From Acidimicrobiales bacterium (lineage in GTDB: Bacteria; Actinomycetota; Acidimicrobiia; Acidimicrobiales; VFJN01), in the NCBI GenBank assembly GCA_046598435.1, contig JBKJIL010000093.1:1-47821 (forward strand): 47,821 bases of DNA, read 5' to 3'. The position numbers were made by a program, and so were the translations under genes. The stretch's first letter is position 1. Each line of letters begins with the position of its first letter. The notes beneath the pieces were generated by a model, which had not been told where the DNA came from, searched no databases, and saw nothing but the letters and a program-made list of their open reading frames with translations. Below are positions 1 through 47,821 of this stretch, piece by piece.

Positions 1-1804
1 GGTAGGAGGCGGCCTGGATCTCGTAGAGCTCGGCGTACTGGCCCGCCCGGGCCATGAGCTGCTCGTGCGTGCCCACCTCCACGAGGTGGGCACCGTCGAG
101 CACGACGATGAGGTCAGCCATGCGCACCGTCGAGAACCGGTGGGAGACGAGCAGCGTGATGCGACCGGCGTCGCCCGTATGGCGGGCGCCCGCTGCGTAG
201 TGCTCGAAGAGGGCGTGCTCTGTCTCCGCGTCGAGCGCGGCCGTCGGCTCGTCGAGCACCAGCAGGAGCGGGTCCTCTCGCATGAACCCGCGTGCCAGGG
301 CCAGCTTCTGCCACTGACCGAAGCTCACCTCCACCCCCTCGGGCCAGGTGGGCCCGAGCTGGGTGTCGAGGCCAGCCGCCAGGTGGTCGATCACGTCGTC
401 GGCCCCGGCACGCTCCACGGCCGATGCCACCGCCGGCTCGTCGTCCATCCGGGGCACGTCGCCGAGGCCGACGCTGTGGCGAGCTCGGAGCTCGAAGCGG
501 AAGAAGTCCTGGAAGGCCCCGGCCAGCCGAGCGCGCCAGCCCTCGGCCGGCATCCGGGCCAGCTCCTCACCGTCGACGAGGATGCGGCCGGCGGTGGGCT
601 CGTAGAGCTTGGCGAGGAGCTTCACGAGCGTGGTCTTGCCGGCGCCGTTCTCTCCCACGATGGCCACCACGGCGCCGGCGGGAAGGGTGAGCGACACGTC
701 CTCGAGCACGAGGCGGTCGGTGCCCGGGTAGGCGAACGACACGTGGTCGAGGGTGATCCCGTCGGTGAGTCGGTCGGGCACGGGGAGCTCGGCCATCGAG
801 GTCAGGGAGGCGGCGTAGTCCTCCAGCCAGGCCAGGCGGCGCGAGCCGTCCATCCAGATGCCCCGCAGGAAGCCGATCTCGCCGACGGTGGCGCCGATGT
901 ACGACGACAGCCTCGCGCCCGCGGCCAGCACCAACAGCACGTCGCCCGCGGGCTTGTCGATGCCCGAGGTGACGAACACGATGCCGCCGACGTAGGCCGC
1001 GCCGAAGGTGGCCCAGGCCAGCGTGTGCCAGAGGGCCGACGCCCACCGAGCGGATGCCACCGGGCCATACCACTGCTCCCACGCCTCGCGCCGCTGGGCG
1101 ACGAGACGAGGACCGATCCCCGTGACGCGCACCTCCTTGCCCGGCGGGGCCGTGGTGGCCACGGTGAAAAGGTGCTTCGACAGCCGCTTGGCGGGGGCAC
1201 CGCGCTCCTCCACGGCTCGCTCGATCCCGGGCCGCCAGCTCGACGTGAGCACGGTCGGGAGGGCGAAGAGCGCGAGGAGCGCGAGGGCTGGGTGGATCGA
1301 GGCCAGGAGCACCACCGTCACCGCGAGGCGCAGGATCCAGCCGATGGTGGAGAACACCGACATGTACATGTGGTCGAGCACGAAGACCTGGTCGCGCAGC
1401 ACCGACAGCCGATCGAGCAGCTCCGGTCGCTCTTGGTGGGCGATCGTCACGACGGTGGCCTGCAGGCCGGCCACGTGGGCCTCGAGGGCGATGGTCACGC
1501 GGTCGCGGAAGCGACGCTGCACCCGGGCCGAGACCGTGCGAAGGAACCAGGTCGCGGCGGCGGAGGCCCCGAGACCGAGTGCGGCGGCCCGCACGAGCCC
1601 ACGGTTGGCGTCGAGGAGGCCCTCGCCGAGGAGCTTCAGCCACAGCGCCATGAGGGCGTCGGGCAAGGCCGCCAGCAACGACAGGGCCAGCGCCACGAGC
1701 ATCAGGCGCGGCTCGCTCCGGTAGCCGAGCCGACAGAGTCGCCACATCGAGGACAGCGCCGGGGGGAGCTCGTCGTCAGGTGCGGTGTCAGCTGAGGGCT
1801 TCAA
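1..1804 (-). CDS. ABC exporter, fused permease/ATP-binding subunit (3' end runs just off the window)
   Basis: Not in the ORF track because no stop lies in the window. Manual minus-strand translation from TTG at 1804 gives ...LPPALSSMWRLCRLGYRSEPRLMLVALAL (TM region), Walker A GENGAGKTT, signature VSFGQWQKLALAR, Walker B LLLVLDEPT, and ends ...EVGTHEQLMARAGQYAELYEIQAASY at position 1. Confidence 0.88.
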   Translation of the reverse strand, partial: MKPSADTAPDDELPPALSSMWRLCRLGYRSEPRLMLVALALSLLAALPDALMALWLKLLGEGLLDANRGLVRAAALGLGASAAATWFLRTVSARVQRRFRDRVTIALEAHVAGLQATVVTIAHQERPELLDRLSVLRDQVFVLDHMYMSVFSTIGWILRLAVTVVLLASIHPALALLALFALPTVLTSSWRPGIERAVEERGAPAKRLSKHLFTVATTAPPGKEVRVTGIGPRLVAQRREAWEQWYGPVASARWASALWHTLAWATFGAAYVGGIVFVTSGIDKPAGDVLLVLAAGARLSSYIGATVGEIGFLRGIWMDGSRRLAWLEDYAASLTSMAELPVPDRLTDGITLDHVSFAYPGTDRLVLEDVSLTLPAGAVVAIVGENGAGKTTLVKLLAKLYEPTAGRILVDGEELARMPAEGWRARLAGAFQDFFRFELRARHSVGLGDVPRMDDEPAVASAVERAGADDVIDHLAAGLDTQLGPTWPEGVEVSFGQWQKLALARGFMREDPLLLVLDEPTAALDAETEHALFEHYAAGARHTGDAGRITLLVSHRFSTVRMADLIVVLDGAHLVEVGTHEQLMARAGQYAELYEIQAASY

Positions 1805-3605
1805 GGACCACTCCCTCATCGTCTTCCGACACCGGCTCCCCAGCCGCGAAGCGCTCGGCTTGGAGGTCGAACATCGTGCGGTAGCGACCGCCGGCGGCCA
1901 TCAGCTCGTCGTGGGTGCCGAGCTCGACGACCGCGCCGTGCTCCAGCACGCAGATCCGGTCCGCCTGGCGCACGGTGGAGAAGCGGTGGGAGATGAGGAT
2001 CGTCGTGCAGCCCCGCGTGGCCGTGAGGATGCGCTGGAAGATCTCCGCCTCGCCCCGCACGTCGAGCTGCGCGGTGGGCTCGTCGAGCAGCACCACTCCC
2101 GCGCCGAGCTCGACGGCACAGAGGGCCCGAGCCAGCGCCACGCGCTGCCACTGGCCGCCGGAGAGGTCGGTGCCGCCCTCGTAGCCCTTGGCCAACGGGG
2201 TGTCGAGCGACCGGAGATCCTCGGCACCGGCCTGGGCCAGCGCGGCCAGGATGACATCGTCGGGAGCTCCCGCCGGTGCGACGTTGTCGCGCAGCGGCAG
2301 CTCGAAGCGGATGAAGTCCTGGAAGACGGCCGTGAGCCGGCCTCGCCAGGCCTCGACGTCGAGCGCTCGGAGGTCGACGCCGTCCACCTCGATCGACCCG
2401 TGCTGCGGGTCGTACAGGCGACACAGCAGCTTGGCCAGCGTCGTCTTGCCGGCGCCGTTCTGCCCGACGATGGCCAGCGAGGACCCGGCTGGGATCGTCA
2501 GGTCGAAGCCCTCCAGCACGGGTGCCGAGCCGCCGGCCGGATAGGCGAAGGTGACGTCGCGGAAGCGGATCTCCGCGGCAGGGAGGTCCTCAGCGCCCCG
2601 TCCACCGCTCGTCAGCGCTCCCGCGGGAGCCATGGCCCCCTTCACCCGCAGCGCGGCGGCCACCGGAGCCGAGGCGCCGTCGAGCGCCCAGTTGAGCCCA
2701 CCGAAGGCGATCATCGACGCCCCCACGGCGGCCTGGGCGAACACGATCGTGTGGGCCAGGTCGAGCCGTCCGTCGGATGCCGCGTCGGCCAGCGACCAGA
2801 AGACCGCCACGTTGGCGACGACGACCAGCACGAGGCTCGAGATGACCGACCGCTCACGCAGGCGGGTGGCCTCGTACTGCAGCTCGTGCAAGCGGGTGCG
2901 CCGCGCGATGAAGCGGTCGAGCGTCCACCCTGCCAACCCGAACAGGCGCAGCTCCTTGGCGGCCGGCGGGTCCACCGCGAGGCGGTAGGCGTAGTCGGCA
3001 TCGCGCTGGGCGCCCCGCACCTCGTCGGTGTTGCGGTCGCGCCAGATGGCGCTCTCCTTCAGCAGCCAGTGGGTGGCCAGCCAGGCGCCGCCGAGCACCA
3101 GCGGCGCCCACCAGGCGTAGGCGAACAGCACCGCGGCCGAGGTCAGGCCGGCGACCATCTCGACGAGGCCGCCGGCGATGAAGTCCATCGAGATCGACAG
3201 CGGCGGTCCGGTCATCCCGAGATCGAACTCACGAGCCACGGTCAGATCGCCGCTCAGCTCCGGGTCTTCCAGGTGACCGAGCCCGGGCGGCTCGACGCAG
3301 GCATCGGTGAGCTGGTCGTAGAGCCAGGCCGCCGTGCGGTCGCCCAGGTTGTACCCGAGAGCCAGGTGGATCGGGTTGAGGACCTGCAGGAGCACGAAGA
3401 CGACGCCGACGGCGACGAGTGGGCCGACGAGCGACGTGTCGGCCTCGACAGCGCCCACGAGCACGCCCATCGTGATGGCGAAGCCGGCGGGCAGCACCCC
3501 GCGCAGGACGAGGACCAGCCACCACGCCCCGGCCAGATGCCGGTCGGCCTTGGCGAGCACGCCGAAGAAGGCCCACTCCTGTCGGGCCCGCAGTCTGCCG
3601 AGCAC
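1788..3605 (-). CDS. ABC exporter, fused permease/ATP-binding subunit
   Basis: Walker A GQNGAGKTT, signature LSGGQWQR, Walker B VVLLDEPT, H-loop ISHRFST, N-terminal TM helices. GTG at 3605 is preceded by GGAGGGAGG, a better start than 3809. Confidence 0.92.
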   Translation of the reverse strand: MLGRLRARQEWAFFGVLAKADRHLAGAWWLVLVLRGVLPAGFAITMGVLVGAVEADTSLVGPLVAVGVVFVLLQVLNPIHLALGYNLGDRTAAWLYDQLTDACVEPPGLGHLEDPELSGDLTVAREFDLGMTGPPLSISMDFIAGGLVEMVAGLTSAAVLFAYAWWAPLVLGGAWLATHWLLKESAIWRDRNTDEVRGAQRDADYAYRLAVDPPAAKELRLFGLAGWTLDRFIARRTRLHELQYEATRLRERSVISSLVLVVVANVAVFWSLADAASDGRLDLAHTIVFAQAAVGASMIAFGGLNWALDGASAPVAAALRVKGAMAPAGALTSGGRGAEDLPAAEIRFRDVTFAYPAGGSAPVLEGFDLTIPAGSSLAIVGQNGAGKTTLAKLLCRLYDPQHGSIEVDGVDLRALDVEAWRGRLTAVFQDFIRFELPLRDNVAPAGAPDDVILAALAQAGAEDLRSLDTPLAKGYEGGTDLSGGQWQRVALARALCAVELGAGVVLLDEPTAQLDVRGEAEIFQRILTATRGCTTILISHRFSTVRQADRICVLEHGAVVELGTHDELMAAGGRYRTMFDLQAERFAAGEPVSEDDEGVVLEALS

Positions 3606-3633
3606 GTGGCCTCCCTCCGGTCGATCGGAGAGG

Positions 3634-4032
3634 CTAGGCGTCGTCGGCAGGCGGGTCGGCGGCGACCGCGGCCGTCTCGGCGACCGCGGCCGTCTCGTCG
3701 ACGGGGGCCTCCTCGACGGGGGCCTCCTCGACGGGGGCCTCAGTCTGCGTGCCGTAGTGGAGGAAGAGGTTGCGCACGACGTCGCCCAGCCCGGCTCCCG
3801 TCTGGCCACGGCCGAGCGTGACCGTGACGACCGAGCCGTTCAGGTGCACGGCCTCGATGCCGCCCTCGGCGAACAGGCGTCGGGCCAGCTCCGCGCCGGT
3901 CTTGTCGAGGAGCTCGCTGGGCGCCTCGGTGTAGCGCTCATGACCCATGCCCGTGAGGGGACGGTTCGTCTCGAACCGCAGCACGGCGGGGTTGCTCGAT
4001 GGCTTCTCGACGACGGTGATCGGCTGTCCCAT
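3634..4032 (-). CDS. NifU/Nfu N-terminal scaffold-like domain protein with acidic repeat tail
   Basis: MGQPITVVEKPSSNPAVLRFETNRPL...LARRLFAEGGIEAVHLNGSVVTVT resembles the Nfu_N pattern (T/SxNPxxxKF...LAxxLFxxxGVxxV...VTV). Confidence 0.65.
   Translation of the reverse strand: MGQPITVVEKPSSNPAVLRFETNRPLTGMGHERYTEAPSELLDKTGAELARRLFAEGGIEAVHLNGSVVTVTLGRGQTGAGLGDVVRNLFLHYGTQTEAPVEEAPVEEAPVDETAAVAETAAVAADPPADDA
3661..3742. repeat. Coding tandem repeats: 2 x 18 bp followed by 3 x 15 bp
   Basis: GGCGACCGCGGCCGTCTC x2 (3661-3696) and TCGACGGGGGCCTC(C/A) x3 (3698-3742). On the minus strand they encode EAPVE/EAPVD and ETAAVA repeats. Confidence 0.9.
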
Positions 4033-4093
4033 AGGCGGCGGCATGGTACCCATGGGAGTCGCAGCGCCGCCACACAACCGCAGGAGCCAGCCC

Positions 4094-5305
4094 ATGTCCA
4101 CCGAGACCGTCGTCCTGAAGGGACACATCGTCGACTCGCTGCTCTTGGCCAAGGTGCTCGACGTGGTCGTCGACGCAGGGGTCGCCTACGAGCTCTCCGA
4201 CGTGCAGATCGGGCGCACGAACCTCGATGTCAGCCAGGCCGTGATCTCGCTCGAGGGCGAGCAGGCCCAGCTCGATCGGCTGATCGACGAGCTCCAGGTG
4301 CACGGTGTCAACCGGGTGTCCGCGGGAACCTCCACGCTGGTGGCCAGCGACCAGGACGGCGTGCTCCCAGCCGGGTTCTACTCCACCACCAACCTGGCCA
4401 CCGACGTGCTCGTCGACGGTCAGTGGCTGGCCGTGGAGAACCCCGAGATGGACTGCGCCATCGTGATCGCCGACGGACGGGCTCGGACGGCCCCCATGCA
4501 CCAGGTGCGGGCAGGCGACCAGATCGTCGTCGGCAGCGGCGGCGTGCGCGTGCAGGCCCCGGCCAAGCAGGGCGGGCCGACGGCCTTCGAGTTCATGAGC
4601 TCAGAGGTGTCGTCGGAGAAGCCCAAGGCGCTGATCGTGCGCGAGGTCGCCGACCGGATGCGAGCAGCGCACGAGCGGGGCGGGCGCGTGCTGGCGGTGT
4701 GCGGACCGGCCGTGGTCCACACGGGAGGCGCCCCCGACGTAGCCCGGCTCGTCGAGGCCGGGTGGATCGACGTGCTGTTCGCAGGGAACGGGTTCGCCAC
4801 CCACGACATCGAGTCGAACGTGCTCGGCACGTCGCTCGGCGTGTCCGTGGCCGAGGGCACGTCCACCGAGGGCGGCCACGCCAACCACCTGCGGGTGATC
4901 AACGAGGTGCGCCGCCACGGGTCCATCGCGGCGGCCGTCGAGGCCGGCTACGTCACCGGAGGCGTGATGGCGACCTGCGTCCGCAAGTCGGTCCCCTTCG
5001 TGCTGGGCGGCTCGATCCGCGACGATGGCCCGCTGCCCGACGTGCACACGGACACGGCGGCGGCGGCCGATGCGATGCGGGCGCTCATCCCGGGGGTGAC
5101 GGTGGCGCTCATGCTGGCCTCGACCCTTCACTCCATCGCGGTGGGGAACTGCCTGCCGGCGGGGGTGGAGACGTTCTGCGTCGACATCAACCAGGCGGTG
5201 GTCACCAAGCTGGCCGACCGGGGCAGCCACCAGGCCCTGGGGATCGTGACCGACGTCGGACCGTTCCTCGGGCACCTCGCCGACGCGCTCTGCGGTGGCC
5301 GCTGA
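4094..5305 (+). CDS. TIGR00300-family protein (LOR/SDH-like N-terminus; ornithine cyclodeaminase-like, ArgZ/AgrE C-terminal part)
   Basis: GHIVDSLLL, PAGFYSTTNL, EMDCAIV, FEFMSSEVSSEKP, GPAVVHTGG, GNGFATHDIE, GSIRDDGPLPD, LHSIAVGN, CVDINQAVVTKLADRGS are the characteristic motifs. ATG at 4094 follows AGGAG. Confidence 0.9.
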   Translation: MSTETVVLKGHIVDSLLLAKVLDVVVDAGVAYELSDVQIGRTNLDVSQAVISLEGEQAQLDRLIDELQVHGVNRVSAGTSTLVASDQDGVLPAGFYSTTNLATDVLVDGQWLAVENPEMDCAIVIADGRARTAPMHQVRAGDQIVVGSGGVRVQAPAKQGGPTAFEFMSSEVSSEKPKALIVREVADRMRAAHERGGRVLAVCGPAVVHTGGAPDVARLVEAGWIDVLFAGNGFATHDIESNVLGTSLGVSVAEGTSTEGGHANHLRVINEVRRHGSIAAAVEAGYVTGGVMATCVRKSVPFVLGGSIRDDGPLPDVHTDTAAAADAMRALIPGVTVALMLASTLHSIAVGNCLPAGVETFCVDINQAVVTKLADRGSHQALGIVTDVGPFLGHLADALCGGR

Positions 5306-6159
5306 TGGCGGAGCTGGCCTGGGGGCGGCGGTACCTGATGTGCCCGCCGCACCACTTCGGGGTGCTCTACGAGATCAACCCGTGGATGCACGAGGCGGTG
5401 GCCGTCGAGCACGACGCGGCGTCGCTCCAGTGGCAGGACCTCGTGGCCGCCCTGCGGCTCGCCGGTGCGGAGGTCGTCACGATCGACCCCCACCCCAACG
5501 TGCCCGACCTCGTGTTCACGGCCAACGCCGGCATCGTCAACGGCAACCAGTTCGTGCCCAGCCACTTCCGGCATCCCGAGCGCCAGGCCGAGACGGAGAT
5601 CGATGCGGCCTGGTTCGCGGACCACGGCTTCCAGGTGGACCGCCTGCCTGCTGAGCTCGACCATGAGGGCGCCGGTGACGCGCTGCCGTTCACCCCCGAG
5701 AACGGCCAGACCGTCCTCGTGTCGGGCTACTCGTTTCGCAGCGACGCGGCGGCCATCGCCGCGCTGGGCGACCTGGTGGGCTGCCCGATCAAGGCCGTGC
5801 AGCTCATCGACCCGCGGCTCTACCACGTCGACCTCACGTTCTGTCCGCTCGACGAGCGCCGGGCCATCTGCGCGCCGATGGGCTGGGACAGCTACGGCCG
5901 CAAGGTGATCGAGGCCCTCGTGCCGGAGCCGCTGTGGCTGGAAGACCACGAGGCGCTGGCCTTCTGCGCCAACTCGGTGGTGGTGGGCACCACCATCGTG
6001 ATGCCGTCCACACCGCCCCGCGTCGGTCGCCAGCTCGAGGCATGGGGCTTCACGGTCGTGGAGAGCAGGGTCGACGAGTTCCTCAAGGCCGGCGGCGGCT
6101 GCCGCTGCCTCACCCTCGCCCTCGACGTCACCCTCTCGCCAACCCCCGCGAGGCAATAG
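5305..6159 (+). CDS. Amidinotransferase/DDAH superfamily enzyme (arginine dihydrolase-like, ArgZ N-terminal part)
   Basis: MCPP, YEINPWM, PDLVFTANAG, EGAGD, YHVD and EFLKAGGGCRCLTL (catalytic Cys). ATG overlaps the upstream TGA (TGATG). Confidence 0.9.
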   Translation: MAELAWGRRYLMCPPHHFGVLYEINPWMHEAVAVEHDAASLQWQDLVAALRLAGAEVVTIDPHPNVPDLVFTANAGIVNGNQFVPSHFRHPERQAETEIDAAWFADHGFQVDRLPAELDHEGAGDALPFTPENGQTVLVSGYSFRSDAAAIAALGDLVGCPIKAVQLIDPRLYHVDLTFCPLDERRAICAPMGWDSYGRKVIEALVPEPLWLEDHEALAFCANSVVVGTTIVMPSTPPRVGRQLEAWGFTVVESRVDEFLKAGGGCRCLTLALDVTLSPTPARQ

Positions 6160-6245
6160 GTTCCGCGACCTCGCTCTCGAGGCAATTGGTTCCGCATGCG
6201 GAACCAATTGCCTCGAGGTTGCGAGCGCGGAACCTATTGCCTCGC
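6148..6245. repeat. Palindrome family A, left copy (98 bp nested inverted repeat)
   Basis: Outer arms GCGAGGCAATAGGTTCCGCG (6148-6167) and its exact reverse complement (6226-6245). The centre is a perfect 42-bp palindrome CTCGAGGCAATTGGTTCCGCATGCGGAACCAATTGCCTCGAG (6176-6217). Four GAGGCAATWGGTTCC units in total, tandem pairs 29 bp apart. Confidence 0.97.
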
Positions 6246-6295
6246 CACCCGCCGCCGTTCCAGGGACTGTCACAGGGCCGCACCATTCTTTCGGG

Positions 6296-7243
6296 ATGGA
6301 TCGACACGGACGTGATGCTCGCCTGGCGCTGCTCGCCGGCCGCCAATCCGGAGCGTTCTCCTTTGCCCAGGCCCACAAGGCCGGGTTCGCGAGAGCCACG
6401 ATCAGCCGACGCCTCGCGTCGGGAGCATGGGCGCGGTTGCACCCGGGCGTGTACGCGCTGGCCGCCACCCCCGTGACGCGGTACCTGCAGCTGTGGGCAG
6501 CCGTCCTCGCCGCGGGACCGCAGGCAGTCCTCAGCCACGAGTCGGCCGCGCTGGTCCACGGTGCGGAGGACCTCCCGCCGGAGCCGATCACCCTCACCAA
6601 CCCGCACGGTCGGCACCACCGGCTGCAGGGCGTCGTCGTCCACCAGATCGACGACCTCGCCCGTCGCCACCGAACGGCCGTGGATGGACTACCCACGTCC
6701 ACGGCCGCTCGCTCGGTGATCGATCTGGCCGCCACGCAAGACGGATCCACCGTGGGGAGGGTCGCCGACGACCTCGTGCGGGCGAAGCGCACCTCTTACG
6801 GCGCCATCGCCTCGGTGCTCGCCGACGTGGCCCGCCCCGGCAAGCCGGGCGTCGAGGTTGTGGCGGCGGTCCTCGAAGCCCGCACCGCGGGGCACGTACC
6901 AGCGTCGTCGGCCCTCGAGCGGCTGCTGTTCGCCACCCTGGAAGCGGGCGGGCTCCCCGCTCCGGCGCGTCAGGTCCGGCTACCGGGCCGAGGGCCGGTG
7001 ACCGGCTTGGTCGACGGCGCGTACCTCGACGCGCAGATCGTCCTCGAGGCCGATGGGCGGCGGTGGCACACCCGCATGGACGCCGCCCGCCGGGATCGTG
7101 AGCGCGACGCGCAGGTCGTGCGGGCCGGGTGGGTTCCGCTGCGCTTTGTGTACGAGCAGCTGCAGGGCGACCCCGCCGGCGTGTGCGCGATCGTCGCGGA
7201 CACCCGAGCGCTCCGGCTGATCCAGCTGCAGCGGGCGGCGTGA
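6296..7243 (+). CDS. AbiEi-like N-terminal wHTH plus DUF559/Vsr-like PD-(D/E)xK nuclease domain protein
   Basis: N-terminal LAGRQSGAFSFAQAHKAGF...WARLHPGVY; middle LSHESAALVHG and GLPTSTAARSVIDLA; C-terminal SALE...GLPAPARQ...VDGAY...LEADGRRWH...DRERDAQVVRAGWVPLRF. Confidence 0.85.
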   Translation: MDRHGRDARLALLAGRQSGAFSFAQAHKAGFARATISRRLASGAWARLHPGVYALAATPVTRYLQLWAAVLAAGPQAVLSHESAALVHGAEDLPPEPITLTNPHGRHHRLQGVVVHQIDDLARRHRTAVDGLPTSTAARSVIDLAATQDGSTVGRVADDLVRAKRTSYGAIASVLADVARPGKPGVEVVAAVLEARTAGHVPASSALERLLFATLEAGGLPAPARQVRLPGRGPVTGLVDGAYLDAQIVLEADGRRWHTRMDAARRDRERDAQVVRAGWVPLRFVYEQLQGDPAGVCAIVADTRALRLIQLQRAA

Positions 7244-7247
7244 CGAG

Positions 7248-7358
7248 TCAGACCGAGCGCTGCAGGTACCGACTGCCGGTCTCCTCGTACCCGAGTCGGC
7301 CGTAGTAGTCCGCCATAGCGGGGTCGGCAACCACGTTGAGCACGCGTCGTCCGCCCGT
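7248..7358 (-). pseudogene. C-terminal remnant of a GNAT-family acetyltransferase
   Basis: Minus-strand translation TGGRRVLNVVADPAMADYYGRLGYEETGSRYLQRSV* matches the GNAT C-terminal motif (A..(F/Y)Y..LG(F/Y)). The frame runs into the palindrome and hits a stop near 7443, and there is no N-terminal half. Confidence 0.55.
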
Positions 7359-7452
7359 GAGGCAATAGGTTCCAGTCGGGCGCTCTCGAGGCAACTGGTT
7401 CCACTGGCGGAACTGATTGCCTCGAGACTGCCCCGGTGGAACCTATTGCCTC
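7359..7452. repeat. Palindrome family A, right copy
   Basis: GAGGCAATAGGTTCCA (7359-7374) and TGGAACCTATTGCCTC (7437-7452) enclose an imperfect 42-bp inner palindrome (7385-7426). Same 29-bp unit spacing and same 94-bp span as the left copy (6150-6243). Confidence 0.96.
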
Positions 7453-7533
7453 GCCGACCTCCAGGTGGCGGTCGATCTCGGGACACCGACTTGCTCGGGG
7501 ACCCCGTTGGTGGCCACAGGTGATCGTGGCCGC

Positions 7534-7950
7534 TCAGGCGGGGTGATCAGCCACAAGCGCTTCGGCACCCGCCCGCACCGCCTCCCGGACGGCGGCCACC
7601 GACAGCGTGATGGACACCGCGGCCAGCACCAGGTGGACGGCGATGAAGGCCGCCTCGTGGTCGCCGGTGGCGATGCCGGCCGCCCGGACCACCCACACGC
7701 CGATCGTCCAGGCCGCCAGGGCCTTCACGGCGAGGCCGCGCCACGAGGACCCATGCCACACGGCGTGGCCCACGGCCAGGGCCAGCACGGTGAAGCTCAT
7801 GGCCAGCCCGGTGCGACCCCACTTCTCGCCGCCGCTCAGGGCATCGTCGCCCCAGATGTTGCCGATCCGGGTGGTCCAGACCAGCAGCGTCCAGACGACG
7901 AGCGCGATCGCTGCGGGCAGACGGCGAGGCGACATGCGGCGGGACGACAT
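7534..7950 (-). CDS. Hypothetical four-TM membrane protein
   Basis: Four hydrophobic helices, WTTRIGNIW motif, GC3-rich codons. Start is uncertain (7935/7950/7968). Confidence 0.75.
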   Translation of the reverse strand: MSSRRMSPRRLPAAIALVVWTLLVWTTRIGNIWGDDALSGGEKWGRTGLAMSFTVLALAVGHAVWHGSSWRGLAVKALAAWTIGVWVVRAAGIATGDHEAAFIAVHLVLAAVSITLSVAAVREAVRAGAEALVADHPA

Positions 7951-7975
7951 GCCGTCGACGGTAGCCACCGGCTAT

Positions 7976-7993
7976 CTTGACCGGACAGTCAAG
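7976..7993. promoter_or_regulatory. Possible operator palindrome in a divergent promoter
   Basis: CTTGAC-CGGACA-GTCAAG lies between the divergent membrane-protein and acyl-CoA dehydrogenase genes. Confidence 0.4.
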
Positions 7994-8016
7994 TTTGTAC
8001 TCCGAGGGGACCCCAC

Positions 8017-9279
8017 ATGGCCGACCAGCCCACGCTCGAGCAGTTCCGCGACGAGTGCGTCGCCTTCCTCGATGCCAACGCCAAGCTGCGTCAGGCCGAG
8101 GACAAGACGTTCGTGTGGGGCGAGGGCGATGACGACGTCGCCATGTTCGAAGAGGTGGACCGCGAGACCGAGGCACGCGAGCTGGCCGCCGCCAAGGACT
8201 GGCGAGCCCGCAAGTACGACGCCGGCCTCGGCTACATCACGGGCGCCGAGGAGTACGGCGGGCGCGAGCTCCCGGGTCCCTACGACCGGCTCTATGCCAG
8301 CCTCGAGGCGAAGTACGACGTCCCCGGCCAGGGGTTCTTCGGCATCGGCCTCGGCATGGTGGCGCCCACCATCAAGGATCACGCGCAGCCCCACATCAAG
8401 GCCAAGTACCTCCCGGCGATGTACCGAGCCGACCTGGTCGGCTGTCAGCTCTTCAGCGAGCCGGGCGCCGGCTCCGACCTCGCCGGCCTCACGAGCAAGG
8501 CCGAGCGAGACGGCGACGAGTGGGTCATCACCGGCCAGAAGGTGTGGACCTCCGGCGCGCAGTACAGCGACATCGGCGAGATCATCTGCCGCACCGATCC
8601 CGACCTCCCCAAGCACAAGGGCCTCACCGGATTCATCGTGGACATGCACGCCTCAGGCGTGGAGGTGCGCCCGCTGCGCCAGATGACCGGCGGCGCGTCC
8701 TTCAACGAGGTGTTCTTCAACGAGGTGCGGGTGCCCGACGACCATCGCCTCGGCGACGTGAACCAGGGCTGGTCCGTGGCGCTCACGACGCTCATGAACG
8801 AGCGGTCATCGATCGGCGCCGGCGGGGGTGGCGGCGGGCTGGGCGTCGCCAACGTCACCCGCCTCGCCGAGATGCTCAAGCAGTTCGGCCTCGCCAACAG
8901 TGCCGTGCACCGCGACGAGCTGATGGACATCTACACCCGCTACCAGGTGGCCAAGCTCACCAACCAGCGAGCCCTCGACAAGATCAAGGCCGGGCAGCTG
9001 CCGGGGCCCGAGATGTCCATCGCCAAGATGGCCCTCACCGACAACCTCACCCGCACGGGCGCCTTCGTGGCCAAGGTCCTGGGACCCCGCCTGCAGGCCG
9101 ACACCGGCGAGTGGGGCACCTTCGCGTGGTCGCAGTTCATCTGCGGATCGCCGGGGATGCGCATCGCGGGCGGCACCGACGAGGTGCTGCGCAACATCGT
9201 CGGGGAGCGGGTGCTCGGCCTGCCGAAGGACTCGGGGATCGACTCGAACAGCCCGTTCAAGGACATCCTCAAGAACTAG
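8017..9279 (+). CDS. Acyl-CoA dehydrogenase
   Basis: CQLFSEPGAGSDLAGL, ITGQKVWTSGA, FNEVFFNEVRVP, IAGGTDEVLRNIVGERVLGLPK. Confidence 0.95.
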   Translation: MADQPTLEQFRDECVAFLDANAKLRQAEDKTFVWGEGDDDVAMFEEVDRETEARELAAAKDWRARKYDAGLGYITGAEEYGGRELPGPYDRLYASLEAKYDVPGQGFFGIGLGMVAPTIKDHAQPHIKAKYLPAMYRADLVGCQLFSEPGAGSDLAGLTSKAERDGDEWVITGQKVWTSGAQYSDIGEIICRTDPDLPKHKGLTGFIVDMHASGVEVRPLRQMTGGASFNEVFFNEVRVPDDHRLGDVNQGWSVALTTLMNERSSIGAGGGGGGLGVANVTRLAEMLKQFGLANSAVHRDELMDIYTRYQVAKLTNQRALDKIKAGQLPGPEMSIAKMALTDNLTRTGAFVAKVLGPRLQADTGEWGTFAWSQFICGSPGMRIAGGTDEVLRNIVGERVLGLPKDSGIDSNSPFKDILKN

Positions 9280-9283
9280 CGAG

Positions 9284-9823
9284 CTAGGCCGCCCCCGGGC
9301 CGGCCAGCTGGGCCTCGATGCGGTCGACGACCTCGGCCACCACCGACGGCACCGGTTCGGTGCGCTCCATCGTCGGCGTGAGCCCCTGGGTGTGACGCCG
9401 CTCGACGCGCTCTCGGTTGGTGTGGCTGCCCGCGAAGGCCACCCCGAAGATGAACAGCGCGAACAGCGCCGCGCCGGTGGCCACGACCCAGCCGCCCAGC
9501 AGGTAGCCCACCCCGACGAGGATCGCACCGCTGATCGCGCCCACGGCTGGGAGCGCGCTCGTCTGCTTGGTGGCGGCCACGTAGGCCGCGGCACGGTTGG
9601 CCCCCGCCAGTCGGCCCCGCACCTTGCCCTCGAAGGTGGCCTGGGAGATCGGCACCAGTGCCTTGCGCACCGACTCCACCTCACCGTGGGCCAGCGCACG
9701 GTCGAGCCGGGCCAGGTCGCCGGCCACGACCGGCCAGGCGGTGGCGGCCAGATGGGCGACGCGCAGGTCGGCCAGGATCTGGCGGGCCTCGCGCTCGATG
9801 TCCTTGGGCAGCTGGACCGGCAT
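9284..9823 (-). CDS. Hypothetical membrane protein, CATASP-like helical domain split by a two-TM hairpin
   Basis: ATG at 9823 lies 2 bp after the rnhB stop. Amphipathic helices, two TM segments, C-terminal EPVPSVVAEVVDRIEAQL. Confidence 0.65.
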   Translation of the reverse strand: MPVQLPKDIEREARQILADLRVAHLAATAWPVVAGDLARLDRALAHGEVESVRKALVPISQATFEGKVRGRLAGANRAAAYVAATKQTSALPAVGAISGAILVGVGYLLGGWVVATGAALFALFIFGVAFAGSHTNRERVERRHTQGLTPTMERTEPVPSVVAEVVDRIEAQLAGPGAA

Positions 9824-9825
9824 CG

Positions 9826-10572
9826 TCAGAACAGCTGCTGCTGGTAGCGCAGCGCAGGGTCGACGGGGGCCGGCGGCACGAGGCGCGGCACGCCACCCCA
9901 TGGCAGGTGATCCATGAACACCCAGCTGCGACGATGGATGGCGGATGGTCCGAGGCCCTGCAACGCCACCTTGTGCTTCGGGCAGGGGTAGCCCTTGTTG
10001 AGCTCGAAGGCCCAGTAGGGGTGGTGCTCGGCCTCGGCCCGCATGATGCGGTCGCGGGTGACCTTGGCGAGGATCGAGGCGGCTGCGATCGACAAGCAGC
10101 GGGCGTCACCCTTCACGAGCATCTCGCTGGTGCCGGCGCCCACGAAGTCCCACTTGCCGTCGAGCAGCACGCGCTGGGCGGGCAACCCGAGCGCGTCGAG
10201 GGCCCGCTGCGCGGCCAGGCGCTGCGCCTCTGACATGCCGAGGTCGTCGCACTCCTCCTCGCTGGCGTGGCCGACCGACCAGGCCACGCACCAGTCCGCC
10301 ACCCGGTCGAACAGCGCCTCGCGCTCGCGCTCGGTGAGCATCTTCGAGTCGCGGATCTTGTTGACCCGTCGATCCTTCGGCACGACGGCGGCGCCGAGGG
10401 TGAGCGGACCGGCCCACGCGCCACGACCCACCTCGTCGATCCCCACCACCACCTCGTGGCCCTCCGCCCACAGCCGGCGCTCGGTGTCGAGCGACGGCGC
10501 AGAGCGCTTGAGCGCCTTGCGCAGCACTGGCGCCGAGCGAGGTGCTCGGGTGGAGGCACCGGCGATCGACAT
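9826..10572 (-). CDS. rnhB: Ribonuclease HII
   Basis: GIDEVGRGAWAGP, RDSKMLT, LLDG, VKGDARCLSIAAASILAKVTRD, NKGY, IHRRSW. Confidence 0.96.
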   Translation of the reverse strand: MSIAGASTRAPRSAPVLRKALKRSAPSLDTERRLWAEGHEVVVGIDEVGRGAWAGPLTLGAAVVPKDRRVNKIRDSKMLTEREREALFDRVADWCVAWSVGHASEEECDDLGMSEAQRLAAQRALDALGLPAQRVLLDGKWDFVGAGTSEMLVKGDARCLSIAAASILAKVTRDRIMRAEAEHHPYWAFELNKGYPCPKHKVALQGLGPSAIHRRSWVFMDHLPWGGVPRLVPPAPVDPALRYQQQLF

Positions 10573-10672
10573 CGCTCCGAGGGTAGAGCATTCGGCCGAC
10601 GCCGCGACCGAGCCTGAGAGGGTTCACAGCCGACGGCGACCCGATCCACCCACAGCGGGCGACACTGGTGGC

Positions 10673-11359
10673 ATGCGCGTGCTGCTCGTGGAGGACGAGG
10701 TCGGCCTGGCCGGCGCCCTCGCGCGCGGCCTCGCCGCCGAGGGCTTCGAGGTGGAGGCCGTGCACGACGGCATGGCGGGGTTGGAGCACGCGGGCGACCC
10801 CCGATACGCCGCCATCATCCTCGACATCATGCTCCCGGGGTGCAACGGCTACGTGATCTGTCGCACCCTGCGCGAGGAGGGCGTGTGGACTCCGATCCTC
10901 ATGCTCACCGCCAAGGACGGCGAGTGGGACGAAGCCGAGGCCCTCGACACCGGCGCCGACGACTTCCTGTCGAAGCCCTTCTCGTTCGTCGTGCTGGTGG
11001 CCCGGCTGCGAGCCATCCTGCGCCGCGGCGCAGCTCCTCGCCCGGCCGTGCTCGCAGTGGGTGACCTCCACCTCGATCCCGCCACGCGGGAGTGCCACCG
11101 CGACGGCGTCGCCATCGAGCTGACGGCGCGCGAGTTCGCCGTGCTCGAGCAGCTCATGCGCCACGACGGCGAGGTGGTCACGAAGGGGGCGTTGCTCGAG
11201 CAGGTCTGGGGCCAGGACGGCGAGGCCGATGCCAACGTGGTTGAGGTCTACCTCGGGTACCTCCGCAAGAAGGTGGACGCCCCGTTCAACCGCCGCTCGC
11301 TGCGCACCGTGCGCGGCGCGGGCTACCGCGTCGTCGACGATCGGGCCCAGGCGCCGTGA
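10673..11359 (+). CDS. OmpR/PhoB-family response regulator
   Basis: MRVLLVEDE, ILDIMLPG, LMLTAK, GADDFLSKPF, NVVEVYLGYLRKK, TVRGAGY. Confidence 0.95.
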   Translation: MRVLLVEDEVGLAGALARGLAAEGFEVEAVHDGMAGLEHAGDPRYAAIILDIMLPGCNGYVICRTLREEGVWTPILMLTAKDGEWDEAEALDTGADDFLSKPFSFVVLVARLRAILRRGAAPRPAVLAVGDLHLDPATRECHRDGVAIELTAREFAVLEQLMRHDGEVVTKGALLEQVWGQDGEADANVVEVYLGYLRKKVDAPFNRRSLRTVRGAGYRVVDDRAQAP

Positions 11360-12756
11360 CCGAAGGCGCCGCGACCGAGGGGGCCGTGACCAGTGCGCCG
11401 GGCCGGTGGGGTGACGGCATGCGCGACGGACTGCGGAGCGTGCGGGTCCGCCTCACCCTGACGGCCACGGTGGTGACGGCCGGGGCGGTGCTCCTTGCCG
11501 CCACCTGGCTGGTGCACACCGTGGAGGGCTCGCTCACCAGTCGGCTCCACGACGAGGGAACGGCCCGCCTCAACGCCTTCCGCGTCGTCCTCGAGCACGG
11601 CGGCAGACCCGACCAGCTCGATCTGGCCGCCGCCGCACCCGGCGGCGGGTACGTCCAGGTGGTGCTGAACGGGCAGGTGGTGGCCTCCAGCCCCGCCGGA
11701 CGCCGGCTGCCGCCCCTGTACACGTTGGAGCCCCACGACGACGTGGTGCGCATCGACGAGATCCCGATGGCGTTCACGGAGCAGACGGTGCACGGCGCCG
11801 CCGGCGAGGTGCGACTCCTCGCCGCGGCACCGCTGGATCCGGTGCTGCGCGGCGTCGACGCCGTCAAGGAAGGCCTGACGGTGTCGTTGCCGCTCCTCGT
11901 GGGGGCCGTCGCCCTGCTCGTGTGGGTGCTGGCCGGACGGGCACTGCGACCCGTCGAGTCGATCCGCAGCGAGGTGGAGGCCATCACCGGCACCACCCTC
12001 GACCGGCGGGTGCCCGTGCCCCGCTCGGGCGACGAGGTGGCCCGGCTGGCCTGCACCATGAACGCCATGCTCGACCGCCTGCAGGATGCGTCGACCCGTC
12101 AGCAGCGCTTCGTGGCCGACGCCTCCCACGAGCTCCGCTCACCGGTGGCCGCCATCCGCACCGAGCTCGAGGTCGCCCAGCGCACGGCGGCTCCAGACGA
12201 CTGGCCCGCCATCGCCGAGCGGCTGCTGAGCGAGGAGGCACGGCTGGAGGCTGTCATCACAGATCTGCTGCTGCTGGCGACCCTCGACGAGGGCGCCCCG
12301 CTGCCCGACTCCGTCGCGGTCGACCTCGCCGAGGTGGCCACGGAGGAGGCGCGCCGGCGGGCCCCCCTCGGGGCCACGGTCGAGGTGGACGCTCCGGCGC
12401 CGGTCATCGTCCAGGGCAGCCGGACGCAGCTTCGGCGAGCCGTCGCCAACCTGCTCGACAACGCCGGCCGCCACGCTCGCAGGACCGTGCGGGTGTCCGT
12501 CCACCAGCGAGACGGGATGGCCCGCCTCCTGGTGGACGACGACGGGCCGGGCATCCCGGAGGCCGATCGAGCGCGGGTCTTCGAGCGCTTCACCCGCCTG
12601 GACGACCACCGCACGAGGGGCAGCGGGGGTGCCGGGTTGGGCCTCTCGTTGGTGTGTCGCATCGCCGAGCACCACCACGGCTCCGTGCACGTCCACACGG
12701 CACCGCTCGGCGGTGCCCGGCTCGTGCTCGAGCTGCCGAGCACGACGGGCCGCTGA
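11356..12756 (+). CDS. HAMP-domain sensor histidine kinase
   Basis: Two TM helices, HAMP domain, H-box ADASHELRSP, N-box NLLDNA, DDGPGI, GAGLGL. GTGA overlap with the regulator. Confidence 0.95.
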   Translation: MTEGAATEGAVTSAPGRWGDGMRDGLRSVRVRLTLTATVVTAGAVLLAATWLVHTVEGSLTSRLHDEGTARLNAFRVVLEHGGRPDQLDLAAAAPGGGYVQVVLNGQVVASSPAGRRLPPLYTLEPHDDVVRIDEIPMAFTEQTVHGAAGEVRLLAAAPLDPVLRGVDAVKEGLTVSLPLLVGAVALLVWVLAGRALRPVESIRSEVEAITGTTLDRRVPVPRSGDEVARLACTMNAMLDRLQDASTRQQRFVADASHELRSPVAAIRTELEVAQRTAAPDDWPAIAERLLSEEARLEAVITDLLLLATLDEGAPLPDSVAVDLAEVATEEARRRAPLGATVEVDAPAPVIVQGSRTQLRRAVANLLDNAGRHARRTVRVSVHQRDGMARLLVDDDGPGIPEADRARVFERFTRLDDHRTRGSGGAGLGLSLVCRIAEHHHGSVHVHTAPLGGARLVLELPSTTGR

Positions 12757-14325
12757 TCAGTCGGACGCGAGCTGTCGGGCGACGGCGAGTAGGTCCGGTC
12801 GGGTGCGGAGGAACGTGTCCTCGAAGCGGCCGTCGATGTCGACCGGCAGCGAATCGAACCAGCCCAGCTCGGCCAACCGGTGGAGGTCGCTGCCCTCGGG
12901 CTGGCGGGGCGGCGGGGCGGGGGCCGGCACCCGGTTCGGGACGGCGGCCGGCCCCGACACCGGCACCGGGATCTGCTCCAGCTGGCCGGTGGGGTCCTCC
13001 AGCAGCGGCTCGACGGTGAGGTGGAGCGGTGCCTCATAGGGCACGAAGGACGGGTCGGGGTCGTAGGAGCGGAAGCCTCGGAAGGCCCGGCCCAGGCTGT
13101 TGGTCGAGCGGTCGCGGGCGGTGAGGTGCGGAAGACCCCAGTTCTCCGACATGAAGCGCAGCACCGAGGAGTGCTCGTACAGCGTGTGGTCCACCTTGCT
13201 GCGACGACCGTCGGGGGTACGGGTCCAGGGGCTCATCACGGCAGTCGGGACGCGGAAGCCCAGCTGGCCGAAGTCCTGCTCCCCGCCCGGGTCCTTGGGG
13301 GTGGCCCGGTCGTCGGCCACCCGGGGCGGGTCGACGTGGTCCCAGAACCCGCCCCACTCGTCGTAGGTCACAACCAGGGCGCCCTTGCGGTAGCAGGGCG
13401 ATGAGCCGAAGGCCTCCACCACGTCGGACAGGAAGGCCTGGCCAAGGCGGATGTCCGCGTGCGGGTGGTCGTCGTTGGCCAGGCCGTTCGGGCCGATGAA
13501 CCACGGGTCGACGATGGCCACCTGCGGCAGCGTGCCGGCCGCGGCATCGGCGTAGTACTCGGCCACCGGACGAGCATGGGCCAGGTGGCGGGCACCCCAG
13601 AAGGCGATCTGGGGGAGGTTCGAGTAGTAGTACTTCGCCGTGATGCCATAGGCATCGCAGAGGGTCCACAGGGTCGGCCAGTCCCACCCGAGGGCCCACT
13701 CCGGGTGCTCCTGTGCCTTCTGCGGCGGGAGGTCGTTGTTCTTCAGGCCGCCCGACGTGGCCGAGTGGAGGTAGTACCGGTTCGGCTGCGTCGGGCCCAG
13801 CAGCGAGCAGAACCAGCGGTCGTAGGCCTGGTAGTCGCGCACCAACCGCGCCCACACGGGGATGTCACGGGCGTCGTAGGTGGCCAGCGCCAGCTCGTCG
13901 TTGCCGGTCACCGGGTGCAACCAGCCGTCGCAGGCCCCCCGGTTGCGCTCGGCCCGGCCACCCGTCCAGCCGTGGGAGGGGTCTTCGAACCCACGCCCGT
14001 GGAAGTTCTTGCGACCGCGCTGGCCCCATGGCTCGGTCGTGATCAGCGGGCCGTCCGGGCCCTGGCGGAGATCGCGGAACGTGCGCACCTGCGTGGCGTC
14101 GAAGTCGGGGTTCTCCACGCCGTACCAGCCCAGGTAGTGGTCGACGGAGCGGTTCTCCATCATCACCACCACCAGGTGCTCCACGGGTGTGCGGGCCTTG
14201 CGACGACCGGCCCGGGCCGAGGGCAAGGCCAGGTTGACGGGGTCAGCGCCCGCCGCGGTCGGGCGGGCGAGGGCGGCAGCACCGGCCGTGGCCAGGGCGC
14301 CTTGCATGAACGATCGGCGATCCAC
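12757..14325 (-). CDS. Tat-exported phosphoesterase (phospholipase C/acid phosphatase family)
   Basis: Tat signal DRRSFM, VVMMENRSVDHYLG, GPTQPNRYY, DDHP, TYDEWGGFWDHVDPP, GFRVP, YEHSSVLRF. Confidence 0.9.
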   Translation of the reverse strand: MDRRSFMQGALATAGAAALARPTAAGADPVNLALPSARAGRRKARTPVEHLVVVMMENRSVDHYLGWYGVENPDFDATQVRTFRDLRQGPDGPLITTEPWGQRGRKNFHGRGFEDPSHGWTGGRAERNRGACDGWLHPVTGNDELALATYDARDIPVWARLVRDYQAYDRWFCSLLGPTQPNRYYLHSATSGGLKNNDLPPQKAQEHPEWALGWDWPTLWTLCDAYGITAKYYYSNLPQIAFWGARHLAHARPVAEYYADAAAGTLPQVAIVDPWFIGPNGLANDDHPHADIRLGQAFLSDVVEAFGSSPCYRKGALVVTYDEWGGFWDHVDPPRVADDRATPKDPGGEQDFGQLGFRVPTAVMSPWTRTPDGRRSKVDHTLYEHSSVLRFMSENWGLPHLTARDRSTNSLGRAFRGFRSYDPDPSFVPYEAPLHLTVEPLLEDPTGQLEQIPVPVSGPAAVPNRVPAPAPPPRQPEGSDLHRLAELGWFDSLPVDIDGRFEDTFLRTRPDLLAVARQLASD

Positions 14326-14397
14326 GCCTCACCATTCGTGGTCGGCCGGTCGACACCTCTCGCGACACCCAAGGTTCACCTGGCGGCCACCCGGGGC

Positions 14398-15294
14398 TCA
14401 GTCGAGGAGCACGACGTCGTGGGCTCCCAGGGCGCCCGACACCTCGAGCTGCTGGTACGTGGCGCGGCAGGGCGACCCCACCAGTGCGTGGACGACCGGG
14501 GGGCCGACGAGGGGCAGCTCGGCGACCATCGAGGCGGTGGTGACCTCGCGGTGCTTCGGGTCCTCGACGTGCATGCACACGGTCCAGCCATCCGCGCCGC
14601 CGGCGTGGGAGCGCAGGTGCTCCTGGAGGGCGTCGACCGTGACCGGCCGGCGAGCCAGCACAGCAGCCGACGCGTCGAGACGCGGCTGCACGAGGCGGTC
14701 GACGGGCTGGCGGGGGTGGGCCACCTCGACAGCGAAGCCGGCGATCGTGGTGCGGTTGGAGATGGCCCGCACGTCGTCCACCACCTCGACCGCGCCGGTG
14801 TCGCCGGAGGTCTCCACGACGTACGCCCGGCGGGGGTCGGCCAGGAGGAACGACGACCAGTACGGTCGCCGTTGATCGGCGTGACCCGACCCACCTTGGC
14901 CCACGGCGCTGAGGAGCTCGGCCAGCAGCGACACCGCCCGATCCGCATCCGGCGCCCGTTCGAGCACCAAGCGCACGAGGTCCATCCCGGTGAGCCCATC
15001 GGGGGCCGATCTCGGGTCGAGCGTCGTGTAGATCGTGGCGTTGCCGACCGCCAGGCCCTGGTCGTTGACCCCGTGCTCGGCCCCCCAGCCCCAGGTGGGC
15101 CGGGAAGCCAGCACCCCGAAGGTGGGTGCGGGGTGGGCCGCCACCTCGACGTGGGTGGCGCGAAGCACGCCGACGTCCTGCCGGGGCGCCAGCCACTCCA
15201 CCACCTGGCGCTCCTCGGGCGGGCGGTCGCTGTTCTTGGCGAACAAGGTGGTGTCGCCGGTGGCGCCGGGCAGGGCGCAGAGCAGGTCACACAC
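14398..15294 (-). CDS. Secernin/C69-dipeptidase-like Ntn hydrolase
   Basis: The GTG start gives N-terminal (M)CD with the nucleophile Cys, then LFAKNSDRP, WGWGAEHGVNDQGLAVGN, GMDLVRLVLER, SFLLAD, VCMH. Confidence 0.85.
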   Translation of the reverse strand: MCDLLCALPGATGDTTLFAKNSDRPPEERQVVEWLAPRQDVGVLRATHVEVAAHPAPTFGVLASRPTWGWGAEHGVNDQGLAVGNATIYTTLDPRSAPDGLTGMDLVRLVLERAPDADRAVSLLAELLSAVGQGGSGHADQRRPYWSSFLLADPRRAYVVETSGDTGAVEVVDDVRAISNRTTIAGFAVEVAHPRQPVDRLVQPRLDASAAVLARRPVTVDALQEHLRSHAGGADGWTVCMHVEDPKHREVTTASMVAELPLVGPPVVHALVGSPCRATYQQLEVSGALGAHDVVLLD

Positions 15295-15322
15295 GGGCGC
15301 AGTCTCTCCTACGCTCGCTCTG

Positions 15323-16138
15323 ATGGCGACGCCCGGGGAGCTCCACCGCATCGCACCGGGCTCGGCGGTGCGCCTCGCCTCGCTCGACCCCACCGACATC
15401 AGCGCGGCACCAGGTGACAAGGCGACGACCCGCACGGCGACGGAGCCACTGGTGGCGCGGCTCGCCGAGCTGCAGGAGCTGCTGTGGGCCAACGGCACCC
15501 ACCGGCTCCTCGTGGTGCTGCAGGGGATGGACGCCGCCGGCAAGGGGGGCGTGGTGGAGCACGTGCTGGGAGCCGTCAACCCGGCCGGGTTGCGGGTGAC
15601 GTCGTTCAAGGCGCCCACCACCGCGGAGCTGGCTCGCGACTACCTGTGGCGGGTGCACGCGCAGGTGCCCGAGGCCGGCCACATCGGCGTGTTCGACCGC
15701 AGCCACTACGAGGACGTCCTCGTCGTGCGTGTGGAGGGTCTCGTGCCGGAGGAACGCTGGCGGCGCCGCTACGCCCACATCAACGCCTTCGAGCAGACCC
15801 TGGCCGACGAGGGCACCACCATCGTGAAGCTGCTGCTCCACCTGTCGCCGGACGAGCAGAAGAAGCGCCTGCAGGCGCGTCTCGACGAGCCGGACAAGCG
15901 CTGGAAGTTCAAGCTGGGCGACCTCGCCACCCGCGCCAGGTGGGACGACTACGCGGCGGCCTTCGAGGAGATGGTGGAGCGCACCAGCACTGCGGCGGCC
16001 CCGTGGCACATCATCCCGGCCGACGAGAAGTGGTACCGCGACTGGGCGGTGGCGACCATCCTGGTGGAGGCCCTCGACGAGCTCGACCTCCGTTGGCCCG
16101 AGCCTGCCGAGGACCTCTCCGGGGTGCGGATCGACTAG
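15323..16138 (+). CDS. ppk2: Polyphosphate kinase 2 family (class III-like)
   Basis: LQGMDAAGKGG, SFKAPT, DYLWR, FDRSHYEDVL, KRWKF, APWHIIPADEKWYR. Confidence 0.92.
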   Translation: MATPGELHRIAPGSAVRLASLDPTDISAAPGDKATTRTATEPLVARLAELQELLWANGTHRLLVVLQGMDAAGKGGVVEHVLGAVNPAGLRVTSFKAPTTAELARDYLWRVHAQVPEAGHIGVFDRSHYEDVLVVRVEGLVPEERWRRRYAHINAFEQTLADEGTTIVKLLLHLSPDEQKKRLQARLDEPDKRWKFKLGDLATRARWDDYAAAFEEMVERTSTAAAPWHIIPADEKWYRDWAVATILVEALDELDLRWPEPAEDLSGVRID

Positions 16139-17082
16139 CGCTTGGCGGTGGTCTTGGTGGCCTTGGCCGCCGCCTTGGCCGTGCGCCCGGTGGTGGTGGC
16201 GGCCCGCTTGGCCGCCGTCTTGGTGGCGCTGGCGGCCGTCGCGGTGCGCTTGCGAGCGGTGGTGGCAGTGCTCTTGGCCCCGGCGTTGGCGGCCCGGGCC
16301 GTGCGCTTGGTGCCCCGTGAGGCAGCGCCGGCCGTGCGGGAAGCCCGGTCAGCGCTCTCCTTGGTCTCGGCCTTGGCCCGGCGGGTGGCGTTGATGGCGG
16401 TCTCGGTGGCGTCGGCGGCCCGGTTGCGAACCTGCTCCGCCGTGCGGCGGGCCGTGCTCGAGCCCCGCGGCGAGCGACGCGGCCTCTTGCGCTGCAGGAT
16501 CGTGGCGATGACGTCGCCGACGGCGGCCAGGCTCCCCTGGGCCAGGCCGCTCACCGTGTCCCCGACCCGATCCGCCACGCCGGCGGCCGTGCCGAGCACG
16601 AGGTTGCCCGGCGGCACGTCGGGCGAGCGGGGGTGTGGATGCGTAGGAGCCACCTTGCGGGCGGCGGCCATGGCGTCACCGAGGTCGCCCAGCGCACCGC
16701 GGCCCAGCTCGTCGCGGACCATGGGGAAGAGGTCGTCCTCCTCCTCCTCGACGTGGTGGCGCACGTTCTCCATGAGCACCGTGACCTTGGCGTCGAAGCG
16801 CTCGTCCTCGGGCGACATCCGCTCCAGCTCCGAGAGCACCCACTTGACGATGTGGTGCTCCTCGAGCGCTTCGAGGGTGAGGTCTTCGGTCTCGGGGACG
16901 GTGGAGCGGATGACCGGGTAGAAGAGCTGCTCCTCGATGGCGGCATGCACCGAGAGCTCCTCGATGATCCGGTCGACGATGGCGCGCTTCTCGACGAAGG
17001 CCCGCTCTCCCGCCTTCTCGAAGCGCTTGAAGAGCTGCTCCACGGTCTTGTGGTCGTCTTTGAGCATGGTGATGGCGTCCAT
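16135..17082 (-). CDS. Hemerythrin (HHE) domain protein with a basic Ala/Thr/Lys/Arg-rich tail
   Basis: LKDDH, LSVHAAIEEQLFYP, EEHH, RHHVEEEE, APTHPHP; tail ...AKSTATTARKRTATAASATKTAAKRAATTTGRTAKAAAKATKTTAKR. Confidence 0.88.
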   Translation of the reverse strand: MDAITMLKDDHKTVEQLFKRFEKAGERAFVEKRAIVDRIIEELSVHAAIEEQLFYPVIRSTVPETEDLTLEALEEHHIVKWVLSELERMSPEDERFDAKVTVLMENVRHHVEEEEDDLFPMVRDELGRGALGDLGDAMAAARKVAPTHPHPRSPDVPPGNLVLGTAAGVADRVGDTVSGLAQGSLAAVGDVIATILQRKRPRRSPRGSSTARRTAEQVRNRAADATETAINATRRAKAETKESADRASRTAGAASRGTKRTARAANAGAKSTATTARKRTATAASATKTAAKRAATTTGRTAKAAAKATKTTAKR

Positions 17083-17127
17083 GGGCCGGGGTGTACCCCC
17101 CCGTCGCCAGGAGCAGACCCGGGCGCC

Positions 17128-17907
17128 TCACCATGCCTCCGCCAGCAGCGACGCGAACACGGCCTCGGGGTCGGTGTCGACGCCGTGGCGGCCGAACCAG
17201 GTGCACATGGTGGTGACGTCGTGGTGGAGCAGGTCGAACCCGTGGGGGTTGGTCACCAGGTCGACGGCCTGCGGGAAGTCGATGAGCCACAGCCGATCGT
17301 GCCACCAGAGCACGTTGAACGGCGACAGGTCGGCATGCACCAGTCCTGCCCTCGTCAGGCGGCTCAGCTCCTCGAGGAGCTGGGCATACGCCCGGTGCAC
17401 CTCGTCGTCGTCGAGGCGAGCGGTCACCAGTCGAGGAGCGGCGCCCGCACCGTCGCCGATCAGCTGCATGAGCATGCCGTCGCCGGTGAACTCGACGGGG
17501 TAGGGCACGGTGACCCCGGCGGCGTGGGCCCGCACCAGCACGTCGAGCTCCTGGCCGGGCCAGCGCTCGGCGAGCACCCGCTTGCCGTAGTCGGTCATGC
17601 GCTCCACGGCCCGCTGCTCACGGCTGCGACGAAACCGCCGCCCCTCGTGGTACACGGTGTCCTTCGTGAAGCCACGGGCCCGGCTGAAGCCGAGGGCCTC
17701 GAGCTCCCCCTTGGTGGTGACCTTGGTCGGCCGATAGCGCTTGTGGGCCAGCAAGACGCGCTGGCGGTCGTCGGCCGTGCGGCGCTCGACGATGAACACC
17801 TCGGCCTCCTTGCCGGTCTTCAGCAGACCGAGCACATCGTCGACGACCGGGGTGCGGCCGTCGGTGAGCCACGCCGGAGCGGCGCGGTCGGGGTCGTGCT
17901 GGTGCAC
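17128..17907 (-). CDS. RIO1-family atypical Ser/Thr kinase/ATPase
   Basis: LKTGKEAEVF, KRYR, VPYPV, LVHADLSPFNVL, LIDFPQAV. GTG start follows CAGGAGG. Confidence 0.92.
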   Translation of the reverse strand: MHQHDPDRAAPAWLTDGRTPVVDDVLGLLKTGKEAEVFIVERRTADDRQRVLLAHKRYRPTKVTTKGELEALGFSRARGFTKDTVYHEGRRFRRSREQRAVERMTDYGKRVLAERWPGQELDVLVRAHAAGVTVPYPVEFTGDGMLMQLIGDGAGAAPRLVTARLDDDEVHRAYAQLLEELSRLTRAGLVHADLSPFNVLWWHDRLWLIDFPQAVDLVTNPHGFDLLHHDVTTMCTWFGRHGVDTDPEAVFASLLAEAW

Positions 17908-17985
17908 GGGTCCTCCTGGGGTAGCGAGCGATCAGGGCGGGACGGGCCCGGACGGCTCACAGCACGCCGCGACGCAACCTGTGCG

Positions 17986-18027
17986 TCAGTGCGCGGAGCC
18001 GACGGGGCGATCGACGGTGACAGTCAT
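17986..18027 (-). CDS. Putative 13-aa leader peptide (MTVTVDRPVGSAH) upstream of the RIO1 kinase
   Basis: GAGGAGG lies 8 nt before the ATG. The stop overlaps a GACGCA-N5-TGCGTC hairpin (17971-17987), 78 nt before the kinase start. Confidence 0.55.
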   Translation of the reverse strand: MTVTVDRPVGSAH

Positions 18028-18127
18028 CTCGTCGGCCTCCTCACGTCGCAGACCCGGCTCGGCACCAAGTCGGTGCCGGTGAGCATCGCGCCGCACCGGC
18101 GCCCTGGGAAGCGAATACCGTGCGCCC

Positions 18128-20767
18128 ATGGGCAAGCGCCGCGTCGACATCGTTCCCCACACCCACTGGGACCGCGAGTGGTACGCGCCGTTCCAGACGT
18201 TCCGCCTGCGCCTCGTCGACCTGCTCGACCAGCTGCTGCCGCAGCTCGAGGCCGATCCCTCGTACGCCCACTTCCTGCTGGACGGGCAGATGGCCGTGGT
18301 GGACGACTACCTCGCCGTGCGGCCGGCGGCCGAGGACCGGCTCCGGGCCCTGGCCATGACGGGCCGCGTCGCCATGGGGCCGTGGTACGCGCTGCCCGAC
18401 GAGTTCCTCGTGTCCGGCGAGACGCTCGTGCGCAACCTGCAGCGCGGCCTTCGGGTGGCCGCCCGCTTCGGCGGTGCCATGGACGTCGGCTACCTGCCGG
18501 ACATGTTCGGCCACGTGGCCCAGATGCCGCAGCTGCTGCGCCTGTTCGGGTTCGAGCACGCCGTCGTGTGGCGAGGCGTGCCGTCTGCCATCGATCGCAG
18601 CGGCTTCTGGTGGTCGGCGCCCGACGGCTCCACCGTGCGGGCCGAGTACCTCCCCCAGGGCTACGGCAACGGCGCCCTGGTGCCCGACGATGCCAAGGCC
18701 CTGCTGCGGCGGATCGACGAGTTCGCCGAGGAGCAGGGCGACCTGCTCGTGGGGCCCATCTTGTGGATGAACGGGACGGACCACCTGATGCCGCAGTCGT
18801 GGCTCGGACGGGTGGTGGCGGAAGCCAACGAGGTGGAGCCCGACGACGGTGCCGGCTACGAGCTGCACGTCTGCTCGCTGGCCGAGCACGTGCGGCGCGC
18901 GCCCACCGAGGGCCTGCCGGCGTGGACCGGCGAGCTCCGCTCCGGCGCCCGGGCCAACCTGCTGATGGGGGTGGCCTCCAACCGGGTGGACGTGAAGCAG
19001 GCGGCGGCCGGGGCCGAGCGGGCGCTGGAGCGCCTGGCCGAGCCGCTGTCGGCCCTCTTCTTGCCCGCCGAGCTCTGGCCCGGTGCGCTCCTCGACGAGG
19101 CGTGGCTCGAGGTGATCCGCAACAGCGCCCACGACTCGATCTGTGCCTGCTCGGTCGACGAGGTGTGCGACGCCGTGCTGCACCGCTTCGCCGAGGCCAC
19201 CCAGATCGCGGCCGGTCTGGCCGAGCGGGCCACCGAAGCGCTCGGGGCGACCGTCGGCGTCGACGGCCGCACCCCGGTCGTGGTGAACCCGTCGCAGCGC
19301 TCGCGGGGCGGCGTGGTGGAGCTGCGACTCCCCGGGGCCGAGGTGCCCGACGGATGCCAGCTCGTGTCGGCCCGCCCCGCCGAGCGACTGCTGATGGACG
19401 ACACCGCGGTCGACGTGGCCACGGTGATGGTGAGCGAGCTGGAGTACGTCCGCGGCGTGCTCTCCTTCACGGTGGAGGCGGCCGACGGCACCGAGCTGCT
19501 GCGCGTCGAGCGGGAGGCGGCCGGCACGCTGGTGACCCCCCCGGTACGCCGCGACCTGGCCGCCATCCGCGCCGAGCGAGCCGGCGAGAAGGTGCGGGTG
19601 CGGGTCAACAACCGGCCCGCTGTCACCGTGCTGGCCCGAGTCGAGGACATCCCCGGCTACGGCTGGCAGGCCTGGGACGGCGGGCGGGCGGGATGTCCGG
19701 CCGTGACGGCGTCGGTGACCACGCTCCAGAACGAGATCATGACCGTCGAGGTCGACCCCCACGACGGGACCTTCTCGCTCAACGGCCACCGTGGCCTGGG
19801 CGCGCTCGTCGACGGCGGGGACGTGGGCGACACCTACAACTGGTGCCCGCCCGACACCGACACGCTGGTCGACCGACCGGCGGCGGTGCAGACGCGGGTG
19901 CTCGAGGGCGGCCCCGTGCGGGCCCGCCTGGAGGTGCTGCGGACCTTCGAGCTGCCCACCCATGCGCACGTCGGGGCCCGGTTCGGTGTCCAGGAGGTGG
20001 TGGTGCGGACGACCCTCGAGCTGCGGGCCGGCGAGGACCTCGTGCGGGTGCTCGTGGAGCTGGACAACCACGGCCTGCGCGACCACCGGCTGCGGGTGCA
20101 CCTGCCGCTGCCGCAGCCAGCTCGGTCGTCTCGGGCGGAGTGCGCCTTCGCCGTGGTGGAGCGGGGGTTGGCGGCCGAGGGCGGGCCGACCGAGCTGGGG
20201 CTTCCCACGTATCCCTCGCGTCGCTTCGTGTCGGCCGGCGGGATCACCGTCGCCCACGAGGGCCTGCTCGAGTACGAGCTCGTGGACATCGCCGACGACG
20301 GGGCCCACACGCTCGCCGTCACGCTCCTGCGCTGCACCGGGATGCTCTCGCAGGGCCCGATGGCGACGCGACCGCTCCCCGCGGGGCCGCTCACGGCCAT
20401 GGAGGGACCCCAGTCCCAGGGGCCGGTGTCGGCCTCCTTCGCCGTCCACCTGGGCGGGCGCGACCCCTACGCCGTGGTGGACGATGCCTTCCTGCCGCTG
20501 CTCGTGACGCGGGGCGGTGGGTCAGCGGCTGCGGGCGCGGCGCGCGGGCAGGCGCTCGCCATCGAGGGAGCCGAGGTGTCGGCCATCACCCGCGAGGCGG
20601 GGGCGCTGCAGGTGCGCGTGTTCAACCCCACCGACGAGCGAGCGACGGTGGCCATCGACGGCCACGGCTGGCTCATGGACCTACGCGGCCGGCCCCTCAG
20701 CCCCTTCGAAGGCGGCTTCGAGCTGGGACCGTGGCAGATCGCCACGGCCAGCCTCGCTGATCGCTGA
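18128..20767 (+). CDS. GH38 alpha-mannosidase (mannosylglycerate hydrolase-like)
   Basis: VPHTHWDREWY, FLLDGQ, GPWYALPDEFLVSGE, GYLPDMFGH, NGTDH, NSAHDSICACSVDEV, DVGDTYN, DHRLR. Confidence 0.93.
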   Translation: MGKRRVDIVPHTHWDREWYAPFQTFRLRLVDLLDQLLPQLEADPSYAHFLLDGQMAVVDDYLAVRPAAEDRLRALAMTGRVAMGPWYALPDEFLVSGETLVRNLQRGLRVAARFGGAMDVGYLPDMFGHVAQMPQLLRLFGFEHAVVWRGVPSAIDRSGFWWSAPDGSTVRAEYLPQGYGNGALVPDDAKALLRRIDEFAEEQGDLLVGPILWMNGTDHLMPQSWLGRVVAEANEVEPDDGAGYELHVCSLAEHVRRAPTEGLPAWTGELRSGARANLLMGVASNRVDVKQAAAGAERALERLAEPLSALFLPAELWPGALLDEAWLEVIRNSAHDSICACSVDEVCDAVLHRFAEATQIAAGLAERATEALGATVGVDGRTPVVVNPSQRSRGGVVELRLPGAEVPDGCQLVSARPAERLLMDDTAVDVATVMVSELEYVRGVLSFTVEAADGTELLRVEREAAGTLVTPPVRRDLAAIRAERAGEKVRVRVNNRPAVTVLARVEDIPGYGWQAWDGGRAGCPAVTASVTTLQNEIMTVEVDPHDGTFSLNGHRGLGALVDGGDVGDTYNWCPPDTDTLVDRPAAVQTRVLEGGPVRARLEVLRTFELPTHAHVGARFGVQEVVVRTTLELRAGEDLVRVLVELDNHGLRDHRLRVHLPLPQPARSSRAECAFAVVERGLAAEGGPTELGLPTYPSRRFVSAGGITVAHEGLLEYELVDIADDGAHTLAVTLLRCTGMLSQGPMATRPLPAGPLTAMEGPQSQGPVSASFAVHLGGRDPYAVVDDAFLPLLVTRGGGSAAAGAARGQALAIEGAEVSAITREAGALQVRVFNPTDERATVAIDGHGWLMDLRGRPLSPFEGGFELGPWQIATASLADR

Positions 20768-20835
20768 GCCCAACTGGCTCCGGTCTCGGCCGATTGGGCA
20801 GACTGCCCGCTTCGACCACGAGGGGGATCCTGAAG

Positions 20836-21222
20836 ATGGCAGAAGGCAAGGCTGAGGTCACGATCGCGCGCACGCCGGAAGACGTCTGGGCGCTGGTCGG
20901 GCAGTTCGAGGGGCTCGACACCTGGATGCCCGGGATCGACTCCTGCGAGATGGATGGCGACGTTCGCAAGCTCCAGACCATGGGCATGGAGATCCACGAG
21001 CAGCTGAAGGGCCGCGACGAGTCGGCCCGCTCGATCTCCTACTCGATCGTGCAGTCCCCGATGCCGCTCGAGCACCACCTGGCCACCATCACCATCTCCC
21101 CTGACGGCGACGGCTCCCGCCTCGAGTGGACCTACGAGGTGCGTCCCGACGAGATGGCGGCCGCCTTCGCGCCCGTGTACGACGGCTCGGCCCAGGCCGT
21201 GAAGGCCCAGCTCGAGAGCTGA
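20836..21222 (+). CDS. SRPBCC/polyketide cyclase family protein
   Basis: IARTPEDVWALVGQFEGLDTWMPGI...R.L...ISYSI...SRLEWT pattern. Confidence 0.85.
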   Translation: MAEGKAEVTIARTPEDVWALVGQFEGLDTWMPGIDSCEMDGDVRKLQTMGMEIHEQLKGRDESARSISYSIVQSPMPLEHHLATITISPDGDGSRLEWTYEVRPDEMAAAFAPVYDGSAQAVKAQLES

Positions 21223-21244
21223 GCCACCGAGGCTCCCCGGCGAG

Positions 21245-22441
21245 TCAGCTCGCGTCGACCGCGGCAGCGTCGTCGTCGTCCGGGCTGCCTCGCAGGGCGA
21301 GCCGCTCGCGCACGGTGCCGCGCATCTGCCGGCGTCGGTCGTCGATGATGTCGCGCAGCGAGCTGGGGGCGTCGTCGGCGTGGAGGAGCACCGAGAGCGA
21401 CACGCGCCCGATGTGCTTCAGGAACCGCGGGCGCATGTTCTTGAAGGCGTAGTCGGGCTCGACGGAGAGCACCTCGCGCAGCTCCGGCGACACCACCACG
21501 GTGCCGGGGTAGGCGATGGCGGTGGCGCGGCTGGCCAGGTTGACGGTGACGCCGAACGCATCGCCTTCTCGCTCGATCACCGGACCGATGGCCATCCCGA
21601 CGCGCACATCGGACAGCTCCGCTGCGTCTCGTGAGGCATCGGCCAGCCCCAGCGCGATCTCGGCCGCGTGGCGCGGGTCGTCGACCATGAACATGACCTC
21701 GTCGCCGATCATCTTCACCACGCGACCGCCCCCAGCCACCACGACGTCGTAGGCGAGCCGCTCGAACTGATCGACCACCTCCGCCAGCTCCACGTCGCTG
21801 ACCTGCTGCGCCAGGGCGGTGAAGCCGACCAGGTCGGCGAAGCCCACGACCAGGCCCGGACCGTCGTCTGTGTCGCCGCGCAGGAGCCGACGACGAGCGG
21901 CCGCCTGAAGGTGACGCCGCCACACCTGTTCCAGCACCTCAGGGAAGAGGGGCAGGAAGCCACCCGCCTGACTGGCCACCGGTTCGAGGACCTGGGCCAT
22001 CTCGTCCTCGCCCACCGAGGCCACGACCTCCTCGGCCCGGGCGCTCACCGCATCGATCAGCGCCGAGGCGACCCTCGCCATCGACGATCCGATGACGCGC
22101 GTCATGCCGTAGGTGACGTCGGGGCTCACGACGCCGCTTCGCATGAGGTCCGCCACTGCCGTGAGGTTGCTGATGTCGGTGGTGGAGAAGATCCGCTCCC
22201 CCGGCTGGGGGTCGGGGAATCCCAGCGAGCGCCAGATGTGCCGGACGTCGTCTTCGGGCAGGGCGGTGGCCTCGACCACGGCCCCCAGGTCGAAGTCGAG
22301 GTCCTGTCCCAGCGCCAGCCGGTCGATGGCGAGGAGCACGAGGGTGCCATCGTCGCGAGCGCGGCCGATCTCGGCGTCCTGCACCCCGAGGGCGATCAGC
22401 AGTGACACCAGCTCGTCGGTGGGCAGCCCGTGGGAGCTCAC
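21245..22441 (-). CDS. Class III adenylate cyclase with N-terminal regulatory domain (Rv2212/Rv1264-like)
   Basis: WRSLGFP, TRVIGSSMARVA, VGFADLVGFT, VKMIGDEVMF, GDAFGVTVNLASR (Lys/Asp residues for ATP specificity). GTG at 22441 overlaps the upstream TGA. Confidence 0.92.
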   Translation of the reverse strand: MSSHGLPTDELVSLLIALGVQDAEIGRARDDGTLVLLAIDRLALGQDLDFDLGAVVEATALPEDDVRHIWRSLGFPDPQPGERIFSTTDISNLTAVADLMRSGVVSPDVTYGMTRVIGSSMARVASALIDAVSARAEEVVASVGEDEMAQVLEPVASQAGGFLPLFPEVLEQVWRRHLQAAARRRLLRGDTDDGPGLVVGFADLVGFTALAQQVSDVELAEVVDQFERLAYDVVVAGGGRVVKMIGDEVMFMVDDPRHAAEIALGLADASRDAAELSDVRVGMAIGPVIEREGDAFGVTVNLASRATAIAYPGTVVVSPELREVLSVEPDYAFKNMRPRFLKHIGRVSLSVLLHADDAPSSLRDIIDDRRRQMRGTVRERLALRGSPDDDDAAAVDAS

Positions 22442-24081
22442 GGGCGGCCCTTCGGCATCGGCTCGATCGTGACGGGCAGCGACAGCCCCCGGCGCGGCGA
22501 CCGCTCGGGGATGGCAACCGGCGACAGCAGCGCCTCGCCCTTGGCATCGGCCGTGGACCACCCGGGATCGAGGCCCGTGGTGATGGTCACCGGAACTGGC
22601 TGGTCGTGTGGCTCGAGGTGCCACAGCAGGGCTGCGCGATCGCCGTGCCACCGCACGGCATAGGACAAGCGGCCGTGCGACGTCGGCGCGTCGTGGAGCT
22701 CCCAGCCCTGCCCCAGCCACGTCTCGGGCACCGCCGCGCTGAGGTGCAACCCAGGGCCGGCGTCGTCGACGAGCAGGTTCCGCACGAGGGTGACGAGGGC
22801 CGCGTTGGCATCGGGGTCGTGGCCGGTGGCGATCCCGGGCCACGTCCACGTGCTGCCGGCCGTCGACAGCAGCTCGGCCAGGGCGGCGGCGGCGGCGGGC
22901 CGCACGCCGGCCGGCACGGCGCTGGCCACACGCTCGGCATCGCGGGCGGCTCGCGGCTGGCCAGCCGCGTCGAGCAGGCGAGCGACGCCGCACAGGGCCC
23001 GCGCGCCGAGTGCCTGATCGACGGGGTCGGTGCTGCGACGCAGGATCGGCACGAGGGCGGCGACGACCTCCACAGCCCGCGCCGCGAAGTCGTTGTCCCT
23101 GGTCAGCTCCCAGTGCCTCGCCACGGCGTGCAGCGCGGCGCCGGGAGCCGCCGTGCGGGCCAGGCGGGCCGGGTCGGCAAGGAGCGCCCGGGCCGCCTCG
23201 TCGGGGAAGCCGACGAGATCGAGGGCCGCCGCCACCGCCGGGGTGCCCTGGCCGAGGAGCAGATGTCGGGTGCTGGCTGCCACCGCGTCGCGCAGTCGGC
23301 GGTCGGGCACCTCGATGCGCGCTCCCTGACCAGCCTGGGTGCTCCAGCCCGAGGCCACCTGGGCGGCCGTCGGAACCTGGGCGGGGTCGATGGGGCCGGC
23401 CTGGGAGCCACGAGGACCGGGCAGGACCACCCGCAGCACGGCAGTGTGGGCCAGCGGGAACAAGAGGGCACCTTGGGCCATCCCGCTCGGGCAGCGCACC
23501 TCGGTGGCGGCGGCGGGCTCGGCCGCGCCGGCGAACACCACGGCGGCGGAGTCGGCCGAGCCGTCGGACAGCGCCATGCGACCGGGAGAGCGCGGCAGCA
23601 CCATCACCTCGGTGCCGTCCACGCGCACGGAGGTGCCGTCGACGGCCAGGTCGTCGATGCGACCAACCGCGCTCTGCGTGTGCGGCCGCAGGGCAAGGGC
23701 CACCGCAAAGGGCAGCTTCGAGCTGTTCTCGATCTCGACCACGATCACCTCGGCGCCGGTCGCATCGCGGGCGGCGTAGGCCCGGTGCACGGCATCGCCG
23801 CTGGGCACCCGCAGACGGGTCTCGACCACGGGGCTGCCACCCTGCAGCGATTGGCGCACGGCCACCTCCCGGGAGGCGAGGTGCCAGCGATCCTCGGCGC
23901 CGATCCACCAGTCGAGCGACCACTCGGCGTCGACGAGCGTGAGCAGCCCCGCCGGGTCGACGGCTGCCCGCCACCGCGCATCGAGGTTCCCGATCGTCGT
24001 CGAGCGCCCGGAGCGCCGGGGCTGCACCCAATCGGCTCCCATGGTCCGGGGAGGTCGTTGTCGCAGCCGCATGGCCGCCAT
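22438..24081 (-). CDS. Hypothetical protein, possibly a degenerate six-hairpin glycosidase-like fold
   Basis: SLDWWIGAEDRWH, PVVETRLRVP, Ala-rich helical core, C-terminal PETWLGQ...APTSHGRLSYAVRWHG. Tightly packed between gpsA and the cyclase; start uncertain. Confidence 0.7.
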   Translation of the reverse strand: MAAMRLRQRPPRTMGADWVQPRRSGRSTTIGNLDARWRAAVDPAGLLTLVDAEWSLDWWIGAEDRWHLASREVAVRQSLQGGSPVVETRLRVPSGDAVHRAYAARDATGAEVIVVEIENSSKLPFAVALALRPHTQSAVGRIDDLAVDGTSVRVDGTEVMVLPRSPGRMALSDGSADSAAVVFAGAAEPAAATEVRCPSGMAQGALLFPLAHTAVLRVVLPGPRGSQAGPIDPAQVPTAAQVASGWSTQAGQGARIEVPDRRLRDAVAASTRHLLLGQGTPAVAAALDLVGFPDEAARALLADPARLARTAAPGAALHAVARHWELTRDNDFAARAVEVVAALVPILRRSTDPVDQALGARALCGVARLLDAAGQPRAARDAERVASAVPAGVRPAAAAALAELLSTAGSTWTWPGIATGHDPDANAALVTLVRNLLVDDAGPGLHLSAAVPETWLGQGWELHDAPTSHGRLSYAVRWHGDRAALLWHLEPHDQPVPVTITTGLDPGWSTADAKGEALLSPVAIPERSPRRGLSLPVTIEPMPKGRP

Positions 24082-24085
24082 CAGA

Positions 24086-25096
24086 TCAGTCGCGCGGCAT
24101 GTCGTGCATCTCCGAGCGCACGTGGCGGCCGAGCAGCCCGCGATAGGCCTCGGTGGCGGGGGCGCCCTCGTGCACCACGGCGTAGACCGCCGCCGCGATC
24201 GGGAGGTCCACGCCGTACTGCTCGCCGAGCTCCATCACCACCTTGGAGGTCTTCACCCCTTCGGCGACCATGTGCATCTCGTCGATGATCTCCTCGATCT
24301 TGCGACCCTTCCCGAGCTGCTCGCCGACGTAGCGGTTGCGGCTCTGGGGCGAGATGCACGTGGCGATGAGGTCGCCCATCCCGGCCAGGCCGGCGAAGGT
24401 GGCGGCATGGCCACCCATGGCACAGCCGAGACGGGTGAGCTCAGCCAGCCCCCGGGTGATCACCGCCGAGCGGGTGTTGTCGCCCGTGCCCAAGCCGTCA
24501 GCCATGCCCGACGCGATGGCCATCACGTTCTTGAGCGCACCGGCCACCTCGCAGCCGATGACGTCGGCGTTCGTGTACACCCGGAAGAGATCGCTGGCGA
24601 AGATGCCCTGCAGGGCCTCGGCGATGGTCTCGTCCTCCATGGCCACCACCGTGGCGGCCGCTCCCCCGGCCAGGATCTCCTTGGCGAGGTTGGGACCGGT
24701 GAGCACGCCGCACGGGTGCCCGGGCAGCTCCTGCTGGAGCACCTCGGTCATCCGGAGGCGGGTGCCCTGCTCGAGGCCCTTCGAGAGGCTGACGACCGGC
24801 ACCCACGGCCGTAGGCAGCCGGCCAGCTCGTGCGCTGTCTCGCGCATGACATGAGACGGCACGCCCATCACGAGCAGGTCCGCTGCGCACACCGCCTCGT
24901 CCAGGGAGGAGGTGGCGTGGAGGCTCGGGGTGAGCTCGAAGCCGGCCAGGTAGGCACTGTTCGTGTGCCGGTCCCGCACCTCCGCGGCCACGTCCTCCCG
25001 CCGGGCCCACACGGTCGTGGGGGTGTTCTTGGCGCACAGGTGGGCGACGGTGGTGCCCCAGGACCCGCCTCCGATGACTGCGACCCGAATCGACAT
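24086..25096 (-). CDS. gpsA: NAD(P)H-dependent glycerol-3-phosphate dehydrogenase
   Basis: GGGSWGT, SKGLE, GPNLAKE, GALKNV, GDNTRSAVITRGLAE, GLAGMGDLIATC, SRNR, AEGV. Confidence 0.96.
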   Translation of the reverse strand: MSIRVAVIGGGSWGTTVAHLCAKNTPTTVWARREDVAAEVRDRHTNSAYLAGFELTPSLHATSSLDEAVCAADLLVMGVPSHVMRETAHELAGCLRPWVPVVSLSKGLEQGTRLRMTEVLQQELPGHPCGVLTGPNLAKEILAGGAAATVVAMEDETIAEALQGIFASDLFRVYTNADVIGCEVAGALKNVMAIASGMADGLGTGDNTRSAVITRGLAELTRLGCAMGGHAATFAGLAGMGDLIATCISPQSRNRYVGEQLGKGRKIEEIIDEMHMVAEGVKTSKVVMELGEQYGVDLPIAAAVYAVVHEGAPATEAYRGLLGRHVRSEMHDMPRD

Positions 25097-25116
25097 GGGC
25101 CGCAGGATAGGTCGCC

Positions 25117-25449
25117 TCACCCGTCGGCGTCGGTGCCCTGATCCTCGTGGTCCACCTTGGTGCCGACCACCGCGAACTGCTCGTCGAGCTGGACGTCGAC
25201 CTGGCTGCCGTCGTCGAGGGTGACCTCGACCTCGTAGTAGCTCTCCTCGTCGCCCACCTCGGTCTCGGTGACGCGGCCTCCGCCGGTCTCGGCCAGGGCG
25301 GCTGCCGACGCCTGGTCGAGCGCGGCTCCGGTGATGGCCGTGTCGCTGGCGTCGTCGTCGCCGCCCGAGGCGATGGCGGTTCCGGCGCCGGCCACGGCGA
25401 CTGCTCCGGCCAGGACAAGACCGAGTGCAAGCTTGGTGCGTCGTTGCAT
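25117..25449 (-). CDS. Secreted PepSY-domain protein
   Basis: Signal peptide, then ASAAALAETGGGRVTETEVGDEESYYEVEVTLDDGSQVDVQLD. ATG follows AAGGAG. Confidence 0.88.
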   Translation of the reverse strand: MQRRTKLALGLVLAGAVAVAGAGTAIASGGDDDASDTAITGAALDQASAAALAETGGGRVTETEVGDEESYYEVEVTLDDGSQVDVQLDEQFAVVGTKVDHEDQGTDADG

Positions 25450-25494
25450 GGGGGTGCTCCTTCGTGGTTGGTGGAGCCAGCCTGCGCCAGGCCG

Positions 25495-25544
25495 CCTGAA
25501 CCTGACCTGACCCGGCGAGCCCGTGTCGTTCAGCGCCGGTTCAG
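25495..25544. promoter_or_regulatory. Putative OmpR-type tandem binding boxes for divergent promoters
   Basis: CTGAA/CTGAC at 25496 and 25507, and TTCAG at 25529 and 25540. Both pairs have an 11-bp period and the two pairs face opposite ways. Confidence 0.55.
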
Positions 25545-25558
25545 GTGCACAGGGCAGC

Positions 25559-26239
25559 ATGGTGCCGGTGAAGCTGCTGCTGGTGGAGGACGACCGCAAG
25601 ATCGCCACCGCGGTGCGGCGGGGGCTGGAGGCCGAGGGCTTCACCGTCGACGTGTGCTTCGACGGCGACGACGGGCTCTGGCAGGCCACCGAGCACACCT
25701 ACGACCTGCTGGTGCTGGACCTGATGCTGCCCGGGCGCAACGGGTTCCAGATCTGCGCCGACCTGCGCGACGCCGGCAACTGGACGCCCATCTTGATGCT
25801 GACAGCCAAGGATGGCGACCTCGACGAGGCGGAGGCGCTCGACACCGGCGCCGACGACTACCTCGTGAAGCCCTTCTCCTTTCCGGTGCTCGTCGCTCGG
25901 GTGCGCGCGCTCGTGCGGCGGACCACCGGCCGCAATCCCACCCCGGTGGAGGTGGACGACCTGCGGATCGACCCCGGAGAGCGCCGGGTGTGGCGGGCCG
26001 GCGTGGAGGTGGCCCTGACGGCCCGAGAGTTCGACGTGCTGGAGTTCCTCCTGCGGCGGGCCGGCCAGGTGCTCTCCAAGCGCGAGATCCTCGACGGCGT
26101 GTGGGAGCACGACTTCGACGGCGACCCGAACATCGTCGAGGTGTACGTGCGCCGGCTCCGCACGAAGGTGGACCTGCCCTTCGAGCGGCAGTCCATCGAG
26201 ACCGTCCGGGGGGCCGGGTACCGACTGGTCGGGCGCTGA
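25559..26239 (+). CDS. OmpR/PhoB-family response regulator
   Basis: LLLVEDD, LDLMLPG, WTPILMLTAKDG, GADDYLVKPF, NIVEVYVRRLR, TVRGAGY. Confidence 0.95.
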   Translation: MVPVKLLLVEDDRKIATAVRRGLEAEGFTVDVCFDGDDGLWQATEHTYDLLVLDLMLPGRNGFQICADLRDAGNWTPILMLTAKDGDLDEAEALDTGADDYLVKPFSFPVLVARVRALVRRTTGRNPTPVEVDDLRIDPGERRVWRAGVEVALTAREFDVLEFLLRRAGQVLSKREILDGVWEHDFDGDPNIVEVYVRRLRTKVDLPFERQSIETVRGAGYRLVGR

Positions 26240-26240
26240 C

Positions 26241-27641
26241 ATGGCGACTTGGGTGCTGGTCTCCGTGCGATCCCGGGTCACGGCGGCGGCCGGCGTGGCC
26301 GCCTTCGTGGTGCTCACCGGAACCGGTGCGGTCTTGGTCCGCAACCAGGAGACCACCCTCACCGCCACCCTCGACGAGCGGGCCCTGAGCGACGCCCGCG
26401 CCATCGGTCGCCAGATCACCGACGGGCCGGTGCCCACGGTGCTGACCGGCCTCGGCGACGAGGACACCGTGGCCCAGGTGGTGACGCGCGACAGTCGCGT
26501 GGTGGTGGCCTCCGCCAACGCCGCGGACCTGGCGCCCATCGCCCCGTGGCCGGAGGGGGGCCGGAGTCGGGCCCGCGACATCGGTCGCCTTCCGGTCGAC
26601 GACGCCCCGTTTCGGGCGGTGTCCGTGCTCATCGACTCGTCGCCACCGGTGGCGGTCCACATCGCGGCCACCACCGACGACATCAGCCAGAGCGTGCGGG
26701 CGCTGCGATCCTCCCTCCTCGTCACCGTGCCGCCAGTGGTGCTGCTGCTGGCTGCCCTCACCTGGTGGCTGGTCGGTCGCACGCTGCGGCCCGTGGAGTC
26801 GATCCGCACCGAGGTGGAAGCCATCCACGGGGGCGCCCTGCACCGGCGCGTCCCTGTCCCCCGCTCCAACGACGAGATCGGCCGGCTGGCCCGCACCATG
26901 AACGCCATGCTCGATCGCGTCGACGAGGCGTCGGGGCGTCAGCAGCGCTTCGTCGCCGACGCCTCCCACGAGCTGCGCAGTCCGCTCACCCGGATGCGCA
27001 CCGAGGTGGAGGTGGACCTCTCCCATCCCGAGGGCGCCGACCTGGCCGCCACCCACCGCAGCATCCTCGAGGAGGCCATCGGCCTGCAGGCGCTCGTCGA
27101 TGACCTGCTGCTCCTCGCCCGCACCGACGCCGAGGCACCGATGGCGCGGGCGGAGCCGGTGGACCTCGCGGAGGTCGTGCGAGACCAGGCCTTCCGCATG
27201 GGCGCCCGCTCACGGGATGGCACGGCGGATGGCACGGTGGACGTCGCGGTGGAGGTCGCGCCCCTCGACACCGCCTGGGTGCACGGCGAGCGGTCGGGCC
27301 TGGAGCGCGTCGTCGCCAACCTGCTCGACAACGCCGTGCGGCACGCCCGGGGCGCGGTGCGCGTGGAGCTGAGCGCGGGCTCGGCCGCTGACACCGTCGA
27401 GCTGGCGGTCAGCGATGACGGACCGGGGATCCCCGCCGCCGACCGAGCTCGGGTGTTCGAGCGGTTCGCACAGCTCGACGACTCCCGCCACGACGGGGGC
27501 ACCGGTCTGGGCTTGGCCATCGTGGCCGAGATCGTCCGACGCCACGGGGGGACGGTGGCCATCGACCCCGACCACGCCGCGGGCGCCCGGTTCGTGGTGC
27601 GGTTGCCGGTCGTGGATCGCACGGCCGCACCACCTGCCTAG
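26241..27641 (+). CDS. HAMP-domain sensor histidine kinase
   Basis: Two TM helices, ADASHELRSP, NLLDNA, DDGPGI, GTGLGL. Confidence 0.95.
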   Translation: MATWVLVSVRSRVTAAAGVAAFVVLTGTGAVLVRNQETTLTATLDERALSDARAIGRQITDGPVPTVLTGLGDEDTVAQVVTRDSRVVVASANAADLAPIAPWPEGGRSRARDIGRLPVDDAPFRAVSVLIDSSPPVAVHIAATTDDISQSVRALRSSLLVTVPPVVLLLAALTWWLVGRTLRPVESIRTEVEAIHGGALHRRVPVPRSNDEIGRLARTMNAMLDRVDEASGRQQRFVADASHELRSPLTRMRTEVEVDLSHPEGADLAATHRSILEEAIGLQALVDDLLLLARTDAEAPMARAEPVDLAEVVRDQAFRMGARSRDGTADGTVDVAVEVAPLDTAWVHGERSGLERVVANLLDNAVRHARGAVRVELSAGSAADTVELAVSDDGPGIPAADRARVFERFAQLDDSRHDGGTGLGLAIVAEIVRRHGGTVAIDPDHAAGARFVVRLPVVDRTAAPPA

Positions 27642-27650
27642 GGTGGCGCG

Positions 27651-28304
27651 GTGGTCGATGGTCCCGTCACTCGAGCGAGCGCGCCCAGGGCCGCCGTGAT
27701 CGTGCCCGTGAAGGCCTTCGCCCGCGCCAAGCTCCGCCTGGCGCCGATGCTGGAGCCGGCCACCCGCGCCGAGCTCGCACGGGCCATGGCGACGCGCGTC
27801 CTGCGGGCGGCCGGACCGCTCCCCGCCTTCGTGGTCTGCGACGACGACGAGGTGCGGGCCTGGGCCGAACGTCAGGGCGCAGAGGCGGTCTGGACCCCGG
27901 GTCTGGGCCTCAACGGCGCCGTCGAGGCGGGGATCGACCACCTGGCCCGCCGGAACGTCGACCTGGCCATCGTCGCCCATGCCGATCTCCCGCTGGCGGT
28001 CGACCTGGCCTGGCTGGCCGACGCCGGCACGGGCTACGCCACCCTCGTGCCCGACCGCCACCGAGACGGCACCAACGTGGCCTGCGTCCCGACCGGGGCC
28101 GGGTTCCGCTTCGCCTACGGGGCGGCCAGCTTCGCCACGCACCGGGCCGAAGCAGCTCGGCTCGGACTCCTGGCCCGCCTGGTGCCCGACGACCGCCTCG
28201 GGTGGGACGTCGACGTGCCCGGCGACCTCCAGCTGCCCGACCACCTTCGGCTGCCCGGGGACATCGCCGCCCTCCTGACCGCGGCGGCGGCACCGTGTCC
28301 CTGA
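27651..28304 (+). CDS. cofC: 2-phospho-L-lactate/phosphoenolpyruvate guanylyltransferase (F420 biosynthesis)
   Basis: IVPVKAFARAKLRL, GLNGAV, HADLPL, PDRHRDGTN, FAYGAASFATH, DVDVPGDL. Confidence 0.9.
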   Translation: MVDGPVTRASAPRAAVIVPVKAFARAKLRLAPMLEPATRAELARAMATRVLRAAGPLPAFVVCDDDEVRAWAERQGAEAVWTPGLGLNGAVEAGIDHLARRNVDLAIVAHADLPLAVDLAWLADAGTGYATLVPDRHRDGTNVACVPTGAGFRFAYGAASFATHRAEAARLGLLARLVPDDRLGWDVDVPGDLQLPDHLRLPGDIAALLTAAAAPCP

Positions 28305-29032
28305 ACCTGCCCACCCCGGCCGTGGCCCTGGCCATCGGGGCCCACCCCGACGACGTCGAGTTCGGGTGTGGTGCCACCTTGGCCAAGTGGTCGGCGGCCG
28401 GGTGCGTGGTGCACCACCTGATCTGCACGGATGGCTCGAAGGGCAGCTGGGACCCGTCCACCGACACAGCCGAGCTCGTGGTGGCCCGCCAAGCGGAGCA
28501 ACGAGCGGCCGCCGCCGCACTCGGCGCCACGGGGCAGTGCGTGTTCCTGGGCTGGCCGGACGGCGAGCTCGAGTCGGGGTTGCGCCAGCGCTGGGAGCTG
28601 GCCTACTGGATCCGACGTCTGCAGCCCACCGTCGTGCTGGGTCACGACCCTTGGAAGCGCTACCGGTTGCACCCCGACCACCGCCACGCCGGCCTGCTGA
28701 CCGTGGAGGGCGTCGTGGCCGCCCGCGATCCTCACTTCTTCCCGGAGCAGGCCCTCGCCCATCACCGACCCGAGACGCTCCTGCTCTTCGAGGCCGACGA
28801 GCCCGATCACGTCGAGGACGTCGCCGGTCACGCCGACGCCAAGCTGGCCGCCCTGCACGCCCACACCAGCCAGCTGCTCTCCACGATGCACATCGACGCC
28901 GACGCCGACCCGACCGAGCGCGACCGTCAGGCCCGTGCCTTCTACGACCGCATGCGAGCAGCACTGGCCCGCCACGGGGCGCTCGGCGGTGTGGACCAGG
29001 GCGAGGCCTTCAAGCTGCTCGACGACCTGTAG
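28295..29032 (+). CDS. PIG-L/LmbE family deacetylase
   Basis: GAHPDDVEFG, TDGSKG, RQAEQ, HPDHRH, KLAALHAHTSQ. Confidence 0.92.
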   Translation: MSLNLPTPAVALAIGAHPDDVEFGCGATLAKWSAAGCVVHHLICTDGSKGSWDPSTDTAELVVARQAEQRAAAAALGATGQCVFLGWPDGELESGLRQRWELAYWIRRLQPTVVLGHDPWKRYRLHPDHRHAGLLTVEGVVAARDPHFFPEQALAHHRPETLLLFEADEPDHVEDVAGHADAKLAALHAHTSQLLSTMHIDADADPTERDRQARAFYDRMRAALARHGALGGVDQGEAFKLLDDL

Positions 29033-29035
29033 CGA

Positions 29036-29953
29036 TCAGCCGGCCCGGATGGCGGCCAGCTCGGCGCGGTCGTCGCTGTCGAAGTCGCGGGGGATGCCAC
29101 CCTCGAGCAGCTGGACGACGAGATCCGACTCCACCTGCCAGTACATGACCGAGCGGCGGTTGCGGGAGTGGCCCGGGTGGTCGGGGTCGCCGCGCCCGGT
29201 GCCGAGCACGAGGTCCACCAGCCCGAGCAGGTGCCCGACCTCGTGGACCGACACCGCGTCCTCCACCACGGCCGGGTCGACGAGAAGGCCGGCGGCCGAG
29301 TCGATCTGGTCGACGAACACGGCCGCCACATCGCCGGCCACGGCCACGCCCAGCACCCCGGTGTCGCCCTCGAACGTGCCCCGGAGGAACAGCAGGCGCA
29401 GCACCACCTGCGCGCGGCCGGACTCGATCTGAGCCATCGAGGCAGCCGCGTCGACGATGTCCCGGGCACTCCAGTCCTTCCCCGTCCCGAGCAGCTGGTC
29501 CACGCCGTCCACCCCCACCTCCTTGCCGGAGGCGCTGCGCAGCACGTCCACGAGGTGGTCGAGCGTCTCTCCCCTGGGGCTGGCGCCGGCCTGGGCGCGC
29601 ACCTCCACCACCACCCGGTCCCCCCGACCCGGTCGCAGGAGGGCGGGGCCGAGCTGGCCGACGCGCCCCGAGCCGACGGGGAGCACGTTGCCCTCTTCAC
29701 TTCCGTCGGTGGCGGAAGGAGGCTGGCCGCCGTCGTCGGCGAGGCCGTCGGCGGTGACGGGAGGCCCTCCGCCACCCGTGGTGGTGGTGCTGGTGGGATC
29801 GTCGATCCCCCCGGCCGGGGGAGCGCCCGCGCCGGTCGTGGTGCTGGCGTCGGGTCGCCCAGGGCCCGCCCCTTCCGACCCCCCGCCGCACGCGGCGGCC
29901 AGCAGGGCCAGCGACGCCAGCACCAGTCCCGTCCGTCGCCCCAGTGCAGCCAT
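29036..29953 (-). CDS. Lipoprotein with zinc metallopeptidase motif
   Basis: Lipobox LAAAC, Thr/Gly/Pro linker, HEVGHLLGLVD...HPGHS...SVMY. Confidence 0.8.
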   Translation of the reverse strand: MAALGRRTGLVLASLALLAAACGGGSEGAGPGRPDASTTTGAGAPPAGGIDDPTSTTTTGGGGPPVTADGLADDGGQPPSATDGSEEGNVLPVGSGRVGQLGPALLRPGRGDRVVVEVRAQAGASPRGETLDHLVDVLRSASGKEVGVDGVDQLLGTGKDWSARDIVDAAASMAQIESGRAQVVLRLLFLRGTFEGDTGVLGVAVAGDVAAVFVDQIDSAAGLLVDPAVVEDAVSVHEVGHLLGLVDLVLGTGRGDPDHPGHSRNRRSVMYWQVESDLVVQLLEGGIPRDFDSDDRAELAAIRAG

Positions 29954-29986
29954 CGGGGAGCAACCTACCCAGCGGGGCGGGGCGGA

Positions 29987-30538
29987 TCAGTTCAGGCTGG
30001 GGTGGGGCGGGAAGAGCGAGAGCCGCGCCAGCGATCCGTGCTGGCGGGCCAGGATCCGCCGCCAGAGCGAGGCGCCGTCGGCAAGGAACGGGTCGCTCGG
30101 CTCGGCGTCGACCACGAACCAGGCCTCCTGGGACAGCTCGTCGTCGAGCTGTCCCGGACCCCAGCCCGAGTACCCGGCGTAGAGGCGCAGGTCGGTGATC
30201 CAGCTCGACACCTCCGCGGGGTCGAGCTCGAGGTCGACGAGGCCGAGATCGCCCAGCAGGCGCACCACGCCGGGTCGGCCCACTGGGTCGAGCACCCGGG
30301 CGAGGCACCAGCCGCTCTGGCTCTCCACCGGGCCACCGACGTGCACGACGGCGGGTTCGGTGGCCAGCCGATCCCAGCTGGGGAGGGCCCCGGCGACCGA
30401 GAGGTCGGTCGGGCGGTTGAGCACGAGGCCGAGCGCACCGTCGTCGCTGTGCTCGATCATGAGCACGACAGCCCGATCGAAGTTGGGGTCGCCGAGCATC
30501 GGCTCGGCCACCAGCAACCGACCGGCGGTGCAGCTCAC
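29987..30538 (-). CDS. YqgE/AlgH (DUF179) family protein
   Basis: GRLLVAEP.LGDPNFDRAVV, GALGLVLNRP, GGPV, AGYSGWGPGQLDDEL, HPSLN. Confidence 0.93.
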   Translation of the reverse strand: MSCTAGRLLVAEPMLGDPNFDRAVVLMIEHSDDGALGLVLNRPTDLSVAGALPSWDRLATEPAVVHVGGPVESQSGWCLARVLDPVGRPGVVRLLGDLGLVDLELDPAEVSSWITDLRLYAGYSGWGPGQLDDELSQEAWFVVDAEPSDPFLADGASLWRRILARQHGSLARLSLFPPHPSLN

Positions 30539-30586
30539 CGCATCAGTCTCGCGCCGAGCGCAGGTCGGGGCGCGTACGGTGGCCCG

Positions 30587-30802
30587 ATGCTCCCCGATGG
30601 CACCTACGACGTGATCGTGGTCGACGCCGCCACCCGTCCCGACGGCTTGCACCTCGAGGTGACCATCCTCGGCGGCGATCACAAGGGCGAGGTCGTGTCG
30701 GTGTGCGCCACCGGCCTCGCCGTCGACGAGGTCGACGCCCTGGGCACACCCGGCACCCTGCGCGTGGACGGGGGCGCCCCCGCTCTCACGCTCGAGCCGT
30801 AG
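30587..30802 (+). CDS. Small hypothetical protein (71 aa, beta-rich)
   Basis: MLPDGTYDVIVVDA...LEVTILGGDHKGEVVSV...GTPGTLRVDGG; GC3-rich codons; fills the intergenic gap. Confidence 0.7.
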   Translation: MLPDGTYDVIVVDAATRPDGLHLEVTILGGDHKGEVVSVCATGLAVDEVDALGTPGTLRVDGGAPALTLEP

Positions 30803-30823
30803 TAGGAAGGCCGTAGTAGGAAG
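30796..30823. repeat. Perfect 14-bp tandem duplication
   Basis: GCCGTAGTAGGAAG x2, spanning the stop codon of the small gene. Confidence 0.85.
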
Positions 30824-30854
30824 AGACCCGCCGCCACACGATGAGGGGAACGCC

Positions 30855-32291
30855 ATGCAGCGACTGACCGGGCTCGACGCGTCCTTCCTGGCCCTGGAGA
30901 CGCCAACGTCGCACATGCACGTGGCGAGCCTCGGGATCTACGACCCCTCCACGGCGGCGGGGGGCATGACCCTCGACCGCGTCACCGCCATCTACACCGG
31001 TCGGCTGCACCTGGCCCCGCCGTTCCGGCGGCGCCTGGCCACCGTGCCGTTCGGGCTCCACCATCCGCTCTGGATCGAGGACCCGGACTTCGACATCGCC
31101 AACCACATCGTGCACACGGCGATCCCGGCCCCCGGCGGGCCCGACGAGCTGGCCAACCTGGTGGGCCGCCTGGTGGCCCAGCCGCTCGACCGCACCCGGC
31201 CCCTCTGGGAGATCTGGCTGATCGAGGGCCTCGAGGGCGGCAACGTGGGCCTGCTCAGCAAGGTGCACCACGCAGCCATCGACGGCGCGTCGGGCAACGA
31301 GCTGCTCGTCGCCCTGCTCGACCTCACGCCTGAGATCGCCGAGCACGCGCCCGACACCTCGTGGCAGCCCGATCGCCAGCCCACCGATGCGGAGCTGCTC
31401 GGCTACGCGGCCTCTTCGCTGGCCCGCCAGCCAGTTCGCGTGGCCAAGGCCCTGGCCCGCACCACCACCGCAGCGCTGGAGGTGCGCCGGCTGGGGCAGG
31501 CGTCCACCTCATCGGTCCTGCCCCCCGCCCCCTTTGCGGCGCCTCGCACCTCGTTCAACACAGCCCTCACACCGCGGCGGAGCTACGCCTACACCTCGCT
31601 CTCCCTGCCCACGGTGAAGGCCGTGAAGGCGGCCATCGGGTGCACCGTGAACGACGTCGTGCTCGGGCTGTGCGGCGCTGCCCTGCGCGACTACCTGGAC
31701 GATCGAGGCGAGCAGCTCGATGCACCGCTCGTGGCGATGGTGCCGGTGTCGGTGCGCTCGGACGACGAGCGCGACGCGATGGGCAACAAGGTGAGCTCGA
31801 TGCTCACGTCGCTGGCCACGGATGTCGACGATCCGACCGACCGGCTCAAGGTCATCCACGAGTGCATGACCGAGGCCAAGGGCCAGCAGCAGGCCATCGG
31901 CGCCGACACCCTCCAGGAGTGGACGGAGTTCGCGGCGCCGGCGCTGCTCGGCCGCGCAGCACGGCTCTACTCCCGCATGAAGTGGGCCGACGCGCACCGG
32001 CCCCTCTTCAACGTCACGATCTCCAACGTGCCGGGGCCGAACTTCCCGCTGTACTCCGCCGGCGCCAAGCTGCTCGCCAACTACCCCGTCGGGCCGATCA
32101 TGGACGGCAGCGGGCTGAACATGACGGTGATGAGCTACCTCGACCAGCTCGACTTCGGCCTGCTGGCCTGCCCGGACGTGCTCGACGACGTGTGGGCGGT
32201 GGCCGACGGCCTCCACGCCGCACTGGCCGAGCTCGTCGAGGCCACGGGCGTCACGCCCGCCGACGCCGCCAAGCACAGCCGCGTGGGCTGA
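30855..32291 (+). CDS. Wax ester synthase/diacylglycerol acyltransferase (WS/DGAT)
   Basis: LTGLDASFL, HMHV, LDRTRPLWE, catalytic HHAAIDG, TVNDVVL, PVSVR, ISNVPGP. Confidence 0.96.
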   Translation: MQRLTGLDASFLALETPTSHMHVASLGIYDPSTAAGGMTLDRVTAIYTGRLHLAPPFRRRLATVPFGLHHPLWIEDPDFDIANHIVHTAIPAPGGPDELANLVGRLVAQPLDRTRPLWEIWLIEGLEGGNVGLLSKVHHAAIDGASGNELLVALLDLTPEIAEHAPDTSWQPDRQPTDAELLGYAASSLARQPVRVAKALARTTTAALEVRRLGQASTSSVLPPAPFAAPRTSFNTALTPRRSYAYTSLSLPTVKAVKAAIGCTVNDVVLGLCGAALRDYLDDRGEQLDAPLVAMVPVSVRSDDERDAMGNKVSSMLTSLATDVDDPTDRLKVIHECMTEAKGQQQAIGADTLQEWTEFAAPALLGRAARLYSRMKWADAHRPLFNVTISNVPGPNFPLYSAGAKLLANYPVGPIMDGSGLNMTVMSYLDQLDFGLLACPDVLDDVWAVADGLHAALAELVEATGVTPADAAKHSRVG

Positions 32292-32297
32292 GGCGAC

Positions 32298-32753
32298 TCA
32301 GGCCTCCACGATGGACCGGGCCCGCTCGAGGGTCTGGCGCATGCCGTCGAGGTTGGTCTTGTTGCGGGCCCGACCGGCGATGGCCCAGTACACCTTGGTG
32401 AACGGGTTGTCGGCCAGGCGGAACGACTCGGTGACGTCGGCACCGCCGTCGGTCGCCGTCATCTCGTAGCGCCACGAGTTGACGACCTGGTCACGGGGAC
32501 CGACCACATCGAAGGCGAACACGCGCCCCGGCTCGCACTCGGTCACCTTGCACTTCGTCCAGTACACGGGTCCGCGCCCGTTGCGCTTCACGTGGCCACG
32601 GAACCGGGCCCCCACCGCGGGAGCGCTGGCGCCATCGAGCCACTCGCCCTCGAAGGTCTCGGGCGAGAGCTCGCCGATCCGGGTGACGTCGCTGACGAGC
32701 GCCCAGACCTCCTCGGGTGATGCCTGCATGTGGACGGTCACTGAGTCGTGCAT
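32298..32753 (-). CDS. SRPBCC family protein
   Basis: ASPEEVWALVSDVTRIGELSPE, GARFRG, WRY, VTES. Confidence 0.9.
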   Translation of the reverse strand: MHDSVTVHMQASPEEVWALVSDVTRIGELSPETFEGEWLDGASAPAVGARFRGHVKRNGRGPVYWTKCKVTECEPGRVFAFDVVGPRDQVVNSWRYEMTATDGGADVTESFRLADNPFTKVYWAIAGRARNKTNLDGMRQTLERARSIVEA

Positions 32754-32996
32754 GCTGCGACGCTAAACCAGCGGACCCGCGATCGACGATCGCCACCGGT
32801 CAGGGCACGACGGGCCGCGTCTGCAGCATCCACCATCGGCGGAGCGCGGTGCGCTTCACTGAGCAGCGGTGACCCATCGGGCGATCCACACCTCCGCGGC
32901 ACTCTCCGACCGGCGCTCGCCGGCGACCCGGACGACGCCCCTGGCCCGCCGCCAGCACCATCCCATCACCCGTTCCAGTGACCCTTTGGGGGGCCC

Positions 32997-34379
32997 TTGA
33001 CCGATCTCCTTGCCGACCAGGCGCGCACCAGCGCGCCCGAGCCCACCACCGCCGTGAGGATGGTGCTCGACACGTCGGTTCTGATCTCCGACCCGGACGC
33101 CATCACCGCCTTCCCGGGCGCCGACACGGTGATCCCGCTGGTGGTGGTGGAGGAGCTCGATCAGCACAAGAGTCGGATGGACGACGTGGGGCGGGCGGCC
33201 CGGGCCGTGATCCGCTCCATCGAGGAGCTGCGGGTGGCCAACGGCGGCGACATCCGCACCCCGGTGGCACTGCCCAACGGCGGCACGCTGCGCATCGAGA
33301 CCAACGGCCTGCACCTCAACGAGATCCGCGAGCACGGCCTCGACCCCGCCAAGAACGACAACCGCATCCTCGCTGCCTCGCTCGGCCAGGCGGTGCACGG
33401 CCGGACCGTCGTCGTCTCGAACGACGCCGCACTGCGCATCAAGGCCGCACAGCTGGGCCTCGAGGCCATGGAGCACCATCGCCTGCGGGGCCGGGCCTCC
33501 TTCGACCGGCCGGTGGGCTGGCGCACGATCGAGGTGAGCTCGGCCACCGTCGACGCCGTGTACACGGATCCGAACGGCCTCGCGATCGACGACCTCCCGC
33601 CGGGGGATGTGGCCCAGGTGCGCGATGAGCTCACGGACCGCTACGCCGTGCTCAGGGCGGGAAGCCAGTCGGTCCTCGTGCGCCACCACGACGGCGAGCT
33701 CGAGGCGCTGCTGCGCGTGCCCGAGCCCTGGGGCCTGCGGCCGCGCTCCAAGGAGCAGCAGTTCGCCCTCGACCTCCTGCTCGACCCGGAGGTGCGGATC
33801 GTCGCCCTCGACGGCATGGCCGGCACGGGCAAGACCCTCCTCGCCCTCGCCGCCGGCCTCGAGCAGGTCATGGAGTCCAACCTCTACGACAAGCTCAGCA
33901 TCTACCGGCCCGTCGTGCCCGTGGGCAAGGCCGAGCTGGGGTTCCTCCCCGGCACGCTCGACGAGAAGCTCAACCCCTGGATGACCGCCGTGCACGACGC
34001 GCTGGTCGCCCTCACGGAGCGACGCAGCCACGCCGACGCCCGCGCCATCCTCGAGGAGCTCACCGAGCGGGAGAAGCTGTCGCTGGAGGCCGTGACCTAC
34101 CTGCGCGGCCGCTCGCTGCACGGCACCTACGTGCTGGTCGACGAGGCGCAGAACCTCGAGCCCACCACCCTGAAGACGATCCTCACCCGCGTCGGTGAGG
34201 GCACCAAGGTGGTGTTCACCGGCGACACCAGCCAGATCGACGCCCCGTACCTCTCCGAGCACAACAACGCCGTGTCCGTGCTCATCGACGCCTTCGACGG
34301 CGAGCGCTGCTTCGGCCACGTCCGCCTCGCCCACTGCGAGCGCTCCGAGGTGGCGTCGCTGGCCGCGCAGCGGCTCTGA
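32997..34379 (+). CDS. PIN-PhoH protein (PhoH2/YlaK-like)
   Basis: PIN domain VLDTSVL...VVEELD...NDNRIL...SND; PhoH domain GMAGTGKT, GFLPG, YLRGRSL, DEAQN, GDTSQID. Confidence 0.93.
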   Translation: MTDLLADQARTSAPEPTTAVRMVLDTSVLISDPDAITAFPGADTVIPLVVVEELDQHKSRMDDVGRAARAVIRSIEELRVANGGDIRTPVALPNGGTLRIETNGLHLNEIREHGLDPAKNDNRILAASLGQAVHGRTVVVSNDAALRIKAAQLGLEAMEHHRLRGRASFDRPVGWRTIEVSSATVDAVYTDPNGLAIDDLPPGDVAQVRDELTDRYAVLRAGSQSVLVRHHDGELEALLRVPEPWGLRPRSKEQQFALDLLLDPEVRIVALDGMAGTGKTLLALAAGLEQVMESNLYDKLSIYRPVVPVGKAELGFLPGTLDEKLNPWMTAVHDALVALTERRSHADARAILEELTEREKLSLEAVTYLRGRSLHGTYVLVDEAQNLEPTTLKTILTRVGEGTKVVFTGDTSQIDAPYLSEHNNAVSVLIDAFDGERCFGHVRLAHCERSEVASLAAQRL

Positions 34380-34474
34380 GCACCGCGACGGGGCCGGTAG
34401 CGGGGGACGGCCAGGACAGACAAGCGCAGGCATGGCAGCGCTCGACGGGGTCGCCGTCGTAGCCTGACGCCATC

Positions 34475-35251
34475 GTGACGACCCCCGACGACGAGCTCGA
34501 CGATCTAGCGGGTCCCCCGCACGTGCACTCGCCATGGGGTCTCATCGACGACCCTGAGGTGGTGGCCGCGGCGGCCGCAGCCAGCGACGACGCTCGCCAC
34601 GACCCACCGCTGGTGGCGTCGCTGCTCGCGCTCATCGACGACGCCGCGTCGCGCCTCATCGACCACCCGATCAGGCCACGGGTGAAGATGACTGCCGCCG
34701 GCATGCTGCGGGGCGAGCTCGACGTCGTGAAGATCGAGGTGCCGGCTGTGCTGGCCGCCGGGCTCGTGATCGATCGCCTCGTGATCCGAGCCGAGCACGT
34801 GCGCATCACGCCCGGGCTCCCGCCCCACCTCCAGGCTGGTCCGGTGTCGCTCAGGGCCTACGTCACCCAGAGCAACGTGGATCGCTGGACGCGCACGGCC
34901 CACCTGCCCATCCGGCTCGCCCTCACCACCGACGGCGTGATGCTCACCACCGGGGTGCGCGGCTTCAAGATGAGCGAGACCGTGGCCGACCTCGAGGTGG
35001 CCGGTCGCTTCCTGCGCCTGCAACCGAAGCGGATGACCATCGTCGGGCTGCCCACTCCGCTGGTGCGGTTCCTCCGCGGCTACCTGCCGCTGCCCCCGCT
35101 GCCGCGAGGCGCCCGCATCACCGAGGTGCGTCCTGGTGACGGCGAGCTCGCCGTCACCTTCGAGCTCGAGCACCTCGACGAGCCCCTCACCCCGGACATC
35201 GCGCGACGGGTGCGCTCGCTCACCCGCCTCCCCATCCCCGGCTTGCGCTGA
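34475..35251 (+). CDS. Hypothetical protein, possibly LmeA/DUF2993-like lipid-binding
   Basis: Beta-rich pattern GMLRGELDVVKIE...LPLPPLPRGARITEVRPGDGELAVT, reminiscent of DUF2993. Confidence 0.55.
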   Translation: MTTPDDELDDLAGPPHVHSPWGLIDDPEVVAAAAAASDDARHDPPLVASLLALIDDAASRLIDHPIRPRVKMTAAGMLRGELDVVKIEVPAVLAAGLVIDRLVIRAEHVRITPGLPPHLQAGPVSLRAYVTQSNVDRWTRTAHLPIRLALTTDGVMLTTGVRGFKMSETVADLEVAGRFLRLQPKRMTIVGLPTPLVRFLRGYLPLPPLPRGARITEVRPGDGELAVTFELEHLDEPLTPDIARRVRSLTRLPIPGLR

Positions 35252-35325
35252 CCCGACGAGCATCCACCACCTCACCCCACCGCGTTCCTACGCTCGCTGA
35301 CACCAAGCGGACTGCGGGGAACGCC

Positions 35326-36003
35326 ATGCGCCGACGGCCAGTGGTCTACGGGCTCGACATCGAAACGGACACCACGGAGAACGGCCTCGACCCCCGGGTG
35401 GCTGCCGTCGTCACCGTCGCCTTGGCCGGTCCTGGCTACGAGGAGATCTTCACCGGTCCTGAGCACGTCCTGCTGGCAGAGCTCGACGAACGGCTGCGCC
35501 AGCTCGAGCCCGGCGTGCTGGCCACCTGGAACGGCGCCGCCTTCGACCTCCCCTTCATCGCCGATCGAGCGGCGCGATGGGAGCTGCCCCTCGGCCTGCG
35601 GTTGCAGCTCGACCCCCGCATCACCATGCCCCGGACCCCGCTGCCGGGCCACGTCGGCGCCTACCGGGCCAGCTGGTACGGCCACGACCACCTCGATGCC
35701 TACCGCGTCTACCGCGGCGACGTGGGCCCGTCCCTGCGCATCTCCTGCTCGCTGAAGGCCATCGCCCGCTTCGTGGGTCTGGCTCCCATCGAGGTCGACC
35801 GCACCCAGATCCACGAGCTGTCCAACGAGGTGCTGCACGCCTACGCGGCGAGCGATGCCCGCCTGGCCCGCATCCTCGCCGAGCGCCGGTGGGGCACGGC
35901 CTCCCGGTGCATCGACCACGTCGAGGACCTCGTCGACGCTCACCTCGACGACGCCCACCACGTCGACGCTCACCTCCACCACCGGCGAGCGCTCAGCGCC
36001 TGA
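35326..36003 (+). CDS. DEDDy 3'-5' exonuclease (DnaQ/RNase H-like fold)
   Basis: ExoI GLDIETD, ExoII WNGAAFDLPFI, SLK, ExoIII YAASDA. Confidence 0.85.
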   Translation: MRRRPVVYGLDIETDTTENGLDPRVAAVVTVALAGPGYEEIFTGPEHVLLAELDERLRQLEPGVLATWNGAAFDLPFIADRAARWELPLGLRLQLDPRITMPRTPLPGHVGAYRASWYGHDHLDAYRVYRGDVGPSLRISCSLKAIARFVGLAPIEVDRTQIHELSNEVLHAYAASDARLARILAERRWGTASRCIDHVEDLVDAHLDDAHHVDAHLHHRRALSA

Positions 36004-36123
36004 TCTGGCCCTCGCCGTGCCCGCACCGGCATGGCATGCTCAGCCCACGGCCCGCTGCGCTTGGCGCGGCACCCTCGCGATCGCCGGATCGCCTCCCGAC
36101 CCCACCGTCGCTGCGAGGTGCCT

Positions 36124-37008
36124 GTGCGATCCCTCACCACATCCCATCGGCGCTTGCACGCGCCAGCCGCTCCCGACCGGTTGCTCGACACCGTGGCCGA
36201 CCTGGTCGACCGGGCCGATCTCGACGGCCTCGACGGCCTCGACGGCGCCCACCAGATCGTGCGGGTCGTCGACGACGGCGACCACCTCACGGTCGGCACC
36301 CGGGCCCTGCCCCCCGGCACCCACCCGTTCACCGAGCTGGCCGGGTGGACCGCACCGGCGAGCTGGGCCATCTTCGGGTTGCGCGTGCGCGGCCAGGGCC
36401 GCCACCTCACGCTCGATGGGCCGCCGGAGGCCACCACTGCGACCTATGTGATCGACCGGCGCGGCGCCGAGCGCTCCATCCTTCGCACCGGTGCCCGGTC
36501 CACGCGGTTGCCGGGACCGGCCATGGGAACCCTCCCCGACCTGTGCCGCCGGGTGCTCGGACTGCCCACCGCTCCCGCACCCGCCACCAGCGCCTCCTTC
36601 TGGACCACGCGCTGGATGGATGCGCTGCTCGAGTCGTGGCATGCGCCGGGCGGGCGCGACGAGCTGCGGTCATGGCTCGCTCTGGCTCGCCGCCACCCGG
36701 CGGCAGGCACGAGCGACACCGGCGACCTGGCGGAGCCGACTCGCCTCGTGCAGGTGGCCACCGCCCATGCCGAGCGGTGGACCTGGGCGCGGCTGCGGGC
36801 CGAACCGACCGTGCTCTGCCTCCCCGATGGCGAGCTCCCGCCCACGGTCAGCGAGTGGATGGACGACGGCTTCCTCGCCCGCTGGTCGCTCGGCGCCTTC
36901 CCCGAGCCGGCGACGCTGCTCCAGGACCTGCTGAGCCTGCTCCCCGACGATCTGCGCCGGCCTCTGCTGGAGACGGTCGTCGCCCTCTTGGAGCCCGATC
37001 CCGCCTGA
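36124..37008 (+). CDS. Hypothetical protein
   Basis: Long ORF with GC3-rich codons (HPFTELAGWTAPASW, CRRVLGLPTAP, WMDDG). Start uncertain (36031-36124). Confidence 0.7.
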   Translation: MRSLTTSHRRLHAPAAPDRLLDTVADLVDRADLDGLDGLDGAHQIVRVVDDGDHLTVGTRALPPGTHPFTELAGWTAPASWAIFGLRVRGQGRHLTLDGPPEATTATYVIDRRGAERSILRTGARSTRLPGPAMGTLPDLCRRVLGLPTAPAPATSASFWTTRWMDALLESWHAPGGRDELRSWLALARRHPAAGTSDTGDLAEPTRLVQVATAHAERWTWARLRAEPTVLCLPDGELPPTVSEWMDDGFLARWSLGAFPEPATLLQDLLSLLPDDLRRPLLETVVALLEPDPA

Positions 37009-37084
37009 GGCGGGGCGGCGCGCACCGTATGCTCCCGCCCGTGCGACATCCGGTCCATCCTGTGCCATCCCAGCGTCCTCGGCC

Positions 37085-38548
37085 ATGACGCTCGTCCTGG
37101 GGGCTGCGCTCGGACCTCACGCCACCGGGGTGGAGGTGCGTGACGCGGACACCGGGGCGCTGGTGGCGAGCGGGTCAGCACGCCACCAAGATCTCGGTCC
37201 CGATGTCGATGACCCCACGGCGTGGTGGCGATCGCTCACCCACGCCATCGGTCAGACCGGCGAGCGGGAGATCGCCGCGCTGTCGGTGTGCGGAGGGCAC
37301 CCCGGTCTCGTCCTGCTCGACGGCGCCGGGGCCGTGCTGCGCCCCGTGCAACCCTGGGCCGACGACGAGACGACGCCCGACGCCAAGCGGCTGCGCGCCG
37401 CGCTGGGGGCCGATCGATGGGCCCGACGAGCGGGAGCCATACCCGGACCCGCGACGGCCGTGGCCCGTCTGGCCTGGCTCCGTCGCACCGATCCGGGCAC
37501 CTTCGCCAGGCTGGGCGCTGCCCTCCTCCCCCACGATTGGCTCACCTACCGGCTGGTCGGCCGACCTGTCACCGATCGCGGCAGCGCATCGCTCACCGGG
37601 GCCTGGTCCCCGGCCGGGGAGGGCTGGCTGGCCGAGGTGCTCGAACAGGTAGCACCTGATGGCACGGCCGCCTGGTGGCGCGACCGGCTCCCCGAGGTGC
37701 TCGGACCGGCTGCGCGCGCCGACTGGCTCGATGCACCGGTCTACGAGCTGCTGGGCCTACGAGGGCGTCCTCTCGTCGGCCCGGGCACGGCCGAGGCCAT
37801 GGCTGTGGCCCTCGCGCTGGGGGTGCGACCGGGTCGGGTCGCCGTCTCGCTCGCCCATGCCACGACCGTCCTGGCCGGGCTCGACGAACCGCTCATCGAC
37901 CCGACTGGCACGGTGCGCAGCCGGGCCGATGCCACCGGCCGGCACCTCGCCATGTCCGGCACGCCTGGGGGTGCGGCCCTGCTCGAGGCCGTGCGCTCCC
38001 TCTTCGGCCTCTCCGCCGACGAGCTGGCCGCCCAAGCCGGCGCCTCGGCCGGCACCTCGGCCGGCGCCGCGGGCGAGCTGCTGCTCGTGCCGGGTGTGGC
38101 CGGGCGCCTGGGCGCCGTGCTCACCGGGCTCACGACGGACGTCACCCGCGGCGCGGTGGCGCGCGCGGCCATCGACGGCGTGGCCTGCGCCGCTCTCGAC
38201 ACGCTCGATCTCGTCGTCGACGCCGGCGTGCGCTGGGACGACGACGACCCGCTCCTGCTGACGGCGCCGGCCGCCGACCTCGCCGCGCAGGCCCGAGCCC
38301 TGGCCGACCTGTCGGGCCGGGCGGTGCAGACCGGTCCCGCCGGCTCGCTGGCCGCGGCAGGGGCGTGCATCCAGGCCGCCGCCGTGCTCCATGACACCGA
38401 TCCTGCGGAGGTGGCCGAGAGCTGGGCCCTCGTCGACGGGCCGTGGATCGAGCCTGACGAGGACGTCGACGAGGCGCGCCACGAGCGCCGCACCGCCTTC
38501 ACCCAGGAGTGGAAGCGCCAGCGAGCGGCCGTCGAGCCCGCCGGCTGA
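37085..38548 (+). CDS. FGGY carbohydrate kinase homologue (xylulokinase-like) with degenerate catalytic motifs
   Basis: DPTAWW, VLLDGAGAVLRP, LAWLRR, LLPHDWLTYRL, TDRGSASLTG, DATGRHL are xylulokinase-like. The phosphate-binding motifs are altered (see findings). Confidence 0.8.
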   Translation: MTLVLGAALGPHATGVEVRDADTGALVASGSARHQDLGPDVDDPTAWWRSLTHAIGQTGEREIAALSVCGGHPGLVLLDGAGAVLRPVQPWADDETTPDAKRLRAALGADRWARRAGAIPGPATAVARLAWLRRTDPGTFARLGAALLPHDWLTYRLVGRPVTDRGSASLTGAWSPAGEGWLAEVLEQVAPDGTAAWWRDRLPEVLGPAARADWLDAPVYELLGLRGRPLVGPGTAEAMAVALALGVRPGRVAVSLAHATTVLAGLDEPLIDPTGTVRSRADATGRHLAMSGTPGGAALLEAVRSLFGLSADELAAQAGASAGTSAGAAGELLLVPGVAGRLGAVLTGLTTDVTRGAVARAAIDGVACAALDTLDLVVDAGVRWDDDDPLLLTAPAADLAAQARALADLSGRAVQTGPAGSLAAAGACIQAAAVLHDTDPAEVAESWALVDGPWIEPDEDVDEARHERRTAFTQEWKRQRAAVEPAG

Positions 38549-38551
38549 TCC

Positions 38552-39775
38552 TCAGCCGAGGGCGCCGCTGGCCTGCAGGCCCGCGATCTGCTCGTCGTCG
38601 TAGCCGAGGACGTCGCGCAGCACCGCCGCAGTGTGCTCGCCCGCGGTGGGCGCCTTGGTGGGCAGGGGCAGCTCCTCGCCGATCACCTTGATGGGCGAGG
38701 GCACCTGGTCGTTGCCCACGCGCTCCTTGGGCAGCCAGGGCAGGCGGTCCTGGAACTGCGGGTCGTCGGCAAGGGTCTGGGGCGTGTTGACCGGGGCGAT
38801 GGGGGTGTTGGCTTCGCCGCCGAAGGCGACCCACGCCGCCGTCGTGCGAGAGCGGAAGATGTCGGCCAGCTCCCGCCGCAGCTCCTCGTTGCCGCGGGCG
38901 TGGTCGGCGTACTTCGATCCCGGGTGCCGTTCGAAGAGGTCGGGCCGGCCGATCCCCGTGCAGAAGTTCTCCCAGAACTCCCGCTCCGACGACATGAACA
39001 AGATGTGCCCGTCGGCGGTCTCGTAGAACTGGTAGCGCACGCCGTCGCGCATGCCGGCCGTGCCGGGGGCCCGCCGCTCGTAGTCGTCGGCCTTGTTCCC
39101 GGTGACCTCGGTCTCGGGGCGCTCGTAGGCCTTGTAGGTCTCGCTGCGCAGCCAGTCCATGGCCGCCGCGGCGTCGGACTGGGCGATCTCGAGACGGCAC
39201 GGCTCGCCGGTGGCCCGGGCCCGGGTGATCCCCGCCAGCACGCCGAGGGCACCGAAGAGGGGACCGGCGTGGATGCCCACCGACGGGTGCTCCGGGATGG
39301 CGCAGAAGCCCTCGTCGGTGGTGACGGGCTGCACGAGGCCGGCCCACACATCGTAGGCGATGCCGTGGCTGGGCATGTCCTTGTAGGGCCCGGTCATGCC
39401 ATAGCCCGAGATGGTGCAGAACACGATCCTCGGGTTGACGGCCAGGCAGGCGTCGTAGCCGACGCCGCGCTTGTCGAGGCCGCCGGGACGCATGGCCTCG
39501 ATCACGGCGTCGGCGCCTCGCACGAGCTCGAGGAACACCGCCTTGCCCTCCTCGGTGCGGAGGTCGAGCGTGATCGACCGCTTGCCCCGACTGATGTGGA
39601 GGTGCATCAGCGAGGTGCCCTCGACGATGGGCCAGGTCATCTCCCGGATGTAGTCGCCCGACGGCGGCTCCACCTTGATGACGTCGGCGCCGAGGTCGGC
39701 CAGCGTGGTGGTGATGGCGCCGGGGCCGAGCATCGAGCACTCGATGATGCGGATGCTCTCGAGGGGGGCGGTCAC
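38552..39775 (-). CDS. CaiB/BaiF family III CoA-transferase
   Basis: LADLGADVIKVEPPSGD, RGKRSITLDLR, ISGYGMTGPY, GEHTAAVL. Confidence 0.93.
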   Translation of the reverse strand: MTAPLESIRIIECSMLGPGAITTTLADLGADVIKVEPPSGDYIREMTWPIVEGTSLMHLHISRGKRSITLDLRTEEGKAVFLELVRGADAVIEAMRPGGLDKRGVGYDACLAVNPRIVFCTISGYGMTGPYKDMPSHGIAYDVWAGLVQPVTTDEGFCAIPEHPSVGIHAGPLFGALGVLAGITRARATGEPCRLEIAQSDAAAAMDWLRSETYKAYERPETEVTGNKADDYERRAPGTAGMRDGVRYQFYETADGHILFMSSEREFWENFCTGIGRPDLFERHPGSKYADHARGNEELRRELADIFRSRTTAAWVAFGGEANTPIAPVNTPQTLADDPQFQDRLPWLPKERVGNDQVPSPIKVIGEELPLPTKAPTAGEHTAAVLRDVLGYDDEQIAGLQASGALG

Positions 39776-40455
39776 GGGATGTCCTCCGTCGTCGCGAGGG
39801 GGCTGCCGGGCCCCGGGGTCATGAGCTCCTCACGCCAGCGGGTGCACCACTGGCGAGCCGTGGCCGGCCACGGATCGCCGTCGCGGAGCAAGGCGGTGTG
39901 GGCGGCCACGTCGGTGGCCCAGATGGTGCACACCTCGGTGTCGTTGAGCACGGCGTCGTACAGGCCGACCAGCGTGATGCCGCGCGCCGCCATGGCTGGC
40001 GCCCGTTCGGCGCGGGTGGCGGCGAGGTAGTCGGGCCCGGCGCCGGGACGCACCTCCGACAGCTCGTGCACGAACCAGGAGCCGTGCACGTCATCGGCGG
40101 CCAGCGCCGTCCTGGTCGGGCAGCCCGGGGCGCCGCGGAGCAGCCGGTCGAAGCCACCGCTGCGCCGCGTGTAGGCCTCGTCCCACCAGTCGGCCAGCTC
40201 GACGTTGGCGGCCTTGTCGACGTTGGTCCGCCGGGCCAGGCGCGCCCATCCGTCCCAGCCGTCGATCTCCCAGACGTTCACCACCTGCGGCCAGCGACCG
40301 GTGGTGCCGACCACCTCCCAGGTGCCCAGCAGGTCGAGCCCGCCGTCGGCTGCGGCCGCCGCGTCGAAGGCGACGGCGTGCTCCATGTAGGCCCGGCCGC
40401 CCCGGCCCACGATGTCGATGACCTCGTGCAGGAAGAGAGGGTGCCGATCTGCCAT
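39772..40455 (-). CDS. NIPSNAP-like dimeric alpha/beta barrel protein
   Basis: Two repeats starting LFLHEVID and WFVHELSEVRPG; LLGTWEVVGTTGRWPQVVNVWE. Confidence 0.75.
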   Translation of the reverse strand: MADRHPLFLHEVIDIVGRGGRAYMEHAVAFDAAAAADGGLDLLGTWEVVGTTGRWPQVVNVWEIDGWDGWARLARRTNVDKAANVELADWWDEAYTRRSGGFDRLLRGAPGCPTRTALAADDVHGSWFVHELSEVRPGAGPDYLAATRAERAPAMAARGITLVGLYDAVLNDTEVCTIWATDVAAHTALLRDGDPWPATARQWCTRWREELMTPGPGSPLATTEDIP

Positions 40456-40478
40456 GGCGGCGAGGATGATGACACACT

Positions 40479-40497
40479 ATCTGACGCCCCGTCAGAT
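40479..40497. promoter_or_regulatory. Operator-like palindrome ATCTGACG-N3-CGTCAGAT
   Basis: Perfect 8-bp arms in the 60-bp divergent intergenic region. Confidence 0.6.
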
Positions 40498-40515
40498 TCC
40501 GCCTGGACAAGGACC

Positions 40516-42753
40516 ATGGACCTCTCCTTCACACCCGACCAGGACGCCCTCCACGAGGCGACTCGACGGCTCTACGCCAAGGAGTCGCACGGCGAGCGGG
40601 TGCGGGAGGCCGAGGCGACGGGGTTCGACCCGGCGCTCTGGGCGGCGGTGGTGGCCATGGGGCTGCCGAGCATGGCCGTGCCCGAGTCGGCCGGCGGCGC
40701 CGGCGCGTCGCTCACCGACCTGGCCGTCGCGGTGGAGGTCCACGGCGCTCACCTGGGCTCGGTGCCGCTCGTCGAGACAGCCGTGGCGGCGCGGCTCCTC
40801 GCCCGGCTGGGCGAGCTGGGCGCGGCGCTGCTGGCCCGAGTCGTGCAGGGCGCAACCGCGACGATCCGCTGGCCAGAGGCCGGCTCCGGGCCGACGGCCT
40901 ACGCCGCCGTGGCCGAGGTCGTCCTCGCCGTGGACGGCGACCGCGTGCTGGTGGTCGACCCGGCGGGCGTGCGCCCGACGCGGGGCCTGGCCGGGCTGGG
41001 CCTCGGCCACGTCGCCACCGACGAACCGGCTGCGGTCAGGGCTGCCGGCACGGTCGTGGTCTCGGCCCCCCTGGTCGCGACGGCGGCCGCCACGGCGCTC
41101 GACGAGTGGCGAGCGCTCACCGCTGTCGCCCAGGCCGGCCTGGCCCGAGCGACGCTCGAGGTGGGCATCCAGTACGCCAAGGACCGCCACCAGTTCGGCG
41201 TGCCCATCGGCAGCTTCCAGTCGCTGCAGCACCGCTTCGCCGACCTGCACGAGCGGGTCGACGGCAGCCGGCTCCTCGCCTACCAGGCCGTCTGGGCCCT
41301 CGACGAAGACGACCCGCGCGCCCCGATGCACGCCGCCCAGGCCTCCTGGTACTGCGGGCAGGTGGCCGACGAGGCGGCCGGGTTCTCGCTCCACGTGCAC
41401 GGCGGCTACGGCTTCATGCTGGAGTACGACGTTCAGCTGCACGTGCGACGGGCCAAGGCCACCCGTCTCCTCCTCGGGAACCCGCGCCACGAGCTGTCCG
41501 TGATCGCGTCGCGCCGCTGGGGCGCCGACGCGGCGACTCCCGAGGCCGTCGTCGCGGCCGCCACCAGCCGCCCCACCCGGCCGGGCATGGACTTCCGCTT
41601 CGATCCCGCCACCGAGGCCTTCCGAGCCGAGGTGCGGGCGTTCATCACAGCCCACCTGCGGCCGGAGGTCATCGAGCGGGCCCATGCCACCGGGACGATG
41701 CACGACTGGGACTTCCACCAGGCTCTGTGCGACCGCGGCTACCTGGCGTCGGGCTGGCCCACCGAGGTGGGTGGCCTCGGTCGCGATGCCATCGACCAGA
41801 CGCTGCTGATGCAGGAGCTCTATGCCGCCGATGCCCCCATCGACGGGCTCAACATCGCGTCGATGGTGGGCGCCACCCTGCTCGTGTGCGGGACCGAGGC
41901 CCAGAAGGCGGAGATCCTCCCGGGCATCCTGCGCGGCGAGGTCATGTGCTGCCTCGGCTACAGCGAGCCCGATGCTGGCTCCGATGTGGCGGCGGTGGCC
42001 ACCAAGGCCGTGCGCGACGGCGAGACGTGGGTGATCGACGGCCAGAAGATGTTCACAACCATGGCCCACGAGGCCCACTACGTGTTCCTGCTCACCCGCA
42101 CGAACACCGAGGCCGCCAAGCACAAGGGCATGACCATGTTCCTCGTGCCGATGGACACCCCCGGCATCGAGATCACGCCGGTCGAGACGATGGGCGGGGA
42201 GCGCACCAACATCACCTTCTACAGCGACGTGCGCGTGCCCGACTCGTGGCGCGTCGGCGAGGTCGACGCCGGGTGGAGCGTGATGCACGCCGCCCTCGTG
42301 TACGAGCGCAACTCGGCCAACTGGGGCGAGCCCGACCACCTGGTGGAGGCCGTCGCCCGGTGGGCGCGGGCGGCCGATGCCGGCGGGGCCCCCCGCCCGT
42401 TCGACGACGTGCGGGTGCGCGAGACGCTGGCCCGGTGGAGCACGGAGCTCGAGGTCGGCCGGCTGCTCCTGTTCCGCTCGGCGTGGCTCTCGGCACGGGG
42501 GGAGATGCCCCAGGTGGAAGGGTCGATGGCCAAGCTCCACATCACGGAGGCCTTCGCGGCGGCGTCGTCCGAGCTCATCGACCTGTTGGGCTCGGCGGGG
42601 CTGGCCGCCGCCGACGACGAGGCCGCCGTGCTGGGCGGGTTGGTGGAGCACGCCTTCCGCCACGCCGTGGTCACCACCATCTACGGCGGCTCCAGCGAGG
42701 TCCAGCGCGAGATCATCGCCGGCCGGGGCCTCGGCCTGCCCCGGAGTCGGTAG
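40516..42753 (+). CDS. Fused two-domain acyl-CoA dehydrogenase (FadE34/ChsE3-like architecture)
   Basis: Domain 1: MDLSFTPDQ...RHQFGVPIGSFQSLQH...HGGYGF. Domain 2: MDFRFD...CLGYSEPDAGSD, GQKMFTT, IYGGSSEVQREII. Confidence 0.93.
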   Translation: MDLSFTPDQDALHEATRRLYAKESHGERVREAEATGFDPALWAAVVAMGLPSMAVPESAGGAGASLTDLAVAVEVHGAHLGSVPLVETAVAARLLARLGELGAALLARVVQGATATIRWPEAGSGPTAYAAVAEVVLAVDGDRVLVVDPAGVRPTRGLAGLGLGHVATDEPAAVRAAGTVVVSAPLVATAAATALDEWRALTAVAQAGLARATLEVGIQYAKDRHQFGVPIGSFQSLQHRFADLHERVDGSRLLAYQAVWALDEDDPRAPMHAAQASWYCGQVADEAAGFSLHVHGGYGFMLEYDVQLHVRRAKATRLLLGNPRHELSVIASRRWGADAATPEAVVAAATSRPTRPGMDFRFDPATEAFRAEVRAFITAHLRPEVIERAHATGTMHDWDFHQALCDRGYLASGWPTEVGGLGRDAIDQTLLMQELYAADAPIDGLNIASMVGATLLVCGTEAQKAEILPGILRGEVMCCLGYSEPDAGSDVAAVATKAVRDGETWVIDGQKMFTTMAHEAHYVFLLTRTNTEAAKHKGMTMFLVPMDTPGIEITPVETMGGERTNITFYSDVRVPDSWRVGEVDAGWSVMHAALVYERNSANWGEPDHLVEAVARWARAADAGGAPRPFDDVRVRETLARWSTELEVGRLLLFRSAWLSARGEMPQVEGSMAKLHITEAFAAASSELIDLLGSAGLAAADDEAAVLGGLVEHAFRHAVVTTIYGGSSEVQREIIAGRGLGLPRSR

Positions 42754-42783
42754 CCCGACCCCATCGACTTGACAGAGCTAGTC

Positions 42784-42798
42784 CTGACGCACCGTCAG
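42784..42798. promoter_or_regulatory. Second CTGACG-N3-CGTCAG palindrome
   Basis: CTGACG-CAC-CGTCAG, same arms and spacing as the site at 40479-40497. Confidence 0.45.
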
Positions 42799-42854
42799 AG
42801 GGTCTTGTGCCTCAAATCACACTGGTGAATGTTGCGGTTTCGTGTCGTCTTCGG

Positions 42855-42870
42855 GTTACCATTTCGTAAC
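42855..42870. promoter_or_regulatory. GTnAC-N6-GTnAC box (GlnR/MtrA-type)
   Basis: GTTAC-CATTTC-GTAAC in an AT-richer promoter region upstream of a secreted-protein gene. Confidence 0.4.
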
Positions 42871-42973
42871 TCACCAGCCGCCCGAGCGCGGCCCGCCGCT
42901 GGGGCGCAGTGATCCGTCGATCCCAAACCTGGATCGACGCGCGCCCCGGTCCCCCCACAGGAGGAACCCGACC

Positions 42974-43297
42974 ATGTCTGGGAGCAACCCCCCGAGTACC
43001 AACGGCTCGCCGCGCATCGCGCGACGGGCCCTCACGACGAGCATCGCCGCGCTGAGTGCCGTGGCCGTGCCTGTCGCACTGGTGGCCATCAGCGCCGGCG
43101 GCCCCGCCGACTCGGCCAACCCCCGCGAGGCATCTACCAGCACCTCGTTCCTCAGCGGCGAGCTCCAGCTCGTCCGGGCCCGCTCGACCTCCCGAGCGGT
43201 CGCCTACCAGGACCTGGCCCAGCCGGCCGACCCGGTCGTCGTCACCGCCCCTCCCCCGGCGCCGACCACGACCGCGCCCCCGCCGCCCGCCCACTGA
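42974..43297 (+). CDS. Exported protein N-terminus ending in a Pro/Thr linker; probably truncated
   Basis: AGGAGG RBS, signal/TM segment RRALTTSIAALSAVAVPVALVAIS, ends ...TAPPPAPTTTAPPPPAH* with no downstream domain. Confidence 0.6.
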   Translation: MSGSNPPSTNGSPRIARRALTTSIAALSAVAVPVALVAISAGGPADSANPREASTSTSFLSGELQLVRARSTSRAVAYQDLAQPADPVVVTAPPPAPTTTAPPPPAH

Positions 43298-43389
43298 GCC
43301 GCCGTAGTGCCCGCTTCGCGCGCCACGGCCGGCTGGCCGACTGGCGAAAGCTACCGCTCGGCTGGAGCGTTCAGCGGGTTCACGGATCG

Positions 43390-43447
43390 GATGAGAGTGC
43401 ACTGAGCGCTGTCTTGCGAAGATCGAACAACGCTCCGTGCACTCTCG
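43390..43447. repeat. Palindrome family B, left copy
   Basis: GAGAGTGCAC-T-GAGCG...CGCTC-C-GTGCACTCTC (43393-43446), a ~20-bp imperfect stem. Confidence 0.9.
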
Positions 43448-43504
43448 TGATCGGGATCCTCCGAAACGCCTCGCGGCCGGCGCCCCGTCCGGGATGCTCG
43501 CACC

Positions 43505-44410
43505 GTGTCGAGTGTTCCGCATCTTCGCCTCGGTGTGCCCGGGTGGCCTGAGGTGTTCCGCGGGTCCGCGGCTGTCCGCGCTGGGCTCGTCACCCCGGCC
43601 CGGCTCCGCGGGCCGAAGTACCGCCGGGTGTTCCCCGACGTCTATGTCCCAGCCACGGACGAGGCGCCGGGTCTCGCGCTGCGCTCGCGAGCAGCATTCC
43701 GGTACGCCGGGGACCGGGGCGTCCTGTCGGGCTACTCGGCTGCCGAGCTACTCGGTGCTTCCTGCGCGCCGCTCGACGCACCCGCCGAGGTGATCGTGGT
43801 GAGCGGTGGGCTTCGCCCTCGACCGGGCCTGCAGGTGCGCCGTGATCGGCTCGAGGCCGATGAGGTGCGCGAATGCGACAACATGTGGGTGACTTCGGAG
43901 CTTCGCACGGCGTACGACCTGGCCCGGCAGCCCGAGGTGATCGAGGCGGTCGTCGCCCTCGACGCGCTGGCGAGGAAGGGGCGTTTCGCACCCGGGGATG
44001 TGCGGCGGCTCGCCGAGCGATATCCGCGGGCCCGGGGCTGCGCCGGGCTGTCCCGTGCCGTCGAGCTCGCCGACGCCCGCGCAGGCTCGCCGATGGAGTC
44101 GCGACTTCGGCTGGTGCTCGTGCAGCGCGGGCTCCCCGTTCCTGAGGTGCAGTTCCCCGTGCTCGACGACGCGCGGCGCCGTGCCGTCTGGCTCGACATG
44201 GCTTATCCCGAGCACCGCATCGGTATCGAGTACGAGGGTGCCGACCATGTACGTCCCGAGATGGTGCTCCGTGACGCGGGCCGATACACGAAGCTGGTCG
44301 ACGAGGGTTGGCGGATCTACCGGTTCACGAAGTTCGAGATGTACACCGACCCGGATGCGATCGCCGCAACGATCGGCCGGGCCCTGCTCGCCCCGGCGAG
44401 AGTGCGGTGA
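43505..44410 (+). CDS. AbiEi-like/DUF559-type nuclease domain protein
   Basis: YRRVFPDVYV, LSGYSAAELLG, VTSELRTAYDLAR, GSPMESRLRL, GLPVPEVQ, LDMAYPEHRIGIEYEGADH, D..R...L...GWRIYRF. Confidence 0.85.
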   Translation: MSSVPHLRLGVPGWPEVFRGSAAVRAGLVTPARLRGPKYRRVFPDVYVPATDEAPGLALRSRAAFRYAGDRGVLSGYSAAELLGASCAPLDAPAEVIVVSGGLRPRPGLQVRRDRLEADEVRECDNMWVTSELRTAYDLARQPEVIEAVVALDALARKGRFAPGDVRRLAERYPRARGCAGLSRAVELADARAGSPMESRLRLVLVQRGLPVPEVQFPVLDDARRRAVWLDMAYPEHRIGIEYEGADHVRPEMVLRDAGRYTKLVDEGWRIYRFTKFEMYTDPDAIAATIGRALLAPARVR

Positions 44411-44454
44411 GCGTTGTTCGATCATGAGCAATCAGCGCTCGGTGCAATCTCATC
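44397..44454. repeat. Palindrome family B, right copy (inverted relative to the left)
   Basis: 44398-44451 matches the reverse complement of 43393-43446 at 42 of 54 positions ungapped (hand count). It contains the gene's TGA. Confidence 0.88.
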
Positions 44455-44539
44455 GTGCCGCGTGGCGCAACCCGAAGCCGCTGATCAGTCGAGGAGCCGG
44501 TCTGCGGCTCACACCGGGCACCATGGCCTCAGGACCTAC

Positions 44540-45064
44540 TCAGCGGTCGAGCTCGATGACGAAGATGTCGTCCGCGGTGAGCCGCAGCGGGAAGCCGACG
44601 ATGTTGTTGGCCCCGCTCAACCGCGCCCGGCCGGTGCGGCCGGCGTAGGCGCCTGTGCCGGAGATGGTGTCGGTGTCGGCGTCGGGGAATGCGCCGTTGA
44701 GGACGAACCCGGGACGGGCCGGGTCGGGCACGATGCTGACGGTCGCGTGGTTCGCGATGTCGCCGTTCTCCAGATGGAACGTGGTGATCGCGTCCATCAG
44801 CGGACAGCCGGGCAGCGAGTCGGTCTTGCACGCGACGTCGTCGGTGGCGGTGCCGATCCGCTCCCCGGTGGCCACTGAGTAGAGCTCGAACTCGAACGCC
44901 TGTCGTGCCGGGTTGGTGGACACGTTCGGCGACTCCCCGCGCATGTTCACCGCGATGATCTCGGGGCCGGCGGGTTTCGGCGCGGCCGAGGCCACACCGG
45001 CGGCGGCCACAACGGCGGCGGAGCAAGCCATGAGGCCCAGTCCGAGCAGGACATGACGGACCAC
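44540..45064 (-). CDS. Secreted beta-barrel protein (dirigent/allene oxide cyclase-like)
   Basis: Signal peptide, RIGTATDD, TTFHLENGDI, TISGTGAYAGRTGRARL. GGGAGG RBS. Confidence 0.6.
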   Translation of the reverse strand: MVRHVLLGLGLMACSAAVVAAAGVASAAPKPAGPEIIAVNMRGESPNVSTNPARQAFEFELYSVATGERIGTATDDVACKTDSLPGCPLMDAITTFHLENGDIANHATVSIVPDPARPGFVLNGAFPDADTDTISGTGAYAGRTGRARLSGANNIVGFPLRLTADDIFVIELDR

Positions 45065-45141
45065 GACGACCTCCCTGACAGGCGACTAGACCGAATGGAC
45101 TAGTACTGGCGGGACGGTAGCAGGAGGTGGCAGAGCCGAGT

Positions 45142-45413
45142 TCAGGAGCGTGTGTCGGTCGCCACGATGCCACCGTCGTCGGGCGTGATGCGGGCCGGGA
45201 CCGTCGCGGCCAGCAGCGGGATATTGCCCAGCAGCAGGTCGGAGGCCTTCTCCGTCGGCCATCATCGCGGGCGCGTCACGTGTTGGCGTTGCCGAGCGAG
45301 GGCATCGCCGAGGCGTCGACGATCCGCAGGCCCTGCATTCCGTGCACGCGCATGTCGGTGGGATCGACGACCGCGTCGCCACCGCGCCCCATCGAGGCGG
45401 TGCAGGCAGGTCT
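45142..45413 (-). pseudogene. C-terminal fragment of a GMC oxidoreductase (choline dehydrogenase-like), frameshifted
   Basis: [42 protein letters not shown], then shifted frames DAPAMMA and EKASDLLLGNIPL. Confidence 0.85.
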
Positions 45414-45486
45414 GGGCCGTGCGTGCCACGTCATAGATCGTCCTACCGCGACGCGCGATAGCGCCGCGAACGGGTGGTTCGCTCGC

Positions 45487-46257
45487 TCATCGCCGGGTTG
45501 CCGGGTTGTTCTGGCCCATCGCGGCCGGGAGGGCGTGTGCGGCCTCGAGAAGGCTCGGTCCGTACCAGGTCAGCAGGCGGCCGCTGACCAGCACGGACGG
45601 CACCCCACGGAACGCCTCCGGCCCGTCGTCGGCGGTGAACAGGTAGGGCTCGTCGGGCAGTACGGCCAGATCGTGCTCGGGCAGCGCGGTGGGATCGAAG
45701 CGCGGGTAGCGATCCGGGTCGGCTGCCAGCACATTGTCCACGCCGAGGCGGGCGAGCAGCGCGCCGGTGAACGTGTCGCTCCCGACGGCCATCCACGGCC
45801 TGCGCCAGATCGGGATCACCGCGCGACGCCGCACCACGGGCTCGGGCACCGCAGCCCAGGCCCGTTCGGCGTCGTCGAGCCATACCGGCAGGCCCAGCCC
45901 ACACGCCGCCAGCATCCGGGCAAGTGAGCCGAACGCGCCGTCGAGCGTGCGTATGTCGGTCACGTACACGGCGACGCCCGCGGCGCGCAGCGCGTCGAGA
46001 TCGGAGCGGCGGTTCTCCTCCTGGTTCGCGACTACGAGGTCCGGGGCGAGCGCGACGATCGCGGTGACGTCGGGGTTCTTCGTGCCACCGATCCGCGCCA
46101 CGTCGAGGAACCCGGGATGGGTGCACCATTCGGTGGCGCCCACGAGCAGCCCGGGCGCGGTCTGCGCCACCGCCTCGGTGAGCGACGGTACGATCGACAC
46201 GACTCGCCGCACCGTTGCCGGAACGGGTACCCGGCGCCCCTCATCGTCGATCACCAT
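45487..46257 (-). CDS. Helical-backbone metal receptor (BtuF/cobalamin-binding-like)
   Basis: [52 protein letters not shown]. Confidence 0.88.
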
Positions 46258-46282
46258 GCGGTCGACCCTAGCCGGAGGACGC

Positions 46283-46957
46283 GTGAGTCATCCCCTCGAC
46301 AACGCGGCCTGGTCCTCGCTGGCCGGGCCCCACGCCGGGTTCGCGCAGCGGTACGGGCAGGCAATGCGATATCCCCCGGACGTCTCGCCGTTCGCGGCGT
46401 TGCCGGTGGACCCCGACGAGCAGGCGTGGCGCGATCTCGCCGCACTGGTCGGCCCCGGCGCGATCGTTGTCGTGTCCGGGCCGCCGCGGCCGGCGCCGGC
46501 CGGCTGGGTGACCGTGGGTCGGGACGCCGGCCTGCAGTTCGACGGCTCCGGGCTCGCCGTGCAGCCCGACCCCGCCGCGGAGGTGCTCGGCCCCGCCGAT
46601 GTGCCTGAGATGCTCGACCTGGTGGCCCGCACCCAGCCGGGGCCATTCGAGCCGCGCACCCACCTGATGGGCACCTACCTCGGGGTCCGTAGCGGCGGCG
46701 CGCTCGTCGCGATGGCGGGGGAACGGCTGCGGCCGTCGGGCTGGACGGAGATCAGCGGGGTCTGTACCGACCCGGCGCACCGCGGCCGCGGGCTCGCGGG
46801 CCGGCTGGTGCGCGCGGTCGGCGCGGTGATCCGGGAGCGCGGCGACGTCCCGTTCCTGCACACGGCCGCGTCCAACACCGCCGCCGTCCGGCTCTACGAG
46901 CACCTCGGCTTCACCCTGCGCCGTCACACGGAGTTCGCGGCGCTCCGCATCCCCTAG
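46283..46957 (+). CDS. GNAT acetyltransferase (FR47-like)
   Basis: HPLDNAAWSSL, PGPF, MAGERL, EISGVCTDPAHRGRGLA, PFLH, NTAAVRLYEHLGF. GGAGG RBS. Confidence 0.92.
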   Translation: MSHPLDNAAWSSLAGPHAGFAQRYGQAMRYPPDVSPFAALPVDPDEQAWRDLAALVGPGAIVVVSGPPRPAPAGWVTVGRDAGLQFDGSGLAVQPDPAAEVLGPADVPEMLDLVARTQPGPFEPRTHLMGTYLGVRSGGALVAMAGERLRPSGWTEISGVCTDPAHRGRGLAGRLVRAVGAVIRERGDVPFLHTAASNTAAVRLYEHLGFTLRRHTEFAALRIP

Positions 46958-47074
46958 ATCAGCCCACCACGATGCGCCCCACGACCGGCCCGCCGTACAC
47001 CTGGTGAATCCATTCGAGGTGTGATCAGGCCTCGGCGCGGCGTGCGCCAGTTCGCGGCGGCCCGTGCGGGGACC

Positions 47075-47821
47075 TCACATGTTGCGGCGGTACTGGCCGC
47101 CCACCTCGAAGAACGCGTCGGTCAGCTGGCCCAGTGAGCACACGCGGGCGGCGGCGATCAGCTCGTCGAACACGTTGCCGTCGCCCGTCGCAATGTCCTG
47201 CAGGCGCTTGATGGCAGCCTCGGCCGCGCCCTCGTGGCGGGACTGGAAGTCGGCGAGCCGGTCGAGCTGGCTCTGCTTCTCGGCCTCGGTGGCCCGGGCG
47301 AGCTCGATCTCCCTGGGCACGTCGTCCGAGTCCGGCTTGACGAAGGTGTTGACCCCGATGATGGGCAGCGTCCCGTCGTGCTTGCGGTGCTCGTAGCGCA
47401 TCGACTCGTCCTGGATCCGGCCGCGCTGGTAGCCGGTCTCCATCGCGCCCAGCACGCCGCCGCGGTCGCCGATCGCGTCGAACTCCGCGAGCACTGCCTC
47501 CTCGACGAGGTCGGTGAGCTCGTCGATGATGAAGGAACCCTGCATCGGGTTCTCGTTCATCGACAGGCCCCACTCGCGATTGATGATCAGCTGGATCGCC
47601 ATCGCGCGCCGCACCGATTCCTCGGTGGGGGTGGTGACGGCCTCGTCGTAGGCGTTGGTGTGCAGCGAGTTCGCGTTGTCGTAGATCGCGATCAGGGCCT
47701 GCAGCGTGGTGCGGATGTCGTTGAAGTCCATCTCCTGCGCGTGCAGGGAGCGGCCCGAGGTCTGCACGTGGTACTTCAGCTTCTGCGAGCGCTCCGCGGC
47801 GCCGTACTTGTCCTTCATCGC
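47075..47821 (-). CDS. icmF: Fused isobutyryl-CoA mutase/GTPase, C-terminal part (5' end outside the window)
   Basis: [59 protein letters not shown], terminal VGGQYRRNM. Confidence 0.9.

What the first reader, a model, noticed from the sequence alone, without database searches (positions are those of the whole stretch)
6148..44454. Candidate system: solo AbiEi-like/DUF559 nucleases each bracketed by their own palindrome family (seen twice)
Seen: two divergent genes with the same architecture (6296-7243, 43505-44410). Each has a long hairpin 50-60 bp upstream of its start and a second copy of the same hairpin downstream. The two hairpin families share no obvious sequence (GAGGCAATWGGTTCC versus GAGAGTGCAC.GAGCG), and I saw neither elsewhere in the window. 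No AbiEii toxin or transposase is adjacent. Established: RAYT transposases sit among cognate REP/REPIN palindromes, and AbiEi wHTH domains bind inverted repeats. Inference: a RAYT-analogous selfish or domesticated unit in which a Vsr-like nuclease recognises and perhaps propagates its cognate palindrome. I cannot verify whether this association has already been published.
Basis: partly seen in the sequence, partly recalled or inferred. Interest (0 to 1): 0.85.

Follow-up and report, generated by a model that had tools for sequence, protein, structure and literature searches.

The report
Nuclease genes framed by own repeats
Two genes for DNA-binding nucleases each sit between two copies of their own palindromic repeat, and for one of them the same repeat is scattered through the genome and changes from species to species together with the gene's own copies, much like the known REP/RAYT repeat-and-enzyme pairs but built on an unrelated enzyme.

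Summary
Gene 1 (6296-7243) and gene 2 (43505-44410) are AbiEi-like DNA-binding modules fused to a Vsr/DUF559 nuclease, and each is bracketed by its own palindrome family. All 5 such genes in this genome have a palindrome upstream; 4 have a clear same-family copy downstream. The layout recurs in 44 of 61 and 46 of 63 intact relatives, against 10 of 1628 ordinary ORFs.

Family A (gene 1) also has 14 solo copies. In five sister genomes the scattered 15-mer variant is the one that flanks that genome's own gene-1 orthologue. Solo sites are mostly species-specific. The genes are never near-identical multicopy (at most 67% identity within a genome).

Family A is a fixed array of four conserved 15-mers with unconserved spacers, so it looks like protein-binding sites more than a plain hairpin. 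Gene 1 also carries a PafBC-type DNA-damage promoter.

Best reading: a REP/RAYT-like nuclease-repeat partnership. Binding, cutting and mobilisation are untested.

Against it: gene 2's family B has no solo copies and no close relatives were found. The largest palindrome family here has no cognate gene in this 87%-complete assembly.

I found no paper describing this. Earlier reports of this scan noted the same layout on other actinobacterial DNA.

The parts
6148..6245 (.). Palindromic element A, upstream copy. Four 15-mers (6150-6164, 6179-6193, 6200-6214, 6229-6243) are laid out as two direct then two inverted, with spacers of 14, 6 and 14 nt. Its first bases supply the last codons and the stop codon of the DDAH-like gene upstream.
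6268..6289 (+). PafBC-type promoter-like motif: TGTCAC (6268-6273), 10 nt, then CATTCT (6284-6289). It ends 6 nt before the ATG, so a leaderless transcript is inferred.
   Evidence: The geometry matches the published consensus tGTCgg(N10)tA(N3)T (PMC8635444, passages).
6296..7243 (+). Gene 1, 315 aa. Residues about 1-200 form an AbiEi-like two-domain DNA-binding module. Residues about 205-300 form a Vsr/DUF559 (EDxHD-type) nuclease with E251, D253, H258 and D267 in place.
7359..7454 (.). Palindromic element A, downstream copy. It is 80% identical to the upstream copy in direct register, and its inner 15-mers carry 1-2 mismatches.
43390..43447 (.). Palindrome B, upstream copy (58 nt hairpin).
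43505..44410 (+). Gene 2, 301 aa. It has a DUF559/MTES_1575 nuclease domain and an AbiEi-like middle region (PADLOC AbiEi, residues 63-199). The Pfam AbiEi_4 wHTH is not detected. No PafBC-type motif was seen upstream.
44397..44454 (.). Palindrome B, downstream copy. It is in inverted orientation relative to the upstream copy (79% complementary over 58 nt), is decayed as a hairpin, and overlaps the stop codon of gene 2.

Best explanation
These are two members of a large actinobacterial family of single-copy nuclease genes, each living in partnership with its own family of short palindromic repeats. This is analogous to RAYT genes and their REP/REPIN repeats, but uses an unrelated enzyme.

The protein joins an AbiEi-like DNA-binding module to a Vsr-like (EDxHD-type) nuclease. 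I infer the following steps:
1. The DNA-binding module reads the repeated 15-mers. Element A carries four of them at fixed spacing around a conserved central GCATGC.
2. By analogy with the homodimeric homing endonuclease I-Bth0305I, the nuclease domains cut or nick at or near the centre of the element.
3. This activity keeps the 15-mers uniform and now and then seeds new ~94-bp elements in intergenic DNA, while the gene itself stays single-copy between two 'home' copies.
4. Gene 1 is probably switched on with the PafBC DNA-damage regulon.

Shown by computation: the layout, its recurrence, the match between gene-flanking and scattered variants, species-specific solo sites, intact catalytic residues, and the promoter geometry.

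Inferred only: binding, cutting, any mobilisation mechanism, and damage induction.

Gene 2 shows only the bracket, with inverted copies, no solo copies and no close relatives found. It is best read as a lone, perhaps recently acquired, unit.
For: Recurrence of the bracket
- All 5 DUF559 genes of the genome have a palindrome upstream. Four have a clear same-family copy just downstream; the fifth has only a roughly 15-nt partial match.
- Upstream and downstream flanks resemble each other above the 99th percentile of unrelated flank pairs in 44 of 61 intact homologues from relatives. 40 of these exceed the maximum of 3376 unrelated pairs.
- The same holds in 46 of 63 loci of a separate class-wide sample.
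- In the genome-wide control, 10 of 1628 ORFs of 150 aa or more score above 20.5, and 2 of those 10 are DUF559 genes.

Dispersal and specificity
- Family A has 16 sites, family C 18 and family D 8, and each has a bracketed cognate gene.
- A-like 15-mers flank only gene-1 orthologues or their fragments (11 loci) among the 70 loci scanned.
- Counts of each genome's own 15-mer variant across five genomes (G015, G012, G022, G006, G003) are 51/0/0/0/0, 0/5/0/1/0, 1/0/21/1/1, 0/0/0/12/0 and 1/0/15/2/31.
- Across the 23 other genus genomes covered by both searches, 9 of 11 with a gene-1 orthologue have 5-35 A-type 15-mers. The 2 others (0 and 1) carry own variants. 10 of 12 genomes without an orthologue have 0-1.

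Turnover
- 5 of 7 informative solo sites from two sister genomes are empty in this genome, one with flanks aligned to within a few bases of the element.
- 5 of 5 informative solo sites from a third sister genome are also empty.

Gene not multicopy
- The highest identity among 102 within-genome paralogue pairs is 67%.

Element anatomy
- In 15 full copies the outer 15-mers are 99% conserved, the inner 15-mers 91-92% and the centre 89%. The spacers are 59-64% conserved and not complementary.
- A sister genome shows the same pattern.

Protein
- The model has pLDDT 89.8. The N-terminal part matches AbiEi 6Y8Q (E 6e-6) and Rv2827c. The C-terminal part matches I-Bth0305I 3R3P, 3HRL and Vsr. PADLOC AbiEi gives E 4e-33.
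- E251, D253, H258 and D267 are at least 90% conserved in 26 sequences.

Known biology
- AbiEi binds inverted repeats (PMC7319586, search listing with the start of the abstract).
- I-Bth0305I is a homodimer that footprints about 60 bp and cuts at the centre of a pseudopalindrome (PMC3239194, abstract).

No rival enzyme
- No Y1/RAYT transposase was found in the genome.

Promoter
- TGTCAC-N10-nA-N3-T followed by a start codon precedes 14 genes here. They include gene 1, a second DUF559 gene, RmuC, a RadA-like protein, two PD-(D/E)XK nucleases, a DNA methylase and a DUF222 protein.
- Two adjacent WYL-domain genes are present.
Against: - The largest palindrome family of this genome (43 sites) and family F (13 sites) have no cognate DUF559 gene in the assembly, which is 87% complete.
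- Families B and E occur only beside their genes.
- 17 of 61 and 17 of 63 intact relatives show no bracket within 250 nt, including whole subgroups.
- Two genus genomes (G005, G021) have about 11 A-type 15-mers each without a gene-1 orthologue. A third, G017, had none, but G017's 9 was read as the summed 3 + 6 of the row printed last, where the handle order differs.
- Ordinary genes (SDR, dienelactone-hydrolase-like, patatin, APH) are also bracketed by dispersed palindromes.
- Inside the gene-1 group the Mantel test of protein distance against 15-mer distance gives r 0.36, p 0.09.
- At two loci the whole palindrome-gene-palindrome unit present in a relative is absent here without any palindrome left. 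That fits movement of the whole cassette as well.
- A PD-(D/E)XK nuclease alone has no known strand-transfer activity, so how new copies would be inserted is open.
- The PafBC-type motif is found before only 17 of 61 and 15 of 63 relatives, and not before gene 2.
Confidence: 0.55

Rival explanations
1. Selfish one-gene cassette. The whole unit (palindrome, nuclease gene, palindrome) is the mobile element, moving like a homing-endonuclease gene or a small transposon. Solo palindromes are scars left when recombination between the two flanking copies deletes the gene, or they are homing sites.
For: - Two relatives carry a complete unit where this genome has the two neighbouring genes abutting with no palindrome (C104 and C273).
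- At a third site this genome keeps one palindrome where a relative has the unit (C229).
- Gene-1 orthologues lie in at least two different chromosomal contexts.
- Gene 2 has inverted terminal copies. No relative was found in 29 genus genomes or 400 class genomes, as expected of a recent arrival.
- The nuclease fold is that of the homing endonuclease I-Bth0305I.
Against: - No near-identical gene copies occur within any genome (at most 67% in 102 pairs), whereas the repeats are multicopy.
- The orientation of the two flanking copies is mixed: 42 direct, 29 inverted and 15 ambiguous of 86. That fits neither a terminal-inverted-repeat transposon nor a target duplication.
- 14 solo A copies against one gene would need many insertion and deletion cycles.
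Confidence: 0.2
2. Regulator with operator and terminator. The AbiEi-like module autoregulates its gene through the upstream palindrome, the downstream copy ends transcription or loops DNA, and the solo copies are further operators of a small regulon. The nuclease domain is secondary or inactive.
For: - AbiEi antitoxins repress their own promoters through inverted repeats (PMC7319586, search listing with the start of the abstract).
- Upstream element A ends 22 nt before the promoter-like motif.
- The conserved 15-mers with free spacers look like binding sites.
Against: - Catalytic residues of the nuclease are conserved across 26 sequences.
- Solo copies are whole ~94-nt modules of fixed architecture, lying between gene ends in several cases.
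- They are present or absent as blocks between species, unlike the gradual turnover expected of operators.
- The variant changes genome-wide together with the gene's own copies.
Confidence: 0.12
3. Coincidence of two independent things. Actinobacterial genomes hold REP-like intergenic palindromes spread by some other means, and these poorly conserved, insertion-prone genes simply lie in repeat-rich intergenic DNA.
For: - Seven palindrome families with about 104 sites exist here, and a few ordinary genes are bracketed too.
- Two dispersed families lack a cognate gene.
Against: - The bracket rate is about 72% against 0.6% of control ORFs.
- The family of the repeat is specific to the paralogue group and to the genome's own variant.
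- No RAYT-type enzyme was found.
Confidence: 0.05

Closest known systems
REP/REPIN repeats with their RAYT (TnpA-REP, Y1 HUH) genes ('REPtrons') of Proteobacteria (PMC8266576 and PMC8049555, search listings with the start of the abstracts)
   Same: - A single-copy enzyme gene is flanked by copies of a short palindromic repeat that is also scattered in intergenic DNA.
- Several gene and repeat families sit side by side in one genome, each gene lineage with its own repeat.
- The repeat population differs between related species.
   Different: - The enzyme is an AbiEi-like DNA binder fused to a Vsr/PD-(D/E)XK-type nuclease, not a HUH tyrosine transposase, and no Y1 transposase was found here.
- Element A is a four-site array whose spacers are not conserved. 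Whole REPINs, as I recall, are copied as units.
- Copy numbers are low (2-43 per family).
- The host phylum is Actinomycetota.
EDxHD (Vsr-like) homing endonucleases, prototype I-Bth0305I (PMC3239194, abstract; PDB 3R3P)
   Same: - The C-terminal catalytic domain has the same fold (Foldseek TM 0.70 on the target; profile E 2.3e-4).
- The architecture is multidomain, with a separate DNA-binding part.
- The target is long and has a pseudopalindromic centre.
   Different: - The gene is not inside an intron or intein.
- The N-terminal module is AbiEi-like.
- The gene is bracketed by complete repeats, and the repeats occur alone elsewhere.
- No homing into a conserved host gene is seen.
AbiEi antitoxins of type IV AbiE toxin-antitoxin systems (6Y8Q; Rv2827c 1ZEL; PMC7319586, search listing with the start of the abstract)
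   Same: Residues about 1-200 match AbiEi by sequence (PADLOC E 4e-33) and by fold (E 6e-6). AbiEi proteins bind inverted repeats.
   Different: No AbiEii toxin lies adjacent or anywhere in the assembly. A nuclease domain is fused instead.
PafBC-dependent (RecA-NDp) DNA-damage promoters of Actinobacteria (PMC8635444, passages; PMC6789036 and PMC8223512, passages)
   Same: The geometry tGTCnn-N10-nA-N3-T lies directly before the start codon. In this genome the same motif precedes DNA-repair and recombination genes.
   Different: The -26 element here reads TGTCAC rather than tGTCgg. No expression data exist. Only a minority of the family carries the motif.

Membership tests
DUF559 / Vsr-like (EDxHD) PD-(D/E)XK nucleases | Sequence match to the family profile above its curated cut-off | tested here: met
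   PF04480 scores 22.4 bits (gene 1) and 21.3 bits (gene 2) against a cut-off of 20.6. The profile of 26 relatives hits 3HRL at E 1.5e-8 and 3R3P at E 2.3e-4.
DUF559 / Vsr-like (EDxHD) PD-(D/E)XK nucleases | Catalytic acidic and histidine residues (E-x-D ... H ... D) in place | tested here: met
   E251, D253, H258 and D267 are at least 90% conserved in alignment A1. Gene 2 has E at the D253 column. Assigning these residues as catalytic rests on the EDxHD name and on recall.
DUF559 / Vsr-like (EDxHD) PD-(D/E)XK nucleases | Vsr-like fold of the domain | tested here: met
   The model has pLDDT 89.8. Foldseek matches 3R3P (TM on target 0.70), 3HRL (0.67) and Vsr 1CW0/1VSR (0.45-0.50).
AbiE type IV toxin-antitoxin system | AbiEi-like antitoxin module (wHTH plus C-terminal domain) | tested here: met
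   Pfam AbiEi_4 E 1.3e-10 for gene 1 only. PADLOC AbiEi E 3.8e-33 for gene 1 and 7e-7 for gene 2. Fold match to 6Y8Q.
AbiE type IV toxin-antitoxin system | Adjacent AbiEii (DUF1814 nucleotidyltransferase) toxin gene in a bicistronic operon | tested here: not met
   The neighbours are a DDAH-like gene, an acyl-CoA dehydrogenase and unnamed ORFs. PF08843 was not found in the 87%-complete genome. These genes are therefore not filed as AbiE systems.
REP/RAYT (REPtron) systems | Y1 HUH transposase (RAYT) as the associated enzyme | tested here: not met
   PF01797 was not found in the genome. The associated gene is a Vsr-like nuclease. The unit works like a REPtron but is not a member.
REP/RAYT (REPtron) systems | Enzyme gene flanked by its cognate repeat, which is also dispersed | tested here: met
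   Met for gene 1 (16 sites) and for the C202 and C153 genes. Not met for gene 2, whose family B has only the 2 flanking copies.
REP/RAYT (REPtron) systems | Enzyme binds and cleaves the repeat | not testable with these tools
   Needs EMSA and cleavage assays.
Homing endonuclease genes | Gene sits in an intron or intein, or free-standing at a defined homing site, with intact cut sites in gene-less alleles | tested here: inconclusive
   No intron or intein is present. One gene-less allele keeps a single palindrome; two keep none.
PafBC (RecA-NDp) regulon | tGTCnn-N10-tA-N3-T promoter directly upstream | tested here: met
   Gene 1: 6268-6289; consensus from PMC8635444. The motif is not seen before gene 2. 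Induction by DNA damage was not tested.

The most novel reading that the evidence does not exclude
Actinobacteria hold a second, independently invented repeat-and-enzyme system. Dozens of lineages of AbiEi-Vsr fusion nucleases, several per genome, each maintain and spread a private family of binding-site arrays, and part of them are wired to the PafBC single-stranded-DNA alarm.

The sharp contrast between near-perfect 15-mers and scrambled spacers at species-specific sites would then mean that the enzyme itself polices or rewrites its sites, for example by nuclease-triggered short-patch conversion. That would be a new way for dispersed repeats to stay uniform.
Probability: 0.4. Interest if true: 0.88.

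Novelty: new variant of a known kind. Interest (0 to 1): 0.8.

Why it matters
REP/RAYT is so far the textbook case of a bacterial enzyme living in long-term partnership with a dispersed repeat. A second case built on an unrelated nuclease in a different phylum would have several consequences.

- It would show that this lifestyle evolved more than once.
- It would give a function to a very common 'domain of unknown function' gene family. These genomes carry 2 to 13 copies each.
- It would explain where actinobacterial intergenic palindromes come from.
- It would offer naturally diversified pairs of a sequence-specific nuclease and its roughly 15-bp site.
- The possible link to the PafBC damage response would tie repeat dynamics to DNA stress.

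Tried and rejected
- Target duplication of a pre-existing hairpin. Rejected as a general rule: two empty sites hold no palindrome, and 29 of 86 brackets are inverted.
- Terminal-inverted-repeat transposon. Rejected as a general rule: 42 of 86 brackets are direct, and no multicopy genes exist.
- Empty site for gene 2. Relatives align only up to about window 43295, and nothing downstream is syntenic in the 9 loci examined. No empty site could be read.
- Fine co-variation inside the gene-1 group. Mantel r 0.36, p 0.09: not significant.
- Rfam. No family reaches its gathering score in the window.
- NCBIfam. No model matches either protein.
- Homodimer prediction. No verdict, so it is not used.
- Sequencing runs. 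No RNA holder is listed. Only contigs could be laid. They break at the palindromes, and no contig joins across the cassette or across a palindrome. This is uninformative.
- The search for related loci with the alignment failed for lack of a conserved stretch. I used the single protein instead.
- A lead from earlier notes of this scan (small DUF559 genes beside E. coli BoxC-type repeats) was not followed.
- Supplementary tables of the PafBC regulon papers were not open, so I could not check whether mycobacterial DUF559 genes are listed there.

Full report
**What is there**

The window is contig C49 of a fragmented 3.47-Mb, 71% G+C genome: 336 contigs, 87% complete. Titles of related public records place it in the Acidimicrobiales/Microthrixaceae of Actinomycetota.

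- Gene 1 matches Pfam AbiEi_4 and DUF559. Gene 2 matches DUF559 and, below cut-off, MTES_1575.
- They share 28% identity.
- Palindrome A (6148-6245 and 7359-7454) and palindrome B (43390-43447 and 44397-44454) bracket them as described.
- Both are far above chance: 8 matches against 0.03 expected for A, and 4 against 0.42 for B.
- Neither occurs elsewhere in the window.
- Three of the four copies fold far better than shuffles. Downstream B is decayed.

**The protein**

A profile of 26 family members hits the DUF559 structure 3HRL (E 1.5e-8) and the catalytic domain of the homing endonuclease I-Bth0305I (E 2.3e-4).

The AlphaFold model (pLDDT 89.8) has two parts:
- residues about 1-200 resemble the whole AbiEi antitoxin (6Y8Q) and Rv2827c (1ZEL);
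- the last 100 or so residues resemble I-Bth0305I, 3HRL and Vsr.

PADLOC's AbiEi models agree, with E 4e-33 for gene 1 and 7e-7 for gene 2. E251, D253, H258 and D267 are conserved in at least 90% of the 26 sequences.

No AbiEii is adjacent or found in the assembly, so this is not an AbiE toxin-antitoxin pair. No Y1/RAYT transposase was found either.

**Is the bracket a rule?**

The genome has five DUF559 genes.
- All five have a palindrome 50-100 nt upstream.
- Four have a clear same-family copy just after the stop.
- The fifth (C25) has tandem palindromes upstream and only a short partial match downstream.

I scored local similarity between 250-nt upstream and downstream flanks.
- Relatives, first sample. 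I took 70 loci: 30 given, plus 40 listed matches from nine contiguous assemblies. Matches already held as loci and short fragments of a few hundred bases were left out of the 40. Nine were then dropped as fragments or for short flanks. Of the remaining 61, 44 exceed the 99th percentile of 3376 unrelated flank pairs, and 40 exceed their maximum.
- Relatives, second sample. Of 80 class-wide loci I left out 7 duplicates and 3 partial matches, then 7 more for short flanks or odd length. Of the remaining 63, 46 pass.
- Control. Among 1628 crude ORFs of 150 aa or more in this genome, 10 pass the same score, and two of those are DUF559 genes. The rest include patatin, APH and ABC-permease genes.

Some subgroups of the family lack the bracket.

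**Dispersed copies**

An unbiased hairpin census found seven families with about 104 sites:

| Family | Sites | Cognate gene in this genome |
|---|---|---|
| FAM0 | 43 | none found |
| C | 18 | C202 gene |
| A | 16 | gene 1 |
| F | 13 | none found |
| D | 8 | C153 gene |
| E | 4 | beside the C25 gene only |
| B | 2 | gene 2, flanking copies only |

Solo A copies are about 94 nt long and intergenic, several at gene ends or contig ends.

**Co-variation**

- All intact orthologues of gene 1 (59-72% identity) carry the same four-site architecture, but with lineage-specific 15-mers.
- Among the 70 loci scanned, A-like 15-mers flank only gene-1 orthologues or their fragments.
- In five sister genomes, the variant flanking the gene is the variant scattered in that genome. 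Counts on the diagonal are 51, 5, 21, 12 and 31. Off the diagonal they are 0-2, with one value of 15 between two similar variants.
- Across the 23 other genus genomes covered by both searches, A-type 15-mers are frequent almost only where a gene-1 orthologue exists. Two, perhaps three, genomes are exceptions; the third (G017) rests on a handle-to-row reading that I could not confirm, because the handle order there differs.
- Inside the orthologue group, whole-protein distance does not predict 15-mer distance significantly (r 0.36, p 0.09).

**Turnover and mobility**

- Of 7 informative solo sites taken from two sister genomes, 5 are empty here and 2 are shared. One empty site has flanks aligned to within a few bases of the element.
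- Of 5 informative sites from a third sister genome, all 5 are empty here.
- Whole cassettes also differ. At two loci a relative has the unit and this genome has abutting genes and no palindrome. At a third locus this genome keeps one palindrome.
- Gene-1 orthologues lie in at least two contexts.
- No genome holds near-identical gene copies: at most 67% identity in 102 pairs.
- The two flanking copies are direct in 42 brackets, inverted in 29 and ambiguous in 15, of 86.

Together these results argue that the repeats are what multiplies, not the gene. They also argue against both a simple inverted-repeat transposon and a simple target duplication.

**Anatomy of element A**

In 15 full copies:
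- the outer 15-mers are 99% conserved;
- the inner 15-mers are 91-92% conserved;
- the central 6-mer (mostly GCATGC) is 89% conserved;
- the two 14-nt spacers are only 59-64% conserved, and only 4-9 of their 14 positions are complementary to each other.

A sister genome shows the same pattern. There the inner sites come in two kinds, so the inner arms often cannot pair.

The conserved feature is therefore a fixed array of sites, as expected for a multimeric DNA-binding protein, rather than a long hairpin.

Two published relatives support this reading. AbiEi proteins bind inverted repeats (PMC7319586; I saw only the search listing with the start of the abstract). I-Bth0305I is a homodimer that footprints about 60 bp and cuts at the centre of a pseudopalindrome (PMC3239194, abstract). 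From these I infer binding to the 15-mers and cutting near the centre. None of this is tested.

Why the 15-mers stay uniform while the spacers are scrambled, at sites that are species-specific, remains unexplained.

**Promoter**

Gene 1, three other DUF559 genes of this genome and all eight intact gene-1 orthologues examined carry TGTCAC 22-30 nt before the start codon. The geometry is TGTCAC-N10-nA-N3-T.

This matches the published PafBC consensus tGTCgg(N10)tA(N3)T, which has a strictly conserved GTC (PMC8635444, passages).

In this genome the strict pattern followed by a start codon marks 14 genes. They include:
- RmuC;
- a RadA-like protein;
- two PD-(D/E)XK nucleases;
- a DNA methylase;
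- a DUF222 protein.

Two adjacent WYL-domain genes are present.

The motif precedes 17 of 61 and 15 of 63 relatives, against 41 of 1890 control ORFs scanned in a wider window. Damage induction and leaderless transcription are inferences.

**Gene 2**

Family B has only the two flanking copies, in inverted orientation, and one is decayed. No relative was found at E <= 1e-30 in 29 genus genomes, or at E <= 1e-35 in 400 genomes of the class. Synteny is lost downstream. Gene 2 shows the bracket only.

**Literature**

I found no description of this association. The searches were:
- DUF559 with 'palindrom' (3 papers, unrelated);
- DUF559 alone (25 papers, 22 listed, none on repeats by title or abstract start);
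- AbiEi, Vsr, endonuclease, repeat (1 paper, unrelated);
- repetitive extragenic palindromes, Actinobacteria, RAYT (0 papers);
- REPIN, RAYT, nuclease, 'palindrom' (6 papers, all on HUH enzymes or IS elements);
- Vsr-like, palindromic, mobile, repeats (7 papers, none relevant).

Supplements were closed.

**Earlier notes of this scan**

Earlier AI notes of this scan describe the same layout in other actinobacterial genomes. None mentions the PafBC-type promoter.

**Unpublished genome**

One flagged unpublished genome (G004) contributes one of the 26 rows of alignment A1 and appears as rows. No claim here rests on it.

**Verdict**

The best reading is a REP/RAYT-like partnership built on an AbiEi-Vsr nuclease (confidence 0.55). 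A mobile one-gene cassette is the main rival (0.2), and the two are not exclusive.

Noticed in passing
window 6268-6289; also G000 contigs C26, C27, C43, C161, C162, C192, C303, C320: A PafBC-type promoter (TGTCAC-N10-nA-N3-T, then a start codon 3-14 nt on) marks 14 genes in this genome. They include RmuC, a RadA-like protein, two PD-(D/E)XK nucleases, a DNA methylase, a DUF222 protein and two DUF559 genes. The local -26 element reads TGTCAC rather than the mycobacterial tGTCgg.
   Followed up: partly
window 7250-7361 (- strand): Between the stop of gene 1 and the downstream palindrome lies a 37-codon open stretch. It ends in a stop and reads like the C-terminal end of a gene (...YYGRLGYEETGSRYLQRSV). 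By recall it looks acetyltransferase-like, and it is cut off by the palindrome.
   Followed up: no
window 6145-6159: The last codons and the TAG stop of the DDAH-like amidinotransferase gene lie inside the first 15-mer of upstream element A.
   Followed up: no
G000 contigs C269:22601-24317, C319:86-1210 and 40 other sites: The most abundant palindrome family of the genome (45 nt, TCTGTGCAC...GTGCACAGA, 43 sites) shows compensatory changes in its inner stem. No cognate DUF559 gene for it was found in this assembly. Three copies in a row bracket an SDR gene and its neighbour.
   Followed up: partly
G000 C229:523-1622 compared with L019 and L020: One slot bounded by family-F palindromes holds an APH-type phosphotransferase gene here, a DUF559 gene in one sister genome and both genes in another. 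This looks like differential loss by recombination between the palindromes.
   Followed up: partly
L190-L200 (sister genome G015): The inner sites of the A-type element come in two alternative 15-mers sharing only their last 6 bases. They are mixed within single elements, so the centre of many elements is not self-complementary.
   Followed up: partly
window 11923-12178 and 26763-27018: A 256-nt direct repeat at 79% identity, with a further 87-nt similarity nearby (12409-12495 and 27279-27365). Probably paralogous genes of sensor-kinase type. Not examined.
   Followed up: no

Follow-up and report, generated by a model that had tools for sequence, protein, structure and literature searches.

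RAYT genes, which encode transposases of the HUH/Y1 type, sit between copies of their cognate REPs, and the REP and REPIN repeats themselves are scattered. Elements of the IS200/IS605 type, with their proteins TnpA and TnpB, carry subterminal hairpin ends rather than plain inverted repeats. Among homing endonucleases, I-Bth0305I is described as a homodimer with a footprint of ~60 bp around a pseudopalindrome (PMC3239194). A further analysis places the EDxHD/Vsr-like homing endonucleases and DUF559 in one PD-(D/E)xK clade (PMC3424549), and AbiEi proteins, from the AbiE type IV toxin-antitoxin systems, are reported to bind inverted repeats (PMC7319586). Here, we describe a locus (Locus B) from the window, the whole stretch of 47,821 nt that was analysed from an Acidimicrobiia genome assembly, in which a hairpin and its second copy enclose a single nuclease gene. 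By analogy with the systems above, this cassette is best read as REP/RAYT-like by layout and homing-endonuclease-like by enzyme. No published description of such a nuclease-plus-hairpin cassette was found in the literature.

Two hairpins around a single gene

The original prediction for this DNA held that a nuclease gene is enclosed by inverted copies of a 54-bp hairpin (42 of 54 positions by its count), that the copies share an exact run of 15 bp and that the stop codon of the gene lies within the right-hand copy. The hairpin-gene-hairpin arrangement is confirmed (Table 1), with the inverted arms measured at 58 nt, 79% complementary and separated by 949 nt. The exact 15-nt run, 43421-43435 against 44423-44409, is 100% identical, and the stop codon (TGA, 44408-44410) falls within the right hairpin. 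The left copy is a hairpin in its own right, composed of two 20-nt arms (43393-43412 and 43427-43446) that are 90% complementary and enclose a 14-nt loop. A search with the 20-nt stem pattern, allowing up to three mismatches, returned four matches, namely the two arms of each hairpin, where 0.01 would be expected by chance; 0 of 100 shuffles gave as many as four. Only one long in-frame gene lies between the hairpins. The spacing from hairpin to start codon is similar in homologous loci, at about 40-110 nt.

Table 1. Coordinates of the two hairpin-flanked genes in the window
Feature	Position	Strand	Remarks
Locus A, left composite hairpin	6148..6245		15-nt motif present four times, two forward and two reverse
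Locus A, gene	6296..7243	+	315-aa paralogue, AbiEi + DUF559 architecture
Locus A, right composite hairpin	7359..7454		
Locus B, left hairpin	43390..43447	+	B-type; loop motif GATCGAAC on the + strand; R2 model E 6.6e-9
Locus B, spacer	43448..43504	+	57 nt from left hairpin to start codon; presumed promoter/5' leader
Locus B, gene	43505..44410	+	301 aa; AbiEi-like domain and Vsr/DUF559-type PD-(D/E)xK nuclease (predicted); stop included
Locus B, right hairpin	44397..44454	-	Reverse-complement orientation; holds the stop codon of the gene; R2 model E 5.3e-9

Independent support comes from a covariance model (R2) built from 13 Pseudonocardia hairpins alone, with the window sequence excluded. Run over all 47,821 nt, this model found just two places, the flanks of Locus B on opposite strands, and the next-best place had an E-value of 0.039; the left hairpin can also be aligned with the Pseudonocardia hairpins. 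The blastn-short score of the flank pair (30.2 bits), the crude measure used for the survey of homologous loci, derives from the 15-nt run alone and is as high as the best of 400 random controls. Because it is no better than that maximum, the significance of the pair rests on the complementarity of the arms, the stem-pattern shuffles and the R2 model. Scans of 43250-44600 for consensus promoters and terminators gave 0 and 0, respectively, an Rfam scan of 43000-45000 at E<=1 returned a single chance match to a snoRNA (E 0.44), and the Locus B hairpins lack a purine-rich triplex motif. Unitigs from two public runs (44202-44741 and 44300-44474) cross the right hairpin into the downstream flank.

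A nuclease domain joined to an AbiEi-like module

The gene call of the protein database starts 16 codons later and yields 285 aa; residues 11-20 of the 301-aa version are conserved among homologues. Pfam DUF559 (PF04480) passes marginally over residues 230-293 (21.3 bits against a cut-off of 20.6), MTES_1575 (PF18741) scores 24.5 bits over the same residues, under its cut-off of 38.2, and this pattern of scores is repeated in three homologues. Across 27 aligned sequences, D231, E242, H248 and D257 are invariant, making them candidate active-site residues. The AbiEi models of PADLOC match residues 63-199 (E 7e-7); a Pfam scan of the protein at E<=1 gave no AbiEi match.

A sequence search of solved structures returned nothing below an E-value of 0.36. 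The AlphaFold model (pLDDT 91.3) was matched by Foldseek to AbiEi (6y8q), Rv2827c (1zel), I-Bth0305I (3r3p) and Vsr (1cw0/1vsr). In these predicted coordinates, residues ~1-190 resemble AbiEi (E 1.4e-4) and Rv2827c, and the C-terminal ~100 residues resemble the catalytic domain of I-Bth0305I (TM 0.73 on the target, rmsd 2.5 A, 99 columns), this homing endonuclease being the closest solved fold to the model. As modelled, the protein is an AbiEi-like, putatively DNA-binding half fused to a Vsr/DUF559-type nuclease. In a homodimer prediction, a control scored equally high. No DDE, HUH, serine or tyrosine transposase was detected by Pfam scan or by fold, and the earlier assignment of a DUF559-type nuclease, as opposed to a DDE or HUH transposase, was borne out by the Pfam scans. 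Four flanking genes were scanned (two without a match, one periplasmic binding protein and one GNAT), among which a gene for an AbiEii toxin (DUF1814 nucleotidyltransferase) is absent.

Cognate hairpins recur beside homologous genes

Among homologous loci in other genomes of the class, 18 of the 28 scored possess their own flanking repeat pair, upstream and downstream, at 40 bits or more, compared with 0 of 400 geometry-matched random pairs (maximum 30.2 bits); the pair is absent in the other 10 loci surveyed. The hairpin sequence is particular to each gene clade, and the Locus B hairpins are members of a family that flanks Pseudonocardia homologues 54-69% identical to the Locus B protein. The two hairpins are frequently direct repeats in relatives, in contrast to their inverted orientation at Locus B. 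The terminal inverted repeats originally proposed are therefore present at this locus but do not hold as a rule for the family. Pairing within 15 aligned hairpins extends to 83.6% of cells against 72.1% in shuffles, a value reached in 0 of 500 shuffles, with changes on both sides in 10 of 20 pairs, and slid controls pair at 24-49%. At the level of this alignment, dyad symmetry is shown to be maintained via compensatory changes.

The genome contains five such paralogues, which are 28-34% identical and include no near-identical copies. Copies within a genome are thus old, and recent transposition is not indicated. One of these, Locus A, also lies in the window; its product is 28% identical to the Locus B protein and matches AbiEi_4 (41.6 bits) and DUF559 (22.4 bits) in Pfam, as well as AbiEi in PADLOC (E 3.8e-33). 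The Locus A repeat was found on 14 further contigs of the genome. A hairpin stands on each side of the gene in four of the five paralogues (Loci A and B and two of the three others), the sequence of the pair differing each time, and just two of the five score above every control by blastn-short. At the paralogue on contig C25, both hairpins are located upstream of the gene.

The hairpin family is dispersed in Pseudonocardia

Five Pseudonocardia genomes contain between 5 and 59 matches each to the hairpin model at E<=1e-4 (both strands counted) and between 7 and 81 at E<=0.01, and the model matches 62 of 81 genomes of the genus. Arrays of five hairpins with 82-nt spacing occur at one locus (L119). 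Matches to the gene number up to 11 per Pseudonocardia genome at E<=1e-40, with 42-69% identity to the query. Of the 36 genomes that encode a close homologue (E<=1e-80), 33 contain hairpins, as do 29 of the 45 others (Fisher p 0.004; Spearman 0.37), a moderate association over the 81 genomes whose statistics ignore relatedness and which drops to p 0.11 when the gene threshold is set at 1e-60. In the assembly studied, the B hairpin is present solely at the two flanks of Locus B. A suggestion that it is unique, and hence no dispersed repeat, was dropped on account of its dispersal in Pseudonocardia, which the right end of the contig resembles.

Units are gained, lost and inverted at fixed sites

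In the clade of Locus A, the unit at 6166-7602 is replaced by 28 nt between conserved flanks in one relative (G017), and the cassette is found at this site in none of 13 same-genus loci examined. Orthologues occupy two other sites in the genus and, in G008, a position near the Locus A site. Between two convergent genes, G020 has 4 nt where G003 has a hairpin-gene-hairpin unit of 1249 nt. Target duplications, for which the original prediction had proposed to look, are not visible at the junctions of this filled/empty pair, the one inspected (~85-91% identical). The left and right hairpins of this clade share genome-specific motif variants.

In the clade of the Locus B gene, polymorphism was followed at one Pseudonocardia site, for which twelve loci were fetched, each species being represented by a single genome. 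The site is filled in G436, G457, G497 and G490 and, by coordinates, in G435. It is empty in G472 (a 21-nt gap by coordinates, with one clear solo hairpin), and in G508 (a 25-nt gap with a shorter, hairpin-like remnant); G462 and G454, with 95 and 121 nt at the site, respectively, are empty as well. In G510 the gene is inverted and both hairpins still keep the orientation of the flanks; G442 carries a copy with an internal deletion between two hairpins, and G511 a 254-nt gap with short cassette remnants. About 0.8 kb of other DNA occupies the site in G487 and G503. In both clades, insertions and deletions of homologous units at fixed chromosomal sites end at hairpins, and the view of hairpin-gene-hairpin as a discrete unit is supported.

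The content of empty sites differs by clade. The solo hairpin and the remnant belong to the B clade; at A-clade empty sites the hairpin is absent (G020) or represented by one 17-nt motif (G017).

The site of Locus B and the origin of the contig

Empty alleles, a further check proposed at the outset, were thus found for homologues in both clades, but searches of genus relatives, Pseudonocardia, metagenomes and public runs turned up none for the site of Locus B itself, and likewise no excision joint and no further copy. Across the 30-genome genus of the assembly, homology ends at ~43294 and 44455-47075 was not found. Downstream stretches from this genus (1.5 kb in 11 loci and 6.7-8.3 kb in 10 loci) contain no Locus B neighbours and no DUF559 gene, and tblastx of the relatives' flanks gave noise from GC-rich frames. 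In Pseudonocardia, orthologues of 45516-46950 exist without an adjacent cassette or the gene at 44540-45064, and there is no anchor for the left flank. An exact 26-nt word from the left flank had 0 matches in metagenome contigs, and a protein-guided metagenome scan gave four loci only, at 41-55% identity. Contigs from four soil runs of one study carry parts of the locus at >=99% identity; none omits the cassette and none spans 43302-43435. No RNA dataset was listed among the public runs that contain the sequence.

The part of the window from ~43300 to 47821 is Pseudonocardia-like, and the contig is, judged by its sequence, probably chimeric or carrying transferred DNA. Horizontal transfer from Pseudonocardia into the Acidimicrobiia genome had been considered and was withdrawn as unproven: since the likeness to Pseudonocardia extends over the entire right end of the contig, a chimera accounts for Locus B at least as well.

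Comparison with described systems

In common with the EDxHD/Vsr-like homing endonucleases, the Locus B product is a multidomain protein with, in its model, their nuclease fold (3r3p, at the TM and rmsd given above). The footprint of I-Bth0305I corresponds in size and symmetry to the hairpin described here. Filled and empty alleles of one site are a further likeness, seen here in homologues only. However, the gene is free-standing, outside any intron or intein, its DNA-binding half appears AbiEi-like, and its presumed target belongs to a family dispersed in the genome and remains intact on both flanks. Simple homing, where the target is destroyed on insertion, does not predict the two intact hairpins of a cassette-bearing allele.

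The likeness to REP/RAYT lies in a gene bracketed by its own palindromic repeat, in solo and clustered copies scattered elsewhere and in a repeat that is specific to the gene clade. It does not extend to the enzyme, which is predicted to combine a PD-(D/E)xK nuclease with a winged-helix module and contains no HUH/Y1 transposase. In addition, the hairpins are longer here (58-98 nt) and the gene itself is gained, lost and inverted. Hairpin ends, and the absence of a visible target duplication in the one filled/empty pair inspected, recall IS200/IS605; TnpA and TnpB, as well as identical within-genome copies, are nevertheless missing, a single hairpin is present in copy at both ends, and a clear solo hairpin persists at one empty site. 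The IS-like unit of the original prediction survives as a discrete unit that is present or absent in relatives, but its behaviour is not that of a classical IS, given the mixture of direct and inverted ends, the inversion in G510, the solo hairpin, the lack of a visible duplication in the pair inspected and the lack of near-identical copies. Finally, the N-terminal ~190 residues match AbiEi of the AbiE type IV toxin-antitoxin systems by both profile and predicted fold (6y8q, and Rv2827c, 1zel), with a palindrome lying just upstream of the gene. In place of a gene for the AbiEii nucleotidyltransferase there is a nuclease fusion, and the palindrome is repeated downstream and elsewhere.

A proposed mobile cassette and its alternatives

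We favour, with a probability of roughly 0.58, the reading of Locus B as a selfish cassette of nuclease and hairpins that host recombination moves. The AbiEi-like winged-helix half would recognize the ~60-bp palindromic hairpin that brackets its own gene, and the Vsr-type half may cut at or near such hairpins. A PD-(D/E)xK nuclease is incapable of joining DNA on its own, so host recombination or repair would do so, using the hairpin copies as homology. By this route the gene could be copied or moved between hairpin sites, could be lost with a solo hairpin left behind, or could change orientation between its hairpins; these would themselves also spread across the genome as solo copies. We infer the binding, the cleavage and the route of movement from the features compared above.

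Two further readings, each of which we consider unlikely, explain part of these data. One is a resident partnership akin to REP/RAYT, in which a single-copy nuclease kept by the host makes, spreads or trims its cognate hairpins, and the flanking copies are remains of its origin around a gene that is no longer mobile. RAYT genes between cognate REPs have the same layout, and this reading is also favoured by a hairpin family that is dispersed while gene copies are few, by the great divergence of within-genome paralogues and by the five-hairpin arrays at L119. Against this, fixed sites carry the gene with its hairpins, lack it, or contain it inverted or decayed, and orthologues lie at different sites in one genus, a turnover exceeding that expected of a kept host gene, and the protein has no HUH domain. 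A similarly low probability attaches to a stand-alone, self-repressing toxin or defence nuclease, whose AbiEi-like half would bind the upstream palindrome as an operator, the downstream copy serving as a terminator or second operator and presence/absence reflecting the usual turnover of defence genes. The N-terminal half does match AbiEi in sequence and predicted fold, the upstream hairpin precedes the start by 40-110 nt in most loci, and AbiEi is reported to bind inverted repeats within the promoter of its gene (PMC7319586). The Locus B gene, however, has no AbiEii partner among the flanking genes scanned, and this reading leaves unexplained why the hairpin recurs at the 3' end, over the stop codon, why solo copies occur at dozens of sites, why insertions and deletions end at hairpins and why hairpin orientation is free relative to the gene.

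That ordinary intergenic host repeats, terminator-like or REP-like, fell by chance on either side of the Locus B gene is already disfavoured and we regard it as very improbable. The original prediction had named, as the observation that would refute it, a generic dispersed hairpin with neither enrichment near such genes nor polymorphism. Dispersal is indeed seen in Pseudonocardia, and by blastn-short the Locus B pair is no better than the best random control; but polymorphism is present, and pairs occur at 18/28 homologous loci versus 0/400 controls. Moreover, the hairpin sequence differs from clade to clade, genome-specific variants are common to left and right copies, and a model that excludes the window sequence finds just the two flanks.

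Extending the favoured reading of a mobile cassette beyond this locus, we propose more tentatively, and at somewhat less than even odds, that fusions of AbiEi-like and Vsr-type domains with cognate hairpins of ~60-100 bp constitute a superfamily of bacterial mobile elements that is as yet undescribed, the PD-(D/E)xK equivalent of REP/RAYT and IS200/IS605. Its hairpin would act as end, landing pad and dispersed repeat at once. The (cruciform) hairpin would be cut by the nuclease, and the gene copied, deleted or flipped by host recombination.

Significance

Hairpins of this kind break or mis-join assemblies, of which the contig studied here is probably one example. Genes annotated as DUF559 or 'endonuclease domain-containing' are very common in Actinobacteria, with 12-67 first-look candidates per Pseudonocardia genome. 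If the superfamily proposal is true, it would account for families of long palindromic repeats in actinobacterial genomes together with many of these 'DUF559' genes. A tested link between gene and hairpin would give a function to a large gene family without an assigned role, and a mechanism for many long palindromic repeats of no known source in GC-rich genomes. It would also reveal a new mode of DNA mobility, driven by a simple nuclease without joining activity, and might provide a set of nucleases that are ~60-bp-specific and structure-aware and come with matched targets.

Architecture of Locus B

Locus B comprises a single long reading frame enclosed by two inverted arms, the left of which forms a hairpin in its own right (20-nt arms, 90% complementary, around a loop of 14 nt). 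The original prediction described the flanking copies as 54 bp long and matching at 42 of 54 positions; their inverted arrangement holds, but the arms are longer than claimed, at 58 nt and 79% complementarity. The predicted 15-nt exact run shared by the two hairpins is present, as is the predicted placement of the stop codon within the right hairpin (TGA, 44408-44410). When the 20-nt stem pattern was searched with up to three mismatches, the four Locus B arms were the only matches, with 0.01 expected by chance, and an Rfam scan at the locus returned no match. In B-type hairpins (the repeat family flanking the Locus B gene and its relatives) the 5' arm includes a TGA that provides a stop codon for any gene reading into it; it ends the nuclease gene in the right hairpin (window 44397-44410) and the left neighbour at both empty and filled Pseudonocardia sites (fetched loci L126, L129 and L130).

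Coordinates of the cassette features in the window and states of the corresponding Pseudonocardia site (gap of G472 from flank-search coordinates)
Feature	Genome	Position or gap	Strand	Remarks
Locus B left arm	window	43390-43447		58 nt; inverted, 949 nt from right arm
Locus B right arm	window	44397-44454		58 nt; 79% complementary to left arm
Locus B ORF	window	43505-44410	+	301 aa; sole long in-frame ORF
Locus A left composite hairpin	window	6148-6245		96-98 nt
Locus A gene	window	6296-7243		between composite hairpins
Locus A right composite hairpin	window	7359-7454		96-98 nt
Pseudonocardia site, empty	G472	21 nt
Pseudonocardia site, empty	G508	25 nt
Pseudonocardia site, empty	G462	95 nt
Pseudonocardia site, empty	G454	121 nt
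Pseudonocardia site, filled	G457, G497, G490		forward	gene between two hairpins

The encoded protein and the origin of the contig end

The DUF559-type nuclease assignment is borne out by Pfam, albeit just over the cut-off (residues 230-293, 21.3 bits against 20.6); the MTES_1575 family scored 24.5 bits, under its cut-off of 38.2, and PADLOC AbiEi models matched residues 63-199 (E 7e-7). In an AlphaFold model built from an alignment of 27 sequences (mean pLDDT 91.3), Foldseek comparison with the PDB matches the N-terminal ~190 residues to 6y8q, an AbiEi antitoxin (E 1.4e-4), and to Rv2827c (1zel), and the C-terminal ~100 residues to the I-Bth0305I catalytic domain (3r3p; TM 0.73 on target, rmsd 2.5 A) and also to Vsr (1cw0). 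The same alignment shows D231, E242, H248 and D257 to be invariant. VSR, DUF559 and DUF2726 are listed as one clade that includes the homing endonuclease I-Bth0305I (PMC3424549), and this enzyme is described as a multidomain homodimer with a footprint of ~60 bp around a pseudopalindrome (PMC3239194). No AbiEii partner gene was found among the four scanned neighbour genes of Locus B.

The closest proteins in a collection of 5.8 billion are 58-70% identical and all nine organism-named homologues among them belong to Pseudonocardia; among the 400 other genomes sampled from the class of the assembly, the best match reaches only ~35% identity. Homology of the contig to the assembly's own genus extends up to ~43294 and breaks off there, and 44455-47075 has no match in 29 same-genus genomes. 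Listed homologues of the 256-aa protein encoded at 45490-46257 share 75-89% identity with it, those named by organism being nearly all Pseudonocardia (78-86%), and the segments 45516-46950 and 47075-47821 show 73-88% DNA identity to Pseudonocardia genomes, being collinear in one of them (G469). The conserved gene segment 47075-47806 is 76-80% identical to same-genus genomes and 86-88% to Pseudonocardia, and has a second copy in the assembly (C105:588-1325, 79% identical). None of the unitigs in four public runs covers 43302-43435. These comparisons assign ~43300-47821, the whole Locus B cassette (hairpins plus nuclease gene) included, to a Pseudonocardia-like organism; the contig is probably chimeric through a mis-join, or carries transferred DNA, with the join just left of the cassette. 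It is because of this origin that the B hairpin appears unique in the assembly. An interim claim of inter-class transfer of Locus B was dropped, the whole ~43300-47821 end of the contig being Pseudonocardia-like.

Conservation of the B hairpin

Fifteen B hairpins, the window's two and 13 from seven Pseudonocardia genomes, align well: the outer GAGA/TCTC and the loop, which contains GATCGAAC, are conserved, the middle of the stem varies, and a palindromic CAGCGCTG forms its inner part. Across the 20-pair stem, 83.6% of cells are paired compared with 72.1% in shuffles, none of 500 shuffles being as high; changes on both sides occur at 10 of the 20 pairs and slid controls give 24-49% pairing. The dyad symmetry of the hairpin has thus been kept, which fits a folded hairpin or a symmetric dimer binding site alike. 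A model built without the window's copies matched only the Locus B flanks in the window, on opposite strands (E 5.3e-9 and 6.6e-9), the next best place having an E of 0.039.

In five Pseudonocardia genomes a covariance model of the B hairpin gave 81, 35, 20, 10 and 7 matches (E<=0.01), counted on both strands, so that the true places are roughly half as many. At E<=1e-4 the hairpin was detected in 62 of 81 Pseudonocardia genomes, and a nuclease homologue at E<=1e-40 in 74 of the 81. Of the 36 genomes that have a close homologue (E<=1e-80), 33 contain hairpins, compared with 29 of the other 45 (Fisher p 0.004; p 0.11 and 0.049 at gene thresholds of 1e-60 and 1e-40; Spearman 0.37), although the non-independence of related genomes limits the support from this co-occurrence to a moderate level. 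The covariance model was also run on 27 loci; six of these encode proteins at least 56% identical to that of Locus B, and four of the six carry the B hairpin on both sides. At L119 (G437:C1:2123661-2127098), five tandem B-type hairpins with 82-nt spacing (locus positions 2078-2473) adjoin a shortened homologue.

Gain, loss and inversion at one Pseudonocardia site

The flanks of a cassette in G436, whose protein is 67% identical to that of Locus B, were searched against the 81 Pseudonocardia genomes and 12 loci were read. The original prediction of an IS-like unit had proposed a search for empty alleles; these exist for homologues of Locus B (the four empty genomes of the table) and for the Locus A clade, but for Locus B itself none was found in the 30 genomes of the assembly's genus or in Pseudonocardia. 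One solo hairpin of the B family occupies the empty site of G472, and a shorter hairpin remnant that of G508. By flank-search coordinates, P. pini (G435) also carries a cassette at this site. In G510 the gene is reversed with both hairpins still in the orientation of the flanks, and hence, read along the coding strand, the hairpin pair is +/+ in G457, -/- in G510 and +/- in the window. G442 (L134, C85:17100-18000) retains two hairpins ~390 nt apart with only N- and C-terminal remnants (residues 8-71 and 252-294) and is an internally deleted cassette, possibly a non-autonomous derivative. Short cassette remnants lie within a 254-nt gap in G511, and ~0.8 kb of other DNA is found at the site in G487 and G503.

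Flanking repeats across the family

The assembly (3.47 Mb, 336 contigs, 71% GC) contains five paralogues with identities of 28-34%. Those on C202 and C153 are each flanked on both sides by copies of their own hairpin; the exception to this bracketing is C25:6943-8080, where both copies lie upstream (~7930-7990 and ~8020-8080) and none downstream. For a survey of the class, the 29 best loci of other genomes were taken from 401 sampled genomes (including G315); L056 gave no tblastn match with the Locus B protein and was dropped, leaving 28 scored loci, two with shortened upstream flanks. In 18 of the 28, an upstream repeat pairs with a downstream one at 40 bits or more, a score reached by none of 400 geometry-matched random pairs from the assembly (maximum 30.2 bits). 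The repeats are specific in sequence to each locus, the majority fold as hairpins, and direct and inverted arrangements both occur. In most loci the upstream copy ends ~40-110 nt before the start codon and the downstream copy starts -14 to +62 nt from the stop codon (maximum +230). On the same crude scale the values for the assembly's paralogues are 30.2 (Locus B), 46.1 (Locus A), 30.2, 77.8 and 22.3 bits, and Locus B is therefore not separable from the controls by that metric. Among ten Locus B homologue loci retrieved from species genomes (seven Pseudonocardia and three actinobacterial MAGs), six have flanking pairs above the control maximum. The hairpin-gene-hairpin architecture is a family trait.

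Locus A and its relatives

The Locus A product (315 aa) likewise combines AbiEi and DUF559 regions, and its composite hairpins are assembled from a 15-nt motif in four copies; the assembly has the A hairpin repeat on another 14 contigs. In the genus set of 30 genomes, including G004 (source of L011, L028 and L103), the stretches on either side of the unit, 4800-6165 and 7603-8800, are conserved. G004 and the survey genome G315 are unpublished, and neither is needed for any conclusion. The two flanks lie 28 nt apart in G017, with one 17-nt copy of the hairpin motif between them, and 70 nt apart in G003; none of 13 examined loci has a DUF559 gene at this site. Eight genomes carry an orthologue between two other conserved blocks, G012 has one at a third site, and that of G008 is close to the site of the window (protein identity 62-68%). 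At the common site, two convergent genes are separated by 4 nt in G020, and G003 has 1249 nt of composite hairpin, gene and composite hairpin; target duplication, also raised by the original prediction, is not visible at this filled/empty junction. The cassette lies on differing sides of an extra gene in G015, G019 and G022, and this gene is present without it in G041, G016, G024 and G045. The left and right A hairpins of one genome share a genome-specific motif variant. In L096 (G010:C93:44000-50800) residues 1-91 are separated from the remainder of the orthologue by ~1.4 kb, and something therefore seems to have been inserted in it.

Homology of two further contigs of the assembly, C177 (near 400-420) and C167 (near 384-554), ends ~400 nt inside the contig ends, at the exact position of the cassette orthologue in eight related genomes. 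Within the window, a 256-nt direct repeat (11923-12178 and 26763-27018, 79% identity) with a second block (12409-12495 and 27279-27365) probably represents two paralogous genes 14.8 kb apart.

Proposed mechanism

Full-text searches of the openly accessible literature, judged on titles and the openings of abstracts, turned up no description of hairpin-flanked DUF559 or AbiEi-nuclease cassettes. That hairpins stand on both sides of the gene by coincidence is highly improbable. The gene might instead be a resident caretaker of its repeats, akin to REP/RAYT systems, a reading that we consider unlikely; equally doubtful is a stand-alone, self-repressing toxin or defence nuclease for which the palindrome would serve as operator, AbiEi antitoxins binding inverted repeats in their own promoters (PMC7319586).

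The most economical reading is a homing-like mechanism, given that nucleases of the PD-(D/E)xK type are without the ability to ligate. The AbiEi-like half would bind the hairpin with specificity for both sequence and symmetry, the nuclease would cut at the hairpin and host recombination would then join hairpin copies, for which the solo hairpins scattered through the genome would be the landing pads. Such a homing-like mechanism would account for the solo hairpins at empty sites, the free orientation of hairpins relative to the gene, the internally deleted copies, the matched left and right hairpins of a cassette and the dispersal of solo hairpins.
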